This document shows positions 1-64,000 of a stretch of 64,000 bases of DNA, piece after piece (within the stretch, counting starts at the first letter, position 1; each line of letters starts with the position of its first letter). The notes beneath the pieces were generated by a model that was not told the DNA's origin, did no database searches, and was given only the letters and a program-made list of their open reading frames with translations. Both the position numbers and the translations under genes were made by a program. Origin of the DNA: Escherichia phage UB; the sequence record MH383160, one strand, 5' to 3'.

Positions 1-52
1 ATTCATAAATTGTGTATGCCATCATCTATTCTCTCTTATAATATTAGTACTT

Positions 53-646
53 TTAATATTTTAAAACATCAAACTCTTCGCTTACGCTTGTTACATTATC
101 ACTAACAATTTTAAAAATTGATTTGATACGTTCGTGTAGTGGTTTTTTAGATTCGTTCTCAACTTCAATATATGCTTGCATTGCTGCAATTGCATGATAT
201 GTCCCACTACCTACTGCGGTAATTCTTGTTTTAGGTTGTAGTACTGAAAAGTCTTCTTGAACTTCATAGATTGTATGATTGTGGAGAATGATAAATTGTC
301 CACCACCTACATCTTGTGATGCATCTCGTGCACCCCATTCTTCTTTAAACATTTGACGAATAATTGGAATAACTTTAAGAACCAAATATTGTGAAAATGT
401 TTGACTAGCATCTTGTTCAGGTAAATTAAGGTTATAATTTAACAACTGACCCATACGAAATGATGTAGTATAACCCAATGCCATTACTTCTTTAGTTCTA
501 GTTAGTCCATCATCATGTAACTTGATAAATTCTTTCTCGAATACCTTTGGCTCAGTTTGAACAGTTTTTGTAAATCCATTGCTTCCTAACTTATCCCCAG
601 CAATAAAAGAACTTACTCCGTCAGTGTGTGCAATAATACAGGTCAT
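53..646 (-). CDS. HslV-like / proteasome beta-like Ntn-hydrolase peptidase
   Basis: Track ORF 53..715; internal ATG at about 646 gives N-terminus M-TCIIAHTDGVSSFIAGD with Thr directly after Met (N-terminal nucleophile position); ITAVGSGTYHAIAAMQAY resembles the HslV GSGG-x-A-x-AA segment; ATG overlaps stop of upstream ORF (ATGA). Confidence 0.65.
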   Translation of the reverse strand: MTCIIAHTDGVSSFIAGDKLGSNGFTKTVQTEPKVFEKEFIKLHDDGLTRTKEVMALGYTTSFRMGQLLNYNLNLPEQDASQTFSQYLVLKVIPIIRQMFKEEWGARDASQDVGGGQFIILHNHTIYEVQEDFSVLQPKTRITAVGSGTYHAIAAMQAYIEVENESKKPLHERIKSIFKIVSDNVTSVSEEFDVLKY

Positions 647-903
647 AAAATAGCTCCAATTGCAAATAATGTTGTGTATAAGATATAAATTAGTGCTCCT
701 AACAACATTAGGCACACCAAGTATGAAGTTGATAGTACATAATAAATTATTGCTTCGAATTTTGAATTGAACTTCATTGTAGTTGGATCAATAAAGCCAT
801 TACGATAATCTTTGTAAATGAAAACTGTTAGAAAAAGTACTGTAGCATACATTACTACAGTAGCATAAAAAATAATAGATGTCAAGTTTTGGATGTTTGT
901 CAT
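643..903 (-). CDS. small membrane protein, two predicted TM helices
   Basis: 86 aa ORF; two long hydrophobic stretches (SIIFYATVVMYATVLFLTVFIY and LVCLMLLGALIYILYTTLFAIGAIL); stop overlaps start of downstream peptidase gene. Confidence 0.5.
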   Translation of the reverse strand: MTNIQNLTSIIFYATVVMYATVLFLTVFIYKDYRNGFIDPTTMKFNSKFEAIIYYVLSTSYLVCLMLLGALIYILYTTLFAIGAIL

Positions 904-973
904 AGTTATATAATCTCAATATAATTAATAACAAAGGAAGTACATCATAATCATCCTGTTATTTTAATTATTT

Positions 974-1597
974 TTATTGTTTGACTGAACCGTAAAAAAC
1001 CAGTTCTGGTTTTGTTAATATTACAACATCTTCACCACGAGAACGACTAACTCTAAATAGAACTTCTGGTGGGATTCCATTTGCTGCATATAGTGAAAAA
1101 AGGAAACCTACCTTTGTTGCCATTTCTTCGGTAAAAGTTGATAGCTGTCTTACAGACACAAATGAATTATCACCATCAGTAACATTACTTTTAATCGAAA
1201 TGTTATGAAGACCCAGTACTGAGCGATTTGTCATATATCGCTTTTCGGGAGATACACTAAAGAATACCACAGTACATGCTGAGTTGCAATACCTAGAAAC
1301 AATTAAATTTATACCATTGTCTCTAACGAAGTTTGCCATTTTAATCCCAGCATCAAAATCACCACCAGGAGATGTAATTGTGATGGTATCATAGTGTTCT
1401 TTATCATACAACTCTATCATACGCTTGAGTGACCCATCTGTAATATCTGATATGAAATATACATTTCGGGTTTCAGGATTATACTTTATCACATTTTTAC
1501 TTTCAATACCAGCACTAGCTGGAAAATTTATTAACAATAGAAACATTGCTGCTTGTACCACTTCAAGCCATAGTCTTTTCATATAACAAGTCCTCAA
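974..1597 (-). CDS. secreted ClpP-fold serine protease-like protein
   Basis: N-terminal signal-peptide-like segment (LLLINFPASAG); TITITSPGGDFDAG resembles ClpP/SppA SPGG motif; candidate Ser in CNSACT and His in GLHN. Confidence 0.55.
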   Translation of the reverse strand: MRTCYMKRLWLEVVQAAMFLLLINFPASAGIESKNVIKYNPETRNVYFISDITDGSLKRMIELYDKEHYDTITITSPGGDFDAGIKMANFVRDNGINLIVSRYCNSACTVVFFSVSPEKRYMTNRSVLGLHNISIKSNVTDGDNSFVSVRQLSTFTEEMATKVGFLFSLYAANGIPPEVLFRVSRSRGEDVVILTKPELVFYGSVKQ

Positions 1598-1808
1598 TTT
1601 TGTTTAGGAAGATATAAATAATATAGTACTTAAACACTTAAGTCAAACTTTTTCTGTACTTAACTCAAATTTTTAAAAATAAAACTTAAGGTGTACAGTT
1701 TATAACAGATCATATCATACCACTGATGTTTTGTCAACTAGTTCATGGTGCATCTGATGTAAAAAAACAAATATATTTCATACTTATATTTAAAAAAGGA
1801 AATAAAAT

Positions 1809-2186
1809 ATGAAAGCTATCGCAGCACAAGGTAAACTACCATTCAATATCGGCGGGTTTTGTGTAACCGCAGCTAATATAAACGGTGAATTGAAATATAA
1901 CTTGAACATCTTTAATCAACGTTCTAGTTGTGTTTACGATCTCATTGATACTGATTTTAATGTTTATCGTTTTGTAACTATCACTAGTTATGATAAAGAT
2001 AAAATTAGATTAGATGCATCTAAAACAGCATTGGAAATTGCACCAACTCTAGCCAAAAACACTTTTTGTATTAAGATTGACGATAGTGCATTTGCCGAAT
2101 CATTCCAGTTTCATAAAATTAAATTGAGTACTGGTGCGATGAAATATCACCCTTGGGATTTGTATTATTGTAACCTCCCTGGTTAA
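1809..2186 (+). CDS. hypothetical protein (only convincing plus-strand gene)
   Basis: 125 aa ORF in a gap between minus-strand genes; aagga RBS-like sequence about 8 nt upstream of ATG; followed immediately by a strong hairpin terminator. Confidence 0.5.
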   Translation: MKAIAAQGKLPFNIGGFCVTAANINGELKYNLNIFNQRSSCVYDLIDTDFNVYRFVTITSYDKDKIRLDASKTALEIAPTLAKNTFCIKIDDSAFAESFQFHKIKLSTGAMKYHPWDLYYCNLPG

Positions 2187-2218
2187 CAAAAAAGGAGCCA
2201 TACGGCTCCTTTTTTTTA
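2187..2218. terminator. bidirectional rho-independent terminator
   Basis: A-run, GGAGCC-ATAC-GGCTCC perfect 6-bp stem hairpin, then T8 run; sits between convergent genes 1809..2186(+) and 2216..2473(-). Confidence 0.7.
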
Positions 2219-2473
2219 TTCTACAGTATTAAGCTTCTGACAAATCATATCAGCTTCTACTCGGTCTTTATAATAAATGGTAAATCCAAATCTACTTGTT
2301 ACCCTTTTCTCACTACGGTGTATACAGTTTACAATATAGTACTTATTATTTTGTGCAGAAAAACGAACTTCATAATTTCGAAAAGAAGTATTAGGTTCAT
2401 CCATAGCAACTATATATAACATAAAAATAAAAAACACTGTTATTAGAAAAGCAATAATAATTATTACTGTCAT
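2216..2473 (-). CDS. small membrane protein
   Basis: 85 aa ORF with hydrophobic N-terminus (MTVIIIIAFLITVFFIFMLYIVAM). Confidence 0.45.
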   Translation of the reverse strand: MTVIIIIAFLITVFFIFMLYIVAMDEPNTSFRNYEVRFSAQNNKYYIVNCIHRSEKRVTSRFGFTIYYKDRVEADMICQKLNTVE

Positions 2474-2961
2474 TTATCAAGACCCTTATCATAAATGCAA
2501 TTAACAATAATTCCAGCATCTTCCAGTACTTTAATAGCTTCTGGTGGTGTACGAGGATAATTTTTGAGATAAATTACACGTGAAATCCCACTACCTGCAA
2601 TCAACTTAGAACAAGTATAACATGGTTGTAGTGTTGTGTAAAGAGTAGCACCTTGACGTTCAGTAGGAGAACTATAGAGTAAAGCGTTCATTTCAGCATG
2701 GATTTCATGAATATTACTCCACTCATGATGTTCATGCTTTGCTTCATCACTAACCCAGTCTTGAAAACGTCCATCATTGACTAAGTGTTGATTCACATCA
2801 CAACAATTTGGTTGTTTTGATGGAGTACCATTGTATCCAGTACTCAATACTCGATTATTTTTGACAATAACACAACCAACTTTTTGTGAAATACATTTAC
2901 TTTCCTCAGCAACTACTTCTGCTATCTTCAACCAAGTCGTATGTTTCATTATAAGCTCCAA
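2470..2961 (-). CDS. cd: dCMP deaminase (deoxycytidylate deaminase)
   Basis: Cytidine/deoxycytidylate deaminase zinc motifs H-A-E-x-N-A (IHAEMNALL) and P-C-x-x-C (LQPCYTCSK); overall colinear with T4 Cd as recalled (ESKC, STGYNG, CCD segments). Confidence 0.9.
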   Translation of the reverse strand: MELIMKHTTWLKIAEVVAEESKCISQKVGCVIVKNNRVLSTGYNGTPSKQPNCCDVNQHLVNDGRFQDWVSDEAKHEHHEWSNIHEIHAEMNALLYSSPTERQGATLYTTLQPCYTCSKLIAGSGISRVIYLKNYPRTPPEAIKVLEDAGIIVNCIYDKGLDK

Positions 2962-3430
2962 TACTTAACAATGCGTTTTTACACAAATCATGAATTTTCA
3001 TAACTCGAATATAGTTTAACACATCTGTTTCATTAATTTCAAATGGTTTATCTGCATATGTAGACCACGTTTGATTTAATTCAATAACAAATGTAATTTT
3101 ATCTGTATCCATAATATTATCACAAAATCTACGAAAATCTTGCTCTTCATCGGAAAGTCTGAAATTTAAATCATTTTTTAAACCATTAACTGTGAAGCAA
3201 ATACCAGTACTGTAACCGATGCAAATATCTTCAATATCATATAATCCATAAATTAATTTAGAGATAAACGTGCTATATTTGTTTCTATGATAATAGTTTA
3301 ATATTTCTTGTTTAATATTAATTTCAATATCAGTAGTTTTTTGTAATGTAAGTTTAATTAATTCTAATGTCTTGATTATGTTATCTAACCAGATATTAGT
3401 ATCATCTATACTTAGGTGTGTGTATTTCAT
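2906..3430 (-). CDS. hypothetical protein
   Basis: 174 aa minus-strand ORF in tight tandem arrangement; no motif recognised. Confidence 0.5.
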   Translation of the reverse strand: MKYTHLSIDDTNIWLDNIIKTLELIKLTLQKTTDIEINIKQEILNYYHRNKYSTFISKLIYGLYDIEDICIGYSTGICFTVNGLKNDLNFRLSDEEQDFRRFCDNIMDTDKITFVIELNQTWSTYADKPFEINETDVLNYIRVMKIHDLCKNALLSIGAYNETYDLVEDSRSSC

Positions 3431-3956
3431 TATGTCCCTCTAGATTCCAATCATCAACGAGTTTAGAACAAACTTCCATATGATTATAGTACTTTTCATC
3501 CAATACATACGGTTTATTATGATATTGTCGTACATCAGTGAATATATCATAATTTCTATATATGAATGACATATTTTTATGCATTAATTCTATAGTTTTC
3601 CAAATTTTCTCAATATCATATAGAATTGTTTCTAATGACAAACCTGTTAACTTGGAAATTCTTTCAACTTTAAACCCTGATAACATCATAGTACTATTGT
3701 GTTTAGTTAAGTAACTATATCCAATAGAACTATGTATTAACTCAATACTATCAGTATATGTGATTGTTTTTAGAAATGATTTTATATTTCTATTTAACCA
3801 ATACCACTTTTTGTTTTTATTATAACATCTATACCATTTCTTCAATATATCAATTGCTTCAGAATTAATTTTTAAAGCAAATTCATCAATTAAAAACATA
3901 TGATGGTAAAAAATATCACTTTGTTCTTCAGTTAAATTATATTGCTGCATATTCAC
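3402..3956 (-). CDS. hypothetical protein
   Basis: 184 aa minus-strand ORF; no motif recognised. Confidence 0.5.
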   Translation of the reverse strand: MNMQQYNLTEEQSDIFYHHMFLIDEFALKINSEAIDILKKWYRCYNKNKKWYWLNRNIKSFLKTITYTDSIELIHSSIGYSYLTKHNSTMMLSGFKVERISKLTGLSLETILYDIEKIWKTIELMHKNMSFIYRNYDIFTDVRQYHNKPYVLDEKYYNHMEVCSKLVDDWNLEGHNEIHTPKYR

Positions 3957-4074
3957 CTACCCTAGTAACAATGATTCCTTGGGTATTTAGCTCATATAGA
4001 TCAAAATATGATCAATGGAAATTGATATACAGCAATAAAAATAGGAATCCATGATAGGATTCCTTTTCACGATA

Positions 4075-4521
4075 TTATTTTTGATATGGGGTGTACTGAT
4101 ATTTTTCACAATCAGCGACAGTTAGAACACCTTCATCATAACCATATTGAAGTACAAGGTCAAATGCTTTATCAACCATAGCAACAACATCTTTATAACG
4201 AACAATCTTATGAGATTGATTCTCAACTGCTTTCATAATCCCCATTAGCAACCAGCGACCTTCATCGGTGTGTAATTTAGCAAAGCGTGGACGCTTTGTC
4301 GCTGCCATAATATCAGTCCATTCAGCTTTAAAAATGTGTGGACGTTTTGGAATATCATATAGTGTAGTAGGAAAAGTTACATTATTTTTCTTCATTGCTT
4401 CTGCTTGTGCTGCACGATAGCCCTGACGATATAATGGATGCTGCATTTTTAGCTGTTCAGCACTTAGAACTACTTTTGCTTTGTATGCGTCATAACCATC
4501 TTTATATTGTGCATTGGACAT
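4075..4521 (-). CDS. hypothetical protein
   Basis: 148 aa minus-strand ORF; no motif recognised. Confidence 0.5.
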   Translation of the reverse strand: MSNAQYKDGYDAYKAKVVLSAEQLKMQHPLYRQGYRAAQAEAMKKNNVTFPTTLYDIPKRPHIFKAEWTDIMAATKRPRFAKLHTDEGRWLLMGIMKAVENQSHKIVRYKDVVAMVDKAFDLVLQYGYDEGVLTVADCEKYQYTPYQK

Positions 4522-4522
4522 A

Positions 4523-4840
4523 TTATTCTTTTACCTCATCAGTTTGAATGTATTTTTTGTCAGAGAATGTACCGTGTTCTTTACGCACAGCTTCTGCATG
4601 TTGAACCGCATCAACTGGATTAATGTTCTTTTTAATTAGTACTTCCTTCATTAATTCAAGTACAATTGCAAAACCATTCAGCACACGCTCAGATTCATCT
4701 ACATTTTTTAATTCAAGTGCTACTGCACTAATTTGATCGAACGCAACATTAATAAAATCGGAATCTTCTAATACATTTGCTACTTCCGTATTATTACGTA
4801 CTAGTACTTTCATATAATCTCCACAAAGATGATGCCCCAT
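4523..4840 (-). CDS. hypothetical protein
   Basis: 105 aa ORF immediately upstream of and abutting 4075..4521. Confidence 0.5.
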   Translation of the reverse strand: MGHHLCGDYMKVLVRNNTEVANVLEDSDFINVAFDQISAVALELKNVDESERVLNGFAIVLELMKEVLIKKNINPVDAVQHAEAVRKEHGTFSDKKYIQTDEVKE

Positions 4841-4861
4841 ATTGAGGCATCAAAATCTATC

Positions 4862-5557
4862 TTACACCCACTCTTCCACGCCACCGCGACGCTTAACTAA
4901 GTACTTACCTTCTTCATTGCGTGGCCCAAGAATAATACCATCGATGAAACCATGTTCACCATATTCAAGAGCTTCTTCTGCATTTAACCACAAATCACGG
5001 TCTGCATCTTTAAGTAGTTGTTCGTGTGTTACACCAACTGCTTCTGCAATTTCTTTAGTCAATAGAGTGTTTAGGGCATCAGAATGTTTAAGTGAAATCT
5101 TCTGGTCAGTAATTAGACCTTGTGTACCAGAACTTACTTGGTGACACATGAAATAAGAACGCTTACCACCTAAACGGAAACCTTTAGTGCCAATTACAGA
5201 TTGTGTATAGCAACCCATTGATGCTGCATAGCCCATTACTACAGTGCGAATTGGAGAAATACAAGACTTAGCAACATCTGCAATACCCAAACCTGCGTGT
5301 ACTGAACCACCCGGTGAACTAATGTAGAATGTAATAGGGGAATCACCTTGTGAGTCTAACCATACCAATTGTTGTTTGATGATATGTGCCATTTGATCAT
5401 TGAAATCAGTATCAAGGAAAATGATACGGTCTTGCATCATACGAGATGCTAGATCATATGTACGTTCTGAACCATTAACTTTCTCAACTACGTAAGGAAT
5501 AGAAATGTTACGTACTTCGCCATTAGCATAACCACCAAACATGAATTGTTCAACCAT
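4862..5557 (-). CDS. clpP: ATP-dependent Clp protease proteolytic subunit (ClpP) homologue
   Basis: Canonical ClpP segments: YISSPGGSV, MGYAASMG (catalytic Ser), MCHQ (His), DADRD (Asp); colinear with bacterial ClpP as recalled. Confidence 0.85.
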   Translation of the reverse strand: MVEQFMFGGYANGEVRNISIPYVVEKVNGSERTYDLASRMMQDRIIFLDTDFNDQMAHIIKQQLVWLDSQGDSPITFYISSPGGSVHAGLGIADVAKSCISPIRTVVMGYAASMGCYTQSVIGTKGFRLGGKRSYFMCHQVSSGTQGLITDQKISLKHSDALNTLLTKEIAEAVGVTHEQLLKDADRDLWLNAEEALEYGEHGFIDGIILGPRNEEGKYLVKRRGGVEEWV

Positions 5558-5621
5558 TATTTATTTCCTCTATTATTTCGTTGTTGTGAGTATTATATCA
5601 CTAAGATTTAAAATGTCCAAA

Positions 5622-6062
5622 CTATTTTACTGGAATATTTGAAAAGAAATCAGTCATCCAATACGCCGTCTCTTTGTTGAATAATACTGGATCAAACTTA
5701 AGTAACTCAACATGACTTGTATCATACACGCTTGTATCGGTAATGTCAAACAAAGTTTTAGTACTGAATAGTGGATTACTCACTAGAAAGTAGTAATCAG
5801 CAGTAGTGCTAATGTCATCATAAAACACACCGTCATACCATCCATCATCATATACATAAACAGAATCGTCATGAAGATAGTAAACTTCTATATGTAAACT
5901 CAAGTTCTTCATGGTTTCAATCATTTTTGCCGTATGAGGATTTAACTTATTGACATTTTCAAAAACATAAGAGTGTTTTTTATTCATATCAACAAATGAA
6001 AATATTCGTACTGAACGTATATTCATATTACTCCAAATAAACAAGTGAATTAATGAAATCAT
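5622..6062 (-). CDS. hypothetical protein
   Basis: 146 aa minus-strand ORF. Confidence 0.45.
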   Translation of the reverse strand: MISLIHLFIWSNMNIRSVRIFSFVDMNKKHSYVFENVNKLNPHTAKMIETMKNLSLHIEVYYLHDDSVYVYDDGWYDGVFYDDISTTADYYFLVSNPLFSTKTLFDITDTSVYDTSHVELLKFDPVLFNKETAYWMTDFFSNIPVK

Positions 6063-6411
6063 ATTTCAATTTATCATCAACATAATTCAAATCAACTTTA
6101 ATCATCGGAGCATGGGAACGTATAGACAGTGTTTCCATAAAGTACTGATTAAGTTTGTATGTATGGAAAAGATGAATATCTCGTTTCAACACCACCATTA
6201 CTTCCCCGAACAGATCACAGAGTTCAACTTCAGTGTTAGTTGGGTCAAACCCATAACGATTCTTTAATGTACGTGGTTCTTTATTTCGATAATAATGCAC
6301 AGCTTTATTACTATTCACTAACAAGTGATGATATGCATTACTATAAACTGAGCAAATAACTCGGCTTGGATAATTGGTATATTCTGGTAGTTCAAAATAA
6401 ATTAATGACAC
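6028..6411 (-). CDS. hypothetical protein
   Basis: 127 aa minus-strand ORF. Confidence 0.45.
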   Translation of the reverse strand: MSLIYFELPEYTNYPSRVICSVYSNAYHHLLVNSNKAVHYYRNKEPRTLKNRYGFDPTNTEVELCDLFGEVMVVLKRDIHLFHTYKLNQYFMETLSIRSHAPMIKVDLNYVDDKLKYDFINSLVYLE

Positions 6412-6423
6412 AATATCCTCTCA

Positions 6424-7215
6424 TTAAATTTCAAATACAAATTTAGGATTGTAATCAAAATTCTCACAAGCTCCACTGTATGATTCATAGCCTCGTGGAT
6501 TACAAATGATACGTGTCTTACCAATGTGGTAGTCAAAGCTACTATGAACATGACCATGAATCCAAACATCAGCACCCAAATCTTCAATGTACTGATCCAT
6601 ATCGGAACAGTAACAACCATTCAGTGAATCATTTTTATATTTTGGTGAAACACTTTGATAACTTGGTGCGTGATGGGTAACCACGATGACCTTGAAATCA
6701 TTATCATGCATAAAGCGAACTGTGTCAATAGAATTTTTGATAAATTGTTTATCTTTGTGATGCATAAACTCAGTATCATCTGGTGTCAGTTTCTTACGCC
6801 AAGGCTCTGATGTTGTTCCATGACGGATATGTTTGTAATCGTTCATCTTCTGACGAGCATCAAACTTCGTCAAAGAATTACCTTTATCGAAGTCTGTCCA
6901 CAGAGTACTACCAACAAGCAGTACTCCATCCAGCCATACAAATTTGTTTTGCAAAAAGATGAAATTTGGAATCTCATCTTGTATATCGGACAGTACTTGG
7001 TGCGTCTTGTGAATGTTTGAACCGTAATATTCATGGTTACCTGGAACCAGTACTACATTCTTAAACTGCTTACACAGGGATTCAATGCCAGTACGATAAC
7101 GACTACGTTTAACTTCATCAAAATCCCCAGCAATAATCAGTACTGTATCACTGTAATCACCACTATGGAGGTAATCAGTACCACCGTGTACGTCAGACGT
7201 TACAACAAATTTCAT
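6424..7215 (-). CDS. calcineurin-like metallophosphoesterase
   Basis: Metallophosphatase signature blocks: SDVHGG (D-x-H), GDFD, GNHE, VTHHAP, GHVH. Confidence 0.75.
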   Translation of the reverse strand: MKFVVTSDVHGGTDYLHSGDYSDTVLIIAGDFDEVKRSRYRTGIESLCKQFKNVVLVPGNHEYYGSNIHKTHQVLSDIQDEIPNFIFLQNKFVWLDGVLLVGSTLWTDFDKGNSLTKFDARQKMNDYKHIRHGTTSEPWRKKLTPDDTEFMHHKDKQFIKNSIDTVRFMHDNDFKVIVVTHHAPSYQSVSPKYKNDSLNGCYCSDMDQYIEDLGADVWIHGHVHSSFDYHIGKTRIICNPRGYESYSGACENFDYNPKFVFEI

Positions 7216-7234
7216 AATTACCTCCTATAAGTGT

Positions 7235-8653
7235 TTAGCCAAGTGATTCAATGATACTGTTTGAGAACACCTCAACAGCACTATCACGAATTTCTAAAAT
7301 ACGAGTATAGTCGTCACAAGTGTTTTTGTCAAATCTAAATTCAATAAACACTGGTAAGAACAGTGATGGCTCACCAGTACGCTTGTCGAATACAATGTCA
7401 TTACACTCAACTGTAACCACTTTACCAATAAGTTCTTGCATTCTTTCCCAAATGGTTTTAAAGGTCCATTCAGCATCTTTCTCTTTGATACCAGTACCCA
7501 CATTAACTTTCAATGAACCACAAGCACTTTCCAGTTGTAAAGAACCTAGGCTTCCTTTACGTTTACCTTCACCTTCATTGAAACCAACAATACGCAAGTC
7601 TAGTTGCATTTTCAATTTCATTTTCAACTGCTTCGGAGAAGTGTGAGATTTCCAGATACCATCTTCACATTTCAGTACTGAACCCTCTTCACCTTCGTTC
7701 ATTAGTTCACTATTGTACTCAAATGCTTCTTTGATGTTTAGAACTTTACGGAATCTAACCATACGAACAAAATCACTATTGAGTTCGTTAATTGCATCTA
7801 CTAAGATCTCGCGACGTTCTTTACGTTTTACATCCCATACACCTTCACAAAATGCATCATATGGAACAACATCCCATAGAACGAATACAGTACGCATTGC
7901 TTCATTCTGACTGATGCTATCTTTACCAGCTTTCTGAATTATACCGTTGCCAGTAGTGCGTGGGAGAATGGTTTCTCCATCATTGTCCAGTACTACACCT
8001 TCCCCCATAAAGACCACACCACTACTAAAACGTTCATCTTTACTTTGGATGATGTGAGCAAGACCTGCCATCTCACCATCACGACAACCCAGGAAGTCGT
8101 ATAGTTTACCATTACGGGATGTAGAAGTTAATGAACCATTAATGACAACGTGGTTCAAGTACTGACCATCCATTTTCACTTCTGATATAGCGTAACCATA
8201 ATCTTTGAAGTTGATGTTCTTTGCAGTCTTTTTGTCAATCAAAGAACAACGCATATATGGTTCGTCTTTAATAAAGCCTTTACCAAATACATCATTGCAG
8301 TTCTTTTCTTGAATACCACAATCAAGGTTTTTAGTAAGCATTTTACGGAGAACTTCCTGATCATCTTCAGATACAGAACCCAGTACTGAAGCAATGAAAT
8401 CACGCCCCGCATTTCCTGTCACATCACGCTTGTAAATGCATTCTAGCTTATCAATTGCTTCATCTAACGTCATATGTTGATATACGTCATCAGCGGCAGG
8501 GAGCTTCTTATAGCCACTAACGATAGAAGGGTCTAGAGTATATTTCAGTACTTTTTGTAAAGTTACATTATCTTTATTTTGTTCAAGAATAGCTTTTTTG
8601 CCTAGTGTACTGCTAGTATTTTTAATGCTTTCAAGAATTGCTAAAATGCTCAT
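7235..8653 (-). CDS. 30: ATP-dependent DNA ligase (T4 gene 30-like)
   Basis: Nucleotidyltransferase motif I K-x-D-G (EVKMDGQYL); N-terminal region MSILAILESIK..STLGKKAILEQNKDN closely parallels T4 DNA ligase N-terminus as recalled; 472 aa. Confidence 0.9.
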   Translation of the reverse strand: MSILAILESIKNTSSTLGKKAILEQNKDNVTLQKVLKYTLDPSIVSGYKKLPAADDVYQHMTLDEAIDKLECIYKRDVTGNAGRDFIASVLGSVSEDDQEVLRKMLTKNLDCGIQEKNCNDVFGKGFIKDEPYMRCSLIDKKTAKNINFKDYGYAISEVKMDGQYLNHVVINGSLTSTSRNGKLYDFLGCRDGEMAGLAHIIQSKDERFSSGVVFMGEGVVLDNDGETILPRTTGNGIIQKAGKDSISQNEAMRTVFVLWDVVPYDAFCEGVWDVKRKERREILVDAINELNSDFVRMVRFRKVLNIKEAFEYNSELMNEGEEGSVLKCEDGIWKSHTSPKQLKMKLKMQLDLRIVGFNEGEGKRKGSLGSLQLESACGSLKVNVGTGIKEKDAEWTFKTIWERMQELIGKVVTVECNDIVFDKRTGEPSLFLPVFIEFRFDKNTCDDYTRILEIRDSAVEVFSNSIIESLG

Positions 8654-8664
8654 TGTATATTCCT

Positions 8665-9867
8665 TTATAGATAATACTTTCCAATATAAAGTGGATTACT
8701 AATTGATAGTTGAACGTGACACGGCTTATCTTGGTAGTAACGAGAACTTGATGTTTTGCGTTCATTTGGTGGGAAGAATGGGGAACGATAGCCATTCCAT
8801 GTACTAAATGATGAGTGTTCATTAATATCAACATCCATTACCATAATCCCATTATCATCAATTTGAACTGGATATGCACTAAAGCGTTCAAATTTATCAT
8901 TATAATGGATATTATAATCTCCACTACGCCCATAATAACTACGCGTTGTATTATTACTTACACCAAAAAATACGCGATATGTTTGTTCATTATCTTTAGT
9001 CATAAATGGTACGTTCTCGTTGAAACGTCCATTATTCATAAGATCATCAACATTTATTTCTTCATATTTAATTTTTAGGTCTTTTGCTTTAAATGATTTA
9101 TTGTGTACCAGTACTGGAATGTTAGATTCACCTAATGGGTTATGTCTGTTTGTTCTATAGCTTTGCCAAAATTCATTAGCAAGTTTAATTTCTTCATCTG
9201 CCGTAGTCTTCTTATTCAAGAGTGCACGAGGTTCAAGATTGTAATTATCCAAACGTTGATTCAATGCATAAGTTCCACGAGTACTGTTAAAAAGTAAATG
9301 ATAAACTGAACTTTTGTCTGGATATGCAAATTCTTTAGTTTTCTTTATACAAATTGCATGTACTTTACCGCAGTAATAGTAATCTTCTTTAAGATAAGTG
9401 AAACCATCACCAACTTTAAGACCTGCTACAGTTTCTTTTTGTTGTTCTTTTTTATTTTCTTTTTCAACTAACTTAGCAAACGTTTTTGTTTTACCATTAA
9501 TTAATTCTAAGTTATTGTTGAAAAACATTGGGTCTACAAAAACACCTTTGATTATATCGTTATTGATAATTAAATCATTCATGTTTTTTGCACTAATCAT
9601 AAATTCAAATCCTTCTGGGTGACGGATCGTGAAATATGTTTCTCGTGCATGAGTTGTTAATTTATCAACTACACAAAATCCCGTAGTTGGAACGTTGTCA
9701 ATATATAACGATGGAAGATTGTTCTTCTTTGCCCAGTACTCTGCTCTCTCTTTCTTTGTTTCAAACGCTTTTGTATGTGATTTTGTTGCATCGATAATAA
9801 AACCATCAACTTGGTTGTGGTTTACATAGGAACGTGCAACAAATAACTTCTCTGGAAAATCCATCAA
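8665..9867 (-). CDS. hypothetical protein
   Basis: 400 aa minus-strand ORF directly downstream of ligase; no motif recognised. Confidence 0.55.
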   Translation of the reverse strand: MMDFPEKLFVARSYVNHNQVDGFIIDATKSHTKAFETKKERAEYWAKKNNLPSLYIDNVPTTGFCVVDKLTTHARETYFTIRHPEGFEFMISAKNMNDLIINNDIIKGVFVDPMFFNNNLELINGKTKTFAKLVEKENKKEQQKETVAGLKVGDGFTYLKEDYYYCGKVHAICIKKTKEFAYPDKSSVYHLLFNSTRGTYALNQRLDNYNLEPRALLNKKTTADEEIKLANEFWQSYRTNRHNPLGESNIPVLVHNKSFKAKDLKIKYEEINVDDLMNNGRFNENVPFMTKDNEQTYRVFFGVSNNTTRSYYGRSGDYNIHYNDKFERFSAYPVQIDDNGIMVMDVDINEHSSFSTWNGYRSPFFPPNERKTSSSRYYQDKPCHVQLSISNPLYIGKYYL

Positions 9868-10283
9868 ATTGTCCTCATTGTGCTGATTGCTTTTAATGTG
9901 TCAAACAATGCACCATATTTTACTTGCATTAGTTGATCACCAGCAGGAAGATTCATACGCATAACAGCCATGTCTTCAATCATTTCAGACGTACACAGTA
10001 CTGCTACACAGGTAATAGCATCATTCAATCCAGCTTCATTGAATTTGGCAAACGGAACTTTTCCCTGTTTGCTAAGGTTGTTATAATAAGAATTTAACTT
10101 ATCATGTCCACCAGCATTTAGTACTACAATAGTTTCGTGTTCATAGTACCATTCATCAATAATAGTACTGAAAGCAGTACCTTCATATTCTTTAATTAGT
10201 TTAACACCAGCATGGAATGCTTGAATACCAGCTTGGACACCTTGGCAGTACATATTAGTTAAACAATACAATTTCATTTCCAT
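9864..10283 (-). CDS. hypothetical protein
   Basis: 139 aa ORF; start overlaps upstream stop. Confidence 0.5.
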   Translation of the reverse strand: MEMKLYCLTNMYCQGVQAGIQAFHAGVKLIKEYEGTAFSTIIDEWYYEHETIVVLNAGGHDKLNSYYNNLSKQGKVPFAKFNEAGLNDAITCVAVLCTSEMIEDMAVMRMNLPAGDQLMQVKYGALFDTLKAISTMRTI

Positions 10284-10501
10284 ACCTCTTGTTTTTCTAA
10301 AAACCCTTTACCATCACAGCGTGGACATGCATAATAGCTGCGATAGTCTTCAGATGGCACTTGTTGTGTTCCATTACATGTAGGACACACTTTACGTGCA
10401 CCTGAAATAATACGTTCATGATGTTCAGCTTGTTTAGCTGAATCAAAAATGCGACCATCTTCAGTTTGGTATTTTTCTACCATAACTTGAATTACTTTCA
10501 T
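10274..10501 (-). CDS. small zinc-ribbon protein
   Basis: 75 aa with two Cys pairs, CPTC and CPRC, spaced about 20 residues apart. Confidence 0.5.
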   Translation of the reverse strand: MKVIQVMVEKYQTEDGRIFDSAKQAEHHERIISGARKVCPTCNGTQQVPSEDYRSYYACPRCDGKGFLEKQEVWK

Positions 10502-10511
10502 TTCTATTTCC

Positions 10512-10781
10512 TTATAAAAATGTTAAATCTTCAGTACTTAATTGTGATAATTTACCATCATATTCAATTTCAACATATACATTTTGGTCATAAACAGCAA
10601 CTACACGTTTAATAACTCCAACCTTCACGACATTCTTTTTGTAGTTGAACTCAACTGAACAACCAATAAGTTTATTTGATAGAATCTCACGTATTTGATT
10701 TGCATGATCTTTTAGGATAGAATTAATAGATTTTTTCATAATATATCTATCATTCAAATATTTTTTAACTACATCATGCAT
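10512..10781 (-). CDS. hypothetical small protein
   Basis: 89 aa ORF. Confidence 0.45.
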   Translation of the reverse strand: MHDVVKKYLNDRYIMKKSINSILKDHANQIREILSNKLIGCSVEFNYKKNVVKVGVIKRVVAVYDQNVYVEIEYDGKLSQLSTEDLTFL

Positions 10782-10786
10782 AATTA

Positions 10787-11545
10787 TTACCTTTTGAAAC
10801 GATTGAATGAGTACTCATCTTTTTCTTTACGTAAGTATCTCATTCCACCACTTTGTGGAGTAGCGAGAGTTAAGTCACCCGTCAAGAACTGACTATCAAT
10901 CCAAATGCGATTACCGTAAATTAGTGGATCTGTAACTGCTGTATGTCCACTAAAGACACAATGCACTCCATCTAACTTAGGTGCATAATATGTATTATTA
11001 GTTCTACAATAATCGAATGTTTTTCTATCCCACAAGCACTTATCAATTATATCAGCACTAAGTGATTTTGTCCCATTAACAAATCGTTCCCATGTTGTAT
11101 ATTCCAACGGAACTCCAGCATGAACTAACCCAATCTTCAATCCTCGGTGATTGATTTGGATAATCATAGGGAGATCCTTTAAGTACTGACGAAAGAATTG
11201 AATGCCTGTTCCTCCAACTTCATCAAGGAATTTATCACCACCATTACTTATCCAGCAATGATACCAATCTCGAAGTGTTTCCGAATCAACGCACATCATC
11301 TCATGATTACCCGCAATCATGTAACGATTTTCTCCGAACAAAAATTCAAAAAGGAGCTTTGAATTTTGTTCTCCACGGTCGATAATATCACCTACACTGA
11401 AAACATAATCATTGTGTGTAATACCAAATTCTTTCACTGTAGCATCCCATAGTTTTCCATTACCATGCAAATCACCTACAATGTATAAATCTTTATCATC
11501 AGGTACGGTTACTTCTAAGAAGTGTTTCATTATTACTCCAACCAT
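10787..11545 (-). CDS. Ser/Thr protein phosphatase (lambda PPase-like metallophosphatase)
   Basis: PPP-family motifs GDLHG, GDIIDRG, GNHE, plus downstream His-containing blocks (VHAG, SGHT). Confidence 0.75.
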   Translation of the reverse strand: MVGVIMKHFLEVTVPDDKDLYIVGDLHGNGKLWDATVKEFGITHNDYVFSVGDIIDRGEQNSKLLFEFLFGENRYMIAGNHEMMCVDSETLRDWYHCWISNGGDKFLDEVGGTGIQFFRQYLKDLPMIIQINHRGLKIGLVHAGVPLEYTTWERFVNGTKSLSADIIDKCLWDRKTFDYCRTNNTYYAPKLDGVHCVFSGHTAVTDPLIYGNRIWIDSQFLTGDLTLATPQSGGMRYLRKEKDEYSFNRFKR

Positions 11546-11784
11546 ATAATATTAGTGTGTTTAGTAACTTGTGTTCCAGCAAAAGAACCATCTTTAAGAT
11601 AAGTATTAATTTTAAAACGCCATTCACCACCACTAATATACATATCAGTAATAATATACTTTCCATACCCTCTGGAGTTTATTAATCGTACTTCTTGACC
11701 AATATATTTTGGCTTCAGATCATTTATAAAATCATCAGCCAAAGACATAAGATATCGCAGATGTGATAAGTCAGTGTTGAACAT
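11533..11784 (-). CDS. hypothetical small protein (K-Y-x-G family)
   Basis: 83 aa; motif LKPKYIGQEVRL shared with several other small ORFs in the window. Confidence 0.45.
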   Translation of the reverse strand: MFNTDLSHLRYLMSLADDFINDLKPKYIGQEVRLINSRGYGKYIITDMYISGGEWRFKINTYLKDGSFAGTQVTKHTNIIWLE

Positions 11785-11999
11785 TATTTCTTTCTCTTAT
11801 ATTTGTTAATAATATCTTGGGTAAGTGAAATAAAAATATATACTAATGTTACAGGCCAAATAATAGCCATCAGTGCTGCTGTTTGGAGATTCATGATAAT
11901 CATGATTTCATCTTTAAAACAACCCCAATTGAGTACTAGAAAGTTGGTTATAAATGTAACAAATGCTACAAATCCATATATTGCAAAAAATGTTATCAT
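11784..11999 (-). CDS. small membrane protein
   Basis: 71 aa, two hydrophobic helices. Confidence 0.4.
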   Translation of the reverse strand: MITFFAIYGFVAFVTFITNFLVLNWGCFKDEIMIIMNLQTAALMAIIWPVTLVYIFISLTQDIINKYKRKK

Positions 12000-12001
12000 A
12001 A

Positions 12002-12331
12002 TTATTCCTCATCATCCACTAAAACAAGATAATCCAAACTCAACTCGGTATCTATGTAACAATCACAATTCAAGTACTCAATTTCAGCACCTATAGTTCT
12101 CCCATTCTTAAATATCTCAATGATTTTCATTCTAGTATTGGGATTAATGTGTTCAATGTCGTATTCGTATTCAGGGTCAATATACTGACTTGTCATACGT
12201 TTGATGTATTGTTCCGAATATCGTACAGTTTTACCTATAAGATCATTACTCAACGTCTGATAAAAATCATCTTGAATTTTGAATAATGACCTATAAAAAA
12301 TATTATGTTGAATTAGTGGTTTCATTGACAT
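12002..12331 (-). CDS. hypothetical small protein
   Basis: 109 aa ORF; contains LIGKTVRY similar to the K-Y-x-G family. Confidence 0.45.
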   Translation of the reverse strand: MSMKPLIQHNIFYRSLFKIQDDFYQTLSNDLIGKTVRYSEQYIKRMTSQYIDPEYEYDIEHINPNTRMKIIEIFKNGRTIGAEIEYLNCDCYIDTELSLDYLVLVDDEE

Positions 12332-12960
12332 TAATCACAACTTCCAGACGATGAACTTGAATCAGAACTAGAGCTATCATAGGAACAAGAATCAGAGGAA
12401 GAACTGCTGTGACGGCTATAATCACTGTAATCATCATTGTTGTAGATTGGTGATGTTACGATTGCTGCTGCGGTCGCTGCCGTTGCAATTTGTGCAGTAT
12501 GGTCATGAACATCTAGTTTTGGTTCATCCTTAGATTTACCTTTGTTCTTACCTTTAGTGTAACGAGCTTTCTTTGCAGTTTTAGTATTTTTCTGTACTTT
12601 AGGAGCTTTTGGTTTCACATCTTCAACTACTGGAACTACATTCACTACAACTTTAGGATCAGTTTCTTCAAGTGTATTATACACTTTAACTTGCATTTGA
12701 ACTTCAACTTCTTTAACTTCTTCTTTAACTTCTGGAATAACTGTTTCTGGTGCTGGAGTGATTTTATCAAGTTCTTTAGTAATAAAGAAGCTTGTATTTT
12801 TCTCACCTAGCATAACAAGAAGACCAATGGCAATCACTGGACTTAGTACTGTACCAAGTACTACATAACCTAGAACACTTCTGTTATAGTTATATGCAAG
12901 CATACCAGAAATAATAATACCGATTACATATGCACTGCTAAGAATAATTGGGGTTAACAT
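12331..12960 (-). CDS. membrane protein with Lys-rich linker and Ser-rich C-terminal tail
   Basis: Two N-terminal TM helices, Lys-rich segment (KAPKVQKNTKTAKKARYTKGKNKGKSK), C-terminal low-complexity SSSSSDSCSYDSSSSDSSSSSGSCD. Confidence 0.5.
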   Translation of the reverse strand: MLTPIILSSAYVIGIIISGMLAYNYNRSVLGYVVLGTVLSPVIAIGLLVMLGEKNTSFFITKELDKITPAPETVIPEVKEEVKEVEVQMQVKVYNTLEETDPKVVVNVVPVVEDVKPKAPKVQKNTKTAKKARYTKGKNKGKSKDEPKLDVHDHTAQIATAATAAAIVTSPIYNNDDYSDYSRHSSSSSDSCSYDSSSSDSSSSSGSCD

Positions 12961-13264
12961 ATTCTACTCCTTTGTATATAAATTTACTAACTTCTTCGAT
13001 GTATAAAGACAACCCTGAACGTTCATTTAGAACTAACCAAGCACCAAAACCACATCGAATCTCGGATATACGAAACTCTTCTACACTATAAATTGAATAC
13101 GCGTTAAATGGACATATTTCATCAGATATACTTACCACATAGTTATTATTAATTGAATCTAACACCTGGGTATTGTATAAATTATTAGTACTGAAAATCT
13201 GCATTAACGAGCTAGAAAGCATCTCGGTTGTCTTTTCTAATATTGTTAAAAACGAACCATTCAC
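12938..13264 (-). CDS. hypothetical small protein
   Basis: 108 aa ORF. Confidence 0.4.
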   Translation of the reverse strand: MNGSFLTILEKTTEMLSSSLMQIFSTNNLYNTQVLDSINNNYVVSISDEICPFNAYSIYSVEEFRISEIRCGFGAWLVLNERSGLSLYIEEVSKFIYKGVEYVNPNYS

Positions 13265-13321
13265 TTCAACTTCTCCCTATTGGTGATGTAATCAAATTAT
13301 ATCACCGAATTCTGATACGTC

Positions 13322-13627
13322 TCATGATATTCGCATTTCATCTATATATAATGAACATGATTCAGAATTATCGTCTAAACTTAAACCTAAATCGACCATC
13401 AAACCGCAATGCGTTCCCCAGAATTTCTTTATGTATAGTTTTTTGCTACTATTACCTAAATCATAAACATATTCATTTTTAAATATACTTTTTAATTCTT
13501 CACATATACATTTTATTATCTTCATTACTTGATTATGATATTCGTATGGTATTCCATCAAGTTCGTTAATTATTAATGCAAAACCATTATCATAGTACTT
13601 AAGTTTATTGAATGTTTGTATATCCAT
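13322..13627 (-). CDS. hypothetical small protein
   Basis: 101 aa ORF. Confidence 0.4.
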   Translation of the reverse strand: MDIQTFNKLKYYDNGFALIINELDGIPYEYHNQVMKIIKCICEELKSIFKNEYVYDLGNSSKKLYIKKFWGTHCGLMVDLGLSLDDNSESCSLYIDEMRIS

Positions 13628-13924
13628 TTAATATATAATCTCACTAGCTTCTATTGTGTAGACACCATCATCAGTCATTAATCTTACTGCAACTTTAATA
13701 TTACTAGACATTCGTGTAACTATCAATCCAATAATTATACCATTCTTTAAAGTACCATTATGGTATCTAACTTTTACTTCAGTTTTATTATCAATTAAGT
13801 ATCTTCTAATTATGTGTATTTCATTTCTGAATAATTCTAAAAAAGCTTCACTATTTTCTTTATCTGACCCGTCTGAACACCAGTACAATAAATTTACTTG
13901 TTCAAATAATTTTTTTATATTCAT
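13628..13924 (-). CDS. hypothetical small protein
   Basis: 98 aa ORF. Confidence 0.4.
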   Translation of the reverse strand: MNIKKLFEQVNLLYWCSDGSDKENSEAFLELFRNEIHIIRRYLIDNKTEVKVRYHNGTLKNGIIIGLIVTRMSSNIKVAVRLMTDDGVYTIEASEIIY

Positions 13925-14280
13925 AAAAATCTCACAGATTTAATATTACTGGTTACATGATTTACCCAAGTGTTATCGAACTTGTAAACAATTGTATTAA
14001 GTGATTTATGAAAATTAACCTCGCACACTAAAGCCTTGGAACCATTGATTGTACAGACCGTGGATGGTAAGTTGTTTGCTAATATCTCTTTTTCATCTAA
14101 ACATAGTGAACTAATACAATCATAATAGAGAGGTTCAAGAACTTTTTCAGTACTGAGAAATTCAAAAGAAAGATCATCTATTAGTTTTATGTAATCGAAT
14201 AAATTATGATAATATTCATTCATTGTAGATCCTTTTAAATTTAGCATTATTAGAATATGTATATGAATGACCAAAATCAT
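13921..14280 (-). CDS. hypothetical small protein
   Basis: 119 aa ORF; start uncertain. Confidence 0.4.
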   Translation of the reverse strand: MILVIHIHILIMLNLKGSTMNEYYHNLFDYIKLIDDLSFEFLSTEKVLEPLYYDCISSLCLDEKEILANNLPSTVCTINGSKALVCEVNFHKSLNTIVYKFDNTWVNHVTSNIKSVRFL

Positions 14281-14467
14281 TTACACCATGTACATTTAGT
14301 ACACCGTCACTGAAATAAATTCGATCAATAGTGAGTTCACGTTTATAATCCCAATCATCATACCAGCACAGAACACGAATGCCTTTGTACTTTGTAGTTA
14401 AATCATTTTCTAATATAGTCAAGTAATCAATATGACTTTTGAATATCTCTAAGTCCTGCTCAAACAT
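14216..14467 (-). CDS. hypothetical small protein (K-Y-x-G family)
   Basis: 83 aa; LTTKYKGIRVL motif. Confidence 0.4.
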   Translation of the reverse strand: MFEQDLEIFKSHIDYLTILENDLTTKYKGIRVLCWYDDWDYKRELTIDRIYFSDGVLNVHGVNDFGHSYTYSNNAKFKRIYNE

Positions 14468-14727
14468 TATTGTTCCTCGTATAATTCTATATCATCAACT
14501 CCAACTTGGCGAATTGCAGTACTTCTGATGAATGTATTTTTTTCAAACAAACATACTGTTAAACGTATTTCACACTTCAATGCACTGTAATAAATCATAT
14601 CAATAACACCATATGTTTCATACATTTCTACGTATACATTTCGACCTAAGTACTTTTCTTCTAAATCAGTAATTAGACTATTGATAAGATTACCTATCTG
14701 TGTTATATCTGTGTGAAATTTATCCAT
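14467..14727 (-). CDS. hypothetical small protein (K-Y-x-G family)
   Basis: 86 aa; LEEKYLGRNVYV motif. Confidence 0.4.
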   Translation of the reverse strand: MDKFHTDITQIGNLINSLITDLEEKYLGRNVYVEMYETYGVIDMIYYSALKCEIRLTVCLFEKNTFIRSTAIRQVGVDDIELYEEQ

Positions 14728-14972
14728 TATAATAAACCTCTCACATAAAACATTGATGAAAATAGATAATCATCAGTACTTGTGTTTAGATGTTTAGAAA
14801 AGCTATATTTTTTATTTTTATTTTCGTATAAAGACAATCTATAGAACATTTCTATATTTTCTAAGTATTCTTTTTGTAATAACATCTGTGTTTTTACATT
14901 CATTATAATATTCCTTAAAAGAAAAAGGGACCAACATATGATCCCTTTTGTATTAGAAATTTCCTTCTGCAA
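14727..14972 (-). CDS. hypothetical small protein (start probably at an internal Met)
   Basis: 81 aa track ORF; its 5' part overlaps pseT 3' end and a weak hairpin, so the real start is likely downstream. Confidence 0.3.
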   Translation of the reverse strand: MQKEISNTKGIICWSLFLLRNIIMNVKTQMLLQKEYLENIEMFYRLSLYENKNKKYSFSKHLNTSTDDYLFSSMFYVRGLL

Positions 14973-15885
14973 CTTGAAAAACTTTCAAGCCAAGTAGCTT
15001 ACGCCACATGAATACGACTTGTGCTCGGTCATCATATACCTTTTTAACATCGTAATGATCAACCACATTTTTCATGTACAGGTCGAATTTTACAACATCA
15101 TCAGGACGTTTATCATCGATATCTCGCATAAACAATGCATCGTAAGGAACACCCCAATTCTTAAGCCACTGTTCGGTATCAGCACGACACCCTTCAGTAC
15201 GCCCACTCATGACGATAATCTTGCGTTTATGAAAAACTGCTTCAGCGATAATAGACAAAATAACTTCTTCATCAGGTGTATCCTGAAGAACAGTACTTTC
15301 ATCGTAAGGATTACGACCCCATTTATGAGCAAGAGTACCGTCAATATCAACGATAACAGCAGCTTCGCGTGAATTACCATAGTAACCAATGTGTAATGCT
15401 TTACTATAATAGTACGTATCTGCCATTTTGTCAATGATATCATCTGGTACTGAACGCCCACGCTGGAGGTTATATTTCTTACAAAGTTTTACGAACTCTT
15501 TAATCTTAAAGAATTCATGAACATCTGCACCACGGTCTTCATTAGGTACAAAATCATCATAGAAGTTCTTTTCTTTGTAATCATAACCATTATCTGTAGC
15601 CCATACTTTCCAGAGATCACGGAAATGTGGTTTAAGGTTCGTATCGGATACGATGATGTTCCAACCATTCTCTGCTGCTGAATTTGCTGCACTGAACTGT
15701 AAATTATCTACGTACTGCTCATTAGCATCGTTGAATTTGTAAGCATCATGTGACCCAGCCATAGATTCACGAATATCATCACGGTTGATGTTGATAGTCT
15801 TGGATTTGGCTTTTTTAATCTCTTGCACTGCCCATGTAGTTTTACCACACCCAGGCAATCCAACTGTTAATGTGATAGTTGGCAT
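14953..15885 (-). CDS. pseT: polynucleotide 5'-kinase / 3'-phosphatase
   Basis: Walker A GLPGCGKTT near N-terminus; HAD-like phosphatase motif VIVDIDGTLA; C-terminal DDVVK, DDRAQVVFMWR and QVAEGNF colinear with T4 Pnk as recalled. Confidence 0.9.
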   Translation of the reverse strand: MPTITLTVGLPGCGKTTWAVQEIKKAKSKTININRDDIRESMAGSHDAYKFNDANEQYVDNLQFSAANSAAENGWNIIVSDTNLKPHFRDLWKVWATDNGYDYKEKNFYDDFVPNEDRGADVHEFFKIKEFVKLCKKYNLQRGRSVPDDIIDKMADTYYYSKALHIGYYGNSREAAVIVDIDGTLAHKWGRNPYDESTVLQDTPDEEVILSIIAEAVFHKRKIIVMSGRTEGCRADTEQWLKNWGVPYDALFMRDIDDKRPDDVVKFDLYMKNVVDHYDVKKVYDDRAQVVFMWRKLLGLKVFQVAEGNF

Positions 15886-15888
15886 CCT

Positions 15889-16218
15889 TTAATCCTCTAA
15901 AAATTTAACATGCTCTATATTATGATAGGTGAGCCATTCCTGTGGTGTTCCCTTTCGTATTAAAACACCAATATACGCAATACCATTAATTAGACCATTA
16001 CTATCAGTATTCACATCAACTTTCACAATCTCGGAATCGTACCAGTGTTTAAATGTGTAATCCCAACATCTGACTTTCTTCCCAATAAGATTGCTCTTGT
16101 ATTTGTCAATCATTTCATCGACGATAGTTTGCACTGAATTTTTAATTTCAGCTTCTACTGACTTTATATATAGTAAATTACTTTGTGCATTGTTTATCAT
16201 TATATTTCCCAACTCCAA
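15889..16218 (-). CDS. hypothetical small protein (K-Y-x-G family)
   Basis: 109 aa; IDKYKSNLIGKKVRC motif. Confidence 0.45.
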   Translation of the reverse strand: MELGNIMINNAQSNLLYIKSVEAEIKNSVQTIVDEMIDKYKSNLIGKKVRCWDYTFKHWYDSEIVKVDVNTDSNGLINGIAYIGVLIRKGTPQEWLTYHNIEHVKFLED

Positions 16219-16414
16219 ATCGCTTGGAGATTTTCACAAGTACAGATTCATCACAACGAATACTAGCAGTATCATTGGATGAACTGTACTTTAATGGGGT
16301 CCACTGTAATTGAGATTCTTCTAGGAACTTGATACATCTGAAATAATCTTTCAAGGAAAGAAATTTAACTACTGACATATCCTGAACAATACTATGCTGA
16401 ACTTCAACTTTCAT
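16178..16414 (-). CDS. hypothetical small protein
   Basis: 78 aa ORF. Confidence 0.4.
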   Translation of the reverse strand: MKVEVQHSIVQDMSVVKFLSLKDYFRCIKFLEESQLQWTPLKYSSSNDTASIRCDESVLVKISKRFGVGKYNDKQCTK

Positions 16415-16423
16415 ATGAACTCC

Positions 16424-16681
16424 TTATAGTGGGTCGAATTTATTTTCACGTTTCGATGTATAGCGAGTTACATCATGTATTCTCGGCTTAACACCTTTTG
16501 GTTTCCTTTTCTTCTTGTATTCAGTACTACTACATCCGAAGGTATTCTCGATTCGTTTCTTACTTATCTTCACACCTTTCATTGAGCGTTTGTGCTGTAA
16601 TTCATCGATTTCTTCTTGTATTTTCCTGAACTCAGTCGGAGAAAGGGAACCGTCATTTTTATACTTAGGTTTAGCCATCAC
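16424..16681 (-). CDS. small basic protein
   Basis: 85 aa, Lys/Arg-rich (KKKRKPKGVKPR). Confidence 0.45.
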   Translation of the reverse strand: MMAKPKYKNDGSLSPTEFRKIQEEIDELQHKRSMKGVKISKKRIENTFGCSSTEYKKKRKPKGVKPRIHDVTRYTSKRENKFDPL

Positions 16682-16708
16682 TTCTCCTTGTGCTTAGGCT
16701 AGATAGTA

Positions 16709-17851
16709 CTAAAAATCCTTTAGTACAATTTTCATGTATTTTATAAGAGTCTCTTTGTAATCAACTTTCTTATTGTTATACATTGCAAAGGCCAAGCCCT
16801 GACGATTCAGTTCATTAGTTAAACACTCCTGAACCTTCATTGCGAATTCCTTTCGCTCCAAGTGCTTGTGTTCCTTGACGAAGCTTTCTACTTCATCTTG
16901 TAATGCATTATAGCACGAAAATACCAATTGTTCCATTCTTAATATCTTTTGCATAGCATATTCATCAGTACTGAACAATTGTTTTAAATCATCACTTGAA
17001 CCATTTAATACTGCTTCATATAAATGAGAATCAATAATAATACTATCTTTTGTAAGATGTAATGAACTGTACCAGTCAGTCTTTATTTTACACATTGTCC
17101 CATTATTTAGGATGCACACAAAACCCTCAATATCAAGCATTTTATGAACTTCCTCCACGCTTTCACGGAAGGTATTTCGTACCGGAAAAGTGTGATGAAT
17201 ATCTTTTCCAGTCATATTAGTACTGTACTGTGCAAGACATGGAAACTTATCACGTAGTGCTTTACCACATAGCAACTCACCACTCACACGATGACGAACG
17301 TTCAGTACAAACAGTTGTTCTACCTGATATGGTAATACAATTCGGTACTCTGGGCTTGTATACTCCATATTAACTGTGTAACCTAAACGTTCCGCTTCGT
17401 CGATGTACTGATACAAATTCTGGTTCTCGTTAATAAGTCGAGTACTGTTAATCGCATGGTCAGAATACAATGCTGTATGTGATTTACAACGAATCTCACC
17501 ATCATTATCACGGTAAGTACTGATAATCGAACCATCCAACTTAGGCATCACTACCGCAATGTCATCGCATGTGGTGTTAGCAGGGAACATTGTAGCAGGA
17601 TTCTCGTAAGCATTGAAGAACTTTTTCATTGTACGTGCTGCACAACGTATCATGTCACCTTCTTCATCAATTTCCCACATAGAGCCACGGGTTTCCAATG
17701 CATTTGGTTGCATGAAATCAGTGTATGATGCTAGACGATAACTGAATACACGATACGTGCCACCAGCAGGACTTTTATGATCCACATAAAAGAATGCATC
17801 GTTTGTATTACATAAGTGCATTAAATCTTCATATATTTGCAAAAGGGTCAT
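16709..17851 (-). CDS. rnlA: RNA ligase 1 (T4 gene 63 / Rnl1 homologue)
   Basis: Adenylylation lysine motif K-x-D-G (MPKLDGSIIS); blocks FFY, RVFSY, ASY, EGFV, KIKTDWY, GSSDDLK, DEY colinear with T4 Rnl1 as recalled; 380 aa. Confidence 0.88.
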   Translation of the reverse strand: MTLLQIYEDLMHLCNTNDAFFYVDHKSPAGGTYRVFSYRLASYTDFMQPNALETRGSMWEIDEEGDMIRCAARTMKKFFNAYENPATMFPANTTCDDIAVVMPKLDGSIISTYRDNDGEIRCKSHTALYSDHAINSTRLINENQNLYQYIDEAERLGYTVNMEYTSPEYRIVLPYQVEQLFVLNVRHRVSGELLCGKALRDKFPCLAQYSTNMTGKDIHHTFPVRNTFRESVEEVHKMLDIEGFVCILNNGTMCKIKTDWYSSLHLTKDSIIIDSHLYEAVLNGSSDDLKQLFSTDEYAMQKILRMEQLVFSCYNALQDEVESFVKEHKHLERKEFAMKVQECLTNELNRQGLAFAMYNNKKVDYKETLIKYMKIVLKDF

Positions 17852-18156
17852 TTTATTACCTCTATATCTACATCAGTTCCATAATATGATATTAATCCAT
17901 CATCAGATTCACACTGAATAGACAACTCAGATTCATAGTATGTTACTTTATTCACTGTTAGTACTTGTTCTTCAATTACTCCAGAAAAATAATTCATCTC
18001 ACGTACACGAACTTTAGTTCCTTTAGGTAGTTCATCTGAGATTTTTCGAACAAGATCATAAGCAGCCTGTTCAAGTGTGTACAGTAATTGTAATCTATCT
18101 TGAATATTCATATTATTTCCACCAACTGGTATCACGTCCATTAGACAAAGATTCAT
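17848..18156 (-). CDS. hypothetical small protein
   Basis: 102 aa ORF. Confidence 0.45.
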   Translation of the reverse strand: MNLCLMDVIPVGGNNMNIQDRLQLLYTLEQAAYDLVRKISDELPKGTKVRVREMNYFSGVIEEQVLTVNKVTYYESELSIQCESDDGLISYYGTDVDIEVIK

Positions 18157-18802
18157 TGTACTGATGCCTAAAATTAGTTTTTGGATTATTGTTCATAGTA
18201 CTAATAAAATCAAATTTAACATTCTCTTGAATATATTTTTTAACACTATCTTTAAATTTAATAGTACTGAAGTCTAAATCTAGATGTTCATACAATACCG
18301 GATGACAAAACTCATGTGTACGCAACGCTGGCATGGTATCCTTAATGTATTGCACAGTGTTAATCATTGCATTGTATTCAGGCATAGCACGCATCATCAT
18401 TAGCTGAAAGTGTTCTTCCTCTGACATTGACTCATCCAAATCAATAACGACTTCATCATTTTTAGAGTCATAAACTTTAATGGTACTCTTGGTTGGATCA
18501 AGCATAGCCCACTCTGGATACAGGCATGTTTTCCAAAAAGGATTATTGCACTGAAACATACTAATGAGATTTTGATCTTTATCAAAAATAGCAAATCCAA
18601 GATCCGAACTTGGTTGTACTTCACATACACAAATATCGTAAGACGAGTCTTCAGTACTGAGTGAACCAACTACATTTGATATATGTGAATATGGAGTTTC
18701 TCTTGACTCCAACTGAAATGTACTTTCAATTCGATTGATTTGTGGATGTAATGTAATTACACCCCTTAGTACATATAAAATTCTATCTAAATCTTTAATC
18801 AA
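18113..18802 (-). CDS. hypothetical protein with FQ-family-like motif
   Basis: 229 aa; contains SEEEHFQLMMMRAM, resembling the family A motif of the large array. Confidence 0.5.
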   Translation of the reverse strand: MIKDLDRILYVLRGVITLHPQINRIESTFQLESRETPYSHISNVVGSLSTEDSSYDICVCEVQPSSDLGFAIFDKDQNLISMFQCNNPFWKTCLYPEWAMLDPTKSTIKVYDSKNDEVVIDLDESMSEEEHFQLMMMRAMPEYNAMINTVQYIKDTMPALRTHEFCHPVLYEHLDLDFSTIKFKDSVKKYIQENVKFDFISTMNNNPKTNFRHQYNESLSNGRDTSWWK

Positions 18803-19377
18803 AATTCTATCCCCGTATCAGTTAATTTCGTTCCGTCCATGTACTTAACAGTTATTTCAATGCGTCGATCAGTACTCAATTTTTGAAGATCATTGTAGTA
18901 CAATTTAAATTCTTCAAAGAATTCAAGTGGTGGAATATCGTATAAAGTACTAATCTGGAAGTGCTCAGGTAATCCAAATTCCAATATATCAATCTTAGGC
19001 ATAAGTCCATCGGCTGCTGCACCTTCTGGAGTACTGCTGTCTGCTACATAAAACATAGAATTACCATGACGCTGGATAACGAATACGCAATCATCTTCAC
19101 TTATATAAATCATATTTCCAAGGTATGGATCGTTATCACACCAATTGTCATGGACGAATTGATCAACTTGAAGTAAATCGTGTATAATTCCTCGACCACT
19201 ATCATCGATTCTAATATGTAAACCAGAATCACTTTTGCTCAACCAGCGGTATCTTGAATCACATCCTGATTCCATAAATGGATATTTTGAAAAATCCATA
19301 TCAGTACCATTATAAAACCAATCGTACCACTCATTACGCATACTAATCAGCTTAGTACTTAATTCTAATACATTCAT
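18799..19377 (-). CDS. hypothetical protein
   Basis: 192 aa ORF. Confidence 0.5.
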   Translation of the reverse strand: MNVLELSTKLISMRNEWYDWFYNGTDMDFSKYPFMESGCDSRYRWLSKSDSGLHIRIDDSGRGIIHDLLQVDQFVHDNWCDNDPYLGNMIYISEDDCVFVIQRHGNSMFYVADSSTPEGAAADGLMPKIDILEFGLPEHFQISTLYDIPPLEFFEEFKLYYNDLQKLSTDRRIEITVKYMDGTKLTDTGIEF

Positions 19378-19384
19378 TTTAGTT

Positions 19385-19687
19385 TTATCCTCTTAATTTA
19401 ATAGTACTGGCTGGATATTCTACAAAAGTATTATCTGGTAATCCTATACAGTAATAAGGTAAATACCCCATCTTTATATTAATACCAATTAAAATTCCTG
19501 TTTTATATGAAGTATTAATTCCATAGTAATCGTCTATATCAACAGCAAGTCCATATAATGATATGTTACAATCCTTGATGTATCGGTCAAACATTTTATA
19601 CATTGATGGATATAAAGTTCCATTGGATTGTCTCACCAAATCAGCCAACATTTTGATAGTACTGTTAATTAAATCTATACTGAACAT
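19385..19687 (-). CDS. hypothetical small protein
   Basis: 100 aa ORF. Confidence 0.45.
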   Translation of the reverse strand: MFSIDLINSTIKMLADLVRQSNGTLYPSMYKMFDRYIKDCNISLYGLAVDIDDYYGINTSYKTGILIGINIKMGYLPYYCIGLPDNTFVEYPASTIKLRG

Positions 19688-19700
19688 CTTTGTACCTGCG

Positions 19701-19726
19701 AAAAAAGACCAGCAAACGCTGGTCTA
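19701..19726 (-). terminator. rho-independent terminator
   Basis: AGACCAGC-AAAC-GCTGGTCT perfect 8-bp stem; A6 run on plus strand immediately 5' (T-run after hairpin on minus strand); just downstream of 19732..20013. Confidence 0.6.
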
Positions 19727-19731
19727 AGAAT

Positions 19732-20013
19732 TTAAATTATTTCATAAAGACAATATACACCATCAACGCCAGCATCAGGAAAATCAACATAGAAATTCAC
19801 ACTAACAGTGTCGTAATCTATATTAGTGATTCGTCCGGTTTTACCTACACTTTTTACAAATATATCAGACCCAAGATACACAAACTCGAACTCGTCAGCA
19901 TACTCTTTTATGATATCTGCGAACCAACAACCACACCTAGGTTCTGTGTTAATAATTTCAAGATATAATGTAATATATTGTTCGTATGTCCATGTGTGTA
20001 GATAAAAATCCAT
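19732..20013 (-). CDS. hypothetical small protein
   Basis: 93 aa ORF. Confidence 0.45.
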   Translation of the reverse strand: MDFYLHTWTYEQYITLYLEIINTEPRCGCWFADIIKEYADEFEFVYLGSDIFVKSVGKTGRITNIDYDTVSVNFYVDFPDAGVDGVYCLYEII

Positions 20014-20023
20014 AGAAGTTTCC

Positions 20024-20761
20024 TTAGAAATATATCATACCCATCAATTCAGAATCGGCGGGGCGAGTGTAACCTTGCTTCTTAACTTTAAAATAGAATG
20101 ATTCATGCTCTTCTAAATTATAACGTTTTTTCAAGCAACGAGTGTATGTCTGACAATTTGGGTGAACCCATTCATAAATGTGAATGCCATTTTCGTCATA
20201 ACCATTTATACTACAACGATTTCCTTCATGCTTCATGAAGTTTTTACTTTTTTCAGTAAATTCTTTCACTGTAGTTGTATATGGAGATTTGTATTCAAAA
20301 GGAACTTCAGTCATACGAAAATAATAGTATTCTTCGTCTTCATCATATCCCAAGAGCACTGTGTTAGTTTCACGTACATTGTAATGATTCTTACTTTTTA
20401 ATTCATTTTCGTATATATCTTTCAGTACTTCTGCAAAAACTTCCTCGCTTGATGCATTAGGATTAGATACACCTGATACTCGGCGTTCAATAATAAAATC
20501 AGTGAATTTACGGTCTTCGGCAATATCTTCGTTCATATAAAGACTAACAAACTTATCCTTATATGTCTTTACACTATATTGCTTACTTTGCACTTCACTA
20601 TAAACATCTGCTAACATATTCTCCTGACCACACTGCACACCACTTACAGAATAAGCACATGCATGTTCAGCCATTACTGATGTTAACATTTGGAAATTTG
20701 CCATGTTTAATTCATTCGCCATCTCTGTAGCGAAACGGATACGGTCAAGCATTTCACACAC
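20024..20761 (-). CDS. hypothetical protein
   Basis: 245 aa ORF. Confidence 0.5.
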   Translation of the reverse strand: MCEMLDRIRFATEMANELNMANFQMLTSVMAEHACAYSVSGVQCGQENMLADVYSEVQSKQYSVKTYKDKFVSLYMNEDIAEDRKFTDFIIERRVSGVSNPNASSEEVFAEVLKDIYENELKSKNHYNVRETNTVLLGYDEDEEYYYFRMTEVPFEYKSPYTTTVKEFTEKSKNFMKHEGNRCSINGYDENGIHIYEWVHPNCQTYTRCLKKRYNLEEHESFYFKVKKQGYTRPADSELMGMIYF

Positions 20762-20810
20762 TCCTTGTGTTAATTATTGTTCCTTACCCATTATTATATC
20801 ATGAATTAAA

Positions 20811-21107
20811 CTATTGTCCCTGTTTATAGCAATAAAGATTCTCTAATTTAAAGTCCACTAGGTCACATTCAGAACGTACTCGATTCTTGTTCCAGAATAA
20901 AATACGAATCCTTTCATAATCACGATAAACACTAATAATGCTTCGGTGCTTGGATTTGTAGTACTCCTGTACTATCCCCAGATACACAGTCCTCAATAAA
21001 GACTTAGTTGGATAGGGCATATTCTGTGCTGACGTGATATTGTAAATCATCTTCATTGTTTCAGCAATAAGTACTTCATTTGTTCTCATTGTAATCCTTA
21101 CATACAC
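20811..21107 (-). CDS. hypothetical small protein
   Basis: 98 aa ORF. Confidence 0.4.
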   Translation of the reverse strand: MYVRITMRTNEVLIAETMKMIYNITSAQNMPYPTKSLLRTVYLGIVQEYYKSKHRSIISVYRDYERIRILFWNKNRVRSECDLVDFKLENLYCYKQGQ

Positions 21108-21248
21108 TATGCAAAGTAAACCCTAAACCAACACCGACAAATGGAAATAGTAAATTGATATACCAAGTATTAATTGATGAAAGGAAACAAATCCCACATA
21201 CTGTCAGTACTGCCAATGAAAAAAGACTCCAGATAAAAAATACTGTTC

Positions 21249-21539
21249 TCATAAAAATATTACCTCATCAAATGAAAAGTTTAAGTACGTTGTTGAATCT
21301 TGGTCTAAACTATGAATAGTAATATGACCATTGAAATAAAAAGAAACATCAACTATTTGAAGTTTTGGGTATTTTCTAGTACTGAAATATCTACCCACTA
21401 ACACAGCATATATATAATCCCTGTACTCTTGAGTAATGAATTCATACATATTATGATTTGCACTGCACTTTTCATCATAAGTATTAGTATATTCTTTCAT
21501 CAGTAGAGCATATGTTTTTTGTATTAATATGATATTCAT
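21249..21539 (-). CDS. hypothetical small protein
   Basis: 96 aa ORF. Confidence 0.4.
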   Translation of the reverse strand: MNIILIQKTYALLMKEYTNTYDEKCSANHNMYEFITQEYRDYIYAVLVGRYFSTRKYPKLQIVDVSFYFNGHITIHSLDQDSTTYLNFSFDEVIFL

Positions 21540-21799
21540 AAATCACCTAATACCTCAAAAATTACTGATATTGGGTATAATGGGTTACCAGTTGAAGTAA
21601 TACATACAATTAGTACGTTTTTTCCTGGTCCCACATCCGTTATAGTGAAATTAATATTATTAATATTCAGTGATTTACCAATATAATGCTCTTTCAATAA
21701 TTCAACAAAATAATCCAGTACTGGATTATCTGCACTATATGATAACTCAGTACTTGATATCATTTTATATGTATGAACTATTAGTTCAGCTTTAGTCAT
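21536..21799 (-). CDS. hypothetical small protein (K-Y-x-G-like)
   Basis: Track ORF 21536..21922 trimmed to internal Met (MTKAEL...) to avoid overlap with upstream gene; contains KEHYIGKSL. Confidence 0.35.
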   Translation of the reverse strand: MTKAELIVHTYKMISSTELSYSADNPVLDYFVELLKEHYIGKSLNINNINFTITDVGPGKNVLIVCITSTGNPLYPISVIFEVLGDL

Positions 21800-21992
21800 G
21801 AACACGCTCACAATTAAGGCAATAAATGCACTCAATGTCAGGTCGCCATGATTTATCAAAATCTTTGTGCTGTTCTTCGGTGTATTCTGCATCATCATTA
21901 ATAGGGAAGAAATCACCAGCACCAGTCGCCCAGTCTGAATCTAAACGGAAACGAGCTAATTGAGTACTGTTACAATATGGACATTTATTCAA
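21792..21992 (-). CDS. small zinc-ribbon protein
   Basis: 66 aa with CPYC near N-terminus and CIYCLNC near C-terminus. Confidence 0.45.
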   Translation of the reverse strand: MNKCPYCNSTQLARFRLDSDWATGAGDFFPINDDAEYTEEQHKDFDKSWRPDIECIYCLNCERVHD

Positions 21993-22269
21993 AATTTATT
22001 CCTTCTAACTGATATACGTTTAATGAAAATGACCCACTATTATTATCGCATCTGAAACACAGTGTTAAAGAACCATTAAAACTAACTACATCCGTACAGA
22101 TACATTTTTCACCATTGGATATGATAGATTTTCCTATATATAAATCTCTTACTATAGTACGGTAATGTTGCCATAAAAAATAATACACACTTTCATAGTA
22201 CTCATCTTTTACATATGATAAGTATAAGAATTTATAAAATACTTGTATTTCCTTTAAGTTGTTTTTCAT
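21985..22269 (-). CDS. tandem paralogue family C member
   Basis: 94 aa; N-terminal LKEIQVFYKFLYLSY resembles neighbours. Confidence 0.45.
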   Translation of the reverse strand: MKNNLKEIQVFYKFLYLSYVKDEYYESVYYFLWQHYRTIVRDLYIGKSIISNGEKCICTDVVSFNGSLTLCFRCDNNSGSFSLNVYQLEGINFE

Positions 22270-22543
22270 TCTTCAATTCCAGTAAATTTACACCAATCCA
22301 ATCAACATCACTATCAGTACTTAATTCCAATCGTAGCTTACCGCTATGACTAACAATATCGCGGAATTTGTATATTTTATTATCACGAACTATACACAAA
22401 TCATGGTAATAATCATGTAATTCATCCAAAAACTTTATCCATACCGAACGATAGATTTCACTGTAGAGATATTCTCCAGCATCAACCGTAGCGTATTGGA
22501 TATACAAAAATTTGTATGTGAATTGTATATCATTTAATAACAT
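22232..22543 (-). CDS. tandem paralogue family C member
   Basis: 103 aa; MLLNDIQFTYKFLYIQY N-terminus. Confidence 0.5.
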   Translation of the reverse strand: MLLNDIQFTYKFLYIQYATVDAGEYLYSEIYRSVWIKFLDELHDYYHDLCIVRDNKIYKFRDIVSHSGKLRLELSTDSDVDWIGVNLLELKNEKQLKGNTSIL

Positions 22544-22553
22544 ATGTAACCTC

Positions 22554-22865
22554 TTATAAATTCACCAACTTCACAACTTTAATCTCGATAAATCCCCTAT
22601 CGGTTATTTCCTGAAATTGAACATGGATTATACCATTATATGATTGCACACCATAGAAATCGAATTTATCATTTCCATCGATAAAAGTACTGTAATTCTT
22701 TTTTATATATTCACCTACTGAATCTAAGTACTCAATATATAAATCAATAAATGGTTGTTCTTTGTATCGGTTATGTGAACCTATGTTGTTACTAACAAGG
22801 TATACATCATACAAATCATATAGGATCTTATAAGTGAATTGTATATCATTTAAATTTAATCCCAA
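22554..22865 (-). CDS. tandem paralogue family C member
   Basis: 103 aa; LNLNDIQFTYKILYDLYD N-terminus. Confidence 0.5.
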   Translation of the reverse strand: MGLNLNDIQFTYKILYDLYDVYLVSNNIGSHNRYKEQPFIDLYIEYLDSVGEYIKKNYSTFIDGNDKFDFYGVQSYNGIIHVQFQEITDRGFIEIKVVKLVNL

Positions 22866-23122
22866 GGGAATATCTCCAACGGAATACTGGTAAATCCAAA
22901 ATCAGTGTAGTACTGAACCTCAACTTTACCATCACGTCTAATGATTATATCAGAAAATTCTGCATGGTCATCACCAATAATAACAGTACTGAATTTTTTT
23001 TTAATCTTACCACGAATCGTATGAATCATTTCAGTGCCTGTGTCTTCTAGACTAGGGCTATCATTGTCGTGTGCTAAATCTCGAATAATCTTGTATGTTA
23101 GTAGGAAATCTTTATAATTCAT
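22856..23122 (-). CDS. tandem paralogue family C member
   Basis: 88 aa; MNYKDFLLTYKIIRDLAHD N-terminus. Confidence 0.5.
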   Translation of the reverse strand: MNYKDFLLTYKIIRDLAHDNDSPSLEDTGTEMIHTIRGKIKKKFSTVIIGDDHAEFSDIIIRRDGKVEVQYYTDFGFTSIPLEIFPWD

Positions 23123-23394
23123 ATGTCCACCAAATCTATACTATATCTTTCATTAGTATTACTATCTATAAATGATAGTACTAATTTACCACCAAAACTA
23201 TTAACTTGTTCTATCTTCTGTTTTTTACCACGAATGATTATCTCACTATTAACAAAATATTCACGTATCATTATTAAGTGATTAATCCAGATAGTATGAG
23301 TGAATGTGTTTTCTCGTATTGTATTGAGATATCTTCCATTGTGATGTAAATCAAACAAAACACTGTATGTATATTGTAGAACTTTATAATTCAT
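23119..23394 (-). CDS. tandem paralogue family C member
   Basis: 91 aa; MNYKVLQYTYSVLFDLHH N-terminus. Confidence 0.5.
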   Translation of the reverse strand: MNYKVLQYTYSVLFDLHHNGRYLNTIRENTFTHTIWINHLIMIREYFVNSEIIIRGKKQKIEQVNSFGGKLVLSFIDSNTNERYSIDLVDI

Positions 23395-23404
23395 ATATCC
23401 CCTT

Positions 23405-23433
23405 ACAAAAATAGCCCGAACTTATGTCGGGCT
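23405..23433 (-). terminator. rho-independent terminator
   Basis: AGCCCGA-ACTTATG-TCGGGCT 7-bp stem; A-rich run 5' on plus strand (T-rich after the hairpin on minus strand); downstream of 23441..24127. Confidence 0.55.
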
Positions 23434-23440
23434 ATGTACA

Positions 23441-24127
23441 TTATTCATCGTCGTCATCGTCATCTAGATCGATATAGATACTATCATCACCATCATCAAA
23501 GTACTCCACAATAACTCCTGGAATATTAAGAGCAGTAAACATTGCATCATATTTCTCATCAGATGGAATCAAAACAAATTCATCAATGTTTTGGACTTCT
23601 GGCATTTTATCTTCGGGGATACCCATATCAACAAGTGACTGAATAATCTTTTCTTTGAATTCTAAAAACTTCTCTTCAGATTCAAAATCCATAATAAGCT
23701 GTGCAACATATCCTTCATCGTTACCGAATGAAATTGACATTTGTGCATCAGTACCGACATAGCACCAAACACGTTTGCCTGTGTGTTGCTCAATAAAGTT
23801 TTGAATCTGTAACACAATGTCATGGCGAGAACTGTTAGCAATGTTGTTAAGATTTTCTACACCAGCATTAATTCCAGTACTGTCATTTGTTTCTTCAAAT
23901 TCACCATAATCACCCAATACATACTGTACACCTTCATGATGTAATGCATATGCATAGTCAAGGTCAGCGAGTGAATCGCACTTTCCACGGATCGGACGTA
24001 GGGAAAGACCTAAGCGAAGATAACGGAAGTATGTATTAGTATTTGTATTTGTCAACGTAATGCTCCTTAACAATATAAAAGTAGTTGCTGTTATTGTCAA
24101 AAAAGATAACCATCCCTTTATAGACAT
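23441..24127 (-). CDS. hypothetical acidic protein (start uncertain)
   Basis: 228 aa track ORF; C-terminal poly-Asp (DDDDDDE); N-terminal part overlaps a short TATTTG-type repeat and may be untranslated. Confidence 0.45.
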   Translation of the reverse strand: MSIKGWLSFLTITATTFILLRSITLTNTNTNTYFRYLRLGLSLRPIRGKCDSLADLDYAYALHHEGVQYVLGDYGEFEETNDSTGINAGVENLNNIANSSRHDIVLQIQNFIEQHTGKRVWCYVGTDAQMSISFGNDEGYVAQLIMDFESEEKFLEFKEKIIQSLVDMGIPEDKMPEVQNIDEFVLIPSDEKYDAMFTALNIPGVIVEYFDDGDDSIYIDLDDDDDDE

Positions 24128-24315
24128 TTACACCAATTTTGATTTCACATATGTTATTTGATTTACTGGCTTCAGTCAATAACATTTTGTGCTCTTTACT
24201 GAAAGTGTGGAACAGTGGTTTGACATGCCACATTTCGATACCATCCAGTACTGAAAATTTATCACTAAATTTAATCATTGATTCTTGTAAAAAATATCCT
24301 GTAAGATTTATTTCA

Positions 24316-24609
24316 TCACACATGTAAGTTTCCAAGAAAATTAATCACATCTTCATGGGTTAATGTATCATTACCTTCTAGTACATTAATGATAAACGGC
24401 ACTTGACGATATAGTTCAGCCAGGAATTGAACCTCATCAGATGTGTAAGAATATCCCATAGGAACAACCTGTGCAGTCCAGTTTCCTAGAGTTTTGTTAG
24501 CAATAATTGCAACTACAGTATTACCTTTGTATTCAACATGGATGGAACGAAATCCTGATTGCTCATTTTGATCCCAAAGTACTGGATTGGTTTTGAACAG
24601 TACTGACAT
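24316..24609 (-). CDS. hypothetical small protein
   Basis: 97 aa ORF. Confidence 0.45.
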   Translation of the reverse strand: MSVLFKTNPVLWDQNEQSGFRSIHVEYKGNTVVAIIANKTLGNWTAQVVPMGYSYTSDEVQFLAELYRQVPFIINVLEGNDTLTHEDVINFLGNLHV

Positions 24610-24611
24610 AA

Positions 24612-25145
24612 TTATTTCCTCATGTATTTTATAACGTCTTCAAATAATTGTATTTTTAAGTCCTCGTCATTTCCAGGTAAAAACTCACGAAAACTATCAA
24701 AATCTTCATTTTTTGCGAAGTTACGCATTTGTGTTGAGCTATATTGACTTGATTGGCGGTCAATACCTGCTTGAATTGCTTTTATATTACAAAAATTATA
24801 CAACTTCCCATTGTAACTGTCAAGTGTTTTCTGAAAAGAATCAATACGGTCTGAACCACATATAAAAAATACATCTAAATATTTTCCATCTAATTCACGC
24901 ATTATATCAAAAAGATTATCTTCAGTATAAATGTTTTCTTGAACCGAAGGATAGAAACCCTCAGTGTAATACATCTTTAATTCAGGAGGAAGCGGGTTTT
25001 TTATATTATCAGTACTGGTGCTTAGATATATTTTCAAATCTGCATTGTACTGTTCTTGTAATGTTTTGGCCTTTTCAAAAACTAAACCATGACCATTGTG
25101 GACTGGGTTACATCTCATAAATGATAATATACATGTTTCTTTCAT
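24612..25145 (-). CDS. HxGH-motif nucleotidyltransferase (NMN/NaMN adenylyltransferase-like)
   Basis: N-terminal SFMRCNPVHNGH fits the (H/T)xGH signature of the nucleotidyltransferase alpha/beta phosphodiesterase superfamily; SSTQMR near C-terminus resembles the ISSTxxR motif. Confidence 0.55.
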   Translation of the reverse strand: MKETCILSFMRCNPVHNGHGLVFEKAKTLQEQYNADLKIYLSTSTDNIKNPLPPELKMYYTEGFYPSVQENIYTEDNLFDIMRELDGKYLDVFFICGSDRIDSFQKTLDSYNGKLYNFCNIKAIQAGIDRQSSQYSSTQMRNFAKNEDFDSFREFLPGNDEDLKIQLFEDVIKYMRK

Positions 25146-25663
25146 AAATTCTTCATCACCAATCCAAGAGATTTAAGATAATTGATTTTAGCAGTGGTTA
25201 AGTACTTATCTAGTACTATCAGACACGAAGGAAATGGTGCTGAATCTGTTTTCTTCTCTGGTTCTTCTGGGATACCAAATCGTAACCTTCCCTTAATAAA
25301 ACAAATACAATCACAAACTTTCGCAGCATAATCCTGAAAAGCTATAGTATCCGTTCTTGATGGTACAAGAATTAATACAGTTGCCCCTTTATTATACGCA
25401 TCTACTGCTTTAGATAACCATGTTTTCAAATCACTATATGGAGGGTTCAACCAAACTATATTCTTTCCCCAATCCTGTGAAAGAGAATCATCATTTGGTG
25501 TAAAATAATTCTCACATAATGCAGTCTCATCAACACAAGCAGCATCAAGCGTAAATCCCCATAACTCATCTAACTCTTCAAAGAAATCTTTTGGAGTTGT
25601 CCAGTTATCTTTACCAGTACTGAAGTGTACTGAATGTTTGTTCGAAGTATCCTTCTTCGACAT
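25142..25663 (-). CDS. phage Dam-type DNA N6-adenine methyltransferase
   Basis: Motif IV NPPY (WLNPPYSD) and upstream FTLDAAC block typical of small phage N6A methyltransferases; 173 aa. Confidence 0.65.
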   Translation of the reverse strand: MSKKDTSNKHSVHFSTGKDNWTTPKDFFEELDELWGFTLDAACVDETALCENYFTPNDDSLSQDWGKNIVWLNPPYSDLKTWLSKAVDAYNKGATVLILVPSRTDTIAFQDYAAKVCDCICFIKGRLRFGIPEEPEKKTDSAPFPSCLIVLDKYLTTAKINYLKSLGLVMKNL

Positions 25664-25679
25664 GTTATAAATCCTTTTG

Positions 25680-26300
25680 TTATAGACAGTTCTGTACTAT
25701 CTTATCAAAAGTACTACTGTCAATGTTATATTCATACAAAAATTTAAAATGTGAACCATAACGCATCATCAGATTAAACTCTTCTTCAGTATTAAATTTG
25801 TAATCATGAAGAGTTTCAGGGGTACATGTTAAACCTAAAAACTCAATTATTTCAGATGTTACATCATTTCCTGAATTGAAGTATTTAACCCAAACACATT
25901 TTCCTTGTGGGTTGTATTTTCTATATTCTCCTTCTAGTTCTCCTTTTATAATATGAGCCTTAACACTTATTAAATTATTACTATATCTTTCCTCGAAATA
26001 ATTACCATACTGTGCTTTTAATATTGTTGGTTTTTGTGTAGGAAGTAATTTGACTGAAGTAACTTCAATGCCGTTCTGTAATTCCTTTATGTACGAAATG
26101 CATCCTTTTTCTTTAATAACAACAAATCCTGTAAAGTTATCTTCATCTTGTAATTGGTTTTCACAATCAACAAAATCCAAAGTCTTATAGGTAAAAGTTT
26201 TTTGTTTTCTAATAAATGCCATCATTATTCCTATGGAAACATCAATGAATATACGTGACGTTGATTTCATCAACATCAGTAGAATTACCATGCTACGCAT
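25680..26300 (-). CDS. hypothetical protein
   Basis: 206 aa ORF; start uncertain. Confidence 0.5.
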   Translation of the reverse strand: MRSMVILLMLMKSTSRIFIDVSIGIMMAFIRKQKTFTYKTLDFVDCENQLQDEDNFTGFVVIKEKGCISYIKELQNGIEVTSVKLLPTQKPTILKAQYGNYFEERYSNNLISVKAHIIKGELEGEYRKYNPQGKCVWVKYFNSGNDVTSEIIEFLGLTCTPETLHDYKFNTEEEFNLMMRYGSHFKFLYEYNIDSSTFDKIVQNCL

Positions 26301-26840
26301 GTCTAATTCTACAAGTACTATTTTCTTTTAATTAATATTGACGGGGTTTGCTTGAGCATATTTCATCCCCCCGCAGGGGAAAGAACAAAAAAGTTTGACG
26401 CTGGTGGCCTTCACATAGTTCATATCACGAATTCTCTTACGAGACGAAAGCGGGTTGCTCTGTTTCTCTCTATCGCGGTTCTTGTAGCAACGGTCGTCGG
26501 TCTTAAACATCCCGACACATAATACAAATACCATATGACCAGTACTTGTATTTGATTTCACAAAATTTGGACGCAACTATATTGTATAATTCCGACCGCA
26601 TATTTCTTATGAAATCTCCCTTAGATAATTGGTAAGGTGCGATCCTTATATGTCTATCGAGGAACTCTCTTTATCCTATTGGAGTTCTTTATACAGCCGC
26701 ATTGCCGTGAGTGGTTCAAACTATGCCATCATCTAACGGGTTTCATCTGCTGTTCGTACTGAAAGGACTACTCATCTACCCTCTACATTTTCGAGTGGAT
26801 TAGGCTTTTAATCATTTCCTCATAGGAACCTTTCAGGATT
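26301..26840. other. GC-richer non-coding island (candidate structured RNA or regulatory region)
   Basis: About 540 bp without a convincing ORF; visibly higher GC than surroundings (runs such as CCCCCCGCAGGGG, GGTCGTCGGTC); flanked by terminator at 26841-26874. Confidence 0.35.
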
Positions 26841-26874
26841 AAAAAAAAGGTGACAACAACATCTGCTGTCACCT
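26841..26874 (-). terminator. rho-independent terminator
   Basis: GGTGACA..loop..TGTCACC 7-bp stem with A8 run on plus strand 5' side (T8 after hairpin on minus strand); immediately downstream of 26904..27758. Confidence 0.7.
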
Positions 26875-26903
26875 TACATTATATCATTAACTTATTCTTT
26901 GTC

Positions 26904-27758
26904 TCAGTTATATTCTGTTTTTTCAGTAAAATTTGTCAGTATATCAACGCTTACGCATCTAATAATTTCAATCTTACTTGGCATTAAACGGTGTTTATTT
27001 TTAACGTACAATTCATCATCTTCAATAAAAGACGTAAAAATGAATGCCATATCTTCACGTGGAATTTGTAAAATATCACACATTTCATTTGCCGATGCTA
27101 CTGGTGAATCATTGTAATACTTAGAGTATGCATTGGATTGGCGACCGATTATAATAGAATTTCTGATTAGAAAATTACTACAGTACTGAAAATCTTTGTA
27201 GTACTTTTCAATAATGTACGGCATAAGTGCTTCTTTCACGTCTTCATACCCATTAGTACTATCAATTGCTATACAGTAATCTTCACGTTCTTTTTTCTCA
27301 TGATGGTAATCATAAACATACTCAAAGAATGAATTTTTATTTAATGAATCATTTAAACCAACTGATCCACTATAGTATGATTTTCTATCATTCAATCGAT
27401 CATCTGGGCATGATGCATACATAGAAGTGTCATGTGATGATGTACCAATATAAATTTTCTTAGTAATATGATTATATGCTATGTAATCATAATCTTGAAC
27501 TCCAGTTAGCATTAACTGGAACATTAAATCATCAGGAACATCAATTAACGGGTACTCAAACTTCGAATATCTACTGCGGCAGAAGTTCTTTTCAAATGCT
27601 CGGTATGTGATAAAATCTTTTAGATTTTTACAAGATTCATGTTCATGAGCACTACTGATACGTACATTGACATTAGTCGATGTGCAATATCCATCCGAAT
27701 CTTCGGTGAAGTTACCAGCATAATCCTTATTGTAGTCAACGATTAGATAAAGTTTCAT
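26904..27758 (-). CDS. hypothetical protein
   Basis: 284 aa ORF; contains PDDLMFQLML, a degenerate family A-like motif. Confidence 0.55.
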   Translation of the reverse strand: MKLYLIVDYNKDYAGNFTEDSDGYCTSTNVNVRISSAHEHESCKNLKDFITYRAFEKNFCRSRYSKFEYPLIDVPDDLMFQLMLTGVQDYDYIAYNHITKKIYIGTSSHDTSMYASCPDDRLNDRKSYYSGSVGLNDSLNKNSFFEYVYDYHHEKKEREDYCIAIDSTNGYEDVKEALMPYIIEKYYKDFQYCSNFLIRNSIIIGRQSNAYSKYYNDSPVASANEMCDILQIPREDMAFIFTSFIEDDELYVKNKHRLMPSKIEIIRCVSVDILTNFTEKTEYN

Positions 27759-27770
27759 ACATCTCCAGAC

Positions 27771-27802
27771 AAAAAAAAAGGACGAGATAACAAATCCCGT
27801 CC
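27771..27802 (-). terminator. rho-independent terminator
   Basis: A9 run then GGACG..CGTCC hairpin on plus strand, i.e. hairpin followed by T9 on minus strand; downstream of 27812..28117. Confidence 0.65.
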
Positions 27803-27811
27803 TTTGGTTTA

Positions 27812-28117
27812 TTAGTGACTTGCCCAGCAGTAAACAGGACGTAGATTTTCCATTGGATTTACTTCAGGCTTCAGTACTGTTACACGTACTTCATATGGAG
27901 TTCCATCTGCATGATGGAATGTTTCATAATGAATACTTTCAATAAATGTTTCGTATTCTTCTTGTGAACGTGAACGTACTGCTGATGAATATTTCTTCTT
28001 AGAATCTGCTTTAAGTGTAACACTGACTAGTTCTGATTCCTCACCTTCTTCAAGTTTGTTGAAATCGAACTCTGGTACACCTTCAAACATATCAAATTTC
28101 ATTCCATTGTCTTCCAT
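27812..28117 (-). CDS. hypothetical small protein
   Basis: 101 aa ORF. Confidence 0.5.
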   Translation of the reverse strand: MEDNGMKFDMFEGVPEFDFNKLEEGEESELVSVTLKADSKKKYSSAVRSRSQEEYETFIESIHYETFHHADGTPYEVRVTVLKPEVNPMENLRPVYCWASH

Positions 28118-28166
28118 TTTTAAATTCCTTTTATATAATGTTAATTAGATATTTTTAATAAGCAGA

Positions 28167-28553
28167 TTAGATTGTGTCATACTGTAGTGTTCCGTGACGG
28201 AATTTTTCAAGTCGTGCTAGGACTTCTTTTCGTTCGACAATTTCTGGAACATCTTCTTGTAGTTGATCACAAACTTCAACAATGAAGTCCCAATCACTCT
28301 CACAACTTTGTCGTACCGCCTCAATTGTTTTCCAATCAGTACTGATATCACCATCAGCATTTTGATATACAGGCCAAACTTTTCCATAATCAGCAATGGA
28401 TTTGTCATTTAGAATACGAATGGCATTGAAAATCTGACCAGTACTGAAGTGTTTTGTATTCTTCATATCTTCTAAACAGCATAGCTTTGGTTCACCTTTT
28501 ACTTCAATGAGTAAAACACCACCAATTGCTTTTAGGATTGAACTTGTATTCAT
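28167..28553 (-). CDS. hypothetical protein
   Basis: 128 aa ORF. Confidence 0.5.
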   Translation of the reverse strand: MNTSSILKAIGGVLLIEVKGEPKLCCLEDMKNTKHFSTGQIFNAIRILNDKSIADYGKVWPVYQNADGDISTDWKTIEAVRQSCESDWDFIVEVCDQLQEDVPEIVERKEVLARLEKFRHGTLQYDTI

Positions 28554-28577
28554 CTATATCTCCGTTATCAAAAAAAG

Positions 28578-28616
28578 ATGTGAACATTATATCACAAGAA
28601 TCTAATATGTTCACAT
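28578..28616 (-). terminator. perfect 10-bp inverted repeat (terminator or operator)
   Basis: ATGTGAACAT ... ATGTTCACAT separated by about 19 nt; A7 run on plus strand 5' side; downstream of 28625..28918. Confidence 0.45.
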
Positions 28617-28624
28617 TATTTTCA

Positions 28625-28918
28625 TTAGATTTTAATAATATTGTACCAGTTATCAAAATCCTCAATTGCTAGAATGAACATATTTTCATCATTGAAATCT
28701 AAAATATGTTCATTGTATAGGTAACTAATGTACTTGTTTTTGCATAGTCTAGCATTCATTAGTAACATTTCTACTGCACGTTCATAAGAACAAGGAACAA
28801 GGTATAACTTTGTACCATCTTGGTGAATAATTTCCTCAGCACCATGTGGTATAAAACGTTCTGCTGTATGTGGAATATACGGCTTAGTTTTAAAAATAAT
28901 TTTGAATTTAGTATCCAT
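28625..28918 (-). CDS. hypothetical small protein
   Basis: 97 aa ORF. Confidence 0.45.
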   Translation of the reverse strand: MDTKFKIIFKTKPYIPHTAERFIPHGAEEIIHQDGTKLYLVPCSYERAVEMLLMNARLCKNKYISYLYNEHILDFNDENMFILAIEDFDNWYNIIKI

Positions 28919-28934
28919 ACCAAATCCTCCAGAT

Positions 28935-29789
28935 TTATAATGTTTCTTTTATGTTATGTAACATAGTATTAACTATGCACATCTTACCACCTAACTTGTA
29001 GTAATATTCTAACTTATTAATAATATTACTTTTTAATATATCAAATATTTGATATTCATTTGGATCGAAACTAAGTTCGAATTGGAATGTATATAAATTG
29101 TTAAAGATGTGAACTAATGATGCATCTGGTGATTCCATTGTAACTGTATATTTTTCACGATAACCAGTACTAATCACTACTTCGGATATATCACCTTTCA
29201 TGTATATGTCAATATTGTACATCATTGGTCTGCCTGTGGCAATATCTTTCATGCGAAAGAATGCAGTGCTACGATATACAATGCCTTCTGAAACCTGTTC
29301 TTGTATAGTGATATTTGAAACTTCACTCTCTTGGAATTTGGACTCGAATGAATGAGTGTAATTTGTTTTTTCATTATCCGTGTGCATAGTACATGTGTAT
29401 TTTCCAAAATCATCTCTAGATGTATATGATTTATCACTGCTAGTTTTATAGAACGAAACACCATTGATATGTTGTTCTTTATACATCATCGTGTCATGTG
29501 ATTTGTAGTATGAACAATTAGGTGTTGCAAGAGATTCAAACTTGTTCACATCATGACAGTAAGAAATAGAAGAATCGCTATACATTACTACATCACGAAT
29601 TGCAACTTCTTTTGTAAAACCTTTTTTGACGGAAATTTGAAAGTCATTGTATGGGAAGATTGTATATCCATCGTATGCATCTGATGTACTGATACCAAAT
29701 GGTGTAGTAGAATTCAGAAATTCGTTGATATGTTCAAGTACTGAATACTTTTTAAAATTAAGAAAATCTGAAATGTCTAACATATACAA
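28935..29789 (-). CDS. hypothetical protein
   Basis: 284 aa; track start is a non-ATG codon, probable ATG start about 6 nt downstream preceded by GAGGA RBS. Confidence 0.55.
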   Translation of the reverse strand: MYMLDISDFLNFKKYSVLEHINEFLNSTTPFGISTSDAYDGYTIFPYNDFQISVKKGFTKEVAIRDVVMYSDSSISYCHDVNKFESLATPNCSYYKSHDTMMYKEQHINGVSFYKTSSDKSYTSRDDFGKYTCTMHTDNEKTNYTHSFESKFQESEVSNITIQEQVSEGIVYRSTAFFRMKDIATGRPMMYNIDIYMKGDISEVVISTGYREKYTVTMESPDASLVHIFNNLYTFQFELSFDPNEYQIFDILKSNIINKLEYYYKLGGKMCIVNTMLHNIKETL

Positions 29790-29814
29790 TCCTCATAAAT
29801 TTAGACAAAAAATT

Positions 29815-29835
29815 AGTCGAGAATAAATCTCGACT
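29815..29835. terminator. hairpin, possible bidirectional terminator
   Basis: AGTCGAGA-ATAAA-TCTCGACT 8-bp stem flanked by A-run upstream and T-rich run downstream. Confidence 0.45.
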
Positions 29836-29946
29836 TGTGTTTTACTTTACCATTTTTCATTTCTTTTTTACGATCCACATGTGTCTGTGGCTTGTTAAAC
29901 TCATTCATGTGTTTCTGTACGAAATTGTTTACTTTCTTAGCCATAC

Positions 29947-30420
29947 TTACTCCAAACTGGGATCTTTAACTGTTAGACTTTCTATGTCACTCGCATAAAG
30001 AACTACATTGGATTGATTTTCAGATACTTTAAAGTCGTGATAACTGTCTTTTACAATAAAATTATCTAATATAAACCCTTTACTACAGCACATCATAATT
30101 TTATCATCTTTGATTGTGTAGGTGTTTTTCTTTTTACGTACTTCAGATTGTGGCGTAATACTATCGTTATTACGAATAACACAATCAATATATTGTTCAT
30201 TTGTACTCATAGGCATACCCATGATAAACGAGTTTTCAGTACTGATTGTTAGTATAAAAACGTTAGTATTTGGGTTGTGAAAAAAATCATGCATTGTCTT
30301 GCTACACAAAAATAGACATTGAATAATGTCCTTCACATTAAACATTATATCATGAACTTTGAATGCGTCCAACTCTAAAATGTCATCAATTTTCCCATTT
30401 TCAACAGTTTTAATCTCCAT
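29947..30420 (-). CDS. hypothetical protein (array, no clear motif)
   Basis: 157 aa ORF; ATG start confirmed by reverse-complement reading (MEIKTV). Confidence 0.5.
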   Translation of the reverse strand: MEIKTVENGKIDDILELDAFKVHDIMFNVKDIIQCLFLCSKTMHDFFHNPNTNVFILTISTENSFIMGMPMSTNEQYIDCVIRNNDSITPQSEVRKKKNTYTIKDDKIMMCCSKGFILDNFIVKDSYHDFKVSENQSNVVLYASDIESLTVKDPSLE

Positions 30421-30462
30421 GATCTATCCTTGATCTTCTAATGCACTCCATGTGCGTTTTTA

Positions 30463-30960
30463 TTAAGTCACTGCATTATACTTCTCTATAGCATTAGTAA
30501 TATTTAATATAGCTTCAGGAACCATTTCTTTATTGTATTCACGTTTTAAATTTTCCATTTTCTTAATAATTTCCAAGAAAAATGGCAAAATACATGAAGT
30601 ATCTGTAAAATTACATGAGTACAAAGTACTCATTTGAAATAATTCACCTGAATCAATATTAAGAGTATTGTATTCCTTAACAATGTTTTCGTTTGAATTG
30701 AAAATGTGAAATACTGTTCCCATGTGATGAAGATATACACCATTCTCATTTTGAATATTGCATGGTGTGATTACAATAGCAGTGTTGTCAATATTATTTA
30801 CTATTGATAAACGCAGACTATGTAAACCAAAAATAACAGTGCAATCACTTGAACTGCTTTGAATTTGGTCAGCAGTTTGTGTAACACTTGTAATATTTTC
30901 TCCATCAAGACAACTCTTGATTTTATCAAATGAATTTTTCATTGATTTAGTTAGATACAT
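30463..30960 (-). CDS. family A protein
   Basis: 165 aa; motif GELFQMSTLY. Confidence 0.55.
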   Translation of the reverse strand: MYLTKSMKNSFDKIKSCLDGENITSVTQTADQIQSSSSDCTVIFGLHSLRLSIVNNIDNTAIVITPCNIQNENGVYLHHMGTVFHIFNSNENIVKEYNTLNIDSGELFQMSTLYSCNFTDTSCILPFFLEIIKKMENLKREYNKEMVPEAILNITNAIEKYNAVT

Positions 30961-31364
30961 TTATGAACACCTTCGAAATATTTGATTAATGATTTTATCA
31001 TATCGCTACTAATGCCATGTAAGTCAACACCTAAACACTCGTATTGAAAAAAATCAATATCCTCCAGCGTGTTTAGATCAATTTCCACCTTATCATGACC
31101 CAACGAATTCATAATAACGTTTTTATCATTAATTGTCAAGAAAGTTTTATTACTTGAACCTAAAAAGATTTTAACATGTTTATTTGGCATTGCATCATAA
31201 GACAACGATTGTGAACCATAAATGTATGTACCTTCCATCGAACCAGTATCTATAAAGTATAGACGAATCCCTTTATGGTATTTTGACTCCTTAGTGATCG
31301 CCTCTATTAGTTCATCTGTGGTTGTTAACCTTGTTTCTTTCTTCTCTAAATTGCTCAAATGCAT
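30951..31364 (-). CDS. family A protein (variant motif)
   Basis: 137 aa; DIDFFQYECLG. Confidence 0.5.
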   Translation of the reverse strand: MHLSNLEKKETRLTTTDELIEAITKESKYHKGIRLYFIDTGSMEGTYIYGSQSLSYDAMPNKHVKIFLGSSNKTFLTINDKNVIMNSLGHDKVEIDLNTLEDIDFFQYECLGVDLHGISSDMIKSLIKYFEGVHKCI

Positions 31365-31785
31365 AAAATAATACCTTGATCATTTGTAATGTTTCCGACA
31401 TTACATCAGCAGAAAATTGAACATCAGTGTATTTTACCATAGTACTTTGAGTAAAGAAAGTAGCTTCAATATCTTCAAGGTCAAATGGCTCATCAAATAA
31501 ATTAGTACTGAACATATCAGTTTTTTTCTTATAAGTCAACATAAACTTAGCACTGTATCTCAATACAATTTCATCTTTACTTACTAAAATTCGTGCAATG
31601 TTCTGTCTACCCAGTGTTGTAATGTTAACATTAAACGTATTCTTTCGTGCCTCAACAATATCAACGAAATAACCATCACCTTGGTAAACGTTATGACGAA
31701 CTTCTAATCCTTGTTGAACTGTATTGAACAGTGCGTCCTGGATAAAATAATTTGCAGTATCGATGTTTCCTAAAATATCTAACAT
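31312..31785 (-). CDS. family A protein (variant motif)
   Basis: 157 aa; ATFFTQSTMV. Confidence 0.45.
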   Translation of the reverse strand: MLDILGNIDTANYFIQDALFNTVQQGLEVRHNVYQGDGYFVDIVEARKNTFNVNITTLGRQNIARILVSKDEIVLRYSAKFMLTYKKKTDMFSTNLFDEPFDLEDIEATFFTQSTMVKYTDVQFSADVMSETLQMIKVLFYAFEQFREERNKVNNHR

Positions 31786-32315
31786 AACTTCTCCTTTATA
31801 GCTGTCATATTTAGAAGAAATTCAGTAAGCAATTCCTCCGTAACATGCTCTGTATACCAGAATATCACAATATCTTTTGAAAGTCGTGTATTCATAAAAA
31901 TATCTACTAACTCTTTGTAGTACTCTAGCGTTTCGAGATTTGTGAGAATTAACGAGTACTGAAAGAGTAATTCTTCCGTTAGATTAAATTCTGGATAAAG
32001 TAAATCATTGAACTCATGTGATGCAGTTTGAACTTTAATTTCTTTGAAGTTATTGGTTATACAACCGGAATAAATATTTCGGTGCAACTCTCTGTACAAC
32101 GCAGCATAATCTATGAATTTTGCTTTAGGGTTAAAATCAAGAACACTTTCACCTTTATATGACAATCGGTGGAACGCCGAGAACATAGTCACTTCCCACG
32201 GTTGCTTAATATCTAGCTCAGTAATATCAATATTATTGGACAGAAGAACCGTAAAAATCTCACCAATCTTTAATAGTAACTTAGTACGTGCTAGTACTGT
32301 CATAGGTTCAATCAT
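31779..32315 (-). CDS. family A protein
   Basis: 178 aa; EELLFQYSLIL. Confidence 0.55.
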   Translation of the reverse strand: MIEPMTVLARTKLLLKIGEIFTVLLSNNIDITELDIKQPWEVTMFSAFHRLSYKGESVLDFNPKAKFIDYAALYRELHRNIYSGCITNNFKEIKVQTASHEFNDLLYPEFNLTEELLFQYSLILTNLETLEYYKELVDIFMNTRLSKDIVIFWYTEHVTEELLTEFLLNMTAIKEKLC

Positions 32316-32728
32316 TATACACCTTCATATTCATCAAGGAAATCTTCGATGATCATTTCAGCTTCATCCATATGCATCGCATCAACTTCAATAATACGAA
32401 TTTTAGATGTATCCCAAATCATAAAGCTAGGAACATTGTCTGGCTCGTAATCATTTTTGTACTGAACAGCATCATAACCTTGAGCCGTGCAATTCTCAAT
32501 AAGTGAACGCCACTCATCATCACTGCCTAAATCTTCACACAGAAGCACGTTATCAACATCAACTTCTAAGGTATGCAAGTATACTGTACATGCGTCAACA
32601 ACGTTTAGTGGGCTTCTCAGCTTGCGTAAGGCAGCTTCCAAAGCACTGTGTTTACCTCCCATATGAAGTCCACCATACGGGATATAAAAGTTATCAATTT
32701 TTACAGTACTCGCATGATACAGTTTCAT
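32315..32728 (-). CDS. hypothetical protein (array, no motif)
   Basis: 137 aa ORF. Confidence 0.5.
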   Translation of the reverse strand: MKLYHASTVKIDNFYIPYGGLHMGGKHSALEAALRKLRSPLNVVDACTVYLHTLEVDVDNVLLCEDLGSDDEWRSLIENCTAQGYDAVQYKNDYEPDNVPSFMIWDTSKIRIIEVDAMHMDEAEMIIEDFLDEYEGV

Positions 32729-32737
32729 ATTTCATTC

Positions 32738-33322
32738 CTATTTCAGTACTTTAGTCAATGCTTTCACAGCGGTTTCGAGTTGAGCATAGTCGTTAATTGT
32801 AAGGTAATGAATACCATGTGCATTCATTTCAGCATCTATTTTACTATATAAATCAAACATGTCAAGGATATGATTGTATGCATATGAAGTATTTGAAACA
32901 CACAATTCTTGGAACAAACGTTCTTCCAAGTCATTCACAACTTCACCATGAATGTCAAGTACTACACCATCTTTGTAAGTATAGTATTCTTCACTCCACT
33001 CTTCAGAAAGTCGGAACAGTAACGGATTCCCGCCGAACACTTCCATGTCATAGGAATTTATCTCACTAAGTAGTGTTTCACCTGGTTCTGGTGTGAAGTC
33101 GAAATATGCGAGTGTTGAACCATCATAGTCCTTGAGTGATATACCAGTATGATTTAAGCTTACTTCACCATAATTATTATTCTTGAACTTAATTTTGATA
33201 TTAATCTCAATGTATTTTATTGTCTCATCATCACTGAAATTGTAATCAATTTTATACTTTTCCCAAAGAAGTTTGATATCTTTGAAGTACTTTAATTTAC
33301 TTTCAATTTCTTTAAAGTCCAT
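32738..33322 (-). CDS. family A protein
   Basis: 194 aa; EERLFQELCV. Confidence 0.55.
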   Translation of the reverse strand: MDFKEIESKLKYFKDIKLLWEKYKIDYNFSDDETIKYIEINIKIKFKNNNYGEVSLNHTGISLKDYDGSTLAYFDFTPEPGETLLSEINSYDMEVFGGNPLLFRLSEEWSEEYYTYKDGVVLDIHGEVVNDLEERLFQELCVSNTSYAYNHILDMFDLYSKIDAEMNAHGIHYLTINDYAQLETAVKALTKVLK

Positions 33323-33914
33323 CTGGAACCACCATTTCTTGAATGTGCTTACATTTTATATTTCCCATATTAGTATGCAATATAAGGGTGTGATTACGCA
33401 ATGATTTTACTTTATAGCACTCATTGAGTACTGAAATAATTCCCCATAACTCTTCTACACTAATAGTGATAGGTTCACTTGTACTCAGTTGCATTAGTGC
33501 TGCTTCAACATCATCTTTGTTATTAATAGTGAACTGAATTCCTCTTTTGAGAATTTTAGTTTTTGGATTGTATTCAGCTAATACATCACCTTCTGGATAA
33601 CCCTCATGAAGTAATAATGTTGTTTCAAAATCACCGCAGTTGAAGTTAATTTCATCATAATCAGGTACACAAATGTTTCCTTCCCCGTACTCATTAGGTT
33701 CAGATTCTAGTGTTAAAATACGCTGAGTCTCATTGCTCAGGATGATAGAATCATTCCAGTACTGGGTAGTGAATGCTCTACGTTTCTTTTGAAAGCACAT
33801 ACTCGACATTGACCCATACTTCTTGTATATGGACTTCTTGAACTCAATAGCAGCAGGAGCCACCTTGATAACTTCACGAATTAAGTCAATAGCTTCTTGA
33901 TAACTTTTTCTCAT
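33312..33914 (-). CDS. hypothetical protein (array)
   Basis: 200 aa ORF; motif not evident. Confidence 0.5.
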   Translation of the reverse strand: MRKSYQEAIDLIREVIKVAPAAIEFKKSIYKKYGSMSSMCFQKKRRAFTTQYWNDSIILSNETQRILTLESEPNEYGEGNICVPDYDEINFNCGDFETTLLLHEGYPEGDVLAEYNPKTKILKRGIQFTINNKDDVEAALMQLSTSEPITISVEELWGIISVLNECYKVKSLRNHTLILHTNMGNIKCKHIQEMVVPDGL

Positions 33915-34462
33915 TTATCGTATCCATATAAAATATGATCTAGTGTACTTTGGACTTCTTCATGAAAGAATGAAGGGTAAACTTGTATTAATTTATCTTT
34001 AAGTTCAAGGGAATGGCATAGTTCTAATGTTTTGTAACAATCCTCGTACTGTGCCAGTACATGCAATGTACTTAACTGAAAATGTTGTTCTTCGGAGTAC
34101 AATAAATCATAAACCATATTATCGGATAAAAGATTAGATTTGATTGAAGGATCAAGTACTGTCTGATGGTGACCAACCCAAAAGATAGCTTTGGAGTTAA
34201 TGTTATTACAACCCCATCCTTTCCCCATCTTTTGGTGAATAGCAAATACACAGGAATCATACAAATTAATGTTCAGACGTTCTTCGTCTGCATGGATAGT
34301 TACACCATCAATAGATAGTGTATATTTGAAATCCATAGCCCCCTCACTTCGTGCACGGGAACTAAAGACGAGATATCGATGAATTATGGTATTGATTTTA
34401 TCTGCCCATCCTTCAACACATTTGGATGCACATAATGTAAAAAGATCATGATTGTAGTTCAT
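33911..34462 (-). CDS. family A protein
   Basis: 183 aa; EEQHFQLSTLH. Confidence 0.55.
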   Translation of the reverse strand: MNYNHDLFTLCASKCVEGWADKINTIIHRYLVFSSRARSEGAMDFKYTLSIDGVTIHADEERLNINLYDSCVFAIHQKMGKGWGCNNINSKAIFWVGHHQTVLDPSIKSNLLSDNMVYDLLYSEEQHFQLSTLHVLAQYEDCYKTLELCHSLELKDKLIQVYPSFFHEEVQSTLDHILYGYDK

Positions 34463-34523
34463 AAAATTCTCCTTGAGAACAATGTATCATACAAAAAAAC
34501 CAGAGTCAACCCCTGGTACAAAT

Positions 34524-35105
34524 TTAATCCATCATAAGTGGGATGATTGCCCATATCTTTTTCATAATCATATCTTCAGTAAAAACAAATGTTTTAGGAG
34601 CAGTATATGATATTGACACACCAAATGGAAGTTTGATTGCATCATCAATTATATTATGAATATCAAACCATGTTTTAACATAATCATATGGTGGAAGTTC
34701 ATGAATTGTACTTAACTGAAAGTAATGTTCTTCACCAAAATCATTATATTCAATTTCACAAATTTTAGTGAATTGTTGATTCCATTTAGATATAATACTA
34801 TTTTTATTATTGTACATAGTAGTTCTATGCATAAAACCATTTTTGCTAGTATGATTTGATATTATGTTTTCTTCAATGTCAGTATCTATTTTAAAATTCA
34901 TATCAAAGTTGTAGTACGGACTCGAAGATTCTTTGAATTTTAAATGTAAATTGCGATTGTTATTAATTTCAATTTCAATACAAAACACATCTGAATCAAA
35001 ACGATTAAACTTGTAATCGTTATCTTCCGGTAGATTCTGTATTTTTTTCATAATACTAAGCATAGGGTGTACTACACTTTTAATAAAATCATTTGTTATT
35101 TTCAT
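34524..35105 (-). CDS. family A protein
   Basis: 193 aa; EEHYFQLSTIH. Confidence 0.55.
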   Translation of the reverse strand: MKITNDFIKSVVHPMLSIMKKIQNLPEDNDYKFNRFDSDVFCIEIEINNNRNLHLKFKESSSPYYNFDMNFKIDTDIEENIISNHTSKNGFMHRTTMYNNKNSIISKWNQQFTKICEIEYNDFGEEHYFQLSTIHELPPYDYVKTWFDIHNIIDDAIKLPFGVSISYTAPKTFVFTEDMIMKKIWAIIPLMMD

Positions 35106-35598
35106 AGTATTCCTTTAGAACTTTATATGATTCAACAATACTATCTTGTGTATAATTTGAACTATATACAACAGCACTTGTTTTAGTTGACCATAGATAT
35201 GACATAAAGGTTATAACACTACTACATGGACTTAATGTATTGTTTTGAAATTCAATTTCTTCAATGTTATCAGTACTGGTATAGATGAATTGGAAAGTAT
35301 CTCGTTTCTGATTCGATACCGAAACTAAAGTGCAATCAGTATAAGGGTTGTATATAAATGTCTCATTACTAATTGAACTATCATTAGTATATGAAGGTTT
35401 GGGAATATAAATCAAACGCATGATATCACGTTCAAGACCTGACTTATTACTTTCCACCAAAGAAATCATATCTATAATTGTCATATGTTCAACACTGACA
35501 TGGAACTTTTTGTTTAGAATTACATCTTTTGGAGAATTTTTATATGAAGACAAAATCTCATACATCTCAACCAATTCGCGTGCATTTAATAAACTCAT
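35089..35598 (-). CDS. hypothetical protein (array)
   Basis: 169 aa ORF; motif not evident. Confidence 0.5.
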   Translation of the reverse strand: MSLLNARELVEMYEILSSYKNSPKDVILNKKFHVSVEHMTIIDMISLVESNKSGLERDIMRLIYIPKPSYTNDSSISNETFIYNPYTDCTLVSVSNQKRDTFQFIYTSTDNIEEIEFQNNTLSPCSSVITFMSYLWSTKTSAVVYSSNYTQDSIVESYKVLKEYYENNK

Positions 35599-36023
35599 AT
35601 TTTGTCTCTTAATGAAAGAATATCCTTAGTATAAACTGAAACAGAAATATGATTATATTTCATCATTAATTTATACACATAAGAAGCTAGTACTAAATCG
35701 TAAATTAATTTAGTATTATATAGTACTTGGTATTGTAACGCAAGTGAATCAATATCATCTTTACTTTCAATATCCAGAAATGTACCAAAAATTGTAGTAC
35801 CGTAGAGATGAAAAGTGGAATTAATGCAATCAATGCATTCATTGTCCAACAGAGTAGATGATGATGCCCTCGGTGAATCCCAAATAGTCACTGCGTGTAT
35901 GCCCTCAACGAACAAATCTATCCATATTTTGTGTCGTTGTCTTTTTTTTGTTTTATAATTTTCTGGATTTGAAAGTGTAGTTTCAATTATATCCCATATG
36001 TACAAACAATCATCTCTTGTCAT
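35595..36023 (-). CDS. hypothetical protein (array)
   Basis: 142 aa ORF; degenerate LALQYQVLY. Confidence 0.45.
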   Translation of the reverse strand: MTRDDCLYIWDIIETTLSNPENYKTKKRQRHKIWIDLFVEGIHAVTIWDSPRASSSTLLDNECIDCINSTFHLYGTTIFGTFLDIESKDDIDSLALQYQVLYNTKLIYDLVLASYVYKLMMKYNHISVSVYTKDILSLRDKI

Positions 36024-36601
36024 TATAGCACCTTATCCATTGCTGCATTTAATGCTTTTAAACGATCTACATTCAAATTATTGAAGATGTATGTTCCTAA
36101 CATGTGGAAATCGAACTGGTACTTTTTGTATTCATGATAAATTAAACTACAAAAAATAACAGTACTAAGAACCTCTTCAGGTATAACAGTGCTCATCTGG
36201 AACAGTTCTTCTTCAACTGTACTTGATTCTGGATTGATAGATTTTAACACATACTCTTCATCACCGAATAGTACTTTAATATTATATAAAACACCAATAG
36301 TACTAATATGGAATGGGTGGTGTGAAAAACTTCCATCATCCTTAATTTGTATATCGGTTCTAATCTCACACTCTTGATTACTTTTATTTTTATTTTTTAC
36401 AATACAAATATTTCTAGCCCCAGAAATAGTAAGAATACCGTGATCGTAATATTCATTGGACCAACATTTAGATGAAATTGCTACATCACGGATGAGGTAT
36501 TGTTTTTCAATTTCTTTCGCACTACTAACAATTGATAACATTTTTGTACTGATATCATATAATAACTGATGGCGTTCTGTCATATAACTATAAGCGTTCA
36601 T
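36023..36601 (-). CDS. family A protein
   Basis: 192 aa; EEELFQMSTVI. Confidence 0.55.
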   Translation of the reverse strand: MNAYSYMTERHQLLYDISTKMLSIVSSAKEIEKQYLIRDVAISSKCWSNEYYDHGILTISGARNICIVKNKNKSNQECEIRTDIQIKDDGSFSHHPFHISTIGVLYNIKVLFGDEEYVLKSINPESSTVEEELFQMSTVIPEEVLSTVIFCSLIYHEYKKYQFDFHMLGTYIFNNLNVDRLKALNAAMDKVL

Positions 36602-37172
36602 ATTTTTCCTTAACCGATTCTATATTTTGAAGTAGTGTATTCAGAACATCAGTCTTGTAATTGATAAAATCATTGTACATAACTAGTTCACCACAATCAA
36701 GAACTTTTGCAGTATCGTAACAAAGCATTAAGTACTCGAATTCTTTGTAATTGTCCAACAATGATTTCTGGAAAATGAATGCATCTCGAATATCTTCACT
36801 TTGGTCTAATTCTGGTGGAACATCCAACCCAATAAAACCATCATCTTCACTGAAATCAGATTCTACAATTTTATTCATTTTTTCATGTAATGCATTCGCA
36901 AATACCATATTAGAAGAAATAGAACCAATACGTTCACGATTTCTGGATGTGCGAATGTACATAGTAATCGTATCCCATGAACTTTTAATTTTTTTAGAAA
37001 ATTCATAAGTTTTATATACATCCAACTGAACTGATCCAAAACGATGTTTGGATTTGTTTTCAATTTTCAGTCGATAATCATCAAATTCAACAATTTCTGT
37101 AATGTCATGAATCTCTGAAAGTTCTGCAATGTCATGCATGAGTCTCAAAATTTTAGTTCTGATATGGTTCAT
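36588..37172 (-). CDS. family A protein
   Basis: 194 aa; DAFIFQKSLL. Confidence 0.55.
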   Translation of the reverse strand: MNHIRTKILRLMHDIAELSEIHDITEIVEFDDYRLKIENKSKHRFGSVQLDVYKTYEFSKKIKSSWDTITMYIRTSRNRERIGSISSNMVFANALHEKMNKIVESDFSEDDGFIGLDVPPELDQSEDIRDAFIFQKSLLDNYKEFEYLMLCYDTAKVLDCGELVMYNDFINYKTDVLNTLLQNIESVKEKYERL

Positions 37173-37735
37173 TGTGCATCCTCGAATTTAACAGGTACAT
37201 GTTCATTAATGAAATTCTTAAGAGCCTGTACTAAATCCTCTAATTCTTTTGTACTGTATTTTAAAATAGTTTTAAAGTGAATCAAATCTTTTCTTTCCAT
37301 GATCTTTGGAATTTTATATGCTAACTCTAAACAGCGTACAGTACTGGCATCATACAAAAGGTTTGCGTTGAACATTAGCACATTGTATTCATCAGATGAA
37401 ATTTTATAATTATATGTATCAATCACTTCATGTGTGTATAAATTCTTATACACAATTTTATTCTCACTGAAGTTTGAGCAAACACACAGATAATCGTTGT
37501 AAAATGAAGAACGATAATCTTGTTTACGTTGTACATCTGCTATGATTTGTAATACTGTATATTTTTCTTCAGAATCCAACTCAATGTTAGCATAACTGCT
37601 CGCAGTTTCAGATACAAGGATATTGATGTTATATTTCTCATTAACTTTAATGTACTGGCGTGAACCAGTATCAGGAATGAACTTAAAACAATGCTTCAGA
37701 AGTAAGGTAACTTCTTTAATTAATTCAGTACTCAT
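37169..37735 (-). CDS. hypothetical protein (array)
   Basis: 188 aa ORF; degenerate motif. Confidence 0.5.
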   Translation of the reverse strand: MSTELIKEVTLLLKHCFKFIPDTGSRQYIKVNEKYNINILVSETASSYANIELDSEEKYTVLQIIADVQRKQDYRSSFYNDYLCVCSNFSENKIVYKNLYTHEVIDTYNYKISSDEYNVLMFNANLLYDASTVRCLELAYKIPKIMERKDLIHFKTILKYSTKELEDLVQALKNFINEHVPVKFEDAQ

Positions 37736-37822
37736 ATCTTCTCCTGTCCTCTATTAAAAGCGATTATAACACATCTAAATGCTACTGTAAAGACATAAAC
37801 ACAAAAAGACCCATAAGGGTCT

Positions 37823-38389
37823 TTATTTTGGTAAAACACTGTCAATGTACGCTAGAGCTTCATCTCCGAGGTACGTTCCATCTATTGTTATGTAATAGTT
37901 CATGGGAATATCACACCCAACCTTCTCATAAATTTTCATACATGATATCACATCTTCATCACAAATGGTACTCAATTGAAAAAGTACTTCATCAGTTAAA
38001 GGTACGATATCATGTTTAGATATAGGATTGGTATTTTCATTTAAAACAATATCAAACAAGTTGGGAGTATTCTTTGACGAAATGTAACGATGCTTACTAC
38101 GAATTACCATTCTCGATAGTGAAATACTGGAACTCCATCTTGGATCAACATCTTCATATGATAACGATATTAACATCTCGTGAAAATCTTGGAATTTCAT
38201 TGATGCATAATATGTTTTTTCCTCACCGTACATTCCAAATGATTTGAATTCAATGTCACCTATATTGTGTGTATCACTGGCACTATTCACGAAATTTAAC
38301 AGACTATTGATTAGTCTGATTAGAATATCATCTTTATCCATTCTTAAATAACTCCAAGTGCATGTCGTATAAATCTCTGAAGTCTTCAT
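37823..38389 (-). CDS. family A protein
   Basis: 188 aa; DEVLFQLSTIC. Confidence 0.55.
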   Translation of the reverse strand: MKTSEIYTTCTWSYLRMDKDDILIRLINSLLNFVNSASDTHNIGDIEFKSFGMYGEEKTYYASMKFQDFHEMLISLSYEDVDPRWSSSISLSRMVIRSKHRYISSKNTPNLFDIVLNENTNPISKHDIVPLTDEVLFQLSTICDEDVISCMKIYEKVGCDIPMNYYITIDGTYLGDEALAYIDSVLPK

Positions 38390-38897
38390 AGAAATCTTTT
38401 TCTTCCAGAATATCCTTTAAACTAGGAAACTCTTCCATAATTTCTTCTATATCCGATTCTATGAAAAACCCTGATGGATTATCGTAGTTTTGTAACAGAT
38501 AACTGAAAGTAATAATGTAAAGAAGTTCATTAGGATCGTGAATTAAACTTAGCTGGAACATAGCTGATTCTAAATCGGATTCAGTACTAAGATCAACCCA
38601 ACGTGAATTTCTATAATCAATTCGTACTTGACTTGTATTTGGATTCCATGTGAAGCAATGTGTACCAATATGACCTATACAACCAACCCTTGTACTGTCT
38701 CCGGTATCAACACTGATATCAACAAATAGTTCAACACTGATATCGGATGATGTTACACGACCTTTTTTCAGAAATAAATCATTATCCTTACGAAATTGTT
38801 TGGATGAAAGAGTGTCAATGATGCACATCAATGTTTTTGCAAATGCAACACAATGACGAAATTCAAGCCTATGAAATTGGTAATCATTGATATTCAT
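38334..38897 (-). CDS. family A protein
   Basis: 187 aa; ESAMFQLSLIH; 5' end overlaps neighbour so start is likely internal. Confidence 0.5.
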   Translation of the reverse strand: MNINDYQFHRLEFRHCVAFAKTLMCIIDTLSSKQFRKDNDLFLKKGRVTSSDISVELFVDISVDTGDSTRVGCIGHIGTHCFTWNPNTSQVRIDYRNSRWVDLSTESDLESAMFQLSLIHDPNELLYIITFSYLLQNYDNPSGFFIESDIEEIMEEFPSLKDILEEKDFYEDFRDLYDMHLELFKNG

Positions 38898-39436
38898 AAT
38901 TCAACCCCCAATATTTTATCAGCAATTGATATAACCTTATCATTGAATACATTACCAATCTCAATCCTTATATACATAGCAGGTGGAATCTTTCCTTGTA
39001 GTGAATAATATGTTTGTATACCTAAGTACTCATTATCTGATAATGAAAATTTGATTCTCTCCATATCAATGTCTGTTACTGGTAAATCAATCATTTCATA
39101 ATGGTAGTCAACGTTTTCAGTGTATATTTTATCGAAGTAATTTGAATAATCACTACTAATATAGATGCTATCATCACGAATAATCACTTTATAATCAGAA
39201 GGTTCAAATTTATCTTTAGAAGAAAAGAATGCATCATCTATCTTCTCTTCTCTTATACCGAATAACATTTTACCATCATATTTTACATCAAGAATACTAC
39301 CTAGTATATTAATGGTACAATGCTCATCAATATTATGACGTAAAGAACGAGTCTTGTATTTTGGGTTAATGAAAATTTTCATTAATTTTATACAAATGTC
39401 AGTAATGCATTTTACATTCTCATTTTCTATGTACAT
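38894..39436 (-). CDS. hypothetical protein (array)
   Basis: 180 aa ORF; motif not evident. Confidence 0.5.
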   Translation of the reverse strand: MYIENENVKCITDICIKLMKIFINPKYKTRSLRHNIDEHCTINILGSILDVKYDGKMLFGIREEKIDDAFFSSKDKFEPSDYKVIIRDDSIYISSDYSNYFDKIYTENVDYHYEMIDLPVTDIDMERIKFSLSDNEYLGIQTYYSLQGKIPPAMYIRIEIGNVFNDKVISIADKILGVEL

Positions 39437-39914
39437 TAAAAGCCCTCTTTAATTCTTTTACATTTTTAATGAATACTTTCATTGCAGAAATCTCAAAAGA
39501 TAATGTATTAAATTTGCAGTACTTTTTAAAGTACGACATTATGAATAACATTTTGAGTTCTTTTTCTGTGTAAATTAAACTATTTTGAAAGTAACTTTCT
39601 TCTGATAAATCATCAAGAAACGGATATAAAACTCCATTTGTTCTCAAGAACATGATACCTTCACTCCATGATCTAAATGAAAGGTAATCAGTCTTACCAC
39701 ATTCATATAAGGAGTTTATCATTCCATCAATCATTAAGGAGAACTCAATACTGTATCCTAATCTTTCACACTTGTATCTCTTATCTTCTTTCTTTGTAAT
39801 TACGAAGTGATGACCCAGTGAGTCTTTGTTATCGAAAATGAAATCAACTGTCTCTAAACACTCCTTAGCGAACTTCATAGTTTCTCTGTACTTTCGGTTC
39901 ATTAGTCTCTCCAA
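39420..39914 (-). CDS. family A protein
   Basis: 164 aa; EESYFQNSLIY. Confidence 0.55.
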   Translation of the reverse strand: MERLMNRKYRETMKFAKECLETVDFIFDNKDSLGHHFVITKKEDKRYKCERLGYSIEFSLMIDGMINSLYECGKTDYLSFRSWSEGIMFLRTNGVLYPFLDDLSEESYFQNSLIYTEKELKMLFIMSYFKKYCKFNTLSFEISAMKVFIKNVKELKRAFNVHRK

Positions 39915-40315
39915 ACTTTACCAGGGAAGTGTTTCTCGTAGTACTCATCATCACTTAACATATAATCAGGAGTTTCTACTTCTATGGTTTTGAAGATTGT
40001 TTCTGGAATGTGTGTGACTTTATTGGGTTGTACTTTATGTTCGCGTAAAACCTTCTGTATCGCTCCTAGACGTTGTAAATCGATACATGTAGGAAAGACT
40101 AAGCTGTACTGAAATAGCTCGTCGGGGGTCATTATAGACACATCCTTAGCTTGTTTGATTTTATTGTTGGCATCAATGAATATATCAAATCCTTGTACAG
40201 CATTATAGCTTACATAGGTTGTTTTATTTTTGTCAATAGGAGCACTTAAACGATATCCATATACCCCGTGTTGGTCAACAATGCATCGTTGCATAATTTT
40301 AATCATTTCGAACAT
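39902..40315 (-). CDS. family A protein
   Basis: 137 aa; DELFQYSLVF. Confidence 0.55.
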   Translation of the reverse strand: MFEMIKIMQRCIVDQHGVYGYRLSAPIDKNKTTYVSYNAVQGFDIFIDANNKIKQAKDVSIMTPDELFQYSLVFPTCIDLQRLGAIQKVLREHKVQPNKVTHIPETIFKTIEVETPDYMLSDDEYYEKHFPGKVWRD

Positions 40316-40661
40316 AATTTACCTCGTATGTGTTATAATTCCACGCTTTAACACTATCCATTTGTATATCCTGAACTTCATGGAAATATTTAAGTACCTT
40401 CTGGTATTCCATTATTTCATATACATCTTCAGTATTGACAGTGCTCTCCTGAAACAATTCCTCTTCTGATAAAGTACTATAATCCGGGATTTTTATTTCA
40501 GAATATATCTCATTCATATATGAATCATTTTGGTAAATCTGTAGATAAAACTGATTATATTCAGGGATATAGGTTACGAAATGGTTCTTGTTGAATTCAT
40601 ATCTTGAAGCAAAGCATTCATTGCCATCCGTCATGTACTGAATTGTTTTCTTATTTTGCAT
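40299..40661 (-). CDS. family A protein
   Basis: 120 aa; EEELFQESTV. Confidence 0.55.
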   Translation of the reverse strand: MQNKKTIQYMTDGNECFASRYEFNKNHFVTYIPEYNQFYLQIYQNDSYMNEIYSEIKIPDYSTLSEEELFQESTVNTEDVYEIMEYQKVLKYFHEVQDIQMDSVKAWNYNTYEVNYVRND

Positions 40662-41121
40662 TCAAATAATCCACGCATTTATAGTAGACTGCTAAATCTA
40701 AAAAGAATCGTTGATTGTATTTGTAATGATTAAGTAGTGCACCATAAAATAACATAGCATTAAGTACTTTTACATCATGAATACAAGAACCCTGAAAGTA
40801 CATTTCCTCTGACATGAAGACTAAATCATTATACGGAACAAATACTGCTTCTCTAAATGTATCAATATTAATCTTCAAATCAGACCCAGGGCAATATGAA
40901 ATGTATTCGGCTTTGTAATGAAAGTCATTATCATCAAAGTACTCCGCGTAGATTTGATTACCTCTACCATTAGTAAATGCTAGTCTTCCTTTAGATGAAC
41001 TGAACTCATCGTATTGAAACATACCACCAAAAGGCTTAGGACTTCTGAACTCCTTTGCAATGCGATAGATATTTTCTGTAAATTCTAAAACACCATAGTA
41101 ATCATATTCTGTAGTAATCAT
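40651..41121 (-). CDS. family A protein
   Basis: 156 aa; EEMYFQGSCIH. Confidence 0.55.
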   Translation of the reverse strand: MITTEYDYYGVLEFTENIYRIAKEFRSPKPFGGMFQYDEFSSSKGRLAFTNGRGNQIYAEYFDDNDFHYKAEYISYCPGSDLKINIDTFREAVFVPYNDLVFMSEEMYFQGSCIHDVKVLNAMLFYGALLNHYKYNQRFFLDLAVYYKCVDYLNAK

Positions 41122-41594
41122 AAACCATTTTTCTCCAGGTACTCAATAATACAATCGACATTGTTCAGGTCCAAGTAGAAATGATCACTATCGGAATTTA
41201 GTTCATTTTTAAGGGCTGTTAAAATCACTGAACTGAAAACAATCCTCTCTGGATACACAGTACTGTACTGGAAGAACTCTTCTTCAGTGTTAATTACAAT
41301 CGTATTAAATGCTTCATTTATAAGAAGATGATTGTAGTATTTGAAATTATCTGAACTTGGAAAATGGTATGAAATAAAATCACCACTTGGTACTTCATCA
41401 AGTACTCTAATGCTACAAGTTGATTCATCTGAACTATAGAGTAACCCATCCATAAAGGAAAGGTATCCATTTCGTTTAATAACTTTATGTTCCCCCACGG
41501 AAAAATCTTCAGTAACATTCGCAAGGAATTTATAAACCCTGATAATGTCTTTTGCTATTTTTTGTGCATTGCTAAATGATAGGTCTTTGGACAT
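41118..41594 (-). CDS. family A protein
   Basis: 158 aa; EEEFFQYSTVY. Confidence 0.55.
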   Translation of the reverse strand: MSKDLSFSNAQKIAKDIIRVYKFLANVTEDFSVGEHKVIKRNGYLSFMDGLLYSSDESTCSIRVLDEVPSGDFISYHFPSSDNFKYYNHLLINEAFNTIVINTEEEFFQYSTVYPERIVFSSVILTALKNELNSDSDHFYLDLNNVDCIIEYLEKNGL

Positions 41595-41653
41595 TGTGAT
41601 ATAACCCTTTACAATTAATATAAAGAGATTATATCACAAAGAATCGGAGGGTG

Positions 41654-42238
41654 TCAAGATGGGTTGCGAAGTTCTACCATTTCTTTCCAAACTAATTGGT
41701 AATCTTCTAAGTCCAGATAGAAGTCTTCATTCCAGTGCTCATGAAAGTACTTATACATGAATAGAACTCCTAAATCGTATGCAGGAAACAATAATGATAG
41801 TTGAAAGTAGTATTCCTGATTTAAAACTATATCAATGAACTCTAATGTACGTATGCCACCTTTCGATGAACGTATCTCAATGTGTGAGGTATCCTTTATA
41901 CTGTAACACATGAAACCGCCTCTGAATTCTGGATCATATTCACATTCGAACTGCTCACTGTTGTTATAGAAATCTCTCCCACTTTCTTTATCTTTCGGTC
42001 TACGTACTGATACATGAATATTGTTATCACGGTACATTGAACGATTTAGTATTTTCAAACATTTGAACTTATTTTCTTTAATGAACTTGATAATATCAAT
42101 TATATCTTGTGCAGTACTGATAGCTGATTCGAATGTATCCAACTTAAGATGATTATATTGTGTTCCATTGTTCATTTTTTCATCTAACATATAAACCTCA
42201 TAATTCATACATTTTTGATTTGAACTGCATATGACCAC
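41654..42238 (-). CDS. family A protein
   Basis: 194 aa; QEYYFQLSLLF. Confidence 0.55.
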   Translation of the reverse strand: MVICSSNQKCMNYEVYMLDEKMNNGTQYNHLKLDTFESAISTAQDIIDIIKFIKENKFKCLKILNRSMYRDNNIHVSVRRPKDKESGRDFYNNSEQFECEYDPEFRGGFMCYSIKDTSHIEIRSSKGGIRTLEFIDIVLNQEYYFQLSLLFPAYDLGVLFMYKYFHEHWNEDFYLDLEDYQLVWKEMVELRNPS

Positions 42239-42533
42239 CTATTTCACATGGATAACAATTCATAATTTTGTTCAATAAAATCTGGTATTTTTTAATAACT
42301 TCTATATCAATTTTTATATTACTATTAAAAACTAATGATTCTTGAAATAATTCACCCTCGTCAAGTGAAGTAAAATCATTTATCTTCAACGGTATATTGT
42401 TGCATCGCAAGGAGAATGTATTTTCATCACGAATTAAAGTATAGAAATCATTATGTTTTTTATTATAATCAAATTTCACAAGTAGTAGTTTAATATGAGT
42501 AGCGTACATTACTTTCACTAATTCAGTCTTCAT
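42198..42533 (-). CDS. family A protein
   Basis: 111 aa; EGELFQESLVF. Confidence 0.55.
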   Translation of the reverse strand: MKTELVKVMYATHIKLLLVKFDYNKKHNDFYTLIRDENTFSLRCNNIPLKINDFTSLDEGELFQESLVFNSNIKIDIEVIKKYQILLNKIMNCYPCEIGGHMQFKSKMYEL

Positions 42534-42885
42534 AACGGAATAAAATTCTCCTGTACTGCTCCGGTCCAGTACTCAATCTCTTCACTGGATAATTATCAAA
42601 GATTCTTTTCATTTCTTTCTGGATTAAACATAAGAAATCAAAGTTACAATCGTACTTATTATCCCATACTAAACTTTCTTGGAATAACTCATCCTCTTGC
42701 ATTAGTGTAGTGTCAATTACATCTTCACGAACATAGCTATATACTTCATAGCTCTTGAAGCCATCTTCTGATAATTCTAATTCATATGCCGCCATATCAA
42801 ACATATCATCATGGTTTGTCTTCAATGATATTAAACAAGTAACTAATTTTTTAGTTGTATAGTATGTAATACTTAATGTGTTCAT
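42523..42885 (-). CDS. family A protein
   Basis: 120 aa; EDELFQESLVW. Confidence 0.55.
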   Translation of the reverse strand: MNTLSITYYTTKKLVTCLISLKTNHDDMFDMAAYELELSEDGFKSYEVYSYVREDVIDTTLMQEDELFQESLVWDNKYDCNFDFLCLIQKEMKRIFDNYPVKRLSTGPEQYRRILFRYED

Positions 42886-42890
42886 TTGTT

Positions 42891-43493
42891 TTATACCTCA
42901 GTATAAAGCTTACAATAGCTTTCATCAAAATCACAAACACTTCTCAAGTACTGACACAGGTCAGTAAAAATATTTACATTTGCTATATATACATTATCAA
43001 ATTCTACTCGTTGAAAGAATGTATGCATAGAATTTGTAATATATCTCATTGCAGATTCACGTTCCATCGTTAAATCATTTGTGAACATTGCATCTTCATC
43101 AGTACTGACTAATTCAATATCAAATGATTGCATATATGGAATACTCTTTCCTAGGGCATAACTATCACCATATGATGCTTCTACTGCACCTTTAGAATAC
43201 ACCAATTGATATAAGTCCGAAATAGGGTTATAAAACGTGCGGCAAATTGAGGAACATAATTTATTATTCATCCAATAGAAAACCCTATTTGAATTACCGT
43301 CAAATGCTATACGCAATCCATCACCATCTAGAGTAATAATCCCATCCAGCATAAAAGAGAACTGAACTAATGCTTTTTCTAAGTCCATTCTTTTGTGATA
43401 AATGATTTCTTGCATATAGATAATATCATTTACTAATTTCTTAAAAAACAAATGCACATCTGCACTACAACATTTATTTGCATTTATTGGCAT
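42891..43493 (-). CDS. hypothetical protein (array, degenerate motif)
   Basis: 200 aa; DEDAMFTNDL. Confidence 0.5.
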   Translation of the reverse strand: MPINANKCCSADVHLFFKKLVNDIIYMQEIIYHKRMDLEKALVQFSFMLDGIITLDGDGLRIAFDGNSNRVFYWMNNKLCSSICRTFYNPISDLYQLVYSKGAVEASYGDSYALGKSIPYMQSFDIELVSTDEDAMFTNDLTMERESAMRYITNSMHTFFQRVEFDNVYIANVNIFTDLCQYLRSVCDFDESYCKLYTEV

Positions 43494-44044
43494 AATAGTT
43501 CCTTATACATATTATGTACTTTACAAATCTCATTATAGTATTTCATATCAATATCATTTGTATTAAAAACGGAAACAGACAATACCGCTAAATCATCAAT
43601 GAAGTAATTATTATCGGCGTACTCTTTTAACTTATTGAACATATAGATGCATTTTATACTTAATTCATCATGCAACACACTGTTCTGAAAAATATTCTCT
43701 TCAGTATTAGGAGATAAGTAATCTTCAATTATATACGATAAACTACTATCGCAATCTTTATAGATTGAAATTGATGGATGTAATGTGTCATACATTACAC
43801 TAAACAGATCACCGTCATATGTGGATATTAAACTATTATTGGAAACAGTAGGATGATAATATTTCAGTACTGAAAACTTTGAACAATCAGTGCAGTAAAA
43901 ATGATCCATCCCTCGACGACTTTCGTATGAGAATAGTTTACTTGTATATTCAATCCCTTTGGTGCGACGGATTGTTTCATGCATTTCTGCACATTGCATT
44001 AAAATTACCATACGTTCAAACGCAAGATCTAAATCATCGTACAT
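43484..44044 (-). CDS. family A protein
   Basis: 186 aa; EENIFQNSVLH. Confidence 0.55.
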   Translation of the reverse strand: MYDDLDLAFERMVILMQCAEMHETIRRTKGIEYTSKLFSYESRRGMDHFYCTDCSKFSVLKYYHPTVSNNSLISTYDGDLFSVMYDTLHPSISIYKDCDSSLSYIIEDYLSPNTEENIFQNSVLHDELSIKCIYMFNKLKEYADNNYFIDDLAVLSVSVFNTNDIDMKYYNEICKVHNMYKELLCQ

Positions 44045-44225
44045 AACGGATATCCTTCTTCAACGAATTAATATATTCCAAAATAACTTGTTCCTGATAT
44101 TGAGTTCCCAAGTACATCAGGACTTTCAACTCTTTGAATTCAGTACTATATGAGTCTGTTTGCATCATTCTAGTAGAATATATATTGAATAGTTTAGCAA
44201 TGTCATTTTGGTCTATTATTTTCAT
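44034..44225 (-). CDS. family B small protein (outlier copy)
   Basis: 63 aa; LMYLGTQYQEQV. Confidence 0.45.
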   Translation of the reverse strand: MKIIDQNDIAKLFNIYSTRMMQTDSYSTEFKELKVLMYLGTQYQEQVILEYINSLKKDIRYVR

Positions 44226-44421
44226 ATATTCTCTTCTGGATTAGTTCCTGTAAGTGCTGAATATAACCCTTCATTGCAACATCCTGTTTGTTAGAGCCAA
44301 CGAAGAACAAGAGCTTAAAGTCATGGTAATCCATTTTTGGTTTAGTAGTGAACCATATGTCCCACACTGCACTCACAGTTCTCATGTATTCAATTCGATT
44401 AAATGTTTTTGAATACTTCAT
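44203..44421 (-). CDS. family B-like small protein (outlier copy)
   Basis: 72 aa; FFVGSNKQDVAMKGY. Confidence 0.4.
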   Translation of the reverse strand: MKYSKTFNRIEYMRTVSAVWDIWFTTKPKMDYHDFKLLFFVGSNKQDVAMKGYIQHLQELIQKRIYENNRPK

Positions 44422-44935
44422 CGATGTTCATCGCCAATAAGTTAATATACAAATTACTGTTAAATGCTATCTGCAATTCCATATAGAACTGAATGATAGC
44501 ATAGTCAGGGTCAGTACACGATAGTTGAAAGCACTGTTCTTCAAATGAATTGTAATTGTACTTAGGGATGTGAATTTCACGCTTCAAATCAGGTTGACCC
44601 CACTTCATCGCGTACACACCAATGTTATTGTTCTTTTTCCTTTTCTTAAATGTTAATTGTTGAATATTTCCTGCGTCATCCAGGAAAATAGTATTATTCG
44701 ACACAGGTGCACCAATAGAAAACAATGATGTATCAATTACGTGTGTCGCACGCACCTCACACTTCTGGAATGCCCCAGTACCCTGTAATACATAATGAAA
44801 ATTGTACTTCTCATTAACAACAGTACTAGGATCGATTAAACCAGTACTGCATTTTTTGAGTACTGGTACAATGGTGCGAATCTTTTTTGATAAATCTTGT
44901 AATGCATCAAAGTCATTGATGTTAACTTTCATCAC
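44399..44935 (-). CDS. family A protein
   Basis: 178 aa; EEQCFQLSCT. Confidence 0.55.
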   Translation of the reverse strand: MMKVNINDFDALQDLSKKIRTIVPVLKKCSTGLIDPSTVVNEKYNFHYVLQGTGAFQKCEVRATHVIDTSLFSIGAPVSNNTIFLDDAGNIQQLTFKKRKKNNNIGVYAMKWGQPDLKREIHIPKYNYNSFEEQCFQLSCTDPDYAIIQFYMELQIAFNSNLYINLLAMNIDEVFKNI

Positions 44936-45381
44936 TCGAATGTAGCCTCTTCAGTAGTAACAAAATTGGTTAGTGTATCCAGTTCAGCAGTGTCAAGATA
45001 AAATACATCTAGTACAGATTTCTGATATATTACACTGAATGTGCATAGATTGTCAAGTGTTCCTTGTTCATAAACAGTACTACCCTGGAAGTACCCTTCT
45101 TCAGTACTCAGGGATAAAATATCTGAAATTTTAAAAGATTCTTCAGTTGCATGTCTTTCTATATTAACTATATTGCCGTTTCGGTTCAATGAAATATAAT
45201 CGTATGCTAACTCAATTAGACTATAATTATCCGCATTAGTGTCAAATAAAGCGACAATTTTTCGTCTCAATCTCTCATCGTGATCATGGTTTTCATCAGC
45301 TAAGTATTCAGGATTTTCTTTGAAGAATTTAACGACGCGTAGAATATCATTTGCTTTCTTGATTGCACTTTCGTAACTCAT
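44932..45381 (-). CDS. family A protein
   Basis: 149 aa; EEGYFQGSTVY. Confidence 0.55.
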   Translation of the reverse strand: MSYESAIKKANDILRVVKFFKENPEYLADENHDHDERLRRKIVALFDTNADNYSLIELAYDYISLNRNGNIVNIERHATEESFKISDILSLSTEEGYFQGSTVYEQGTLDNLCTFSVIYQKSVLDVFYLDTAELDTLTNFVTTEEATFE

Positions 45382-45686
45382 AATAATTCAACCACTCCAT
45401 CTCTAAAGTACATATAACTACCACCATTGGATACTGTGAATTCTATTGTCCCCAATAATATATTATATTTTTTTATTTCACATGTAGTACTTGTAGTGTA
45501 AGGCTCACCATCTCCTAAGTACATTGACATATGACATAGAACTTTTCTACCAGCATATTTCTCTTCAAACGATTGTTCAAAACTATGCATAATTTGATTT
45601 AAAGCTGAAATGTAATTAATAAAGTCAGGTATTTCTGTCAATGAATTATAAACCGTACAAAGTGAATCAAATTCATTTTTAGTCAT
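45378..45686 (-). CDS. hypothetical small protein (K-Y-x-G family)
   Basis: 102 aa; EEKYAGRKVLC. Confidence 0.45.
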   Translation of the reverse strand: MTKNEFDSLCTVYNSLTEIPDFINYISALNQIMHSFEQSFEEKYAGRKVLCHMSMYLGDGEPYTTSTTCEIKKYNILLGTIEFTVSNGGSYMYFRDGVVELL

Positions 45687-46000
45687 TATATTTCTATCTC
45701 AATGTAATCCTGTGTGATTAAATAATCCCAATGATACTTCACCTGCTTTTGTAATTCAATTAACGTAAAGAAGTTGATCGATTTATCCCATACGAGCGAT
45801 TCCTGGAAAATAAATGATTCATGTTCATCGTAATAATCACACTCTAAAAAATCAGGTATATATTCACTATCGTGAATGTATTCAACAAACGAACTAGCTT
45901 GGCATTTCTTTACTACTAGTAATAATGAATTATCATGATCAAACAGATACAATAAACTAATTTCACCAGGGACGTACTGAACACTGAATAAGTTTTTCAT
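45686..46000 (-). CDS. family A protein
   Basis: 104 aa; ESFIFQESLVW. Confidence 0.55.
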   Translation of the reverse strand: MKNLFSVQYVPGEISLLYLFDHDNSLLLVVKKCQASSFVEYIHDSEYIPDFLECDYYDEHESFIFQESLVWDKSINFFTLIELQKQVKYHWDYLITQDYIEIEI

Positions 46001-46449
46001 TCTATACCTTCTGGATCTTTACGAAGTTCTTCGAAATCCAAATAAAATCGAGGACAGTTAACACTCTTTAAGTACCACATAATAACTAATGCTTCAAGTA
46101 CTTCATCATCGTAAACAGTACTGTTTTGGAAGTAATACTCTTCACTATCCCACGGACCTTCCAGTACTTCATAATTCAAAATTAATGGTTTTTTGCGATT
46201 AATAAAACGAATGCTACCATTTTCAACATAACTAATAAATTCTGCATCTCTATTGTATTCAGAAAACGATATAGGACTATTGGAATTCAACCCAAGAATA
46301 ACCCTTACACCAACGGAGTTATTATACATTTCATCCTTGTAGTAGTTGCCGTTCTCGGCTTTGTACACTTCTTTGAACTTTCCTGCCTTTATATCGTCAA
46401 AGTATCCATGTAGTTCTTTTGCTTTTTCAAGAGCACTTTGTAATGACAT
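45997..46449 (-). CDS. family A protein, MSLQSAL subfamily
   Basis: 150 aa; N-terminus MSLQSALEKAKELH; EEYYFQNSTVYDDEVLEALVIMWYLKSV. Confidence 0.6.
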   Translation of the reverse strand: MSLQSALEKAKELHGYFDDIKAGKFKEVYKAENGNYYKDEMYNNSVGVRVILGLNSNSPISFSEYNRDAEFISYVENGSIRFINRKKPLILNYEVLEGPWDSEEYYFQNSTVYDDEVLEALVIMWYLKSVNCPRFYLDFEELRKDPEGIE

Positions 46450-46915
46450 TACCTTCTCCTACAGTATTCTCTACATATTCATAATCAAAATAGAAACTAC
46501 TGGAGTCAATACTTTTGAAATACCACATAATTACAATAACATCTAATTCTTCTTCATTGTACAACGTACTATTCTGGAAGTAATATTCTTCACTATCCCA
46601 CGGTCCTTCCAGTACTGAATAAGGAATGATAGTGTCATCAGCATCACTATCTGTGTTGTAGATGGTAATATCTTCATTACGGCAATAACTAATGTACTGA
46701 TTGTACATATGATATTCACAGTTATCACTGTCACCAGTATCAGTGTGCAGTACTAATGTTTCTGCACATATCTCGGACTCGTCATAATCGTCACGGTCTT
46801 TTACAAAAAATTCAGTATCAGATGTTTTATACACCCCAGGTACTGAACCTTCCTGTACCATAATCATGTACTCATGAATCTTCTTTGCTTCTTTCAATGC
46901 ACTTTGTAACGACAT
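46427..46915 (-). CDS. family A protein, MSLQSAL subfamily
   Basis: 162 aa; MSLQSALKEAKKIH; EEYYFQNSTLYNEEELDVIVIMWYFKSI. Confidence 0.6.
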   Translation of the reverse strand: MSLQSALKEAKKIHEYMIMVQEGSVPGVYKTSDTEFFVKDRDDYDESEICAETLVLHTDTGDSDNCEYHMYNQYISYCRNEDITIYNTDSDADDTIIPYSVLEGPWDSEEYYFQNSTLYNEEELDVIVIMWYFKSIDSSSFYFDYEYVENTVGEGNVITKCS

Positions 46916-47358
46916 TACAAATCCCCTGTACTTAAATATTCACATGCTCCCCAGTCAAGAAAAAATGGTTCAAACTTCAATTCCTTAAAGTACCACAAAA
47001 CAACCAAGGAATCAAGCATTTCTTGGTTAAAAATAAGACTCTGTTGGAAGTAATACTCTTCAGTACCCCACGGGCCATCAAGTACCCCGAAGTCAACAGG
47101 TGTATTTGATGTGTCAAACGTAATCTTAGTACCTGGAATATATACAAAAAAACTAGTATATTGACTACATGAAGAGTACTGTATAGTATTGTCTTTATCC
47201 TGTCCCATAAGTAAAATATCATCAGAGTATGTCTTTATACCTGATAGATAATACTCATCACCAAATGCACTTACTTTATCACCATAGAACCCACTTTTTA
47301 TGTTATCGTGGAAGTGATGTATTCTGTGTGCTAGTTCAAGTGCACTTGCTAAACTCAT
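46915..47358 (-). CDS. family A protein, MSLQSAL subfamily
   Basis: 147 aa; MSLASALELAHRIH; EEYYFQQSLIFNQEMLDSLVVLWYFKEL. Confidence 0.6.
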   Translation of the reverse strand: MSLASALELAHRIHHFHDNIKSGFYGDKVSAFGDEYYLSGIKTYSDDILLMGQDKDNTIQYSSCSQYTSFFVYIPGTKITFDTSNTPVDFGVLDGPWGTEEYYFQQSLIFNQEMLDSLVVLWYFKELKFEPFFLDWGACEYLSTGDL

Positions 47359-47825
47359 ATATCCTCTTTAATAACTCGTAGTAGATCCAAGTCCAAATAG
47401 AAGCTAGGACAATCTGTATTATTAAAGTACCACAGAATGACAAGCTTGTCAAGTACATCTTCCTCGTAGATAGTATTCTGCTGGAAGTAGTACTCTTCAC
47501 TTCCCCAGTCATTATCCAGTACTGAATACGGAAGATGTTTCTCTGCTGCACCAGATATAATGTCAGAATCTTGTATTAAAATATCAGCATCACGACAGAA
47601 GTACATGTAATTATCTTCCAAATTAACATCACACCCATTGAGTGTTGTTTCAGAAGAATCTAAGTTTTCTTCATACATGTGAATGTACTCACTACTGTCA
47701 TCGTATCTCATTCGACAATAAGATTTACCTTCCTTGAATAGATATCCATTAAGACAATTTGCTACAATTTCTTTGCTGCATAAATCAATTAACTTCGCAA
47801 TCTCTAATGCTCTTTCTAAACTCAT
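47355..47825 (-). CDS. family A protein, MSLQSAL subfamily
   Basis: 156 aa; MSLERALEIAKLID; EEYYFQQNTIYEEDVLDKLVILWYFNNT. Confidence 0.6.
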   Translation of the reverse strand: MSLERALEIAKLIDLCSKEIVANCLNGYLFKEGKSYCRMRYDDSSEYIHMYEENLDSSETTLNGCDVNLEDNYMYFCRDADILIQDSDIISGAAEKHLPYSVLDNDWGSEEYYFQQNTIYEEDVLDKLVILWYFNNTDCPSFYLDLDLLRVIKEDI

Positions 47826-47826
47826 T

Positions 47827-48318
47827 TCAACCCCTGTTAATACCGTTATCTACAGTTTTCTTTACGTATTTGTAATCGAAATAGAAGTTCCCAGAACCAA
47901 TACTTTTAAAGTACCACATAATTATAATAACATCAAGTACTTCATTATCATATACAGTACTTTGTTGGAAGTAATACTCTTCACTATCCCACGGACCTTC
48001 CAGTACTTCACTCGGAATTATAATGTCATTGGAATCGCTGTCAGTACTGTTGATGGTATCTGTATCATTAATATAGACCATGTACTCATTATGCATATTA
48101 ATGAAGCATTCATAATCATTAGGGTCGGTATCTAGTATGCACGTTTCTGTATCCAGTACGCACGTTTCTGTATCTGAGCAGTCATTATAAAGGAGGTTAT
48201 CCGGTACATAATATTGAGTACTTGTGTCTTTGAAAACACCGTAAACTGAACCTTCTTTTGCCATATTCATGTACTCATGAATCTTCTTTGCTTTTTCCAA
48301 TGAACTCTGTAATGTCAT
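47827..48318 (-). CDS. family A protein, MSLQSAL subfamily
   Basis: 163 aa; MTLQSSLEKAKKIH; EEYYFQQSTVYDNEVLDVIIIMWYFKSI. Confidence 0.6.
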   Translation of the reverse strand: MTLQSSLEKAKKIHEYMNMAKEGSVYGVFKDTSTQYYVPDNLLYNDCSDTETCVLDTETCILDTDPNDYECFINMHNEYMVYINDTDTINSTDSDSNDIIIPSEVLEGPWDSEEYYFQQSTVYDNEVLDVIIIMWYFKSIGSGNFYFDYKYVKKTVDNGINRG

Positions 48319-48327
48319 TTTATAATC

Positions 48328-48687
48328 TCATATATTGAAATAATAATTATTCGTTCTTGATGGGGATGGATTAAATACGTTTTCTTTTTCAAATCTCTTC
48401 ATTTCATTTTGCAAAGAAACCATTTCTTCAAATGTACAGGAGTACTTATTCTTATCAAACACTAATGCAGCCTGAAATAGTTCGCCATCGTCCAGTACTG
48501 TATAATCTATAAGACTCTCAGATTCATAGTCATAGTCGTCATGTGATACATGAATAAATTTAAAACAAGAATCTTTGTAATGCATATATAAACTCAACTC
48601 ATGTTCCGAGTCGCCCTTAATAAGATTACAGCACAAGTCCCATCCTTTAGGTAACTTATAATAGTACATAGAATAATCATATGTCAT
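48328..48687 (-). CDS. family A protein, LVFDK subfamily
   Basis: 119 aa; DGELFQAALVFDKNKYSCTFEEMVSLQNEMK. Confidence 0.55.
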   Translation of the reverse strand: MTYDYSMYYYKLPKGWDLCCNLIKGDSEHELSLYMHYKDSCFKFIHVSHDDYDYESESLIDYTVLDDGELFQAALVFDKNKYSCTFEEMVSLQNEMKRFEKENVFNPSPSRTNNYYFNI

Positions 48688-49043
48688 TCTTGAATTCCTA
48701 AATTGAATTTGTATTCTTGATTAATACTTGCATTGGGTTTATGCAAAGCAGCATACTCTTTCATTTCATTTTGTATTGCAATAACTTCTTCAAATGTACA
48801 CAAGTACTTCTTATCAAATACTAATGATTCTTGGAATAGTTCTGCGGTATCCATTAATGTATAGTCCGGCATATCTTGGTGTGGATACTGTAATGAACTG
48901 TAATCAATGAATGTAAATTTACCCTGAGTGTAATGAATATACTCATTCGCACTGTGCATTAAATCACCTTTGTTTAAATTACAAAAGTACTGATAACTGT
49001 GCTTGAAAGTATGTACTGATATTAAAAAATCAAATTCCATCAC
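48684..49043 (-). CDS. family A protein, LVFDK subfamily
   Basis: 119 aa; TAELFQESLVFDKKYLCTFEEVIAIQNEMK. Confidence 0.55.
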   Translation of the reverse strand: MMEFDFLISVHTFKHSYQYFCNLNKGDLMHSANEYIHYTQGKFTFIDYSSLQYPHQDMPDYTLMDTAELFQESLVFDKKYLCTFEEVIAIQNEMKEYAALHKPNASINQEYKFNLGIQE

Positions 49044-49417
49044 TCTTCTCCTAGATTAAAAAATTTCCAGAAATCGGCCTCACCAGTACTGCACCAGATA
49101 TCTATACATTCCCTGTGAATACATTTAATTCTACGCTGTAATTCAATCATCTCTTCTAATGTACAGATGTACTTCTTATCAAATACTAATGCCTCCTGGA
49201 ACAGTGCAGCATCATCAAGTACTGTATAGTCCGGCATCTCGATAGATATCCCATGAAACCCAGTACTAAAATCCATCAAATAAAAGTCAGCATTCCAGTA
49301 CTTTAAAATCTTGTCCCTAGCGTAGTTTAAATCACCCTTGTATAAGTTAGAGTGCGTAACTAACTCACCAGTGTACATCCATGTCCTTGCACAAAATTCA
49401 TTATATTTTATTTCCAT
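49040..49417 (-). CDS. family A protein, LVFDK subfamily
   Basis: Track ORF 49040..49525 trimmed to internal Met (MEIKYNEF) by analogy with paralogue length; DAALFQEALVFDKKYICTLEEMIELQRRIK. Confidence 0.5.
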   Translation of the reverse strand: MEIKYNEFCARTWMYTGELVTHSNLYKGDLNYARDKILKYWNADFYLMDFSTGFHGISIEMPDYTVLDDAALFQEALVFDKKYICTLEEMIELQRRIKCIHRECIDIWCSTGEADFWKFFNLGEE

Positions 49418-49614
49418 CTTAATCTCTACTATAATTAATAAGGTAAACTCCAATATAAGGAGCACGTTGCGGGGGCGGGGTATTTTTTGTTTCAGGAAAC
49501 ATGAACTGTACTCTGAAAAACACAATATAAAACTTTATATTAAACATATACCTTAGCATGTTTTTCAGCGGAAATTTTTTTGACCCCCCTGCGGCCTGTA
49601 AAAATGAAACGTCT

Positions 49615-49824
49615 CTATTTATTCAGCCTAGAAAGCTTGATTTCTTCAATCCTTTTCATCGCACAAAGCCTTCGACTCGTCATCTCGTATAAATTCAATA
49701 CTCGGTGTACCGTATTATCTACACTCTGAACCAAATATGTATCCTTCAAAATCAAATCCATCATGTATTCAAAACCCTTAATACTATGCGAACTTAACAC
49801 TTCCGGCTCTTCAAACGTAATCAT
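49615..49824 (-). CDS. hypothetical small protein
   Basis: 69 aa ORF. Confidence 0.4.
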   Translation of the reverse strand: MITFEEPEVLSSHSIKGFEYMMDLILKDTYLVQSVDNTVHRVLNLYEMTSRRLCAMKRIEEIKLSRLNK

Positions 49825-50041
49825 AATTCCAATCCCCTATCCCATCTAACCTTCTAAGATATCTTGCGTAAATTATTTCGAAATATCTGTGCAACGAAAT
49901 TACGGATTGCTCATAATCATCATTCCTGTACATTGTGCATGTAAGAAAATCATTTAACCCAAAATCTAAACTGCACTTGAACTTCTCCTTTGCAATATCA
50001 CTATTACTTGCACTTTTCATAATAAACCCTTTGTACCGCAT
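49811..50041 (-). CDS. hypothetical small protein
   Basis: 76 aa ORF. Confidence 0.4.
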   Translation of the reverse strand: MRYKGFIMKSASNSDIAKEKFKCSLDFGLNDFLTCTMYRNDDYEQSVISLHRYFEIIYARYLRRLDGIGDWNYDYV

Positions 50042-50195
50042 TGGTGTACTGTGAACTCAGCACCACTAATAGGTAATCTATATTGTAAGCACGATTTCCT
50101 CGTTGACTAGCACGGCTGGAATAAAGAATATTATCCACATATGTATTGAACTGATCTTCAAATAACTCTTTCATCAGCATTATCCCATCACATAA

Positions 50196-50819
50196 TCATA
50201 CATTAACAACTTTATCGATGTAATCTTCTAACATATCAATATATCTGGTATTGGTTCTAACTAAAAGGTATGCAAATCCAGAGAACTCATGTGTATAATG
50301 CTTTACAGCGTACATACAACGAAGCTTATCATTGTCATACATTGTACTGTACTGAAACAAACTCTCGTCTGATAGCTCTAATAACGCTTGGGCTTCACTT
50401 CTCGTGAACTTCATAGGGTCATGTACTGCATCACAAAAACAAACCTGTGTCTCGCTATTGAAACCCTGTGATAGATATATACCTTCACACTCTGAACGCA
50501 CCGATACTGCATTATAACTATGTGTTGCCCCCATCATATCTGAACTCAAAACTAAAATCAACCCATTTTTATTTTTAATCAACAAATCTGACTTAAGGGA
50601 TTTGATCTCCGTATGGGAAATATCACCAAATCTTCCTGGGACTTCAAACTTATCAACGTTGTATACAATCTTTTGTACTTGCTCTTTTAAACGCTTAATT
50701 GCACTTCTGTCTTTTTCTAATGTATCTAATAAACTCATTGAACTCATTGTGCTTTCCTTACATATTTGTACCGAACAAAACGGAACTTTGAATGCCATTA
50801 ATCGACACTTCATGTACAT
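50196..50819 (-). CDS. family A protein
   Basis: 207 aa; DESLFQYSTMY; start likely internal. Confidence 0.55.
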   Translation of the reverse strand: MYMKCRLMAFKVPFCSVQICKESTMSSMSLLDTLEKDRSAIKRLKEQVQKIVYNVDKFEVPGRFGDISHTEIKSLKSDLLIKNKNGLILVLSSDMMGATHSYNAVSVRSECEGIYLSQGFNSETQVCFCDAVHDPMKFTRSEAQALLELSDESLFQYSTMYDNDKLRCMYAVKHYTHEFSGFAYLLVRTNTRYIDMLEDYIDKVVNV

Positions 50820-51102
50820 ATATATTTTGTCTGAACAAAGGAACTAATTGAACTAAACTCGTTTGCATAATAATATGCATATGTACATTGTCATATGCCG
50901 TTTCGTATTGGAAACGTGCAGCTTCATCTTCTATGAAATTCGGAACTTGGACTGGATTCTCAAAATTTGTCCTTGTACTGAACTGTACATCATTGTCCTG
51001 TACCTTAATACCATATGAATTATCATTGTTATCAACTACATCAAATTCAATTAAACTACCATCTTTACTGACGTTTACTATATAAACCGAAAATCGACTC
51101 AT
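50758..51102 (-). CDS. family A protein (variant motif)
   Basis: 114 aa; EAARFQYETAY. Confidence 0.5.
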   Translation of the reverse strand: MSRFSVYIVNVSKDGSLIEFDVVDNNDNSYGIKVQDNDVQFSTRTNFENPVQVPNFIEDEAARFQYETAYDNVHMHIIMQTSLVQLVPLFRQNIYVHEVSINGIQSSVLFGTNM

Positions 51103-51647
51103 AAACCTATTTCCTCTAAATCTTTGACAAATGTATCATAATCCGATAATGACAAAAATATGTCTGTACTGATGTTTTGACGTAATGTATTAAACAAATT
51201 ATGTACCTGTAATAAATCAGGTGCATAAATCAGGGATTGCTGGAAATACGATTCTTCTGTATCTAATATATCCCTGCACTCAATTTCACGAACTCGTTGG
51301 TATATTGAATTTAATAATACATTTTCATCTTTGAGCATTGGAAGGTATCGGATGTACATGTGCTCCATCAACTCATCCTGGATTGAACCCCTGAACTGCA
51401 ACACGTATTCAAAACACATCACTACATCTTGTAGGTAATTGGCACTGTAATTATTGCTGTAAACAATCTTATGACTTCTGAACTCATCATCATTTCTGAA
51501 CCAATTGTCACCTACTTTGGTGTACTTATGACTAAGCTTCCCATCCTCCAACGCTCGAATGAACTTCATAATGTTAATTGCAAAATCATATGAATGATGC
51601 TTGTGTTGATGCATTTTTACCTCAATTCTGTCCGAAAAAATAACCAA
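51099..51647 (-). CDS. family A protein
   Basis: 182 aa; EESYFQQSLIY. Confidence 0.55.
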   Translation of the reverse strand: MVIFSDRIEVKMHQHKHHSYDFAINIMKFIRALEDGKLSHKYTKVGDNWFRNDDEFRSHKIVYSNNYSANYLQDVVMCFEYVLQFRGSIQDELMEHMYIRYLPMLKDENVLLNSIYQRVREIECRDILDTEESYFQQSLIYAPDLLQVHNLFNTLRQNISTDIFLSLSDYDTFVKDLEEIGL

Positions 51648-51817
51648 AATGTTTAAAGCAAGAAAGCATTACTATGTTCATCACTCTATCATCAAATTCA
51701 TCTTGTGTTTCTGCACATAATGTTTCACAGATATTCAAATGTAATAATTCAAGCTGGAAACTGTCGGTGAACCAATCAAACTTACGGTATTTTTGTTTAA
51801 CATCAACTGTAAGCATA

Positions 51818-52441
51818 CTATATATCCAACCCTTTTACAACATCTACGAAATGTTCAAACACTTCTTTTGAAAAATAACCACCTTCACAAAAAAGCATAC
51901 TAAACGGTGGCAGCATGTCCGATAACTCTTTAGCTAAATTGATTTCTGCTCTTAACTCTTGAACATCAATGATATCATGTACTAAAGATAATTGAAACAT
52001 GAATGCATCTACATCTTCATTCATTTCTGAATTGTAATATAACTCTTCAGGGAATTTGTCGGTTTCGTAATAATAAAAAACTTTATTGTTGAACACACCA
52101 CTAATAGGAACATCATTTTCATCTTTCTTTGAAATGTTTGTTTCCCATGACTCTATATTATTAGGAACAAAAAAATCATAGGCTGACTTTGAACCCTGTA
52201 CTGAATCCAACTTTATTCCATAATATTCCGTATCCATGTATTTCTGCTGTAATGTAATACCACGTGTACTGACATTCACTTGGAATATATCATCTTTATC
52301 TGGAACACTAAATGGAATACATAACACTGAATTCTCAGGGTATTTGGCAATGAATGCATCCAGCACTTTATTAAGCACTGGAATGGCAATTTTACTGTAC
52401 TGCATCAAATCATACATTTTAATTCTGGTCATATCATTCAC
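51818..52441 (-). CDS. family A protein
   Basis: 207 aa; DAFMFQLSLVH. Confidence 0.55.
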   Translation of the reverse strand: MNDMTRIKMYDLMQYSKIAIPVLNKVLDAFIAKYPENSVLCIPFSVPDKDDIFQVNVSTRGITLQQKYMDTEYYGIKLDSVQGSKSAYDFFVPNNIESWETNISKKDENDVPISGVFNNKVFYYYETDKFPEELYYNSEMNEDVDAFMFQLSLVHDIIDVQELRAEINLAKELSDMLPPFSMLFCEGGYFSKEVFEHFVDVVKGLDI

Positions 52442-52973
52442 CTGTGTATGTTTTCACCCTTAGCGATTCAAAATCCCATACATCACTGATTGTACCATTG
52501 TGCCTGTAATCATAATATTCTACTAATACATTATACAATAACTTCAACGATACAAATTCATGATTCCACGGAGCTTTATTGTCATGAACACATTTGGTGA
52601 TATAAGGTATAATATATAAACTAAACAACACTAATGGTGAATGTATACATTGCATTTGAAAATATTCTTCTTCTTGCATACAATGTTCAGGAATAATTAG
52701 ATCATAATGTGTCTCAAATAAATGTAAACCTATTGTGGTTTTTTTCGTATCACATGCGTACCATATTGTACTATCCGAAATAAATGGAATGATACCATTA
52801 TTGTTTGCAATGTACATCATATGGTAAGAGCGATTTGTCTTGTTAAATATCTCGATACTTTCGATATTACTACAAATCATGTATTCAAGGCAATCAATGA
52901 TCTTATCTTTAAATGTACCAATTTCATTGAATGACATTGCTTTCTGTACTTTTGATACTGTTGTACTGCTCAT
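52434..52973 (-). CDS. family A protein
   Basis: 179 aa; EEEYFQMQCIH. Confidence 0.55.
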   Translation of the reverse strand: MSSTTVSKVQKAMSFNEIGTFKDKIIDCLEYMICSNIESIEIFNKTNRSYHMMYIANNNGIIPFISDSTIWYACDTKKTTIGLHLFETHYDLIIPEHCMQEEEYFQMQCIHSPLVLFSLYIIPYITKCVHDNKAPWNHEFVSLKLLYNVLVEYYDYRHNGTISDVWDFESLRVKTYTGE

Positions 52974-53512
52974 ATGTTCTCCTTAAAAAAATCCAAATAC
53001 TCTTCATTGAAAGCATATGTATCATCTTTTTTGTTATGCACCACATAATCATAAAGAGCTATGAATGCAGGGATTATGATCTTACATGATTTATTATTGT
53101 ATTTGTACTGCTCCAAATCAACGGTGTTCAATTTAGCAATAAGCATAGCAGCAAAGATATCTTCATGGCGGTGTACTGTGCTGTACTGAAAATACTCATC
53201 CTCTCCAATATCGGGATGATATAACGGTATAACCAAATTATTACGAATTGACATTTTATATTTTTGTAATGCAGCTAAATGCATGAACCACAATCTATCT
53301 TCATGGAAAGATGGAAAAATAATTTTGTCTGTGCTAATAAAAATTTCTTCATTTCGATTATTTGTCACAAGAGGTGCATACATTTTAATTTTTGCAGATT
53401 TAATAATTAAATTAAAAATATAATGAATCTTATGAACTGCACTTGATGCATCTTCGTATGTACTTGGGATTATGAAACTCACTATATGTTCTCCTTTAAA
53501 ATGAATACACAT
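52970..53512 (-). CDS. family A protein
   Basis: 180 aa; EDEYFQYSTVH. Confidence 0.55.
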   Translation of the reverse strand: MCIHFKGEHIVSFIIPSTYEDASSAVHKIHYIFNLIIKSAKIKMYAPLVTNNRNEEIFISTDKIIFPSFHEDRLWFMHLAALQKYKMSIRNNLVIPLYHPDIGEDEYFQYSTVHRHEDIFAAMLIAKLNTVDLEQYKYNNKSCKIIIPAFIALYDYVVHNKKDDTYAFNEEYLDFFKENI

Positions 53513-53564
53513 GATAACAGCTTTGGTCTTCTATGTCAATACCAAAACGAAAAAAGCCCATATC

Positions 53565-54071
53565 TTACGATACAGGCGTTATGGGCATGTTGATTTGAAT
53601 TTCATTGTACAAATCATCAATATATAGACATGAAAAAAATACACTATCTTGTACTATATTGTTGTGATAAAGCATTTTAAATACTACATAAAAAAATAAA
53701 TCAATATCATCGTGGACTAAATTCTGCTGGAACCACCACTCGTCTGTTAAATCTTGTGCATTAAAATCATCAGGAACTTCAATGAACGACATATCACAAT
53801 CTTCTTTGTACTCAAACCACATGTCGTCATTCGGATAACGTTCATGCTTCTCTGGGTAACAATTGCTGGGATTAAATGTTAAAATATTAAACCCCGTAGA
53901 GCAACGTTCTTTATTTAAAAATGTATTATTCCATACCTGATATTTTTCACCAACATCAAGCTCTTCTGTTACTGATTTTATTGCACATAATGTACTGTAT
54001 ATTGTTTCTATCTTGTGAACATATTTAAATGCAGCATCTAAGCTGAACTCTAAATCATACATGTACTGCAT
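53565..54071 (-). CDS. family A protein
   Basis: 168 aa; DEWWFQQNLVH. Confidence 0.55.
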   Translation of the reverse strand: MQYMYDLEFSLDAAFKYVHKIETIYSTLCAIKSVTEELDVGEKYQVWNNTFLNKERCSTGFNILTFNPSNCYPEKHERYPNDDMWFEYKEDCDMSFIEVPDDFNAQDLTDEWWFQQNLVHDDIDLFFYVVFKMLYHNNIVQDSVFFSCLYIDDLYNEIQINMPITPVS

Positions 54072-54391
54072 AAAATTACCTCAACTAAAGCAAGGACTGT
54101 ATTGAATTCCACTATACTTGTAATTCCTTGAAGGTACATGTACTTTGCTACTACATATTTCTGTACTAAATTATAATTATTAAATTCCTCAAAATTGTAA
54201 TTTAGAACATAATCTGTACTCAAAAATATCTTATGCATCTCTAATGCACTTTGATAATACGCGTACAACTCACGGATATCAATACTGGTTAAATTATATT
54301 GTTCATATCTATGATACGGGATGGCTTCAATTTCAATACTATAAAACCATTCTCTTAACTTATTAATATCAAATGTATTATTCAGCTTCAT
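54050..54391 (-). CDS. hypothetical protein (array)
   Basis: 113 aa ORF; motif not evident. Confidence 0.45.
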   Translation of the reverse strand: MKLNNTFDINKLREWFYSIEIEAIPYHRYEQYNLTSIDIRELYAYYQSALEMHKIFLSTDYVLNYNFEEFNNYNLVQKYVVAKYMYLQGITSIVEFNTVLALVEVILCSTCMI

Positions 54392-54944
54392 AACTCAATA
54401 CCTCCATTAAACACTCATACACACCGTCAATCGCATAAGCACAAAAATTGAAATTAATTTTGTGATTCTTGTGTAATGGACTATTGTGTACTGTACTCAT
54501 TATGACATTATAAAATAACAAACGCACTGGTACAAGCATTGAACCTTGGAAAAATTCTTCCTCTGATTTATATGTATTGTACTCTATTGCGTTGTTCGTT
54601 TCTTTATCATATGTTACCATTACTAACGGGGCATTTTTATTATACCATGCGTACTCTAAATCATTCTTTCCAATAACAGAACCAGGTGCGAAATCCAAAA
54701 GACCAATAACACTACGGGCATTTGGTATATCTGGTGTATTGAATCGTTTATCAAAATGACTCGTGCACGCAATATATGTATTGTACTTCGATGGAATAAT
54801 ACCAATACATTTGTGGAAATGACGCTTGTGATATTTCTGGGCATTATATAAGGCTGCAACAATACAAGCTAACTTTTGTCCCATAAGGATGGCATTAGCG
54901 TAGGTGTACTGAATTTCATTGCTGGTATGGTACTTCGAGGTCAT
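54378..54944 (-). CDS. family A protein
   Basis: 188 aa; EEEFFQGSMLV. Confidence 0.55.
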   Translation of the reverse strand: MTSKYHTSNEIQYTYANAILMGQKLACIVAALYNAQKYHKRHFHKCIGIIPSKYNTYIACTSHFDKRFNTPDIPNARSVIGLLDFAPGSVIGKNDLEYAWYNKNAPLVMVTYDKETNNAIEYNTYKSEEEFFQGSMLVPVRLLFYNVIMSTVHNSPLHKNHKINFNFCAYAIDGVYECLMEVLSYEAE

Positions 54945-55227
54945 AATATTTCCTTTGCCATATCATGGGCTTAAAATCAATAACAGCTTTCTGTATCTTT
55001 TTTAATAATAAGACATCATAACCACCCGTGTCAATCACTAATTGCTGTTGGAACAATTCTTCATCGGATAATGTATTGAAATCTACAAAATAATCTGTAA
55101 CTATCGAATCATTTAAATGTGCCATGTACCAACCTGAACTTCTTGAATAAATCAAATTCCACCCATCGTCATCATCTTCTAATTCAACATAAATCATATC
55201 TGGGGTATACATCATTTTATACTTCAT
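54916..55227 (-). CDS. family A protein
   Basis: 103 aa; DEELFQQQLVI. Confidence 0.55.
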   Translation of the reverse strand: MKYKMMYTPDMIYVELEDDDDGWNLIYSRSSGWYMAHLNDSIVTDYFVDFNTLSDEELFQQQLVIDTGGYDVLLLKKIQKAVIDFKPMIWQRKYYDLEVPYQQ

Positions 55228-55765
55228 AACTATATCCTTGCATTAATAAATCATAAACTACATGGACTAAATTTAATTGAATATAAAATTTTAAACCTTT
55301 AATTAATGAATTCAAATGCATTGTACTGAATAACATTAGATACATCATCTCATGCGGTTTTGTGATTAATGATTTTTGAAATACTTCAGCTTCATCATAA
55401 GGGTCTATGAACTGAAATTTGTCTTCATCATAATTTGTATTGGAATGCTGATATATAAAATAATCATCATTGGTATTGTACCACAAATATCCTTCGAATC
55501 CTGTACTAACATCTTTGGTCAATGGGGATGCTGATACTGGATTTGAACTGATTAATGCACCTACATCAACAATCCCCGTTGTATCATATTCGATTTCAAC
55601 ATCAATATCAATGTATTTCCTTGCGATATCTGCGTTTATGGACAAATATAAACTACCACCTGTCCTCTGACTCAGGATTCCATCTATCTGCGATATAGGA
55701 TGGTTGTTATTGAGGATAAGCATTATTGTACTTATCTTGTGTGCTAATAACTCTATCTCATTCAT
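55217..55765 (-). CDS. family A protein
   Basis: 182 aa; EAEVFQKSLIT. Confidence 0.55.
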   Translation of the reverse strand: MNEIELLAHKISTIMLILNNNHPISQIDGILSQRTGGSLYLSINADIARKYIDIDVEIEYDTTGIVDVGALISSNPVSASPLTKDVSTGFEGYLWYNTNDDYFIYQHSNTNYDEDKFQFIDPYDEAEVFQKSLITKPHEMMYLMLFSTMHLNSLIKGLKFYIQLNLVHVVYDLLMQGYSYEV

Positions 55766-55965
55766 AATTTACCTATCGATGGATACCTAGGATTTGTAGG
55801 ATGTAAAATCCTGTCCTGTACTGAAAGGTGCTCAAATGTAATTAAACTCAAATAATAATCGTAATTATCAATACCACCCTTCAAATGTATATTGTAATAC
55901 ATCTTAATACTATCTAATAATGAATCCTGTAATGCATTTAATGTTATCGTATTAATCTTTTGCAT
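55762..55965 (-). CDS. hypothetical small protein
   Basis: 67 aa ORF. Confidence 0.35.
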   Translation of the reverse strand: MQKINTITLNALQDSLLDSIKMYYNIHLKGGIDNYDYYLSLITFEHLSVQDRILHPTNPRYPSIGKL

Positions 55966-56171
55966 TAATGTTCTTCTCTTAAAAATCGTTTGATAGCATA
56001 ATCTAAATAAAATTCATAACACATGCTATCTCTGTTCTTTATCCATATTTTGTAATCGGATTTTATATTACTCAACAAATAATTTGTATTAATTGTGTAA
56101 TAATCCAAACGACCTAATCGTGCCATTTGATAGGATACTCCGTTCCATTTATTGTATAAGATATAATCCAT
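55965..56171 (-). CDS. hypothetical small protein
   Basis: 68 aa ORF. Confidence 0.35.
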   Translation of the reverse strand: MDYILYNKWNGVSYQMARLGRLDYYTINTNYLLSNIKSDYKIWIKNRDSMCYEFYLDYAIKRFLREEH

Positions 56172-56524
56172 CCGTAATGAATAGGACTATTCTTTTCTCC
56201 TTTAGGAATAAAATATAAAGATGTACTGGGGTTATAACTGAATAAATCGTTGTTACCAAATGTAAAATGCGATAACTCAATTTTCCTTGTACCTGTACTT
56301 GGACGAAGAGCATTCTTAACACCGAAGACTGTACCTTGATATTTCTCGGAAAATTCAAACAATACATCTGTAATTAAATCACGAAACTCCGCATGTATGG
56401 TTTCAAAAAAATCTATATTACACGATGTTTTAATATCCTTGAACTCATTATAAAAAGCATGTCTTGTATTCAAAAGAAATATTACTTTTTTAAGATCCTG
56501 AACTATTTCTGGATTCATATTCAT
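56114..56524 (-). CDS. hypothetical protein
   Basis: 136 aa ORF. Confidence 0.45.
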   Translation of the reverse strand: MNMNPEIVQDLKKVIFLLNTRHAFYNEFKDIKTSCNIDFFETIHAEFRDLITDVLFEFSEKYQGTVFGVKNALRPSTGTRKIELSHFTFGNNDLFSYNPSTSLYFIPKGEKNSPIHYGWIISYTINGTEYPIKWHD

Positions 56525-56756
56525 TTATCTCATTCTGTAACTTAAGCATCAAAATTTGCATATTAATTTTTTGTAAAAGGTGCTTGATAAATTTCTGTGC
56601 CATTTCTTCTTGTTCTTTTGTACCAAGATAAAATAACAGATTAAATTCTGATAATCGCAAAGAAAAATCTTCATCACCACCCTTTAAACAAAAATCCCTG
56701 TACTTTGTAGCGTACAAATATTGGTTTACCTTTTTATAATACCCTGTGTTTTGCAT
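56490..56756 (-). CDS. family B small protein (outlier copy)
   Basis: 88 aa; FYLGTKEQEEMAQKFIKHL. Confidence 0.45.
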   Translation of the reverse strand: MQNTGYYKKVNQYLYATKYRDFCLKGGDEDFSLRLSEFNLLFYLGTKEQEEMAQKFIKHLLQKINMQILMLKLQNEINEYESRNSSGS

Positions 56757-56944
56757 ACTATCTCCGTTCGCAACGAATTTATATAATAATGAACAAATTG
56801 TTCTTGTGAACGTGTTCCAAGAAAAATAAACATATCAAACTCTGTTGTTTTTAAATTCAATGCATCTTTTGTAAAATTCCTGTTGAATTCCCTGTACTTT
56901 TGGGTCTTCCATTCTTGATTAATTGTCTTGTATATCGATTTCAA
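56726..56944 (-). CDS. family B small protein (outlier copy)
   Basis: 72 aa; IFLGTRSQEQFVHYYINSL. Confidence 0.45.
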   Translation of the reverse strand: MKSIYKTINQEWKTQKYREFNRNFTKDALNLKTTEFDMFIFLGTRSQEQFVHYYINSLRTEIVCKTQGIIKR

Positions 56945-57239
56945 TGATTCTCCCTGACATACCTTGTATTAGCTTATCATACATATCGAGCATCACTTTT
57001 TGAATATTAATTAGTACTGGCATCGTGCAAATATCAATGTCGTATACTAAGCTGTACTGGAATAATTCATCTTCCTGCATTTGTACTAAATTAGGTAAAA
57101 GATAATTGTCTGCCTCTTCATCCTGGTACTTGAAATGCATAACACCATCCTTTTTGTACAAAAGAATGTCAATATCACCTAACTCTTCTGCATAACCAAA
57201 AATACATATACTCGATGTTTTTGCTATATTAAATTTCAT
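56919..57239 (-). CDS. family A protein
   Basis: 106 aa; EDELFQYSLVY. Confidence 0.55.
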   Translation of the reverse strand: MKFNIAKTSSICIFGYAEELGDIDILLYKKDGVMHFKYQDEEADNYLLPNLVQMQEDELFQYSLVYDIDICTMPVLINIQKVMLDMYDKLIQGMSGRIIEIDIQDN

Positions 57240-58045
57240 GATTTATATTGTTCCTTAAAAACACCACAATGATAATTTTTATTGTATTGTGTAATACTAT
57301 AATCACACGGCATTGTCCCGCACGAAGCTCTGTGTTTTAAACGTTCCAATACCTTATCGTAATCTTTACTGAAAATGCCATTTTCATTGGGCGTAGCAAT
57401 CATTAATGCTTGCTCATATAAATCTTTTGTTCTTGTTGAACCATGCGAATGTTTGTTAAAATAAAATACATATTCAACTTCCCAATTACTTCTTAAATAG
57501 GATATTCCGTAATTGATAATCATATAATAATGTAAATCCTTGTAATAATTGAATGTCTTATCTGTATTAATCAAAATATATGAAGAACTATCATTGTCCT
57601 TAATAACAAATAAACGACCAATCTTATTTTCTTTATCTTTAACTAATTGTCTAATTTCATCACCTTCTTCAAATTTACGATGCACTTCAATTACAGATTT
57701 AGCAATCCCAGTCTGTACTAAAGATTCATATGTTGCGTACATAAAATCACTTACATGACCTAAACCAACATCTTCTTTTCTTGGTGTCTCTGTTGTATTG
57801 ACAAACATATTCAATAACTTTTGAATTGAAAAATCAGTACTGCAATCTTTATTAATTTTAATTTTTTCTCGAATCTCTTCCTTTAATGCATTAATATATT
57901 GCTCTTGTGCTGCTTCCTGATAATTTGTACCAAGATATAAACTCAAGGCAACTGAACCTTTGTAAGATGCTGATTTCTTTAAATCACCAGAACTAAATTT
58001 TTTCATAATCAAATTGGTTGCTTCAGATTCTGTTAAAAATTTCAT
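57236..58045 (-). CDS. family B module fused to a larger C-terminal domain
   Basis: 269 aa; N-terminal about 75 aa carries LSLYLGTNYQEAAQEQYINALKEEI; followed by about 190 aa unrelated region. Confidence 0.55.
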   Translation of the reverse strand: MKFLTESEATNLIMKKFSSGDLKKSASYKGSVALSLYLGTNYQEAAQEQYINALKEEIREKIKINKDCSTDFSIQKLLNMFVNTTETPRKEDVGLGHVSDFMYATYESLVQTGIAKSVIEVHRKFEEGDEIRQLVKDKENKIGRLFVIKDNDSSSYILINTDKTFNYYKDLHYYMIINYGISYLRSNWEVEYVFYFNKHSHGSTRTKDLYEQALMIATPNENGIFSKDYDKVLERLKHRASCGTMPCDYSITQYNKNYHCGVFKEQYKS

Positions 58046-58153
58046 ATCATTGTACCTTATCTTAAAATTGAATAGGTAAACATGTTAACACTATTCAAAT
58101 GGAGTGTCAACATTGATCTTCATTCTGTGAATATTAAATTTCATATTATTCTC

Positions 58154-58486
58154 TTATATATTGAATTCACATACGTGTTGAACAAAATTCTTTGGAAGAT
58201 GACAATGTGCAATCATCTGCTGTTGCACTTTCTTCATATCTTCTAATGTAAAACCTAAAGAATCATCGTGTACTAACATGTACTGAAACTCTTCTTCTTC
58301 AGAGATAGAACATAAATTCGGTACTGAAATTGTTTTTGTTTTTCTTGCACCTAATTTCCAATGAAAAGAATTATTGCATTTTCTGTACTCAAATATCTTC
58401 AACCCAGCACCTCTATTAAAATCAGCTACTACAATGTAACATGAATTCTTACGTACAATACAATTAAATTTACGCATTATCTCCAC
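58154..58486 (-). CDS. family A protein
   Basis: 110 aa; EEEEFQYMLVH. Confidence 0.55.
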   Translation of the reverse strand: MEIMRKFNCIVRKNSCYIVVADFNRGAGLKIFEYRKCNNSFHWKLGARKTKTISVPNLCSISEEEEFQYMLVHDDSLGFTLEDMKKVQQQMIAHCHLPKNFVQHVCEFNI

Positions 58487-58722
58487 CTCTCTCCGTCATC
58501 GCAAGAGTACTGGTACGTTGTCGTTAGGGTAGGGACCATGTTGGTAATGGGCATATTATTAACAATAACCGTAACAGGCATAAGAATCGTCTCTACTCTA
58601 CTCTGTCCTGTCCTTGTGCAATTCATCTTTTGCATTTCATCTGAATCCATGAAATACAATACAAATGGTGCAATCCCAAGAACAATACACAAGACGATAA
58701 GGAAATTTAAAAAATTTAACAT
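58477..58722 (-). CDS. small membrane protein
   Basis: 81 aa with N-terminal hydrophobic helix (FLNFLIVLCIVLGIAPFVLYF). Confidence 0.4.
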   Translation of the reverse strand: MLNFLNFLIVLCIVLGIAPFVLYFMDSDEMQKMNCTRTGQSRVETILMPVTVIVNNMPITNMVPTLTTTYQYSCDDGERWR

Positions 58723-58781
58723 AATTTTTACCCTATGATTAACGTTAGTGTACTATATCAGTAATGAAAAGTACTGTCAAG

Positions 58782-59177
58782 CTAGTACTGCACTGTTCTA
58801 ATGAAAGTACCTTTACTCATGGATTTAAGCTTATGAACCTCTTCCTGCATACCCTTAATTAACCCTAAAGGTATAGGTAAATCATGTACTAAGCTGTACT
58901 GAAAGTATTCTTCTTCAGATAAAGTACTAACATCTGGGACTCCAATTTTAGTTAGATAATCTTGATGTGTTGACCAATAAATTATATCTTCAGTACTATT
59001 GTACTCCCCATATACTGAACAATATTGATGAATATCTTTCCTGTACCCTTGAGCAATAAAGAACTTATCTACTGCATTACCAGCATTAATAGAATTCACT
59101 TCTATTGTCACAGTACTTGAGCTTGTATAACTCTTAATATTATCAGTACTCAATAATGTGTTCTTCATAATCACCAT
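58782..59177 (-). CDS. family A protein
   Basis: 131 aa; LSEEEYFQYSLVH. Confidence 0.55.
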   Translation of the reverse strand: MVIMKNTLLSTDNIKSYTSSSTVTIEVNSINAGNAVDKFFIAQGYRKDIHQYCSVYGEYNSTEDIIYWSTHQDYLTKIGVPDVSTLSEEEYFQYSLVHDLPIPLGLIKGMQEEVHKLKSMSKGTFIRTVQY

Positions 59178-59487
59178 TAGGCTCCTGTTTAGATTCTTTC
59201 ATTAGTACTATCATCTTATGTACTAATGGCATAGGAAACTCTAAATCCCATACTAATGATTCCTGAAAGTATTCTTCTTCAGATAAAGTACTTAAATCTT
59301 TAATATCAACGTGCTTGTATATTTTATTTTCGTAATTAACAAATGATATATATAAATCACTAACATAAGAATCATAGGTAATTGTGAATGGCTTACCCTT
59401 GTAATCCATTACATCTCTACATAGACTACTTTTGATATATGTATGTTCAAATGATTTATATACCTTGAGTTGTATATTAGTTTTCAT
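59143..59487 (-). CDS. family A protein
   Basis: 114 aa; LSEEEYFQESLVW. Confidence 0.55.
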   Translation of the reverse strand: MKTNIQLKVYKSFEHTYIKSSLCRDVMDYKGKPFTITYDSYVSDLYISFVNYENKIYKHVDIKDLSTLSEEEYFQESLVWDLEFPMPLVHKMIVLMKESKQEPNGDYEEHIIEY

Positions 59488-59752
59488 ATTTCTCTTTATT
59501 AGCTTGTTTTGTTTTATGGTGAATTAAATCTATTAATGTAATCAAGTACAACGTCAAATAGTACTCTTGTTGATCTGTACCTAATGATACAAAGAACTTG
59601 TGCTCATAGATTAAAACCTGTTTCTCTTCAAATGGACATTTAATCCTCTGTATAGGCTTAAGTAAATGATAGTACTTATTAAATCTATGATACATTTCTA
59701 GTTCTGTCAGTACTTTCATATTAAACACGTACTCCATTAGCAGTAGCATCAC
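59477..59752 (-). CDS. family B small protein
   Basis: 91 aa; VSLGTDQQEYYL. Confidence 0.5.
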   Translation of the reverse strand: MMLLLMEYVFNMKVLTELEMYHRFNKYYHLLKPIQRIKCPFEEKQVLIYEHKFFVSLGTDQQEYYLTLYLITLIDLIHHKTKQANKEKYEN

Positions 59753-59942
59753 GTAAAGCTGTCAAATACTTCTGTACTGCTTGCTCTTGTTTATTTGTAC
59801 CTAAAAGTATATACATCCATAATTCACTGTAATGTACATCTTCTGTATAAGGGTTGTTGTAACTTTTTGATAATATAGCATCAAATTCAGATGCATGAAC
59901 CCTTGTGAACTTAAGAATATCTTGTTGTGTTATGATTCTCAT
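59721..59942 (-). CDS. family B small protein
   Basis: 73 aa; ILLGTNKQEQAV. Confidence 0.5.
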   Translation of the reverse strand: MRIITQQDILKFTRVHASEFDAILSKSYNNPYTEDVHYSELWMYILLGTNKQEQAVQKYLTALRDATANGVRV

Positions 59943-60154
59943 ATCTTTTCCTGTACAATCTGTATAAGAATACCTATGTGTGAATTAACAGTTCTCTCTT
60001 GATGCTGTGTTCCTAAGAGTGTCAGTACTATCATATCTGAACGCAAAAGATTTTTTTCAAGTTCACTTATATCAGTTCTTGAATCAAGTGCCATATATTT
60101 GTGATTATTCTTCCTGAATAGTGCCAAGTACTCTTGATTTGATATTTCCTTCAT
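59939..60154 (-). CDS. family B small protein
   Basis: 71 aa; LTLLGTQHQERTV. Confidence 0.5.
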   Translation of the reverse strand: MKEISNQEYLALFRKNNHKYMALDSRTDISELEKNLLRSDMIVLTLLGTQHQERTVNSHIGILIQIVQEKI

Positions 60155-60372
60155 AGTTTATTCCTGATGCCATTTAAAAGTGCTCTAATATGCTCATTGA
60201 CAAATCGCTCTTGGGAATCTGTTCCTAGAGTGAGTAGCAATCTTAAATCTGAACTTTTGATGTGATATTCTAAATCATTATTTGATTCTTGCATCAGTTT
60301 CTTAAAGGATGAGAAGTTTGCAGCCATTAGTTCAATGTATTCTGCTGTTCCTAGTGGTTTGTGTGTTGACAT
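60151..60372 (-). CDS. family B small protein
   Basis: 73 aa; LLTLGTDSQERFV. Confidence 0.5.
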   Translation of the reverse strand: MSTHKPLGTAEYIELMAANFSSFKKLMQESNNDLEYHIKSSDLRLLLTLGTDSQERFVNEHIRALLNGIRNKL

Positions 60373-60584
60373 TTGAGTTGTATTACCCTTTTGAGTGTAT
60401 TAATGTAATTATACACATTGGCTTCTTGATAGTTTGTTCCTAGAGTAGCTTGAACATAGATTTCATTTAACTTAATAATTTTATCAGTATCTGGTAGTTT
60501 TGATGTGTTAATGGCAAATAACTTCAAAAACAGTCCATTTAAGATTGTTAGGTATTCTTCGTCGGTAATGATTCGCATTTGCAT
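60351..60584 (-). CDS. family B small protein
   Basis: 77 aa; ATLGTNYQEANV. Confidence 0.5.
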   Translation of the reverse strand: MQMRIITDEEYLTILNGLFLKLFAINTSKLPDTDKIIKLNEIYVQATLGTNYQEANVYNYINTLKRVIQLKCQHTNH

Positions 60585-60796
60585 TGGATAAACCTTTTTA
60601 GTTCTTTGATGTAATCATTAATATTGCATTCTTGGTAGTTAGTTCCCAGTGTAGCTTGAACATAGATTTCACTTACTAGAATACTTATTTCATCATCTGG
60701 TAATTTCATGCTTTTTGTTATAAACAACTTTAGAATTAAACTACTTAATAGTTGGTTGTATTCTGTGGGTGAAATGATTTTCATTTTCATTTGCAT
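60548..60796 (-). CDS. family B small protein
   Basis: 82 aa; ATLGTNYQECNI. Confidence 0.5.
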   Translation of the reverse strand: MQMKMKIISPTEYNQLLSSLILKLFITKSMKLPDDEISILVSEIYVQATLGTNYQECNINDYIKELKRFIQCKCESLPTKNT

Positions 60797-61002
60797 TTTC
60801 TCAGTACTGATTCTTTAAGTTCATTGATGTAGTCCTCAACGAATTGTTCTTGTAGGTTTGTTCCGAGATATAACAGTACTCTTAAATCTGCTCTAAGTAC
60901 TTCTTTGTCATCTTCATCTATATCAGACAGTGTTATGTTTAAGAATTTACTTGAATTCTCTACAAGTAATATTACTTCTTCACCTTCTCTTAAAATTTTC
61001 AT
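60787..61002 (-). CDS. family B small protein
   Basis: 71 aa; LYLGTNLQEQFV. Confidence 0.5.
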   Translation of the reverse strand: MKILREGEEVILLVENSSKFLNITLSDIDEDDKEVLRADLRVLLYLGTNLQEQFVEDYINELKESVLRKCK

Positions 61003-61208
61003 AATCTTAGTGCTTTCCTCGACAGTAGGTACAGGTAACGTTCAGTGCATTGTTCTTGATAGTTTGTTCCTAATAAATGAACTAAATGTTGTTCAGCTAT
61101 AGAAAGCTGCTTGTCTTCATAACAAGCGTATCGTTGTTTCCTATGGTATTCTTTATTGATAACATCAAGGATGATAACACCGTATTCGTCATCTGTCAAG
61201 TGTTTCAT
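60999..61208 (-). CDS. family B small protein
   Basis: 69 aa; HLLGTNYQEQCT. Confidence 0.5.
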   Translation of the reverse strand: MKHLTDDEYGVIILDVINKEYHRKQRYACYEDKQLSIAEQHLVHLLGTNYQEQCTERYLYLLSRKALRL

Positions 61209-61446
61209 GCTTTTTTCTTTTTCTTATATGTTTAGTTAAAAGGTATATTAGTTTTCTGATGTATTCTTCCTGATAGTTTGTTCCTAAGAGTGCAAGAAGT
61301 TTTGCTTCAACTAAAGCTAATTGACGTTCTTCGAATGTGTGTTCCAGTATGTACTTGGGGTTTGATTTTTTAGCGTAAGCACTATTAGTCTTCATTACAA
61401 TCTTATGATATTCATTAGCTGTTAGGATTTTTAAATACTTGATCAT
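61189..61446 (-). CDS. family B small protein
   Basis: 85 aa; ALLGTNYQEEYI. Confidence 0.5.
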   Translation of the reverse strand: MIKYLKILTANEYHKIVMKTNSAYAKKSNPKYILEHTFEERQLALVEAKLLALLGTNYQEEYIRKLIYLLTKHIRKRKKHETLDR

Positions 61447-61666
61447 GTATCTTTTCCTTTATAGAGAATTTAAGATATCGAAGCATACTTTCAATGTAAT
61501 ACTCTTGTCTGTCAGTGCCAAGAAAGTACATGAGTTGAATGTATAAAACTTCTGCACTCCTTTCCGCTGGAGACTTGTTTGTGTCGTTTGGAAGTTGATT
61601 TGTATGTTTTCTTGATTTAATTAGTCGTTCTTTTAACTCATCGTCTGTTAAGTATTTCATTTTCAT
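61415..61666 (-). CDS. family B small protein (PAERSAEVL subtype)
   Basis: 83 aa; PAERSAEVLYIQLMYFLGTDRQEYYI. Confidence 0.5.
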   Translation of the reverse strand: MKMKYLTDDELKERLIKSRKHTNQLPNDTNKSPAERSAEVLYIQLMYFLGTDRQEYYIESMLRYLKFSIKEKIHDQVFKNPNS

Positions 61667-61892
61667 TTACTTTTTCCTTAATAGTAATTTTAAGATATCT
61701 AATCATACGTGCAACATATTCCTCTTGTCTATCAGTTCCCAGAAGATATGGTAGTGATTGGAATAATACTTCTGCACTCCTTTCTGCTGGGGTTTGGTTT
61801 AGGTCAATTGGACGTTTATTGGTATATCTCTTGGCACGAACTAATCTCTCGACGTATTCATTATAGGTTAAGTATATCATTTCATTTTGCAT
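61638..61892 (-). CDS. family B small protein (PAERSAEVL subtype)
   Basis: 84 aa; PAERSAEVLFQSLPYLLGTDRQEEYV. Confidence 0.5.
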   Translation of the reverse strand: MQNEMIYLTYNEYVERLVRAKRYTNKRPIDLNQTPAERSAEVLFQSLPYLLGTDRQEEYVARMIRYLKITIKEKVNENEILNRR

Positions 61893-62118
61893 TTACTTTT
61901 TCCTTAATAGTAATTTTGAGATATTTAATTATACGTTCAATGTGATACTCTTGCCTATCAGTTCCAAGAAGGTATGGTAATCTTTGGAATAAAACTTCCG
62001 CACTCCTTTCTGCTGGGGTTTGATTTGTGTTGTGAGGAAGTTTATTTGTAAGTCTTTTGGATTTATCTAGTCTTTCTGTTAACTCATCATGTGTTAAGTA
62101 TATCATTTCATTTTGCAT
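61882..62118 (-). CDS. family B small protein (PAERSAEVL subtype)
   Basis: 78 aa; PAERSAEVLFQRLPYLLGTDRQEYHI; N-terminus MQNEMIYLT identical to neighbour. Confidence 0.5.
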   Translation of the reverse strand: MQNEMIYLTHDELTERLDKSKRLTNKLPHNTNQTPAERSAEVLFQRLPYLLGTDRQEYHIERIIKYLKITIKEKVNAK

Positions 62119-62345
62119 TTAATGTTCCTTACGTAAATTGTCTGGATTAAACAATCAATCCAAGTTTGAATATATTGGTTTTGATACTGTGTGCCTAAGA
62201 GACTCTGCATTTTAAACTCTGCTTCAAGTTCATATCTCTTTTCTATAGAAAAGCTCAAATGACCATATTCTTTATCGTATCTTCTCAGTGCTTCCCCAAT
62301 TCTATTAAATCTTTCTGCTAATCTGATGTTATTCACAATATTCAT
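62103..62345 (-). CDS. family B small protein
   Basis: 80 aa; SLLGTQYQNQYI. Confidence 0.5.
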   Translation of the reverse strand: MNIVNNIRLAERFNRIGEALRRYDKEYGHLSFSIEKRYELEAEFKMQSLLGTQYQNQYIQTWIDCLIQTIYVRNIKCKMK

Positions 62346-62632
62346 CGATCAGTATACCTCAGTGGTTGGGTCATTTGATAAAAGTACAGCTTACCTTTGA
62401 TTTCCAGTAGTAACTCCGCGATTAAGCGATTTACTTCTGTATCTTGATAGTTTGTTCCTAAGAATACACCCATCTTTAACTCACGCATCATAATCATTTT
62501 CTTACTGTGTTGGATTTCTGGGTTGTGATAAATTGTATTACGTTTGTGCGTAATTTTTGTCATACGCTCGGTATATTCATCTTTACTTAAATTGATCATT
62601 TGCATGTTAATTACCCTTACATTTATTTTCAA
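62342..62632 (-). CDS. family B small protein
   Basis: 96 aa; VFLGTNYQDTEV. Confidence 0.5.
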   Translation of the reverse strand: MKINVRVINMQMINLSKDEYTERMTKITHKRNTIYHNPEIQHSKKMIMMRELKMGVFLGTNYQDTEVNRLIAELLLEIKGKLYFYQMTQPLRYTDR

Positions 62633-62837
62633 TACTATTCATGAGTTCTATAAGATAGTTTTCTACCTTACCTTCCTGATAGTTAGTCCCTAGGAAGTTG
62701 CACAACACGGCTTCTATGATTTTGATTTTCCTGATATCAGGCTTCAATCTTTTGTTATTGAATATTTGAATCCTTATATCTCTGGATGCATTTAAACGTT
62801 TTTGATATTCATGGTAAGTTAAATGAATCATTTTCAT
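62607..62837 (-). CDS. family B small protein
   Basis: 76 aa; NFLGTNYQEGKV. Confidence 0.5.
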   Translation of the reverse strand: MKMIHLTYHEYQKRLNASRDIRIQIFNNKRLKPDIRKIKIIEAVLCNFLGTNYQEGKVENYLIELMNSIENKCKGN

Positions 62838-63052
62838 TTACGTTTAACCTCTCGCTGGAGGGCATCAATTAACATCAGTACAGCATTCTCTTGATAGTTT
62901 GTTCCTAAGACTGAAAGCATCTTTATCTCATTTACTAAAATCAACTTCTTTGAGGGTTCAATAATGTGACTATCATAAACGGCCTTACGTGCTGGATAAG
63001 TTTTCGCCAGTATAACATAAAATTCGTCTTTACTTAAATTAATCATTTGCAT
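62834..63052 (-). CDS. family B small protein
   Basis: 72 aa; SVLGTNYQENAV. Confidence 0.5.
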   Translation of the reverse strand: MQMINLSKDEFYVILAKTYPARKAVYDSHIIEPSKKLILVNEIKMLSVLGTNYQENAVLMLIDALQREVKRK

Positions 63053-63261
63053 TTACTTTTAACCTCTTTCTGTAGAGCGTCAATCCATAGATCTACATAC
63101 ATTTGTTGATAGTTTGTGCCTAAGAGTGCACCTACATAGAGTTCAGTTACTAGTGCGTGCTTAAGGTTAGCTTGGATGCTCTTATCGCTTGATATCATTC
63201 TCCTTCTGCTTCCACATGTTTTCAGGAGTCTGATGTATTCAAAGCCTTGTAAATTTCTCAT
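63043..63261 (-). CDS. family B small protein
   Basis: 72 aa; ALLGTNYQQMYV. Confidence 0.5.
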   Translation of the reverse strand: MRNLQGFEYIRLLKTCGSRRRMISSDKSIQANLKHALVTELYVGALLGTNYQQMYVDLWIDALQKEVKSKCK

Positions 63262-63473
63262 ATTTTGGATACCACCTTGTTACGTAAGGAACTTAATAAT
63301 ACGTCAGTGTAGATGTTTTGATAGTTTGTCCCTACGAATACACCCAACTTCATTTCAGCTATTATAACACATTTGTCCTCTTGTGCAATAGATTTGTTTA
63401 ACACAATACTATACACTTTTGATTTGATAGTTTGTAACCTCCAATGATACTGATACTCATTAAGGATTATCAT
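63258..63473 (-). CDS. family B small protein
   Basis: 71 aa; VFVGTNYQNIYT. Confidence 0.5.
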   Translation of the reverse strand: MIILNEYQYHWRLQTIKSKVYSIVLNKSIAQEDKCVIIAEMKLGVFVGTNYQNIYTDVLLSSLRNKVVSKI

Positions 63474-63708
63474 TCTCTTTCCTCCAGATTTCGGTTCTCA
63501 TGTGTTGGCAGTGTGCTTCGATGAACATATCTATTGATTTGGCAATTGCGTTTTTATCAGTGCCTGTCATCAGTACAAGCATCTCGGCCTCACAGTGAAG
63601 TAAACGCATGATATCATAGGGTAATATTTCAGATACAGTGTCATAGTGTTTCTGTGCCAGTGTCTGCAATAGTTTACAATACATTTTGTGATTTAGTCTT
63701 TGTCGCAT
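63460..63708 (-). CDS. family B-like small protein (divergent)
   Basis: 82 aa; LVLMTGTDKNAIAKSI. Confidence 0.4.
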   Translation of the reverse strand: MRQRLNHKMYCKLLQTLAQKHYDTVSEILPYDIMRLLHCEAEMLVLMTGTDKNAIAKSIDMFIEAHCQHMRTEIWRKENDNP

Positions 63709-63965
63709 TGTTTATTCCATTCTTTTTTGGCCTTGATGGTTTTATATTGGATTTGGTTTCTTAATGCTGATAAGTATCGTTGAATGAACAGATCTTGATA
63801 GTTTGTTCCAATGAATTTCATAAGATAAAGTTCACCGTTGATAACATCCACTTCAGGTGCACCATATAAGGCATTGTTTTTTCTAAGGGCATGGATTAAA
63901 GAGAATAGGGCAGTTTGATACTCAACTCCTGATAAAGTCTTCATGTTTTGTGAGCAAATAATCAT
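63693..63965 (-). CDS. family B small protein
   Basis: 90 aa; KFIGTNYQDLFIQRYL. Confidence 0.5.
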   Translation of the reverse strand: MIICSQNMKTLSGVEYQTALFSLIHALRKNNALYGAPEVDVINGELYLMKFIGTNYQDLFIQRYLSALRNQIQYKTIKAKKEWNKQCDKD

Positions 63966-64000
63966 CTAGTTTATCCTGTATAACATTCGTTAATTGTTCG

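What the first reader, a model, noticed from the sequence alone, without database searches (positions are those of the whole stretch)
29947..59487. About 30 kb tandem array of diversified paralogues sharing a [DE]-E-x-[LYF]-F-Q-x-S-[LT]-[VI] motif (family A)
Seen directly: from about 29.9 to 59.5 kb nearly every minus-strand ORF (100-210 aa) is a member of one family. More than 40 carry a short acidic-aromatic motif (EELLFQYSL, EEMYFQGSC, EEYYFQNST, EDELFQESLVW, DEVLFQLST and so on) placed consistently about 45-60 residues from the C-terminus. The N-terminal parts vary widely in length and sequence, so the architecture is a variable N-terminal region plus a conserved C-terminal module. Degenerate copies also occur outside the array (18113..18802, 26904..27758). 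I do not recognise this family from T4 or any described system. Inference: a paralogue expansion occupying nearly half of a 64 kb window suggests diversifying selection, as in anti-defence, host-takeover or immunity-like repertoires.
Basis: partly seen in the sequence, partly recalled or inferred. Interest (0 to 1): 0.9.

Follow-up and report, generated by a model that had tools for sequence, protein, structure and literature searches.

The report
Jumbo-phage early multigene family array
A 350-kb E. coli jumbo phage devotes about 19 kb to more than 40 ancient, very divergent copies of one small protein of unknown function. All copies share an invariant Phe-Gln helix, they appear to be made early in infection, and they have no relatives outside this phage group.

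Summary
The window comes from an Asteriusvirus jumbo coliphage, 97.5% identical to PBECO4. Between 30.4 and 59.5 kb, 40 of the 57 minus-strand ORFs of at least 100 aa belong to one family. Two more copies lie at 18.1-19.4 kb, and about seven ORFs look like degenerate copies. The motif [ST]-E-E-x-[YL]-F-Q-x-S-[LT]-[VI]-[YH]-D sits about 50 residues from the C-terminus. Phe and Gln are invariant in both family alignments.

The family occurs only in RaK2-like jumbo phages: 42 copies here, 32 in the RaK2 locus scanned and 19 in the Munch locus. The array is syntenic and one-to-one between Asteriusvirus clades, with omega about 0.27, so the copies are old and individually kept. Ongoing diversification is not seen.

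Strong sigma-70-type promoters, depletion of the T4 late-promoter motif and absence from the phAPEC6 virion proteome all point to early, non-structural expression. My best guess is a repertoire of small acidic binders on one scaffold, used for host takeover or anti-defence. That function is inferred, not shown.

The parts
59143..59487 (-). family A member, short form (114 aa), EEEYFQESLVWD
   Evidence: HMM E 1.9e-19; BLASTP cluster
58782..59177 (-). family A member, short form (131 aa maximal ORF), EEEYFQYSLVHD
   Evidence: HMM E 9.4e-19
58154..58486 (-). family A member, short form (110 aa), EEEEFQYMLVHD
   Evidence: HMM E 2.5e-19
56919..57239 (-). family A member, short form (106 aa), EDELFQYSLVYD; modelled
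   Evidence: HMM E 7.1e-16; AlphaFold pLDDT 82.7, pTM 0.76
55217..55765 (-). family A member, long form (182 aa), EAEVFQKSLITK
   Evidence: HMM E 1.1e-16
54916..55227 (-). family A member, short form (103 aa), DEELFQQQLVID
   Evidence: HMM E 6.5e-15
54378..54944 (-). family A member, long form (188 aa), EEEFFQGSMLVP
   Evidence: HMM E 3e-24
53565..54071 (-). family A member, long form (168 aa), DEWWFQQNLVHD
   Evidence: HMM E 6.7e-21
52970..53512 (-). family A member, long form (180 aa), EDEYFQYSTVHR
   Evidence: HMM E 7.5e-16
52434..52973 (-). family A member, long form (179 aa), EEEYFQMQCIHS; the only member of the first 37 without a reciprocal orthologue in EC.P1
   Evidence: HMM E 4.5e-17
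51099..51647 (-). family A member, long form (182 aa maximal ORF), EESYFQQSLIYA
   Evidence: HMM E 2e-22
50758..51102 (-). family A member (114 aa), divergent motif EAARFQYETAYD
   Evidence: broad HMM E 5.9e-5
50196..50819 (-). family A member, long form (207 aa maximal ORF), DESLFQYSTMYD
   Evidence: HMM E 4.4e-19
49040..49525 (-). family A member (161 aa maximal ORF; 123 aa as annotated in phAPEC6), DAALFQEALVFD; one of a trio of recent tandem duplicates
   Evidence: HMM E 3.7e-17; 37% identical to 48684-49043
48684..49043 (-). family A member, short form (119 aa), TAELFQESLVFD
   Evidence: HMM E 1.1e-19
48328..48687 (-). family A member, short form (119 aa), DGELFQAALVFD
   Evidence: HMM E 1.1e-16
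47827..48318 (-). family A member, long form (163 aa), EEYYFQQSTVYD; one of a run of five recent tandem duplicates (45997-48318)
   Evidence: HMM E 1.3e-31; 56% identical to 46427-46915
47355..47825 (-). family A member, long form (156 aa), EEYYFQQNTIYE
   Evidence: HMM E 9.5e-28
46915..47358 (-). family A member, long form (147 aa), EEYYFQQSLIFN
   Evidence: HMM E 5e-26
46427..46915 (-). family A member, long form (162 aa), EEYYFQNSTLYN
   Evidence: HMM E 1.1e-33
45997..46449 (-). family A member, long form (150 aa), EEYYFQNSTVYD
   Evidence: HMM E 6.8e-32
45686..46000 (-). family A member, short form (104 aa), ESFIFQESLVWD
   Evidence: HMM E 9e-10
44932..45381 (-). family A member, long form (149 aa), EEGYFQGSTVYE
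   Evidence: HMM E 1.6e-20
44399..44935 (-). family A member (178 aa), EEQCFQLSCTDP
   Evidence: broad HMM E 4.2e-5
43484..44044 (-). family A member, long form (186 aa), EENIFQNSVLHD
   Evidence: HMM E 6.5e-25
42523..42885 (-). family A member, short form (120 aa), EDELFQESLVWD
   Evidence: HMM E 1.1e-15
42198..42533 (-). family A member, short form (111 aa), EGELFQESLVFN
   Evidence: HMM E 1.6e-14
41654..42238 (-). family A member, long form (194 aa maximal ORF), QEYYFQLSLLFP
   Evidence: HMM E 2.9e-24
41118..41594 (-). family A member, long form (158 aa), EEEFFQYSTVYP; modelled
   Evidence: HMM E 2.3e-27; AlphaFold pLDDT 75.7, pTM 0.71
40651..41121 (-). family A member, long form (156 aa), EEMYFQGSCIHD
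   Evidence: HMM E 1.1e-26
40299..40661 (-). family A member, short form (120 aa), EEELFQESTVNT
   Evidence: HMM E 5.4e-18
39902..40315 (-). family A member (137 aa), PDELFQYSLVFP
   Evidence: HMM E 3e-16
39420..39914 (-). family A member, long form (164 aa), EESYFQNSLIYT
   Evidence: HMM E 4.8e-23
38334..38897 (-). family A member, long form (187 aa), ESAMFQLSLIHD; full-length match to RaK2 27429-28037 of L004
   Evidence: HMM E 8.8e-23; 57 bits over 187 aa
37823..38389 (-). family A member, long form (188 aa maximal ORF), DEVLFQLSTICD
   Evidence: HMM E 7.5e-23
36023..36601 (-). family A member, long form (192 aa), EEELFQMSTVIP
   Evidence: HMM E 1.5e-19
34524..35105 (-). family A member, long form (193 aa), EEHYFQLSTIHE
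   Evidence: HMM E 9.9e-23
33911..34462 (-). family A member (183 aa), EEQHFQLSTLHV
   Evidence: broad HMM E 8.2e-4
31779..32315 (-). family A member, long form (178 aa), EELLFQYSLILT
   Evidence: HMM E 5.8e-18
30463..30960 (-). family A member, long form (165 aa), DSGELFQMSTLY; last member before the end of the array
   Evidence: HMM E 2.6e-16
18113..18802 (-). outlying family A member (229 aa), EEEHFQLMMMRA
   Evidence: broad HMM E 7e-6
18799..19377 (-). outlying family A member (192 aa)
   Evidence: HMM E 8.4e-5 and 4.7e-5
51818..52441 (-). probable degenerate member (207 aa), DAFMFQLSLVHD
   Evidence: HMM E 7.7e-4; hhalign probability 60% on the motif columns
36588..37172 (-). probable degenerate member (194 aa), DAFIFQKSLLDN
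   Evidence: hhalign 30%; HMM E 0.014
32738..33322 (-). possible degenerate member (194 aa), EERLFQELCVSN
   Evidence: hhalign 16%
35595..36023 (-). possible degenerate member (142 aa); Phe replaced (SLALQYQVLYN)
   Evidence: hhalign 11% on the motif columns
30951..31364 (-). possible degenerate member (137 aa), DIDFFQYECLGV
   Evidence: HMM E 1e-3; hhalign 8%
35089..35598 (-). possible degenerate member (169 aa), EEIEFQNNTLSP
   Evidence: hhalign 6%; HMM E 0.011
38894..39436 (-). possible degenerate member (180 aa) that has lost FQ (MERIKFSLSD)
   Evidence: BLASTP 9e-7 to a RaK2 family member, L004 28569-29153
58752..58780 (-). sigma-70-type promoter in an intergenic gap: TTGACA-17-TATAGT with TG
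   Evidence: 11 of 12 matches; gap 58723-58781
58082..58110 (-). sigma-70-type promoter in an intergenic gap: TTGACA-17-TAACAT with TG
   Evidence: gap 58046-58153
53511..53577 (-). terminator (53577-53556) followed by a promoter (53539-53511, TTGACA-17-TATCAT with TG)
41628..41657 (-). perfect-consensus sigma-70 promoter: TTGACA-18-TATAAT with TG
   Evidence: 12 of 12 matches; gap 41595-41653
37763..37824 (-). terminator (37824-37805) followed by a promoter (37791-37763, TTTACA-17-TATAAT with TG)
34481..34517 (-). terminator (34517-34499) overlapping a weaker promoter (34509-34481, TTGACT-17-TACATT with TG)
29815..29835 (-). intrinsic terminator downstream of the last array gene
29947..30420 (-). 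non-family gene closing the array (157 aa); very constrained and kept at this position in RaK2 and Munch
   Evidence: omega 0.03; 64% and 60% identity; hhalign 0.1% to the family
32315..32728 (-). non-family gene embedded in the array (137 aa); orthologue annotated 'putative ADP-ribosyl transferase' in phage ph0011
   Evidence: 58% and 52% identity to RaK2 and Munch; no Pfam hit

Best explanation
Family A is a multigene family specific to RaK2-like jumbo phages. It encodes small, mostly acidic, cytoplasmic, non-virion proteins that are transcribed early by host sigma-70 RNA polymerase from a few strong promoters, as tightly packed operons.

All copies share one compact alpha+beta scaffold. An antiparallel beta-meander is followed by a short helix that carries the invariant Phe-Gln, then a long helix and a C-terminal strand. 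Long forms add an N-terminal and a C-terminal helix.

The conserved motif is most simply read as the folding core of this scaffold. L-[ST]-E-E-E-[YL] has the pattern of a helix N-cap with a hydrophobic staple, and F-Q-x-S-[LT]-[VI] is the face packed against the sheet. The sheet, loops and termini have diverged almost beyond recognition.

I infer that each paralogue uses this variable surface to bind a different host or defence macromolecule. The array would then be a repertoire of binders for host takeover or anti-defence. Each copy is kept by purifying selection because it is not redundant.

Shown: family membership, motif homology, distribution, synteny, selection regime and promoter/terminator layout. 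Shown elsewhere: absence from the phAPEC6 virion proteome. Inferred: early timing, the structural role of the motif, and the binder function.
For: Family and motif.

Fold: the two AlphaFold models agree on the order sheet, motif helix, long helix, strand. The 10-residue block that holds the FQ has the highest confidence in each model (mean pLDDT 96 and 93).

No known relatives:
- Pfam, NCBIfam, PADLOC and PDB sequence searches find nothing.
- BFVD finds only uncharacterised proteins of the same phage group.

Restricted distribution:
- Only 140 clusters at E<=1e-3 among 1.84 billion representative proteins.
- The named ones come from Asteriusvirus, Munch and SE_PL.
- tblastn hits 50 phage records, all about 310-390-kb Escherichia, Klebsiella, Salmonella or Erwinia jumbo phages apart from one 23-kb Klebsiella phage record.
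- The syntenic loci hold 32 copies in RaK2 and 19 in Munch.

Retention:
- 36 of the first 37 members have positional orthologues in EC.P1, with omega median 0.27 and maximum 0.41.
- Pooled omega is 0.19 in the motif region, 0.31 N-terminal to it and 0.26 C-terminal.
- Most paralogues are no closer to each other than to RaK2 copies.

Faster long-term divergence than neighbours: 22-35% against 52-64% identity to RaK2 and Munch.

Early, non-structural expression:
- 55 of 70 gene junctions overlap or abut. The few gaps hold consensus TTGACA/TGnTATAAT promoters and terminators.
- TATAAATA occurs once in the window against 14.9 +/- 4.3 expected.
- None of phAPEC6 gp402c-gp466c is among the 62 virion proteins found by mass spectrometry (PMC7247149).
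- The related phage CBB has its RpoD-like promoters concentrated in a region of short hypothetical ORFs that its authors interpret as early genes (PMC5259590).

Acidity: median pI 4.95 and median net charge -9.4.

Context fits early host modification: T4-type Pnk, Rnl1, a Ser/Thr phosphatase, Dam, a ClpP and an embedded gene annotated as a putative ADP-ribosyltransferase.
Against: No member has a known target, phenotype or measured expression time. I found no transcriptome for any phage that carries the family.

The invariance of a polar Gln and a Ser across about 175 very divergent sequences is more than a purely structural role usually demands, and may mark a shared functional site.

The one-to-one conservation between clades and omega well below 1 are not the pattern of an active arms race.

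I could not inspect model coordinates, so burial of the Phe and Gln is inferred from the helical periodicity of the conserved positions and from pLDDT only.

Acidity is only slightly greater than that of neighbouring non-family proteins (median pI 5.5).
Confidence: 0.45

Rival explanations
1. Shared-partner (adaptor) model. The invariant helix E-E-x-Y-F-Q-x-S-L-V is a docking element for one common partner, and the variable part of each paralogue brings a different client to it. The partner could be a host hub such as the beta sliding clamp, RNA polymerase or a Clp unfoldase, or a phage protein such as the ClpP homologue at 4862-5557.
For: - F, Q and S are invariant or nearly so across about 175 sequences that share about 13-16% mean column identity.
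- Q-x-S-L-V-[YFW] loosely resembles the bacterial clamp-binding motif QL[SD]LF (from my own knowledge).
- RaK2 is reported to lack a gp45 clamp homologue (PMC3622015).
- A phage ClpP lies in the same window (PF00574, E 3.8e-41).
Against: - The motif is predicted as a helix inside the most confident part of a folded domain, not as a disordered linear motif.
- Position 2 of the would-be clamp motif is variable, and position 4 is Thr in 40% of sequences.
- No partner is identified, and complexes could not be modelled.
Confidence: 0.2
2. Immunity-like or exclusion repertoire. The paralogues neutralise a set of toxins or effectors, from competing phages or from host abortive-infection systems, one paralogue per effector. 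This would parallel the tandem arrays of immunity genes for polymorphic toxins.
For: Tandem arrays of small, divergent paralogues with a common fold are typical of immunity-gene arrays (general knowledge). The proteins appear to be early, cytoplasmic and acidic.
Against: - No toxin genes are interspersed. No Pfam toxin domain appears in the array ORFs.
- No PADLOC family is shared by the members.
- Array content is fixed, not variable, between phage clades.
Confidence: 0.1
3. Non-virion structural or assembly role. The paralogues co-assemble through the conserved core into a heteromeric intracellular structure such as a replication-factory scaffold.
For: There is a conserved core with variable surfaces. 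The weak fold similarity is to polo-box domains, some of which dimerise.
Against: - None was detected in virions.
- Promoters are of the early type and late-promoter motifs are absent.
- Assembly partners usually co-evolve and stay similar, whereas these are 13% identical on average.
Confidence: 0.05
4. Processing-site model. E-E-x-Y-F-Q|x-S is a cleavage site for a Gln-specific 3C/NIa-type protease, which releases the C-terminal ~50 residues from every paralogue.
For: The motif matches the TEV consensus E-x-x-Y-x-Q|(S/G) at P6, P3 and P1. It also matches the HRV 3C site LEVLFQ|GP, for example DEVLFQLS in 37823-38389 (the protease consensus sequences are from my own knowledge).
Against: - The only proteases found are a T4 gp21-type prohead protease and a ClpP. 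Neither is Gln-specific.
- P1' is Gly in only 5% of sequences and is usually Tyr, Gln, Glu or Leu.
- The residues after Gln are as conserved as those before it.
- The segment is a confidently predicted helix.
Confidence: 0.03
5. Neutral filler. The array is the product of duplication that merely filled capsid capacity (the ratchet idea of Hua et al. 2017), and the copies have no individual function.
For: [quoted passage not shown]
Against: - All ORFs are intact and the orthologues are syntenic.
- Omega is 0.08-0.41.
- Arrays are retained across at least four host genera.
Confidence: 0.03

Closest known systems
Multigene families of large eukaryotic DNA viruses (ASFV MGF110/360/505, poxvirus host-range gene 'accordions')
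   Same: Dozens of divergent paralogues lie in tandem. They are accessory and non-structural, are expressed early, and are thought to counter host defences. The accordion idea is discussed for large phages in PMC13359090.
   Different: There is no sequence or fold relationship. This array is stable and one-to-one between phage clades, not expanding and contracting. No host-range phenotype is known.
[quoted passage not shown]
   Same: The phenomenon is the same, and possibly the locus too. Iyer et al. 2021 describe the phage G expansion. Hua et al. 2017 mention an array in 121Q in one sentence. The RaK2 paper notes that about 10% of its proteins are paralogues.
   Different: None of these papers defines this family, its motif, fold, distribution or selection. 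Hua's phrase 'very similar genes' fits the neighbouring ~75-aa family B at least as well. Family A has no zinc ribbon or other known domain.
Polo-box domain (PLK1, PLK2, PLK4 PB3, ZYG-1 cryptic polo box)
Small acidic phage inhibitor proteins (anti-CRISPRs, T7 Gp2, Ocr- and Arn-type mimics)
   Same: They are small, acidic, early, cytoplasmic proteins without enzymatic motifs, and are often alpha+beta (general knowledge). Family A has median pI 4.95.
   Different: No homology was detected. Those inhibitors are single genes or small clusters, not families of 40 copies. No target is known here.
T4-type internal proteins (hypervariable IP loci)
   Same: They are a diversified set of small phage proteins that share one short conserved segment and act against host defences (general knowledge).
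   Different: Internal proteins carry an N-terminal capsid-targeting sequence, are cut by the prohead protease after Glu and are packaged. Family A has an internal helix motif and is absent from the phAPEC6 virion proteome.

Membership tests
Polo-box domain (PF00659) | Sequence match to the POLO_box profile | tested here: not met
   No Pfam hit in any of the 37 members at E<=0.01 or in 10 members at E<=1.
Polo-box domain (PF00659) | Six-stranded antiparallel sheet plus one helix, superposable at significant Z | tested here: inconclusive
Polo-box domain (PF00659) | Phosphopeptide-binding His/Lys pincer | not tested
   Model coordinates could not be inspected. No conserved His or Lys column appears in A1 or A2.
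Substrates of 3C/NIa-type (TEV, HRV 3C) proteases | Site consensus E-x-x-Y-x-Q|(S/G) or LEVLFQ|GP | tested here: inconclusive
   P6 is Glu in 79%, P3 is Tyr in 40% or Leu in 27%, P2 Phe and P1 Gln in 100%. P1' is Gly in only 5%, and Ser sits at P2' instead.
Substrates of 3C/NIa-type (TEV, HRV 3C) proteases | A cognate Gln-specific chymotrypsin-fold cysteine protease in the phage or host | tested here: not met
   A Pfam scan of the 104 non-family ORFs of the window finds only a ClpP. Papers on RaK2 and phAPEC6 report only a gp21-type prohead protease. The rest of the ~350-kb genome was not scanned.
Substrates of 3C/NIa-type (TEV, HRV 3C) proteases | Site lies in an exposed, flexible linker | tested here: not met
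   The site is predicted as a helix with the highest pLDDT of each model.
Beta-clamp-binding proteins (QL[SD]LF / QLxLxL motif) | Motif with Gln at position 1, Leu at 2 and 4, hydrophobic at 5 or 6, in a disordered terminus or loop | tested here: not met
   Gln at 1 is invariant. Position 2 is variable (Y30, Q13, E12, L12%). Position 4 is Leu 52% or Thr 40%. The motif is internal and in a predicted helix.
T4-type internal proteins | N-terminal capsid-targeting sequence and presence in virions | tested here: not met
   The conserved segment is about 50 residues from the C-terminus. None of the array products is in the phAPEC6 virion proteome.
Known anti-phage defence proteins (PADLOC-DB) | Match to a PADLOC model shared by the members | tested here: not met
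   Only two isolated single-member hits at E about 3e-4 among 37 members.
Viral multigene family or lineage-specific expansion (a kind, not a homologous family) | Many paralogues in tandem within one genome, homologous to each other and restricted to one virus lineage | tested here: met
   42 copies here, 32 in the RaK2 locus and 19 in the Munch locus. There are 140 clusters in 1.84 billion proteins, and every one traced to a named source is a jumbo phage of this group.
Viral multigene family or lineage-specific expansion (a kind, not a homologous family) | Rapid copy-number change or positive selection ('accordion' behaviour) | tested here: not met
   36 of 37 members have one-to-one orthologues between clades, and the maximum omega is 0.41. 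Only two small groups of younger duplicates exist, 45997-48318 and 48328-49525.

The most novel reading that the evidence does not exclude
The invariant E-E-x-[YL]-F-Q-x-S element may not be only a folding core. It could be a common handle by which more than 40 different early proteins are coupled to one machine. One version is a proteolytic system built on the phage's own ClpP (4862-5557) with host unfoldases, so that the family acts as a set of adaptors sending different host proteins to degradation. The other version is a Gln-specific processing protease, which the TEV/3C-like look of the motif suggests. Either would be a new type of phage host-takeover system.
Probability: 0.07. Interest if true: 0.9.

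Novelty: new member of a known kind. Interest (0 to 1): 0.6.

Why it matters
About 5% of a 350-kb phage genome, and comparable stretches in RaK2, Munch and related Klebsiella, Salmonella and Erwinia jumbo phages, encodes one uncharacterised protein family. Every copy has been kept for a long time.

This is one of the largest paralogue families I know of in a phage. It is a well-defined part of the unannotated majority of jumbo-phage genes. It also offers a ready-made natural series of more than 200 variants on one small scaffold.

If the copies are binders of host or defence proteins, the array would be a catalogue of targets that matter to therapeutic coliphages and Klebsiella phages. It would also be a test case for why genome gigantism in phages proceeds by stable retention of duplicates and not by accordion-like turnover.

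Tried and rejected
- **Known-family searches.** Pfam, NCBIfam, PADLOC and PDB sequence searches found nothing. The PHROGs matched are all 'unknown function' and the family is split over many of them.
- **Whole-gene positive selection.** Rejected. Omega is at most 0.41 for every member with usable dS (dS>0.05).
- **Deletions in the Salmonella phage SD-6_S16 record as evidence of dispensability.** Rejected. Dozens of clean deletions of 26-974 nt are scattered both inside and outside the array, including the Dam and cytidylyltransferase region. This looks like an assembly artefact.
- **26904-27758 as a degenerate copy.** Rejected.
- **29947-30420 as a member.** Rejected.
- **Prohead-protease or internal-protein reading.** Rejected, because the products are absent from virions.
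- **Published transcriptomes.** None covers a phage that carries the family. PA5oct has RNA-seq, but no PA5oct record appeared among the tblastn hits.
- **Literature searches for a description of the family.** I found only generic remarks about paralogues.

Full report
**Source and setting.** The window is from an Asteriusvirus jumbo coliphage. Bases 29947-54900 are 97.5% identical over 100% of their length to Escherichia phage PBECO4, and 94-98% identical to CRJP21, phAPEC6, G17, Sharanji and 121Q. Almost all genes are on the minus strand (149 of 153 called ORFs).

In related records every gene of the interval is 'hypothetical protein'. The one exception is the orthologue of 32315-32728 in phage ph0011, annotated 'putative ADP-ribosyl transferase'.

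The left 30 kb of the window carries T4-type early or middle functions:
- dCMP deaminase, a ClpP-family protease (4862-5557, PF00574, E 3.8e-41) and DNA ligase;
- a Ser/Thr phosphatase, polynucleotide kinase and RNA ligase 1;
- a cytidylyltransferase and Dam methylase.

**Check of the observation.** BLASTP single linkage at E<1e-3 joins 25 minus-strand ORFs. An HMM built from them recruits 12 further ORFs and then converges at 37. A broader HMM that also uses 140 database representatives finds 42 members at E<1e-3.

Forty of the 42 lie in 30463-59487. The other two are 18113-18802 (7e-6) and 18799-19377 (5e-5).

Profile-profile comparison gives raised probabilities, always on the motif columns, for six more array ORFs:
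- 51818 at 60% and 36588 at 30%;
- 32738 at 16% and 35595 at 11%;
- 30951 at 8% and 35089 at 6%.

The 44 control ORFs tested from the left 30 kb all score at most 1.6%. In addition, 38894-39436 hits a RaK2 family member at 9e-7.

The robust members are 40 of the 57 ORFs of at least 100 aa in 29947-59487 and cover 63% of its bases. The strict motif occurs 33 times against 0.19 expected. F and Q are invariant alignment columns.

The ORF at the stated start (29947-30420) and the proposed outlier 26904-27758 are not members.

**Anatomy of the proteins.** Over 175 sequences the motif reads D-x-[ST]-x-[LM]-[ST]-E-E-x-[YL]-F-Q-x-S-[LT]-[VIL]-[YHFW]-D. It sits a median of 50 residues from the C-terminus. 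That window was anchored on FQ, so the 100% F and Q in it is partly circular. The independent support is the invariant columns in A1 and A2.

There are two size classes. HMM matches cover the whole length of the long members (150-207 aa). They start at about model position 35-64 in the short members (103-131 aa).

The two AlphaFold models are as follows:
- The long member 41118-41594 (pLDDT 75.7, pTM 0.71) has an N-terminal helix and a beta region that is partly of low confidence. The motif forms a helix (104-111), followed by a long helix, a strand and a C-terminal helix.
- The short member 56919-57239 (pLDDT 82.7, pTM 0.76) has five strands, the motif helix (56-65), a 19-residue helix and a final strand.

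In both models the 10-residue block that holds the FQ has the highest confidence. So the picture is one globular domain, not a variable region plus a C-terminal module.

The pattern hydrophobic-[ST]-E-E-E-hydrophobic before the Phe fits a classical helix N-cap (capping box) with a hydrophobic staple. This is my reading from general knowledge of helix capping, and I did not test it on coordinates.

The family is acidic, with median pI 4.95 and median net charge -9.4. Neighbouring non-family proteins have median pI 5.5 and charge -4.2.

**Relatives.** No Pfam, NCBIfam, PADLOC or PDB sequence relative exists. PHROGs splits the family over many 'unknown function' groups.

Structure searches gave the following:
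- BFVD returned only uncharacterised proteins of SP27, 121Q and RaK2, plus a weak match in Serratia phage BF.

A profile search of 1.84 billion representative proteins found only 140 clusters at E<=1e-3, and nearly all carry the motif. The ones with names come from Asteriusvirus, Salmonella phages Munch and SE_PL, or bacterial assemblies that hold a ~350-kb phage contig.

tblastn with 18 concatenated distant representatives hit 50 phage records. Apart from one 23-kb Klebsiella phage record, all are about 310-390-kb Escherichia, Klebsiella (RaK2, K64-1, Muenster), Salmonella or Erwinia (Hallingskeid) phages.

**Evolution.** The syntenic loci of RaK2 and Munch hold 32 and 19 members. They share the same frame as this window:
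- the array ends with a conserved 157-aa non-family gene, 64% and 60% identical to 29947-30420;
- it contains the putative ADP-ribosyltransferase-like gene (58% and 52% identical);
- it is followed by Dam and the cytidylyltransferase.

Family members, in contrast, are only 22-35% identical across genera, and usually no closer to their best paralogue in the same genome. Only two groups look younger: 45997-48318 (five genes, 34-56% identity) and 48328-49525 (three genes, 37-39%).

Against the second Asteriusvirus clade (EC.P1), 36 of the first 37 members have a positional reciprocal best hit. Omega has a median of 0.27 and a maximum of 0.41. The left-hand region has a median of 0.13 (Mann-Whitney p = 9e-4). 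Pooled omega is 0.31 N-terminal to the motif, 0.19 in the motif region and 0.26 C-terminal to it.

dS varies from 0.01 to 2.6 between adjacent genes, which indicates recombinational mosaicism.

The copies are therefore old, individually retained and moderately constrained. Gene-wide positive selection is not seen. Site-level tests were not run.

**Expression signals.**
- Gene packing: 55 of 70 junctions overlap or abut, and 16 of these are 4-nt overlaps. Only 10 gaps exceed 30 nt.
- Promoters: the gaps contain near-consensus sigma-70 promoters with an extended -10, at 58780, 58110, 53539, 41657 (12 of 12 matches) and 37791.
- Terminators: intrinsic terminators lie at 53577, 37824, 34517 and, closing the array, 29835.
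- Late-promoter motif: the T4 late-promoter sequence TATAAATA occurs once in 64 kb against 14.9 +/- 4.3 expected, and never on the coding strand.
- Virion proteome: none of the array products is among the 62 phAPEC6 virion proteins (PMC7247149).

By analogy with T4, and with the RpoD-promoter-rich early region proposed for phage CBB (PMC5259590), I infer early, host-RNAP-driven, non-structural expression.

**Interpretation.** The best-supported reading is a phage multigene family built on one small scaffold. Its invariant helix is the folding core, and its divergent surfaces give each paralogue its own target, for host takeover or anti-defence. Function is inferred, and I put this reading at about 0.45.

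The main rival (0.2) is that the invariant F-Q-x-S face docks all members to one partner. Candidates are a host hub or the Clp system, given the phage ClpP nearby.

The motif looks like TEV and HRV 3C cleavage sites. I consider this a coincidence, for three reasons: no Gln-specific protease was found, P1' is wrong, and the segment is helical.

**What is known.** Three papers come close:
- Hua et al. [quoted passage not shown]
- The RaK2 paper notes that about 10% of its proteins are paralogues.

None defines this family, and Hua's phrase may refer to the neighbouring ~75-aa family. Recent jumbo-phage reviews repeat only the generic point.

I therefore class this as a new, uncharacterised member of a known kind of thing: lineage-specific multigene families of large viruses.

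Noticed in passing
window 59477-63965, plus 56490-56944, 44034-44225 and the N-terminus of 57236-58045: A second tandem family ('family B') has 23 members of about 70-96 aa in the BLASTP cluster, with a shared ...LGT..QE... segment. The two members scanned match phrog_4148 (unknown function). The run reaches the right edge of the window, and tandem ORFs of about 70-85 aa continue in phAPEC6 and EC.P1. [quoted passage not shown] 2017 mention for 121Q. One copy is fused to a ~200-aa C-terminal extension (57236-58045).
   Followed up: partly
window 21985-23394: A third small tandem family has five adjacent ORFs of 88-103 aa linked by BLASTP. It has no significant Pfam hit (best E 0.039) and only weak PHROG hits.
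   Followed up: partly
window 4862-5557 (-): This ORF is a phage-encoded ClpP-family serine protease (PF00574, E 3.8e-41). It is 96% identical to its EC.P1 orthologue with omega 0.04, yet is annotated there as hypothetical. A sigma-70-like promoter lies in the gap 5558-5621.
   Followed up: partly
window 32315-32728 (-): This 137-aa gene is embedded in the array and is not a family member. Its orthologue in phage ph0011 is annotated 'putative ADP-ribosyl transferase'. It is 52-58% identical to genes at the same position in RaK2 and Munch. It has no Pfam or PDB sequence hit, so the annotation is unverified.
   Followed up: partly
window 29947-30420 (-): The last gene of the array operon is not a family member but is unusually constrained: 95% amino-acid identity to EC.P1 despite dS 1.2 (omega 0.03), and 60-64% identity to RaK2 and Munch at the same position. 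Its function is unknown (phrog_16362).
   Followed up: partly
whole window: The T4 late-promoter sequence TATAAATA is strongly depleted: 1 match against 14.9 +/- 4.3 expected, and none on the coding strand. This suggests selection against late promoters across the whole 64-kb region.
   Followed up: yes
whole window versus EC.P1 (L002, L003): Synonymous divergence between orthologues jumps between neighbouring genes, for example dS 0.011 at 47827-48318 and 2.6 at 43484-44044. This indicates a recombinational mosaic between Asteriusvirus lineages.
   Followed up: no
L006 (Salmonella phage SD-6_S16, OR699182.1): This record differs from the window by dozens of clean deletions of 26-974 nt, scattered through both the array and the flanking enzyme genes, and it has many very short CDS. 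It is probably a faulty assembly and not a natural deletion variant.
   Followed up: partly
window 14953-15885 and 16709-17851 (-): A T4-type RNA repair pair is present: polynucleotide kinase/phosphatase and RNA ligase 1. Small ORFs matching Anti-TRAP/DnaJ-type zinc-binding and PTH2 (peptidyl-tRNA hydrolase) Pfam models also occur somewhere among the non-family ORFs. I did not work out which ORFs those are.
   Followed up: no

Follow-up and report, generated by a model that had tools for sequence, protein, structure and literature searches.

Escherichia phage UB is a jumbo coliphage of the genus Asteriusvirus (98-99% identity with PBECO4 and SD-6_S16, 93% with 121Q). The 64,000-nucleotide stretch of its genome analysed here (the window) carries eight adjacent small genes that form two sub-arrays, five genes of an MSLQSAL type and three of an LVFDK type (Table 1). 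All eight minus-strand reading frames listed in an earlier note on this DNA are present, with a correction only to the start of the third LVFDK gene, which that note had placed at 49525.

Table 1. Genes and other features of the two sub-arrays and the extent of the superfamily, in window coordinates
Feature	Coordinates	Strand	Remarks
MSLQSAL paralogue 1	45997..46449	-	150 aa, pI 4.67; FQ codons 46126-46131; PHROG 9317, E 8e-60
MSLQSAL paralogue 2	46427..46915	-	162 aa, pI 4.05, net charge -26; 23-nt overlap with paralogue 1
MSLQSAL paralogue 3	46915..47358	-	147 aa, pI 4.34; orthologues 81-97% identical
MSLQSAL paralogue 4	47355..47825	-	156 aa, pI 4.10; upstream half the most divergent of the five
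MSLQSAL paralogue 5	47827..48318	-	163 aa, pI 4.05; N-terminus MTLQSSL
LVFDK paralogue 1	48328..48687	-	119 aa; orthologue 121Q gp369; PHROG 15629, E 8e-60
LVFDK paralogue 2	48684..49040	-	118 aa from ATG; orthologue 121Q gp368
LVFDK paralogue 3	49040..49417	-	125 aa from ATG 49417; orthologue 121Q gp365 (90% identity)
Indel junction	49041..49043		589 bp absent relative to 121Q, BF17, slurp01 and G17 (DNA alignment)
Superfamily, whole extent	30463..59487	-	at least 37 members (iterated HMM), all on the minus strand

The five genes of the first sub-array have in common the N-terminus M[ST]L[QAE][SR][AS]L and the C-terminal block EEYYFQ[NQ][SN]...WY[FL], much as had been described from the sequence, the fifth gene departing slightly from the original pattern. 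They are full-length paralogues with 28-58% pairwise amino acid identity, and the nearest paralogue of the gene at 46427-46915 is that at 47827-48318 (58% at the amino acid level; 69.7% at the nucleotide level over 502 nt by blastn). The three LVFDK genes share the expected ELFQ[EA][SA]LVFDK block and are 34-42% identical as proteins. Comparison of the nucleotide sequence with itself by blastn, which the earlier note had suggested, gives 15 off-diagonal matches, the 502-nt alignment among them. A five-copy family of 145-nt repeats (67-78% identity, spacing 437-484 nt) runs through the first sub-array, a 51-nt repeat family lies at the 5' ends of its genes, and three-copy repeat families are present in the second. 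The similarity extends well beyond the short shared motif: when the 15 residues of the motif are removed, most pairs still match in their upstream parts (E 2e-28 to 4e-3), and the downstream parts match by BLASTP in 10 of 10 pairs of the five (E <=1.5e-4) and likewise among the three. Tandem duplication is thus borne out by full-length homology between adjacent genes on the same strand.

The most likely start of the third LVFDK gene is the ATG at 49417, the alternative being 49378, where relatives have their annotated start. A start at the TTG at 49525 was rejected as an over-extension that adds 36 residues and reaches into a conserved non-coding stretch; in that long reading frame the match to PHROG 15629 starts only at residue 41. 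Assignment of this gene to 121Q gp367 was also rejected in favor of gp365. The 589-bp segment missing from the window corresponds to 121Q gp367 and most of gp366, and in 121Q it is bracketed by an 85-nt direct repeat (L001 6962-7046 and 7551-7635, spacing 589, segments 90-96% identical), of which the window holds a single copy as the 5' 85 nt of the second LVFDK gene (48959-49043). The first 27 residues of gp366 in 121Q are a copy of the N-terminus of gp368.

The two sub-arrays represent the youngest clusters in a larger superfamily, whose members in the window, at least 37 tandem genes, make up about 18 kb of coding sequence, or about 5% of the 350-kb phage genome, with start and stop codons that mostly overlap or abut as judged from gene spacing. 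Best-pair scores in the window are 73-166 bits within the sub-arrays vs 24-49 bits for all other best pairs. Compared directly, the five-type and three-type profiles match weakly (hhalign E 4e-4, probability 35%), and the link between them is made mainly through intermediate family members found by iterated HMM. Phe-Gln (FQ) is invariant in all 66 aligned superfamily sequences, within the motif [ST]EEx[YLF]FQxS[TL][VIL][YH][DN]; the flanking EE and S are nearly invariant, in proteins that share only 11-25% identity with the reference sequence, and the residue after Q varies (Y, L, N, Q, G, M, or E). The FQ codons differ synonymously (TTC or TTT, CAA or CAG), which shows that selection acts at the protein level. 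In RaK2, a phage of a different genus, 27 family members with the same motif occupy a 40-kb locus. The family is represented by only 134 clusters among 1.84 billion proteins, all of 39-241 aa and none with an extra domain attached, and its structural relatives in BFVD are confined to RaK2-like phages.

Full-length profile matches were obtained to PHROG 9317 for the five genes (E 4e-55 to 9e-66) and to PHROG 15629 for the three (E 3e-54 to 8e-60), while other members match PHROGs 12674, 13866, 34017, 32681, 28680, 34516, 38467, and 34636, all annotated as "unknown function". PHROGs therefore divides into at least 10 separate families what iterated HMM searches, the invariant motif, and structural matches unite as one superfamily. 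No profile of Pfam-A, NCBIfam, or PADLOC matches above its curated cut-off, and DUF6051 (12.6 bits vs a cut-off of 27) was rejected as a sub-threshold chance match. Tandem duplication has been remarked on in one published sentence as a route of genome expansion in the same phage genus, a remark repeated in the phAPEC6 paper, and about 10% of RaK2 proteins are paralogues according to the RaK2 paper. The remark on tandem duplication neither defines a family nor gives coordinates, a motif, a structure, or a date. A second array, of 70-85 aa LGTxYQE genes, occupies 56.5-64 kb of the window, and the published remark may be about that array and not about the FQ-motif family.

The AlphaFold model of the 45997-46449 product has a pLDDT of 90.1 and a pTM of 0.85, and that of the 48684-49040 product a pLDDT of 81.9. 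The five-type fold is predicted to consist of a conserved N-terminal helix, an antiparallel β-sheet with paralogue-specific length and sequence and acidic inserts, and a conserved C-terminal helical module centred on the invariant [ST]EEx[YLF]FQxS; the three-type is predicted to be a shortened form that lacks the N-terminal helix. No solved relative of the predicted fold was found. By composition the five proteins have a pI of 4.05-4.67 and a net charge of -10 to -26, and none has a transmembrane-like segment. Acidity is not a defining trait of the family, since its other members include near-neutral and basic proteins (pI up to 8.9); family proteins are predicted to be small, soluble, mostly acidic, and non-virion.

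This architecture of a constant and a variable module, together with the conservation of FQ, EE, and S across such divergent proteins, would suit adaptors whose C-terminal module, centred on FQ, docks to or is processed by a single shared partner (for example, a host protease, chaperone, or polymerase) and whose variable sheet recruits different substrates in an F-box/PRANC-like manner. Potyviral NIa proteases recognise the pattern E-x-x-Y-x-Q-G/S, and some family members read EEGYFQGS, a fit that is maybe a coincidence. We nevertheless regard adaptors as unlikely: the motif lies in a confidently modelled helix-turn-helix segment (helix 103-109, helix 115-129) rather than in a disordered tail, the position following Q varies, and neither a candidate partner nor a Gln-specific protease was identified. 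Being inside a folded segment, the invariant FQ motif may simply be structural, and could serve, for example, in helix capping and as a buried aromatic residue.

The five genes keep their order, each with its own orthologue, in 121Q, BF17, G17, UE-S1, Ecwhy_1, slurp01, and EC.P1. These one-to-one orthologues are 80-100% identical in five of the phages, and those of 45997-46449 are only 68-69% identical in Ecwhy_1 and EC.P1 (92% for 121Q gp374); orthologues of 46427-46915 are 91-100% identical in seven phages, and in the distant phage Turkey5 an orthologue can be recognised for 47355-47825 only (57.5%). Of the 35 listed Asteriusvirus records, 31 have five or six matching places by tblastn. UE-S1 has a fused gene, and A4 and Turkey5 carry different, interleaved sets of members, with uneven orthologue identities (95%, 92%, 77%, 61%, and one replaced). 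The orthologue dN/dS, pooled from pairwise Nei-Gojobori estimates over eight sequences only, is 0.03-0.65 across all three gene regions, indicating purifying selection.

Such gain and loss of members between strains, and the lack of a detectable function in the profile searches, would also be compatible with genome filler, that is, neutral duplicates without individual function that take up the extra room in a larger headful capsid, as in the ratchet idea of Hua et al. 2017. This is quite improbable, however, given that all eight reading frames are intact, that dN/dS below 1 is indicated for their orthologues, that the motif is invariant in the protein despite synonymous codon variation, that family and motif are retained in another genus, and that the structure predictions are confident.

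The earlier note had called the duplications recent and had taken the central sections for a hypervariable segment. Its description of conserved ends and a variable middle holds among the five paralogues (pN 0.31-0.61 in the middle vs 0.11-0.33 in the C-terminal block), and recent tandem duplication with a central segment diverging rapidly under diversifying selection would also agree with the sub-array members being the most similar pairs in the family. In the blastn self-comparison, moreover, a 113-nt tract is 88.5% identical between the non-adjacent copies 45997-46449 and 47827-48318, for which pS is 0.38 in the C-terminal block vs 0.94 in the middle; this low value could be a mark of later gene conversion. 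The synonymous differences in the middle are, however, saturated in all ten pairs (pS 0.61-0.94; 0.75 for the closest pair), and all five genes have the one-to-one orthologues in seven other Asteriusviruses described above. Among orthologues the middle-region dN/dS is 0.09-0.40 (pooled pairwise, eight sequences) and does not exceed that of the flanks in most genes. Purifying selection on the orthologues means that the middle is not currently hypervariable but differs between paralogues in ways that arose long ago and are now fixed. Recency and hypervariability are thus largely refuted, and we consider them very improbable. Clearly recent events are small and number only two, the 589-bp indel by the three-gene array and a 21-nt tandem repeat in 47827-48318 (two units, 48125-48166, encoding DTETC[VI]L twice), of which the phage A4 orthologue has a single copy.

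Intergenic gaps of the block contain TTGACA-N17-TATAAT-like sites, often right after hairpin and T-run terminators, and exact TGATATAAT sites all lie on the coding strand (10 of 10, vs 4.2 expected on both strands). A plain scan of 44-52 kb gave no promoter enrichment over shuffles, and no consensus-like promoter was found inside 41.7-49.5 kb or directly upstream of the eight genes. Sites of this sigma-70 type, consensus-like by sequence only, could point to early expression by the host RNA polymerase. Genes for T4-like RNA ligase 1, polynucleotide kinase-phosphatase, and DNA ligase lie in the neighbourhood. In phAPEC6, the relative (rather than the UB isolate itself) from which the virion evidence comes, none of the 62 proteins of the published virion proteome falls in gp348-gp548, where the array is located (the orthologue of 47827-48318 is gp442c). 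Although T4 injected internal proteins are typically small and acidic, as the five proteins are, and the inner body and unusual fibres of Asteriusviruses still include unassigned components, virion-associated or assembly proteins (inner-body, injected, or "hairy" fibre components) are scarcely credible here given this virion proteome and neighbours that are sigma-70-type promoter sites and replication and repair genes, not a structural module.

The eight genes are best explained, with a probability of about 0.6, as two old local clusters in a multigene family specific to RaK2-like jumbo phages that constitutes an early host-interaction repertoire. The evolutionary part, a birth-and-death family with ancient duplications and selected copies, is very probable. 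Copies that arose by tandem duplication in the distant past have since diverged, homologous recombination of paralogous segments is still adding, removing, or fusing members, and whole alleles are replaced between phage lineages. Purifying selection maintains every surviving copy, and the copies are therefore non-redundant.

The functional class, early intracellular binding or host-interaction proteins, is put forward tentatively. Family members would be expressed early and act as intracellular binding proteins, a constant scaffold would display a paralogue-specific surface, and the repertoire would be directed at different host targets, for example in host takeover or counter-defence. There is no sign of an enzymatic or structural role, and neither experiment nor homology linking any member to a function was found (Pfam, NCBIfam, PADLOC, PHROGs). 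An arms-race repertoire might predict diversifying selection, and the purifying selection seen instead on the orthologues counts against the functional reading. A bolder version, somewhat unlikely in our view, is that a previously undescribed fold serves RaK2-like phages as a diversified binder scaffold, in which the FQ helical module would either bind a single partner common to all members or keep the scaffold stable and the acidic sheet face would recognise dozens of host proteins, making the array a counter-defence or host-range arsenal comparable to poxvirus and African swine fever virus families.

The MGF360/505 genes of African swine fever virus and the ankyrin/PRANC genes of poxviruses lie near non-structural regions as tandem arrays of paralogues that have diverged, with roles in host range and immune evasion; their copy number shifts through recombination between copies, and repertoires differ between strains. 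The phage array resembles them in its tandem diverged paralogues, recombination-driven copy number, and strain-specific repertoires, and differs in belonging to a different virus realm and in its unrelated fold. There is no evidence of rapid "accordion" amplification in the phage array, its copies being old and stable. T7 Ocr, ArdA, and T4 Arn are small acidic phage anti-restriction proteins or DNA mimics, which the five proteins resemble in being small, strongly acidic, non-virion, and probably early; no sequence or fold match of the family to Ocr, ArdA, or Arn was found. Bacillus phage G offers another parallel, a zinc-ribbon expansion of about 35 copies (Iyer et al. 2021, PMC7824862), similar in that dozens of copies of one small domain, though a different one, occur in one jumbo-phage lineage; the FQ-motif family is not described in the passages of that survey covered here.

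Paralogue arrays in jumbo phages are already well documented. Here, about 18 kb of a phage genome is devoted to one orphan family, each copy of which is kept by selection, and the corrected dating makes it an ancient and stable repertoire in which genes are gained and lost slowly, as opposed to an actively amplifying "accordion". The family is confined to RaK2-like jumbo phages, several of which are under development for therapy. Should its members act in host interaction or counter-defence, the array would offer new inhibitors in abundance and in compact form, and could explain differences in host range between near-identical therapeutic phages.

The segment 45000-50000 matches 35 phage records by megablast, all of them Asteriusvirus jumbo phages of Escherichia or Salmonella, with identities of 98.7% to Salmonella phage SD-6_S16, 98.0% to PBECO4 and 92.9% to 121Q. 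The GC content of the window is 29-36%, and nearly all of its ORFs of at least 90 aa are on the minus strand. The eight ORFs of the two sub-arrays, five of MSLQSAL type (five-type) and three of LVFDK type (three-type), are present as the earlier note had described them. The five products (45997-48318; 150, 162, 147, 156 and 163 aa) can be aligned end to end, at pairwise identities of 28-58%, and the three LVFDK products (48328-49525) at 34-42%. Two details need correction: the N-terminal pattern is shared by the five genes except that the fifth starts MTLQSSL, and the third LVFDK gene exists, but its start should be the ATG at 49417, or 49378, rather than the TTG at 49525. A 145-nt DNA repeat in five copies (67-78% identity, spacing 437-484 nt) lies over the C-terminal block of the five genes, a 51-nt repeat spans their 5′ ends, and the LVFDK sub-array is covered by three-copy repeats; 46427-46915 and 47827-48318 are 69.7% identical across 502 nt. 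The similarity is not confined to the short motif: with the 15 motif residues cut out, the upstream halves still match in most pairs (E = 2e-28 to 4e-3) and all downstream tails match at E ≤ 1.5e-4.

The synonymous proportions (pS, Nei-Gojobori) in the middle region of the five paralogues range from 0.61 to 0.94, with 0.75 for the closest pair, and synonymous sites there are saturated. The order of five genes followed by LVFDK genes is kept in the annotations of 121Q (gp374-370 and gp369-365), BF17, G17, UE-S1, Ecwhy_1, slurp01 and EC.P1, every one of which has its own orthologue of each window gene. Orthologue identity is 80-100% in 121Q, BF17, G17, UE-S1 and slurp01, and for 45997-46449 it falls to 68-69% in Ecwhy_1 and EC.P1. 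With one member as tblastn query, five or six places were matched in 31 of 35 Asteriusvirus records. Pooled pairwise dN/dS between orthologues is 0.03-0.65, alike in the N-terminal, middle and C-terminal regions. Saturated pS, shared gene order and low dN/dS together indicate that the duplications are older than the radiation of the genus and that each copy has been individually maintained. The proposal of recent tandem duplication therefore stands as to tandem duplication and is contradicted as to recency, by both the synonymous divergence and the synteny across Asteriusviruses. The middle is no actively hypervariable segment, its variability being an old difference between paralogues. Closeness does hold in relative terms, as the two sub-arrays contain the most alike pairs of the family (73-166 bits, vs 24-49 for all other best pairs). 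Lower pS in the C-terminal block of pairs involving 45997-46449 gives a weak hint of gene conversion between copies, which we do not take as established.

Truly recent turnover can be followed at several points. A 589-bp segment present in 121Q, BF17, slurp01 and G17 is missing from the window. In 121Q two genes are involved: gp367, which is a divergent member of the family (EEEFFQESTVWNL), and gp366, most of which lies in the segment and whose first 27 residues copy the N-terminus of gp368. Direct repeats of 85 nt flank the segment (6962-7046 and 7551-7635 of the 121Q stretch, L001), and the window has a single copy at 48959-49043. This indel was left by homologous recombination between the 5′ ends of paralogues, as a deletion in the window or an insertion in 121Q, and it makes 49040-49417 the orthologue of gp365 (90% identity) and not of gp367 (20%). 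In UE-S1 a single fused ORF of 242 aa (L004, 5166-5894) combines the orthologues of 48684-49040 and 49040-49417; Ecwhy_1 and EC.P1 are without gp367 and have the distal gene in different versions (L005 and L007, 5666-6128). At its distal end the three-gene array apparently has a rearrangement hotspot. Phage A4 keeps four of the five genes (95%, 92%, 77% and 61% identity), with a different family member replacing 45997-46449, and Turkey5 has one clear orthologue only, its five-type and three-type genes being interleaved. On a smaller scale, 47827-48318 contains a 21-nt unit in two tandem copies (48125-48166, 86% identical, in perfect register) that encodes DTETC[VI]L twice within the acidic variable region; the orthologue in A4 has one copy, and that in UE-S1 is shorter by 6 aa.

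Seeded with the five genes, an iterated HMM settles on 37 ORFs, all on the minus strand within 30463-59487; at least two further ORFs outside this set bear the motif (table below), so that the family in the window exceeds 37. When window members were aligned with database homologues (66 sequences), the only invariant positions were Phe107 and Gln108 (45997-46449 numbering), and the consensus across remote homologues is [ST]EEx[YLF]FQxS[TL][VIL][YH][DN]. The codons of both residues vary synonymously (TTC/TTT, CAA/CAG), so the constraint acts on the protein and a nucleotide-level element behind the conservation is rejected. Directly compared, the five-type and three-type profiles show a weak match (E = 4e-4, probability 35%), in which the motif and the strands before it do align.

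The AlphaFold2 model of 45997-46449, built on the family alignment, has a pLDDT of 90.1 and a pTM of 0.85, with predicted helix 3-21, seven strands within 28-91, helices 93-97, 103-109 (EEYYFQN) and 115-129, and strand 135-138. The model of 48684-49040 (pLDDT 81.9) lacks the N-terminal helix and consists of five strands followed by two helices and a last strand. The prediction is of a conserved scaffold, composed of N-terminal helix and FQ-centred C-terminal helices, that is combined with a paralogue-specific, often acidic sheet region. The fold is confidently predicted and without a solved relative; a profile search of PDB sequences gave no match. Pfam, NCBIfam and PADLOC gave zero matches, and PHROGs divides the family into at least 10 families, all matching entries being of unknown function. 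The five proteins have a pI of 4.05-4.67, a net charge of -10 to -26 and no hydrophobic span, and the median pI is 4.95 for the family vs 5.84 for other ORFs. The FQ motif was also compared with the beta-clamp-binding motif, QL[SD]LF, and with a protease-site pattern; neither reading finds support, as the motif lies in a predicted folded helix and the flanking positions do not fit.

Among 5.8 billion proteins, a word-indexed search with the five-gene profile matched 41 clusters, none of which has a Pfam domain and all of which come from contigs of Asteriusvirus size, and the three-gene profile matched 33. One three-gene match, a fragment labelled Actinomadura adrarensis on a 563-bp contig, is probably contamination. 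With a broad profile, HMMER run exhaustively over 1.84 billion representatives retrieved only 134 proteins at E ≤ 1e-3, all of 39-241 aa and free of domain fusions; the only long match, P0150 (241 aa), is a false positive caused by a TPR repeat that reads EAEGYFQQSLVI. Foldseek against viral predicted structures found matches only in 121Q, SP27, RaK2, GAP32, Serratia phage BF and Yersinia phage fHe-Yen9-04. For one remote representative the search led to RaK2-like phages of Klebsiella (46-48% identity), and in a 40.5-kb locus of RaK2 27 ORFs match the window-derived HMM and have the same motif. Across phages, these searches indicate an old family that occurs in RaK2-like jumbo phages alone and has undergone expansion in each genus. 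An IMG/VR scan with the five-gene profile returned the 121Q genome only, and complete RefSeq E. coli genomes gave no match to prophage or plasmid copies. Many family proteins are filed at NCBI as 'Escherichia coli' (database matches P0006, P0013, P0016, P0020, P0022, P0028 and others); their contigs are 347-358 kb and look like whole Asteriusvirus genomes within bacterial assemblies.

In most cases the start of one gene in the block overlaps or adjoins the stop of its neighbour (-1, -4 and the like), a layout suggestive of long polycistronic units, and the few gaps of at least 40 nt hold hairpin and T-run terminators followed by sigma-70-like promoters. Exact TGATATAAT sites, which resemble an extended -10 element, number 10 in the whole window, lying between 5592 and 41636 and all on the coding (minus) strand, vs 4.2 expected on both strands together, several of them in intergenic gaps directly 3′ of such terminators. 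This placement in the sequence suggests host sigma-70-dependent transcription units. A generic scan found no promoter enrichment at 44-52 kb. The non-coding gap of about 200 nt at 49418-49614, with G/C-rich runs CCCCGCCCCCGC and GCAGGGGGG, is nearly identical between the window and 121Q, its flanking genes being more different; Rfam and ARAGORN gave no match to a structured RNA or tRNA, its fold z-score of 0.37 is no better than shuffles, and it may have a promoter or terminator function. Upstream of the block, 6424-17851 holds a T4-like nucleic-acid repair set, and the setting resembles an early or accessory region of T4-like type. Polynucleotide kinase-phosphatase together with RNA ligase 1 is the classic counter to PrrC-type anticodon nucleases.

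Table. Genes, motif-bearing ORFs and putative signals in and around the tandem block
Feature	Position	Strand	Remark
Five-type gene	45997-46449	minus	
Five-type gene	46427-46915	minus	
Five-type gene	46915-47358	minus	
Five-type gene	47355-47825	minus	
Five-type gene	47827-48318	minus	
Three-type gene	48328-48687	minus	
Three-type gene	48684-49040	minus	
Three-type gene	49040-49417	minus	
Motif-bearing ORF outside iterated HMM set	44399-44935		EEQCFQLS, SFEEQCFQLSCTD
Motif-bearing ORF outside iterated HMM set	50758-51102		AARFQYETAYDN, DEAARFQYETAYDN
Sigma-70-like site TTTACA-N17-TGTTATAAT	~37.75 kb		gap in block
Further terminator/promoter-like gap sites	41.6, 53.5, 58.1, 58.75 kb		
Calcineurin-like phosphoesterase (metallophosphoesterase)	6424-7215		upstream of block
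ATP-dependent DNA ligase	7235-8653		upstream of block
Calcineurin-like phosphoesterase (metallophosphoesterase)	10787-11545		upstream of block
Polynucleotide kinase-phosphatase	14953-15885		upstream of block
RNA ligase 1, T4-type	16709-17851		upstream of block
Second, denser tandem family	56490-63965, plus 44034-44225 and N-terminus of 57236-58045	minus	LGT[ND]xQ[EDN] motif
Third small tandem family	21985-23394	minus	five adjacent genes, 91-103 aa, BLASTP-linked

Tandem duplication in 121Q was remarked on by Hua et al. (2017), a remark repeated in the phAPEC6 paper, and about 10% of RaK2 proteins are described as paralogues in the RaK2 paper; the accessible text of these three papers contains no definition of the family, its motif, age or structure. 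The array meant by Hua et al. may be the second tandem family, whose 23 genes of about 70-95 aa share a near-invariant LGT[ND]xQ[EDN] at a median pairwise identity of 24% (maximum 73%). Our literature search found nothing specific on the family or on Asteriusvirus transcription, and no transcript data.

We consider it very probable (about 0.9) that the two sub-arrays belong to an old, selectively maintained tandem multigene family undergoing slow birth and death through recombination between copies. As to function, we tentatively favor non-virion, probably early, non-enzymatic binders that would act as a repertoire directed at different host targets; the case against an enzyme is the lack of conserved catalytic-type residues, F and Q being the only invariant ones. 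A putative adaptor family docking through the FQ module is possible. Neutral filler is contradicted by purifying selection and by retention of the family across genera. Virion proteins are contradicted by the virion proteome of the close relative phAPEC6, where none of 62 virion proteins falls between gp347 and gp549, the orthologue of 47827-48318 being gp442c. A putative role in host interaction is plausible. Lineage-specific expansion of paralogues is well known from jumbo phages, and the present family is an uncharacterised case: the feature is ordinary in kind, yet it represents a large orphan family.

What the first reader, a model, noticed from the sequence alone, without database searches (positions are those of the whole stretch)
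57236..58045. Family B module fused to a larger C-terminal domain
ORF 57236..58045 (269 aa) begins with a typical family B module (…LSLYLGTNYQEAAQEQYINALKEEI…) and then continues for about 190 aa of unrelated sequence. This suggests the small family B proteins are a modular domain (adaptor, targeting or regulatory) that can be attached to an effector.
Basis: partly seen in the sequence, partly recalled or inferred. Interest (0 to 1): 0.6.

Follow-up and report, generated by a model that had tools for sequence, protein, structure and literature searches.

The report
Paralogue module fused to nuclease-like protein
In a giant E. coli phage, one copy of a ~70-residue protein that occurs about 30 times per genome is joined head-to-tail to a rare ~200-residue protein whose predicted fold resembles a (probably inactive) GIY-YIG nuclease; the fusion is real and stable, but it is an isolated case and its function is unknown.

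Summary
The ORF lies on the minus strand (58045→57236, 269 aa) and is identical to AXC36995.1 of Escherichia phage UB. Residues 1-66 are a complete "family B" unit (phrog_4148; E 6e-12 against a profile built from the other window paralogues). Residues ~72-269 are a complete copy of a very rare protein that is otherwise free-standing (188-200 aa; RaK2 ORF380 and two metagenomic lineages). An exhaustive search of 1.8 billion representatives found only four clusters.

The fusion is not an artefact. It is intact in at least 24 independent contigs (5 DNA alleles). The annotated start has a normal Shine-Dalgarno site, and the internal Met80 has none.

The gene sits on a 905-bp presence/absence segment. 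This segment is flanked by a 14-bp direct repeat and carries its own promoter-like site.

Only 1 of 33 family B genes in the 46 kb of EC.P1 examined (record 310,000-356,444) is fused. RaK2 has two family B proteins with a different C-terminal extension. "Modular domain attached to an effector" is therefore only partly supported. This is a modestly interesting new variant.

The parts
57236..58045 (-). Fusion ORF, 269 aa plus TGA stop; identical to AXC36995.1 of Escherichia phage UB
57848..58045 (-). Family B module, residues 1-66 (phrog_4148); predicted four-helix unit; invariant L38-G39-T40..Q43 motif at 57914..57934
57833..57847 (-). Junction, residues 67-71 (DCSTD), between the end of the family B unit and the first residues homologous to free-standing relatives; low model confidence
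57239..57832 (-). C-terminal part, residues 72-269; a full-length homologue of free-standing 188-200-aa proteins (RaK2 ORF380, P0002, P0004)
57746..57778 (-). Most conserved motif of the C-terminal family, K90-E-x-x-G-x-G-x-x-x-D100 (KEDVGLGHVSD)
   Evidence: (invariant columns)
57323..57619 (-). Predicted GIY-YIG/T5orf172-like core, residues 143-241: beta hairpin GRLFVIKD/YILINT, helix, strand WEVEYVFYF, two helices
   Evidence: register also found by hhalign (not significant)
57266..57322 (-). Cys/His-rich tail, residues 242-260 (C-x4-C...H-C); relatives have C-x3-4-C...H...H; possible zinc site; model confidence below 50
57806..57808 (-). Internal ATG (Met80), aligned with Met1 of free-standing P0004; no Shine-Dalgarno site (-0.4 kcal/mol)
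58055..58058 (-). Shine-Dalgarno-like AAGG, 10-13 nt upstream of the annotated ATG (-4.7 kcal/mol duplex)
58082..58110 (-). Sigma-70-like promoter candidate TTGACA-17-TAACAT with TG extension (10 of 12), inside the inserted segment
   Evidence: the count of such sites in the region is not above shuffles
57240..58144 (-). 905-bp presence/absence segment (promoter-like site plus fusion ORF), absent from WPEC3/WPEC5; a larger 1239-bp stretch, 57240..58478, is absent from PBECO4 and E9.1
57226..57239 (-). Direct repeat copy 1, ATGAAATTTAATAT (the first 14 nt of family A gene A1)
58131..58144 (-). Direct repeat copy 2, ATGAAATTTAATAT; it opens a 17-codon remnant ORF (58091..58144, MKFNIHRMKINVDTPFE*)
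56919..57239 (-). Family A gene A1 (106 aa, phrog_13866), immediately downstream; its ATG overlaps the fusion ORF's TGA (ATGA) and its Shine-Dalgarno site lies in the last codons of the fusion ORF
58154..58486 (-). Family A gene A2 (107 aa from the ATG at 58477, or 110 aa from the GTG), immediately upstream

Best explanation
Shown:
- The ORF encodes one genuine 269-aa protein. It was made by head-to-tail fusion of two complete genes of the hypervariable small-gene region of RaK2-like jumbo phages.
- The first part is a divergent member of the ~70-aa family B array.
- The second part is a single-copy ~200-aa gene that in related phages stands alone, just upstream of family A arrays.
- The gene lies on a 905-bp segment, bounded by 14-bp direct repeats, that is present in some Asteriusvirus-type genomes and absent from others.

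Inferred from a predicted structure: the C-terminal part consists of a helical sub-domain with a conserved K-E-x-x-G-x-G-x-x-x-D motif, then a GIY-YIG/T5orf172-like beta-beta-alpha-beta-alpha core, then a Cys/His tail. The canonical GIY-YIG catalytic Tyr, Arg and Glu are not conserved.

Inferred mechanism:
- It is expressed from its own sigma-70-like promoter and Shine-Dalgarno site.
- It acts as a nucleic-acid-binding accessory protein. It is probably non-cleaving, or cleaves by a non-canonical site.
- The family B helical module sits where T5orf172-type proteins normally carry their DNA-binding or targeting domain. It would therefore add a second binding specificity, for DNA or for a partner protein.

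Origin: the fusion most likely arose by a small deletion or stop-codon loss between adjacent genes. It is spread or lost by recombination at short homologies.
For: Real, stable ORF:
- It is intact in phage EC.P1 (98.9% identity) and in at least 24 contigs from NCBI, ENA and Logan assemblies.
- All five members of its 90% cluster are 269 aa.
- There are five DNA alleles, none with a stop or frameshift.

N-terminal part is family B.

C-terminal part is a whole free-standing protein:
- An exhaustive phmmer search found only four 50% clusters. The other three are 188-200 aa and align from their residues 3-7 to fusion residues 74-88.
- Met1 of P0004 aligns with Met80.
- RaK2 ORF380 is annotated as a 200-aa gene.

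Translation start: Shine-Dalgarno duplex energy is -4.7 kcal/mol at the annotated start and -0.4 at Met80.

Fold:
- The AlphaFold model built from alignment A2 has mean pLDDT 75.9. It shows two confident domains and a weak linker.
- Foldseek against viral models returns at least 17 T5orf172, GIY-YIG, MSV199 or BRO proteins at E 5e-4 to 2e-2.

Cassette:
- Boundaries were defined against PBECO4, E9.1, WPEC3 and WPEC5.
- The 14-mer occurs exactly twice in the window, at the two borders.
- A promoter-like site lies inside the segment.

Conserved neighbourhood: the C-domain gene is followed by family A arrays in RaK2 and in metagenomic locus L008, as in the window.

Literature: T5orf172 proteins are GIY-YIG relatives with exchangeable N-terminal DNA-binding modules (PMC10448857, PMC8096241).
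Against: - No sequence-level link to GIY-YIG or T5orf172 was found. Pfam, NCBIfam, PADLOC and PHROGs give nothing for the C-terminal part.
- PDB sequence and profile searches give nothing.
- hhalign against 11 real T5orf172 domains gives E 0.13 and probability 0.45%.
- Foldseek against the PDB gives nothing below E 0.8.
- The model rests on an alignment with an effective depth of about 2 for this domain, and pTM is 0.44.
- The residues expected to be catalytic are Phe146 (invariant), Tyr156 (only in this protein), no Arg in helix 1, and Glu211 (not conserved).
- The fusion is unique among 33 paralogues in the EC.P1 region examined and among the 120 best database hits.
- The carriers differ by at most 4 nt, so selection on the fused state cannot be measured.
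- The count of promoter-like sites in the region is no higher than in shuffled sequence.
Confidence: 0.55

Rival explanations
1. Neutral accident. Two neighbouring small genes lost the stop/start boundary. Each half works, or fails, as it did before, and the family B part is not a functional targeting or adaptor domain for the C-terminal part.
For: - The join is exactly end-to-start: a typical family B tail ...REKIKINKDCST is followed by residues homologous to the N-terminus of P0002.
- Genes in this region routinely abut or overlap, so a small indel is enough to fuse them.
- The free-standing relatives work without any N-terminal module.
- Only one fusion is seen among 33 paralogues in the EC.P1 region examined.
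- The model predicts no contact between the domains (linker pLDDT 54-64, pTM 0.44).
Against: - The N-terminal unit is at most 40% identical to any known paralogue yet keeps every family invariant. It has therefore been under constraint for a long time.
- The fused allele is found in many samples from several continents.
- A second family-B-plus-extension architecture exists in RaK2.
Confidence: 0.3
2. Selfish cassette. The 905-bp segment is a free-standing homing-endonuclease-like gene (GIY-YIG/T5orf172 class). It cuts the empty site in related phages during co-infection and is copied in by repair.
For: - There is a precise presence/absence polymorphism between two conserved genes.
- The segment carries its own promoter-like site and Shine-Dalgarno site.
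- The segment is 98.7-100% identical among carriers, while flanks fall to 60-97% within 1-2 kb. That resembles a co-conversion tract.
- It has a GIY-YIG-like predicted fold and a Cys/His element, as in I-TevI and SLX1.
- T5orf172 homing genes mark recombination boundaries in other phages (PMC10448857).
Against: - The canonical catalytic residues are absent in the whole family.
- Homing does not create 14-bp flanking direct repeats. These fit recombination or deletion at short homology better.
- The gene keeps the same neighbourhood (upstream of family A arrays) in distant phages, which suggests an old resident gene rather than an invader.
- The whole region is mosaic anyway.
Confidence: 0.12
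3. Artefact or two proteins. A sequencing or assembly frameshift joined two genes, or the C-terminal part is translated on its own from Met80.
For: - Met80 aligns exactly with the start of free-standing P0004.
- In the +1 frame a TGA lies just before that ATG (direct reading).
Against: - The reading frame is identical in at least 24 independently assembled contigs and 5 alleles.
- The Shine-Dalgarno energy at Met80 is in the weakest 7% of genes.
- Homology to P0002 extends upstream of Met80, to residue 74.
Confidence: 0.04

Closest known systems
T5orf172 / GIY-YIG (URI) superfamily proteins of phages, e.g. the ICP1 T5orf172 putative homing endonucleases and the nuclease Odn; SLX1 as the closest solved fold
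   Same: - The architecture has an unrelated N-terminal module in front of the nuclease-like domain.
- There is a Cys/His element next to the core.
- It is encoded in a variable, recombining part of a phage genome (PMC10448857, PMC8096241).
   Different: - There is no profile match to PF01541 or PF10544.
- Phe replaces the first motif Tyr. The helix-1 Arg is absent and the Glu is not conserved.
- An extra N-terminal helical sub-domain carries a K-E-x-x-G-x-G-x-x-x-D motif.
- The attached module is family B, not BRO-N, KilA-N or CapR.
RaK2 ORF380 (YP_007007535.1) and its relatives P0002, P0003 and P0004: free-standing uncharacterised proteins
   Same: They are homologous over the whole C-terminal 190-200 residues (39-44% identity). 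They share the motifs and the Cys/His tail. They occupy the same position, upstream of family A arrays.
   Different: They lack the family B module and start at the position of fusion residues 72-80.
phrog_4148 small proteins (family B) of Asteriusvirus and Alcyoneusvirus phages
   Same: Full-length profile match and all invariant residues; same region of the genome.
   Different: The others are 58-95 aa and free-standing. This one carries ~200 extra residues and has a shorter variable middle segment.
Free-standing homing endonuclease genes of T-even phages (seg and mob genes, I-TevI)
   Same: Intergenic presence/absence between close relatives; own promoter-like signal; near-identity among carriers.
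   Different: No catalytic motif; flanking 14-bp direct repeats; no demonstrated target site.
Lineage-specific expansions of small putative DNA-binding proteins in jumbo phages (e.g. ~35 zinc-ribbon copies in Bacillus phage G; PMC7824862)
   Same: About 33 tandem copies of a ~70-aa protein in one genome.
   Different: Family B is all-helical with an L-G-T-x-x-Q motif. Its resemblance to a Cro/C1-type helix-turn-helix is not significant (E 0.21).

Membership tests
Family B (phrog_4148) | Profile match over the whole ~75-position unit | tested here: met
   E 6e-12 to an HMM built without this ORF, model positions 8-74 of 76; phrog_4148 E 1.2e-10, positions 1-72 of 74
Family B (phrog_4148) | Invariant L-G-T-x-x-Q motif and the downstream Leu | tested here: met
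   L38, G39, T40, Q43 and L54 are all present
Family B (phrog_4148) | Free-standing protein of 58-95 aa | tested here: not met
   269 aa; every other member seen is 58-95 aa, apart from RaK2 ORF362 and ORF372
GIY-YIG superfamily (including T5orf172) | Three-stranded sheet with flanking helices in the order beta1-beta2-alpha1-beta3-alpha2 | tested here: met
   [not shown]
GIY-YIG superfamily (including T5orf172) | Significant sequence or profile similarity to PF01541, PF10544 or known members | tested here: not met
   No Pfam hit at E up to 1. hhalign against 11 T5orf172 domains gives E 0.13, though in the expected register.
GIY-YIG superfamily (including T5orf172) | Catalytic Tyr (GIY), Tyr (YIG), Arg in helix 1, Glu in helix 2 | tested here: not met
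   Mapped by motif position and predicted secondary structure onto alignment A1: invariant Phe146; Tyr156 only in this protein (Phe or Leu in relatives); no Arg after T161-x-x-T-F; Glu211 is Ser or Thr in some relatives. No structural superposition was available
GIY-YIG superfamily (including T5orf172) | Metal-dependent nuclease activity | not testable with these tools
   Needs purified protein
Free-standing homing endonuclease gene | Presence/absence at one intergenic site among close relatives | tested here: met
   Present in UB, EC.P1 and at least 24 contigs. Clean empty site in WPEC3 and WPEC5. Larger gap in PBECO4 and E9.1
Free-standing homing endonuclease gene | Flank co-conversion: a high-identity tract around the gene among carriers | tested here: inconclusive
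   The segment is 98.7-100% identical and the flanks fall to 60-97%. The region is mosaic everywhere, and non-carriers have similar near flanks
Free-standing homing endonuclease gene | Cleavage of the allele that lacks the gene; super-Mendelian inheritance | not testable with these tools
   Needs phage crosses and an in vitro cleavage assay
Moron (autonomous transcription unit inserted between two phage genes) | Own promoter and terminator flanking a single ORF | tested here: inconclusive
   Promoter-like TTGACA-17-TAACAT (10 of 12, TG) lies inside the segment. No minus-strand terminator was found, and the site count is not above shuffles

The most novel reading that the evidence does not exclude
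The ~33 tandem family B genes are a diversifying library of small targeting modules (helix-turn-helix-like DNA binders or partner binders). The fusion would then reveal their working partner: family B proteins would normally act in trans with the GIY-YIG-like protein, or with other nucleases, to direct it to chosen DNA sites. That would be a phage-encoded, paralogue-programmed targeting system used in competition between phages or against the host.
Probability: 0.06. Interest if true: 0.75.

Novelty: new variant of a known kind. Interest (0 to 1): 0.35.

Why it matters
Jumbo phages of the RaK2/121Q group devote tens of kilobases to arrays of small paralogous genes with no known function. A natural fusion gives a first functional lead of the "Rosetta stone" kind. 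It places a family B unit in the position where T5orf172/GIY-YIG-type proteins carry their DNA-binding or targeting module. It also points to a rare, previously unclassified ~200-aa family that probably has a degenerate GIY-YIG-like fold. This gives concrete constructs to test: full-length, 1-66 and 72-269. The case also illustrates how new multidomain proteins and presence/absence cassettes arise by recombination at 9-14-bp homologies between paralogue starts. The practical importance is limited unless an activity is found.

Tried and rejected
- Pfam, NCBIfam, PADLOC and PHROGs scans of the C-terminal part and its three relatives gave no family. The weak PHROG 'virion structural protein' hit (E 0.005-0.01) was treated as noise.
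- PDB sequence and profile searches gave nothing relevant.
- Single-sequence AlphaFold was unusable (pLDDT 33). Only the alignment-based model was used.
- The afdb50 fold library was not available.
- Foldseek against the PDB gave no significant hit.
- The word-indexed homologue search missed the distant relatives that the exhaustive search found. A profile search with alignment A1 added no new members.
This is kept only as a lead.
- Family B profile against Pfam returned scattered single-member noise only.
- Idea that a family B gene lies directly upstream of the free-standing C-domain gene in relatives (the pre-fusion state) was not found in RaK2, L007, L008 or L009. Family B genes lie within 2.5-3.5 kb in RaK2.
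- A nucleotide search for a donor of the 905-bp segment found only EC.P1.
- Papers on Asteriusvirus, Sharanji, CBB and RaK2 do not describe these families beyond noting that paralogues exist.

Full report
**Source and setting.** The window is AT-rich (about 30-36% G+C) and almost wholly transcribed from the minus strand. It matches E. coli jumbo phages of the PBECO4/121Q (Asteriusvirus) type at 92-97% identity; the best match in the phage collection is EC.P1. The exact 269-aa product is AXC36995.1 of Escherichia phage UB. The left part of the window carries recognisable enzymes: ClpP, two metallophosphatases, DNA ligase, polynucleotide kinase-phosphatase and RNA ligase 1. The right two thirds are arrays of small paralogous genes.

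**Checking the observation.**
- The ORF runs from 58045 to 57236 on the minus strand: 269 codons plus a TGA stop.
- I built a profile from 22 other window ORFs that carry the L-G-T-x-x-Q-E motif. Searched against all window ORFs, it recovers 24 ORFs (23 family B members including this one, after setting aside the weakest hit).
- It matches the 269-aa ORF at E 6e-12, residues 6-63 against model positions 8-74 of 76.
- PHROG phrog_4148 gives the same result (E 1.2e-10, residues 1-63).
- All invariant columns of the family are present (L38, G39, T40, Q43, L54).
- In the joint alignment the free-standing members end a few residues after the position of Lys66 of the fusion. The N-terminal part is therefore a complete family B unit, not a fragment. 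It is a divergent one, at most 40% identical to any paralogue in the window or in the database.

**The C-terminal part.**
- A translated search of 50,697 phage records finds the whole protein only in EC.P1 (98.9%). It finds residues 88-259 in RaK2-type Klebsiella phages at ~40% identity.
- There the match is RaK2 ORF380, an annotated 200-aa gene.
- An exhaustive phmmer scan of 1.84 billion cluster representatives finds just four clusters. These are the fusion itself and three free-standing proteins of 196, 200 and 188 aa, aligned from their residues 3-7 to fusion residues 74-88.
- In the multiple alignment Met1 of the 188-aa protein coincides with Met80 of the fusion. The 196-aa protein aligns back to about residue 72.
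- A profile search added no further members.
- The C-terminal ~198 residues are thus a full-length copy of a very rare, otherwise independent protein. The join (residues 67-71, DCSTD) lies exactly between the end of one gene and the beginning of the next.

**Artefact and internal-start tests.**
- The near-identical cluster representative P0001 (99% identity to the window protein) is encoded on at least 24 contigs from NCBI assemblies, ENA and Logan runs. The gene order is always the same.
- The 90% cluster has five members, all 269 aa.
- Across the window and eleven loci there are five DNA alleles that differ by at most four substitutions. None has a stop or frameshift.
- The annotated start has an AAGG Shine-Dalgarno site with duplex energy -4.7 kcal/mol. 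The median for 150 minus-strand genes is -5.6. Met80 has -0.4 kcal/mol, which is in the weakest 7%.
- A sequencing error is excluded, and independent translation of the C-terminal part is unlikely.

**What the C-terminal part looks like.**
- Pfam, NCBIfam, PADLOC, PHROGs and PDB sequence searches give nothing.
- A single-sequence AlphaFold run failed (pLDDT 33).
- I then used a block alignment of 22 family B paralogues and the three free-standing relatives (A2). The model reached mean pLDDT 75.9.
- Confidence by region: the N-terminal helical domain scores 77-91 and the linker (68-90) is weak. The C-terminal domain scores mostly 75-94 and the last 27 residues are unmodelled.
- After three helices, the C-terminal domain runs strand 143-150, strand 156-161, helix 168-179, strand 188-196, helix 202-216, helix 229-241.
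- Foldseek against viral models returns the protein itself, then RaK2 ORF380, then a 'CapR homology domain' protein of the same phage. After these comes a long run of T5orf172, GIY-YIG, MSV199 and BRO proteins at E 5e-4 to 2e-2.
- Foldseek against the PDB is not significant; SLX1 appears only at E 4.9.
- To test the link by sequence, I collected 11 real T5orf172 domains from phage records, two of them annotated as such. hhalign of the C-domain family against them aligns GRLFVIKD...YILINT with G.VYi...KIG.T. That is the register expected from the fold, but the score is only E 0.13.
- I therefore treat 'GIY-YIG/T5orf172-like fold' as moderately supported by prediction only.
- The residues that define an active GIY-YIG enzyme are not kept. 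The first motif has an invariant Phe, and the second Tyr is present only in this protein. There is no Arg in the following helix, and the helix-2 Glu is not conserved.
- What the family does conserve is K90, E91, G94, G96 and D100 in front of the domain, plus H122, G143-R144-x-F146, T161, T164-F165 and a C-x3-4-C...H...H tail.
- The literature describes T5orf172 as a GIY-YIG subfamily. Its phage members combine the nuclease-like domain with exchangeable N-terminal DNA-binding modules, and some have been domesticated as repressors (PMC8096241, PMC10448857).

**Genomic anatomy.**
- Against PBECO4 and E9.1 the window has an extra 1239 bp (57240..58478), comprising the fusion ORF and family A gene A2.
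- Against WPEC3 and WPEC5, which have both family A genes side by side, the extra DNA is 905 bp (57240..58144).
- That segment is bounded by a perfect 14-bp direct repeat, ATGAAATTTAATAT. The repeat is the start of family A gene A1, and it occurs nowhere else in the window.
- The upstream copy opens a 17-codon remnant ORF.
- The segment carries the best sigma-70-like site of the neighbourhood apart from one at 58780: TTGACA-17-TAACAT with TG.
- Its last codons supply the Shine-Dalgarno site of A1.
- Among carriers the segment is 98.7-100% identical, while DNA 1-2 kb away drops to 60-97%.
- Only 1 of 35 related records in the phage collection carries it.
- The free-standing gene is also followed by family A arrays in RaK2 and in a 25.7-kb metagenomic contig. 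The C-domain gene is therefore an old resident of this neighbourhood.
- The polymorphism could be a recent recombinational import, or loss by deletion between short repeats. I cannot decide between these two.

**Is family B a general module?**
- In the last 46 kb of EC.P1 there are 33 family B genes. 32 of them are 63-94 aa, and only the fusion is long.
- A profile search of the 5.8-billion-protein collection gave 144 hits. The best 120 are all 68-95 aa and come from E. coli and Salmonella jumbo phages.
- RaK2 has at least 12 members in 50 kb. Two of them (ORF362, 121-128 aa; ORF372, 115 aa) continue into a shared ~50-aa extension that is unrelated to the GIY-YIG-like part.
- Family B thus tolerates C-terminal additions of two unrelated kinds, but fusion is rare.
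- The invariant L-G-T-x-x-Q lies at a helix-turn-helix junction of the model. It resembles the Cro/C1 signature as I recall it from memory, but the profile comparison is not significant (E 0.21).

**Verdict.**
- The best reading (confidence about 0.55) is a two-gene fusion. It yields an accessory protein, probably expressed early, with a degenerate GIY-YIG/T5orf172-like nucleic-acid-binding domain. In this protein the family B unit occupies the usual place of a targeting module.
- The main rival (about 0.3) is a functionally neutral fusion of neighbouring genes.
- A homing-type selfish cassette is possible but weakened by the missing catalytic residues and the flanking repeats (about 0.12).
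- It is a new variant of a known kind of phage protein, of moderate-to-low interest unless an activity is shown.

Noticed in passing
window 56919..59487, with weaker members at 30463..55227; L021 27654..29686; L008 2080..7880: A second multigene family ('family A', phrog_13866, motif EEE[YF]FQxSLVxD) has 5 strong and about 16 weaker members in the window. Arrays of it lie directly downstream of the free-standing C-domain gene in RaK2 and in a metagenomic contig, so gene order is conserved across distant jumbo phages.
   Followed up: partly
window 59477..63965 and 44034..44421, 56490..56944; L020 (EC.P1 310000-356444); L021 (RaK2 225000-274999): Family B is a very large tandem expansion: at least 23 members in the window, 33 in 46 kb of EC.P1 and at least 12 in 50 kb of RaK2. 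Members often overlap by a few codons.
   Followed up: yes
L021 20149..20535 (RaK2 ORF362) and 23814..24161 (ORF372): Two RaK2 proteins join a family B core to a shared ~50-aa C-terminal extension (...Y-E-x-[FY]-[RK]-F...C-E-[ST]-[MI]-E-x-A...K-x-N-N-Y). No free-standing copy of that extension turned up in the sequences I held.
   Followed up: partly
window 58091..58144 (-): A 17-codon remnant ORF, MKFNIHRMKINVDTPFE*, begins with the duplicated start of family A gene A1. The promoter-like TTGACA lies inside it.
   Followed up: no
window 57239/58479 junction against PBECO4 (L003) and E9.1 (L006): Genomes with a single family A gene join exactly at the start codons of A1 and A2, which share AAATTTAAT. 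This suggests paralogue gain or loss by unequal recombination at 9-14-bp homologies.
   Followed up: partly
window 60001..64000: Base composition changes over the family B array. GC skew rises to about 0 and AT skew falls to about -0.22. Elsewhere the values are about -0.15 and -0.04.
   Followed up: no
window 4862..17851 (-): A cluster of recognisable enzymes: ClpP protease, two calcineurin-like phosphoesterases, ATP-dependent DNA ligase, polynucleotide kinase-phosphatase and T4-type RNA ligase 1. The last two form an RNA-repair pair.
   Followed up: no
window 30463..54944 (-): A long run of tandem ORFs of about 140-200 aa. Several hit the family A profile weakly in their C-terminal halves, which suggests larger proteins that share the family A core.
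   Followed up: no
L030 1489..1797 (Escherichia phage JP4 346435-346743): An Asteriusvirus-type phage encodes a bona fide 102-aa T5orf172-like protein between an annotated endonuclease and a tail fibre gene. Phage UB also has a 487-aa 'CapR homology domain' protein that was the third structural hit to the model.
   Followed up: no
window 56738..56926 and 59126..59145 against EC.P1, WPEC3, WPEC5: There are further small indel and replacement boundaries between otherwise 91-97% identical relatives on both sides of the finding. The whole region is a recombination mosaic.
   Followed up: no
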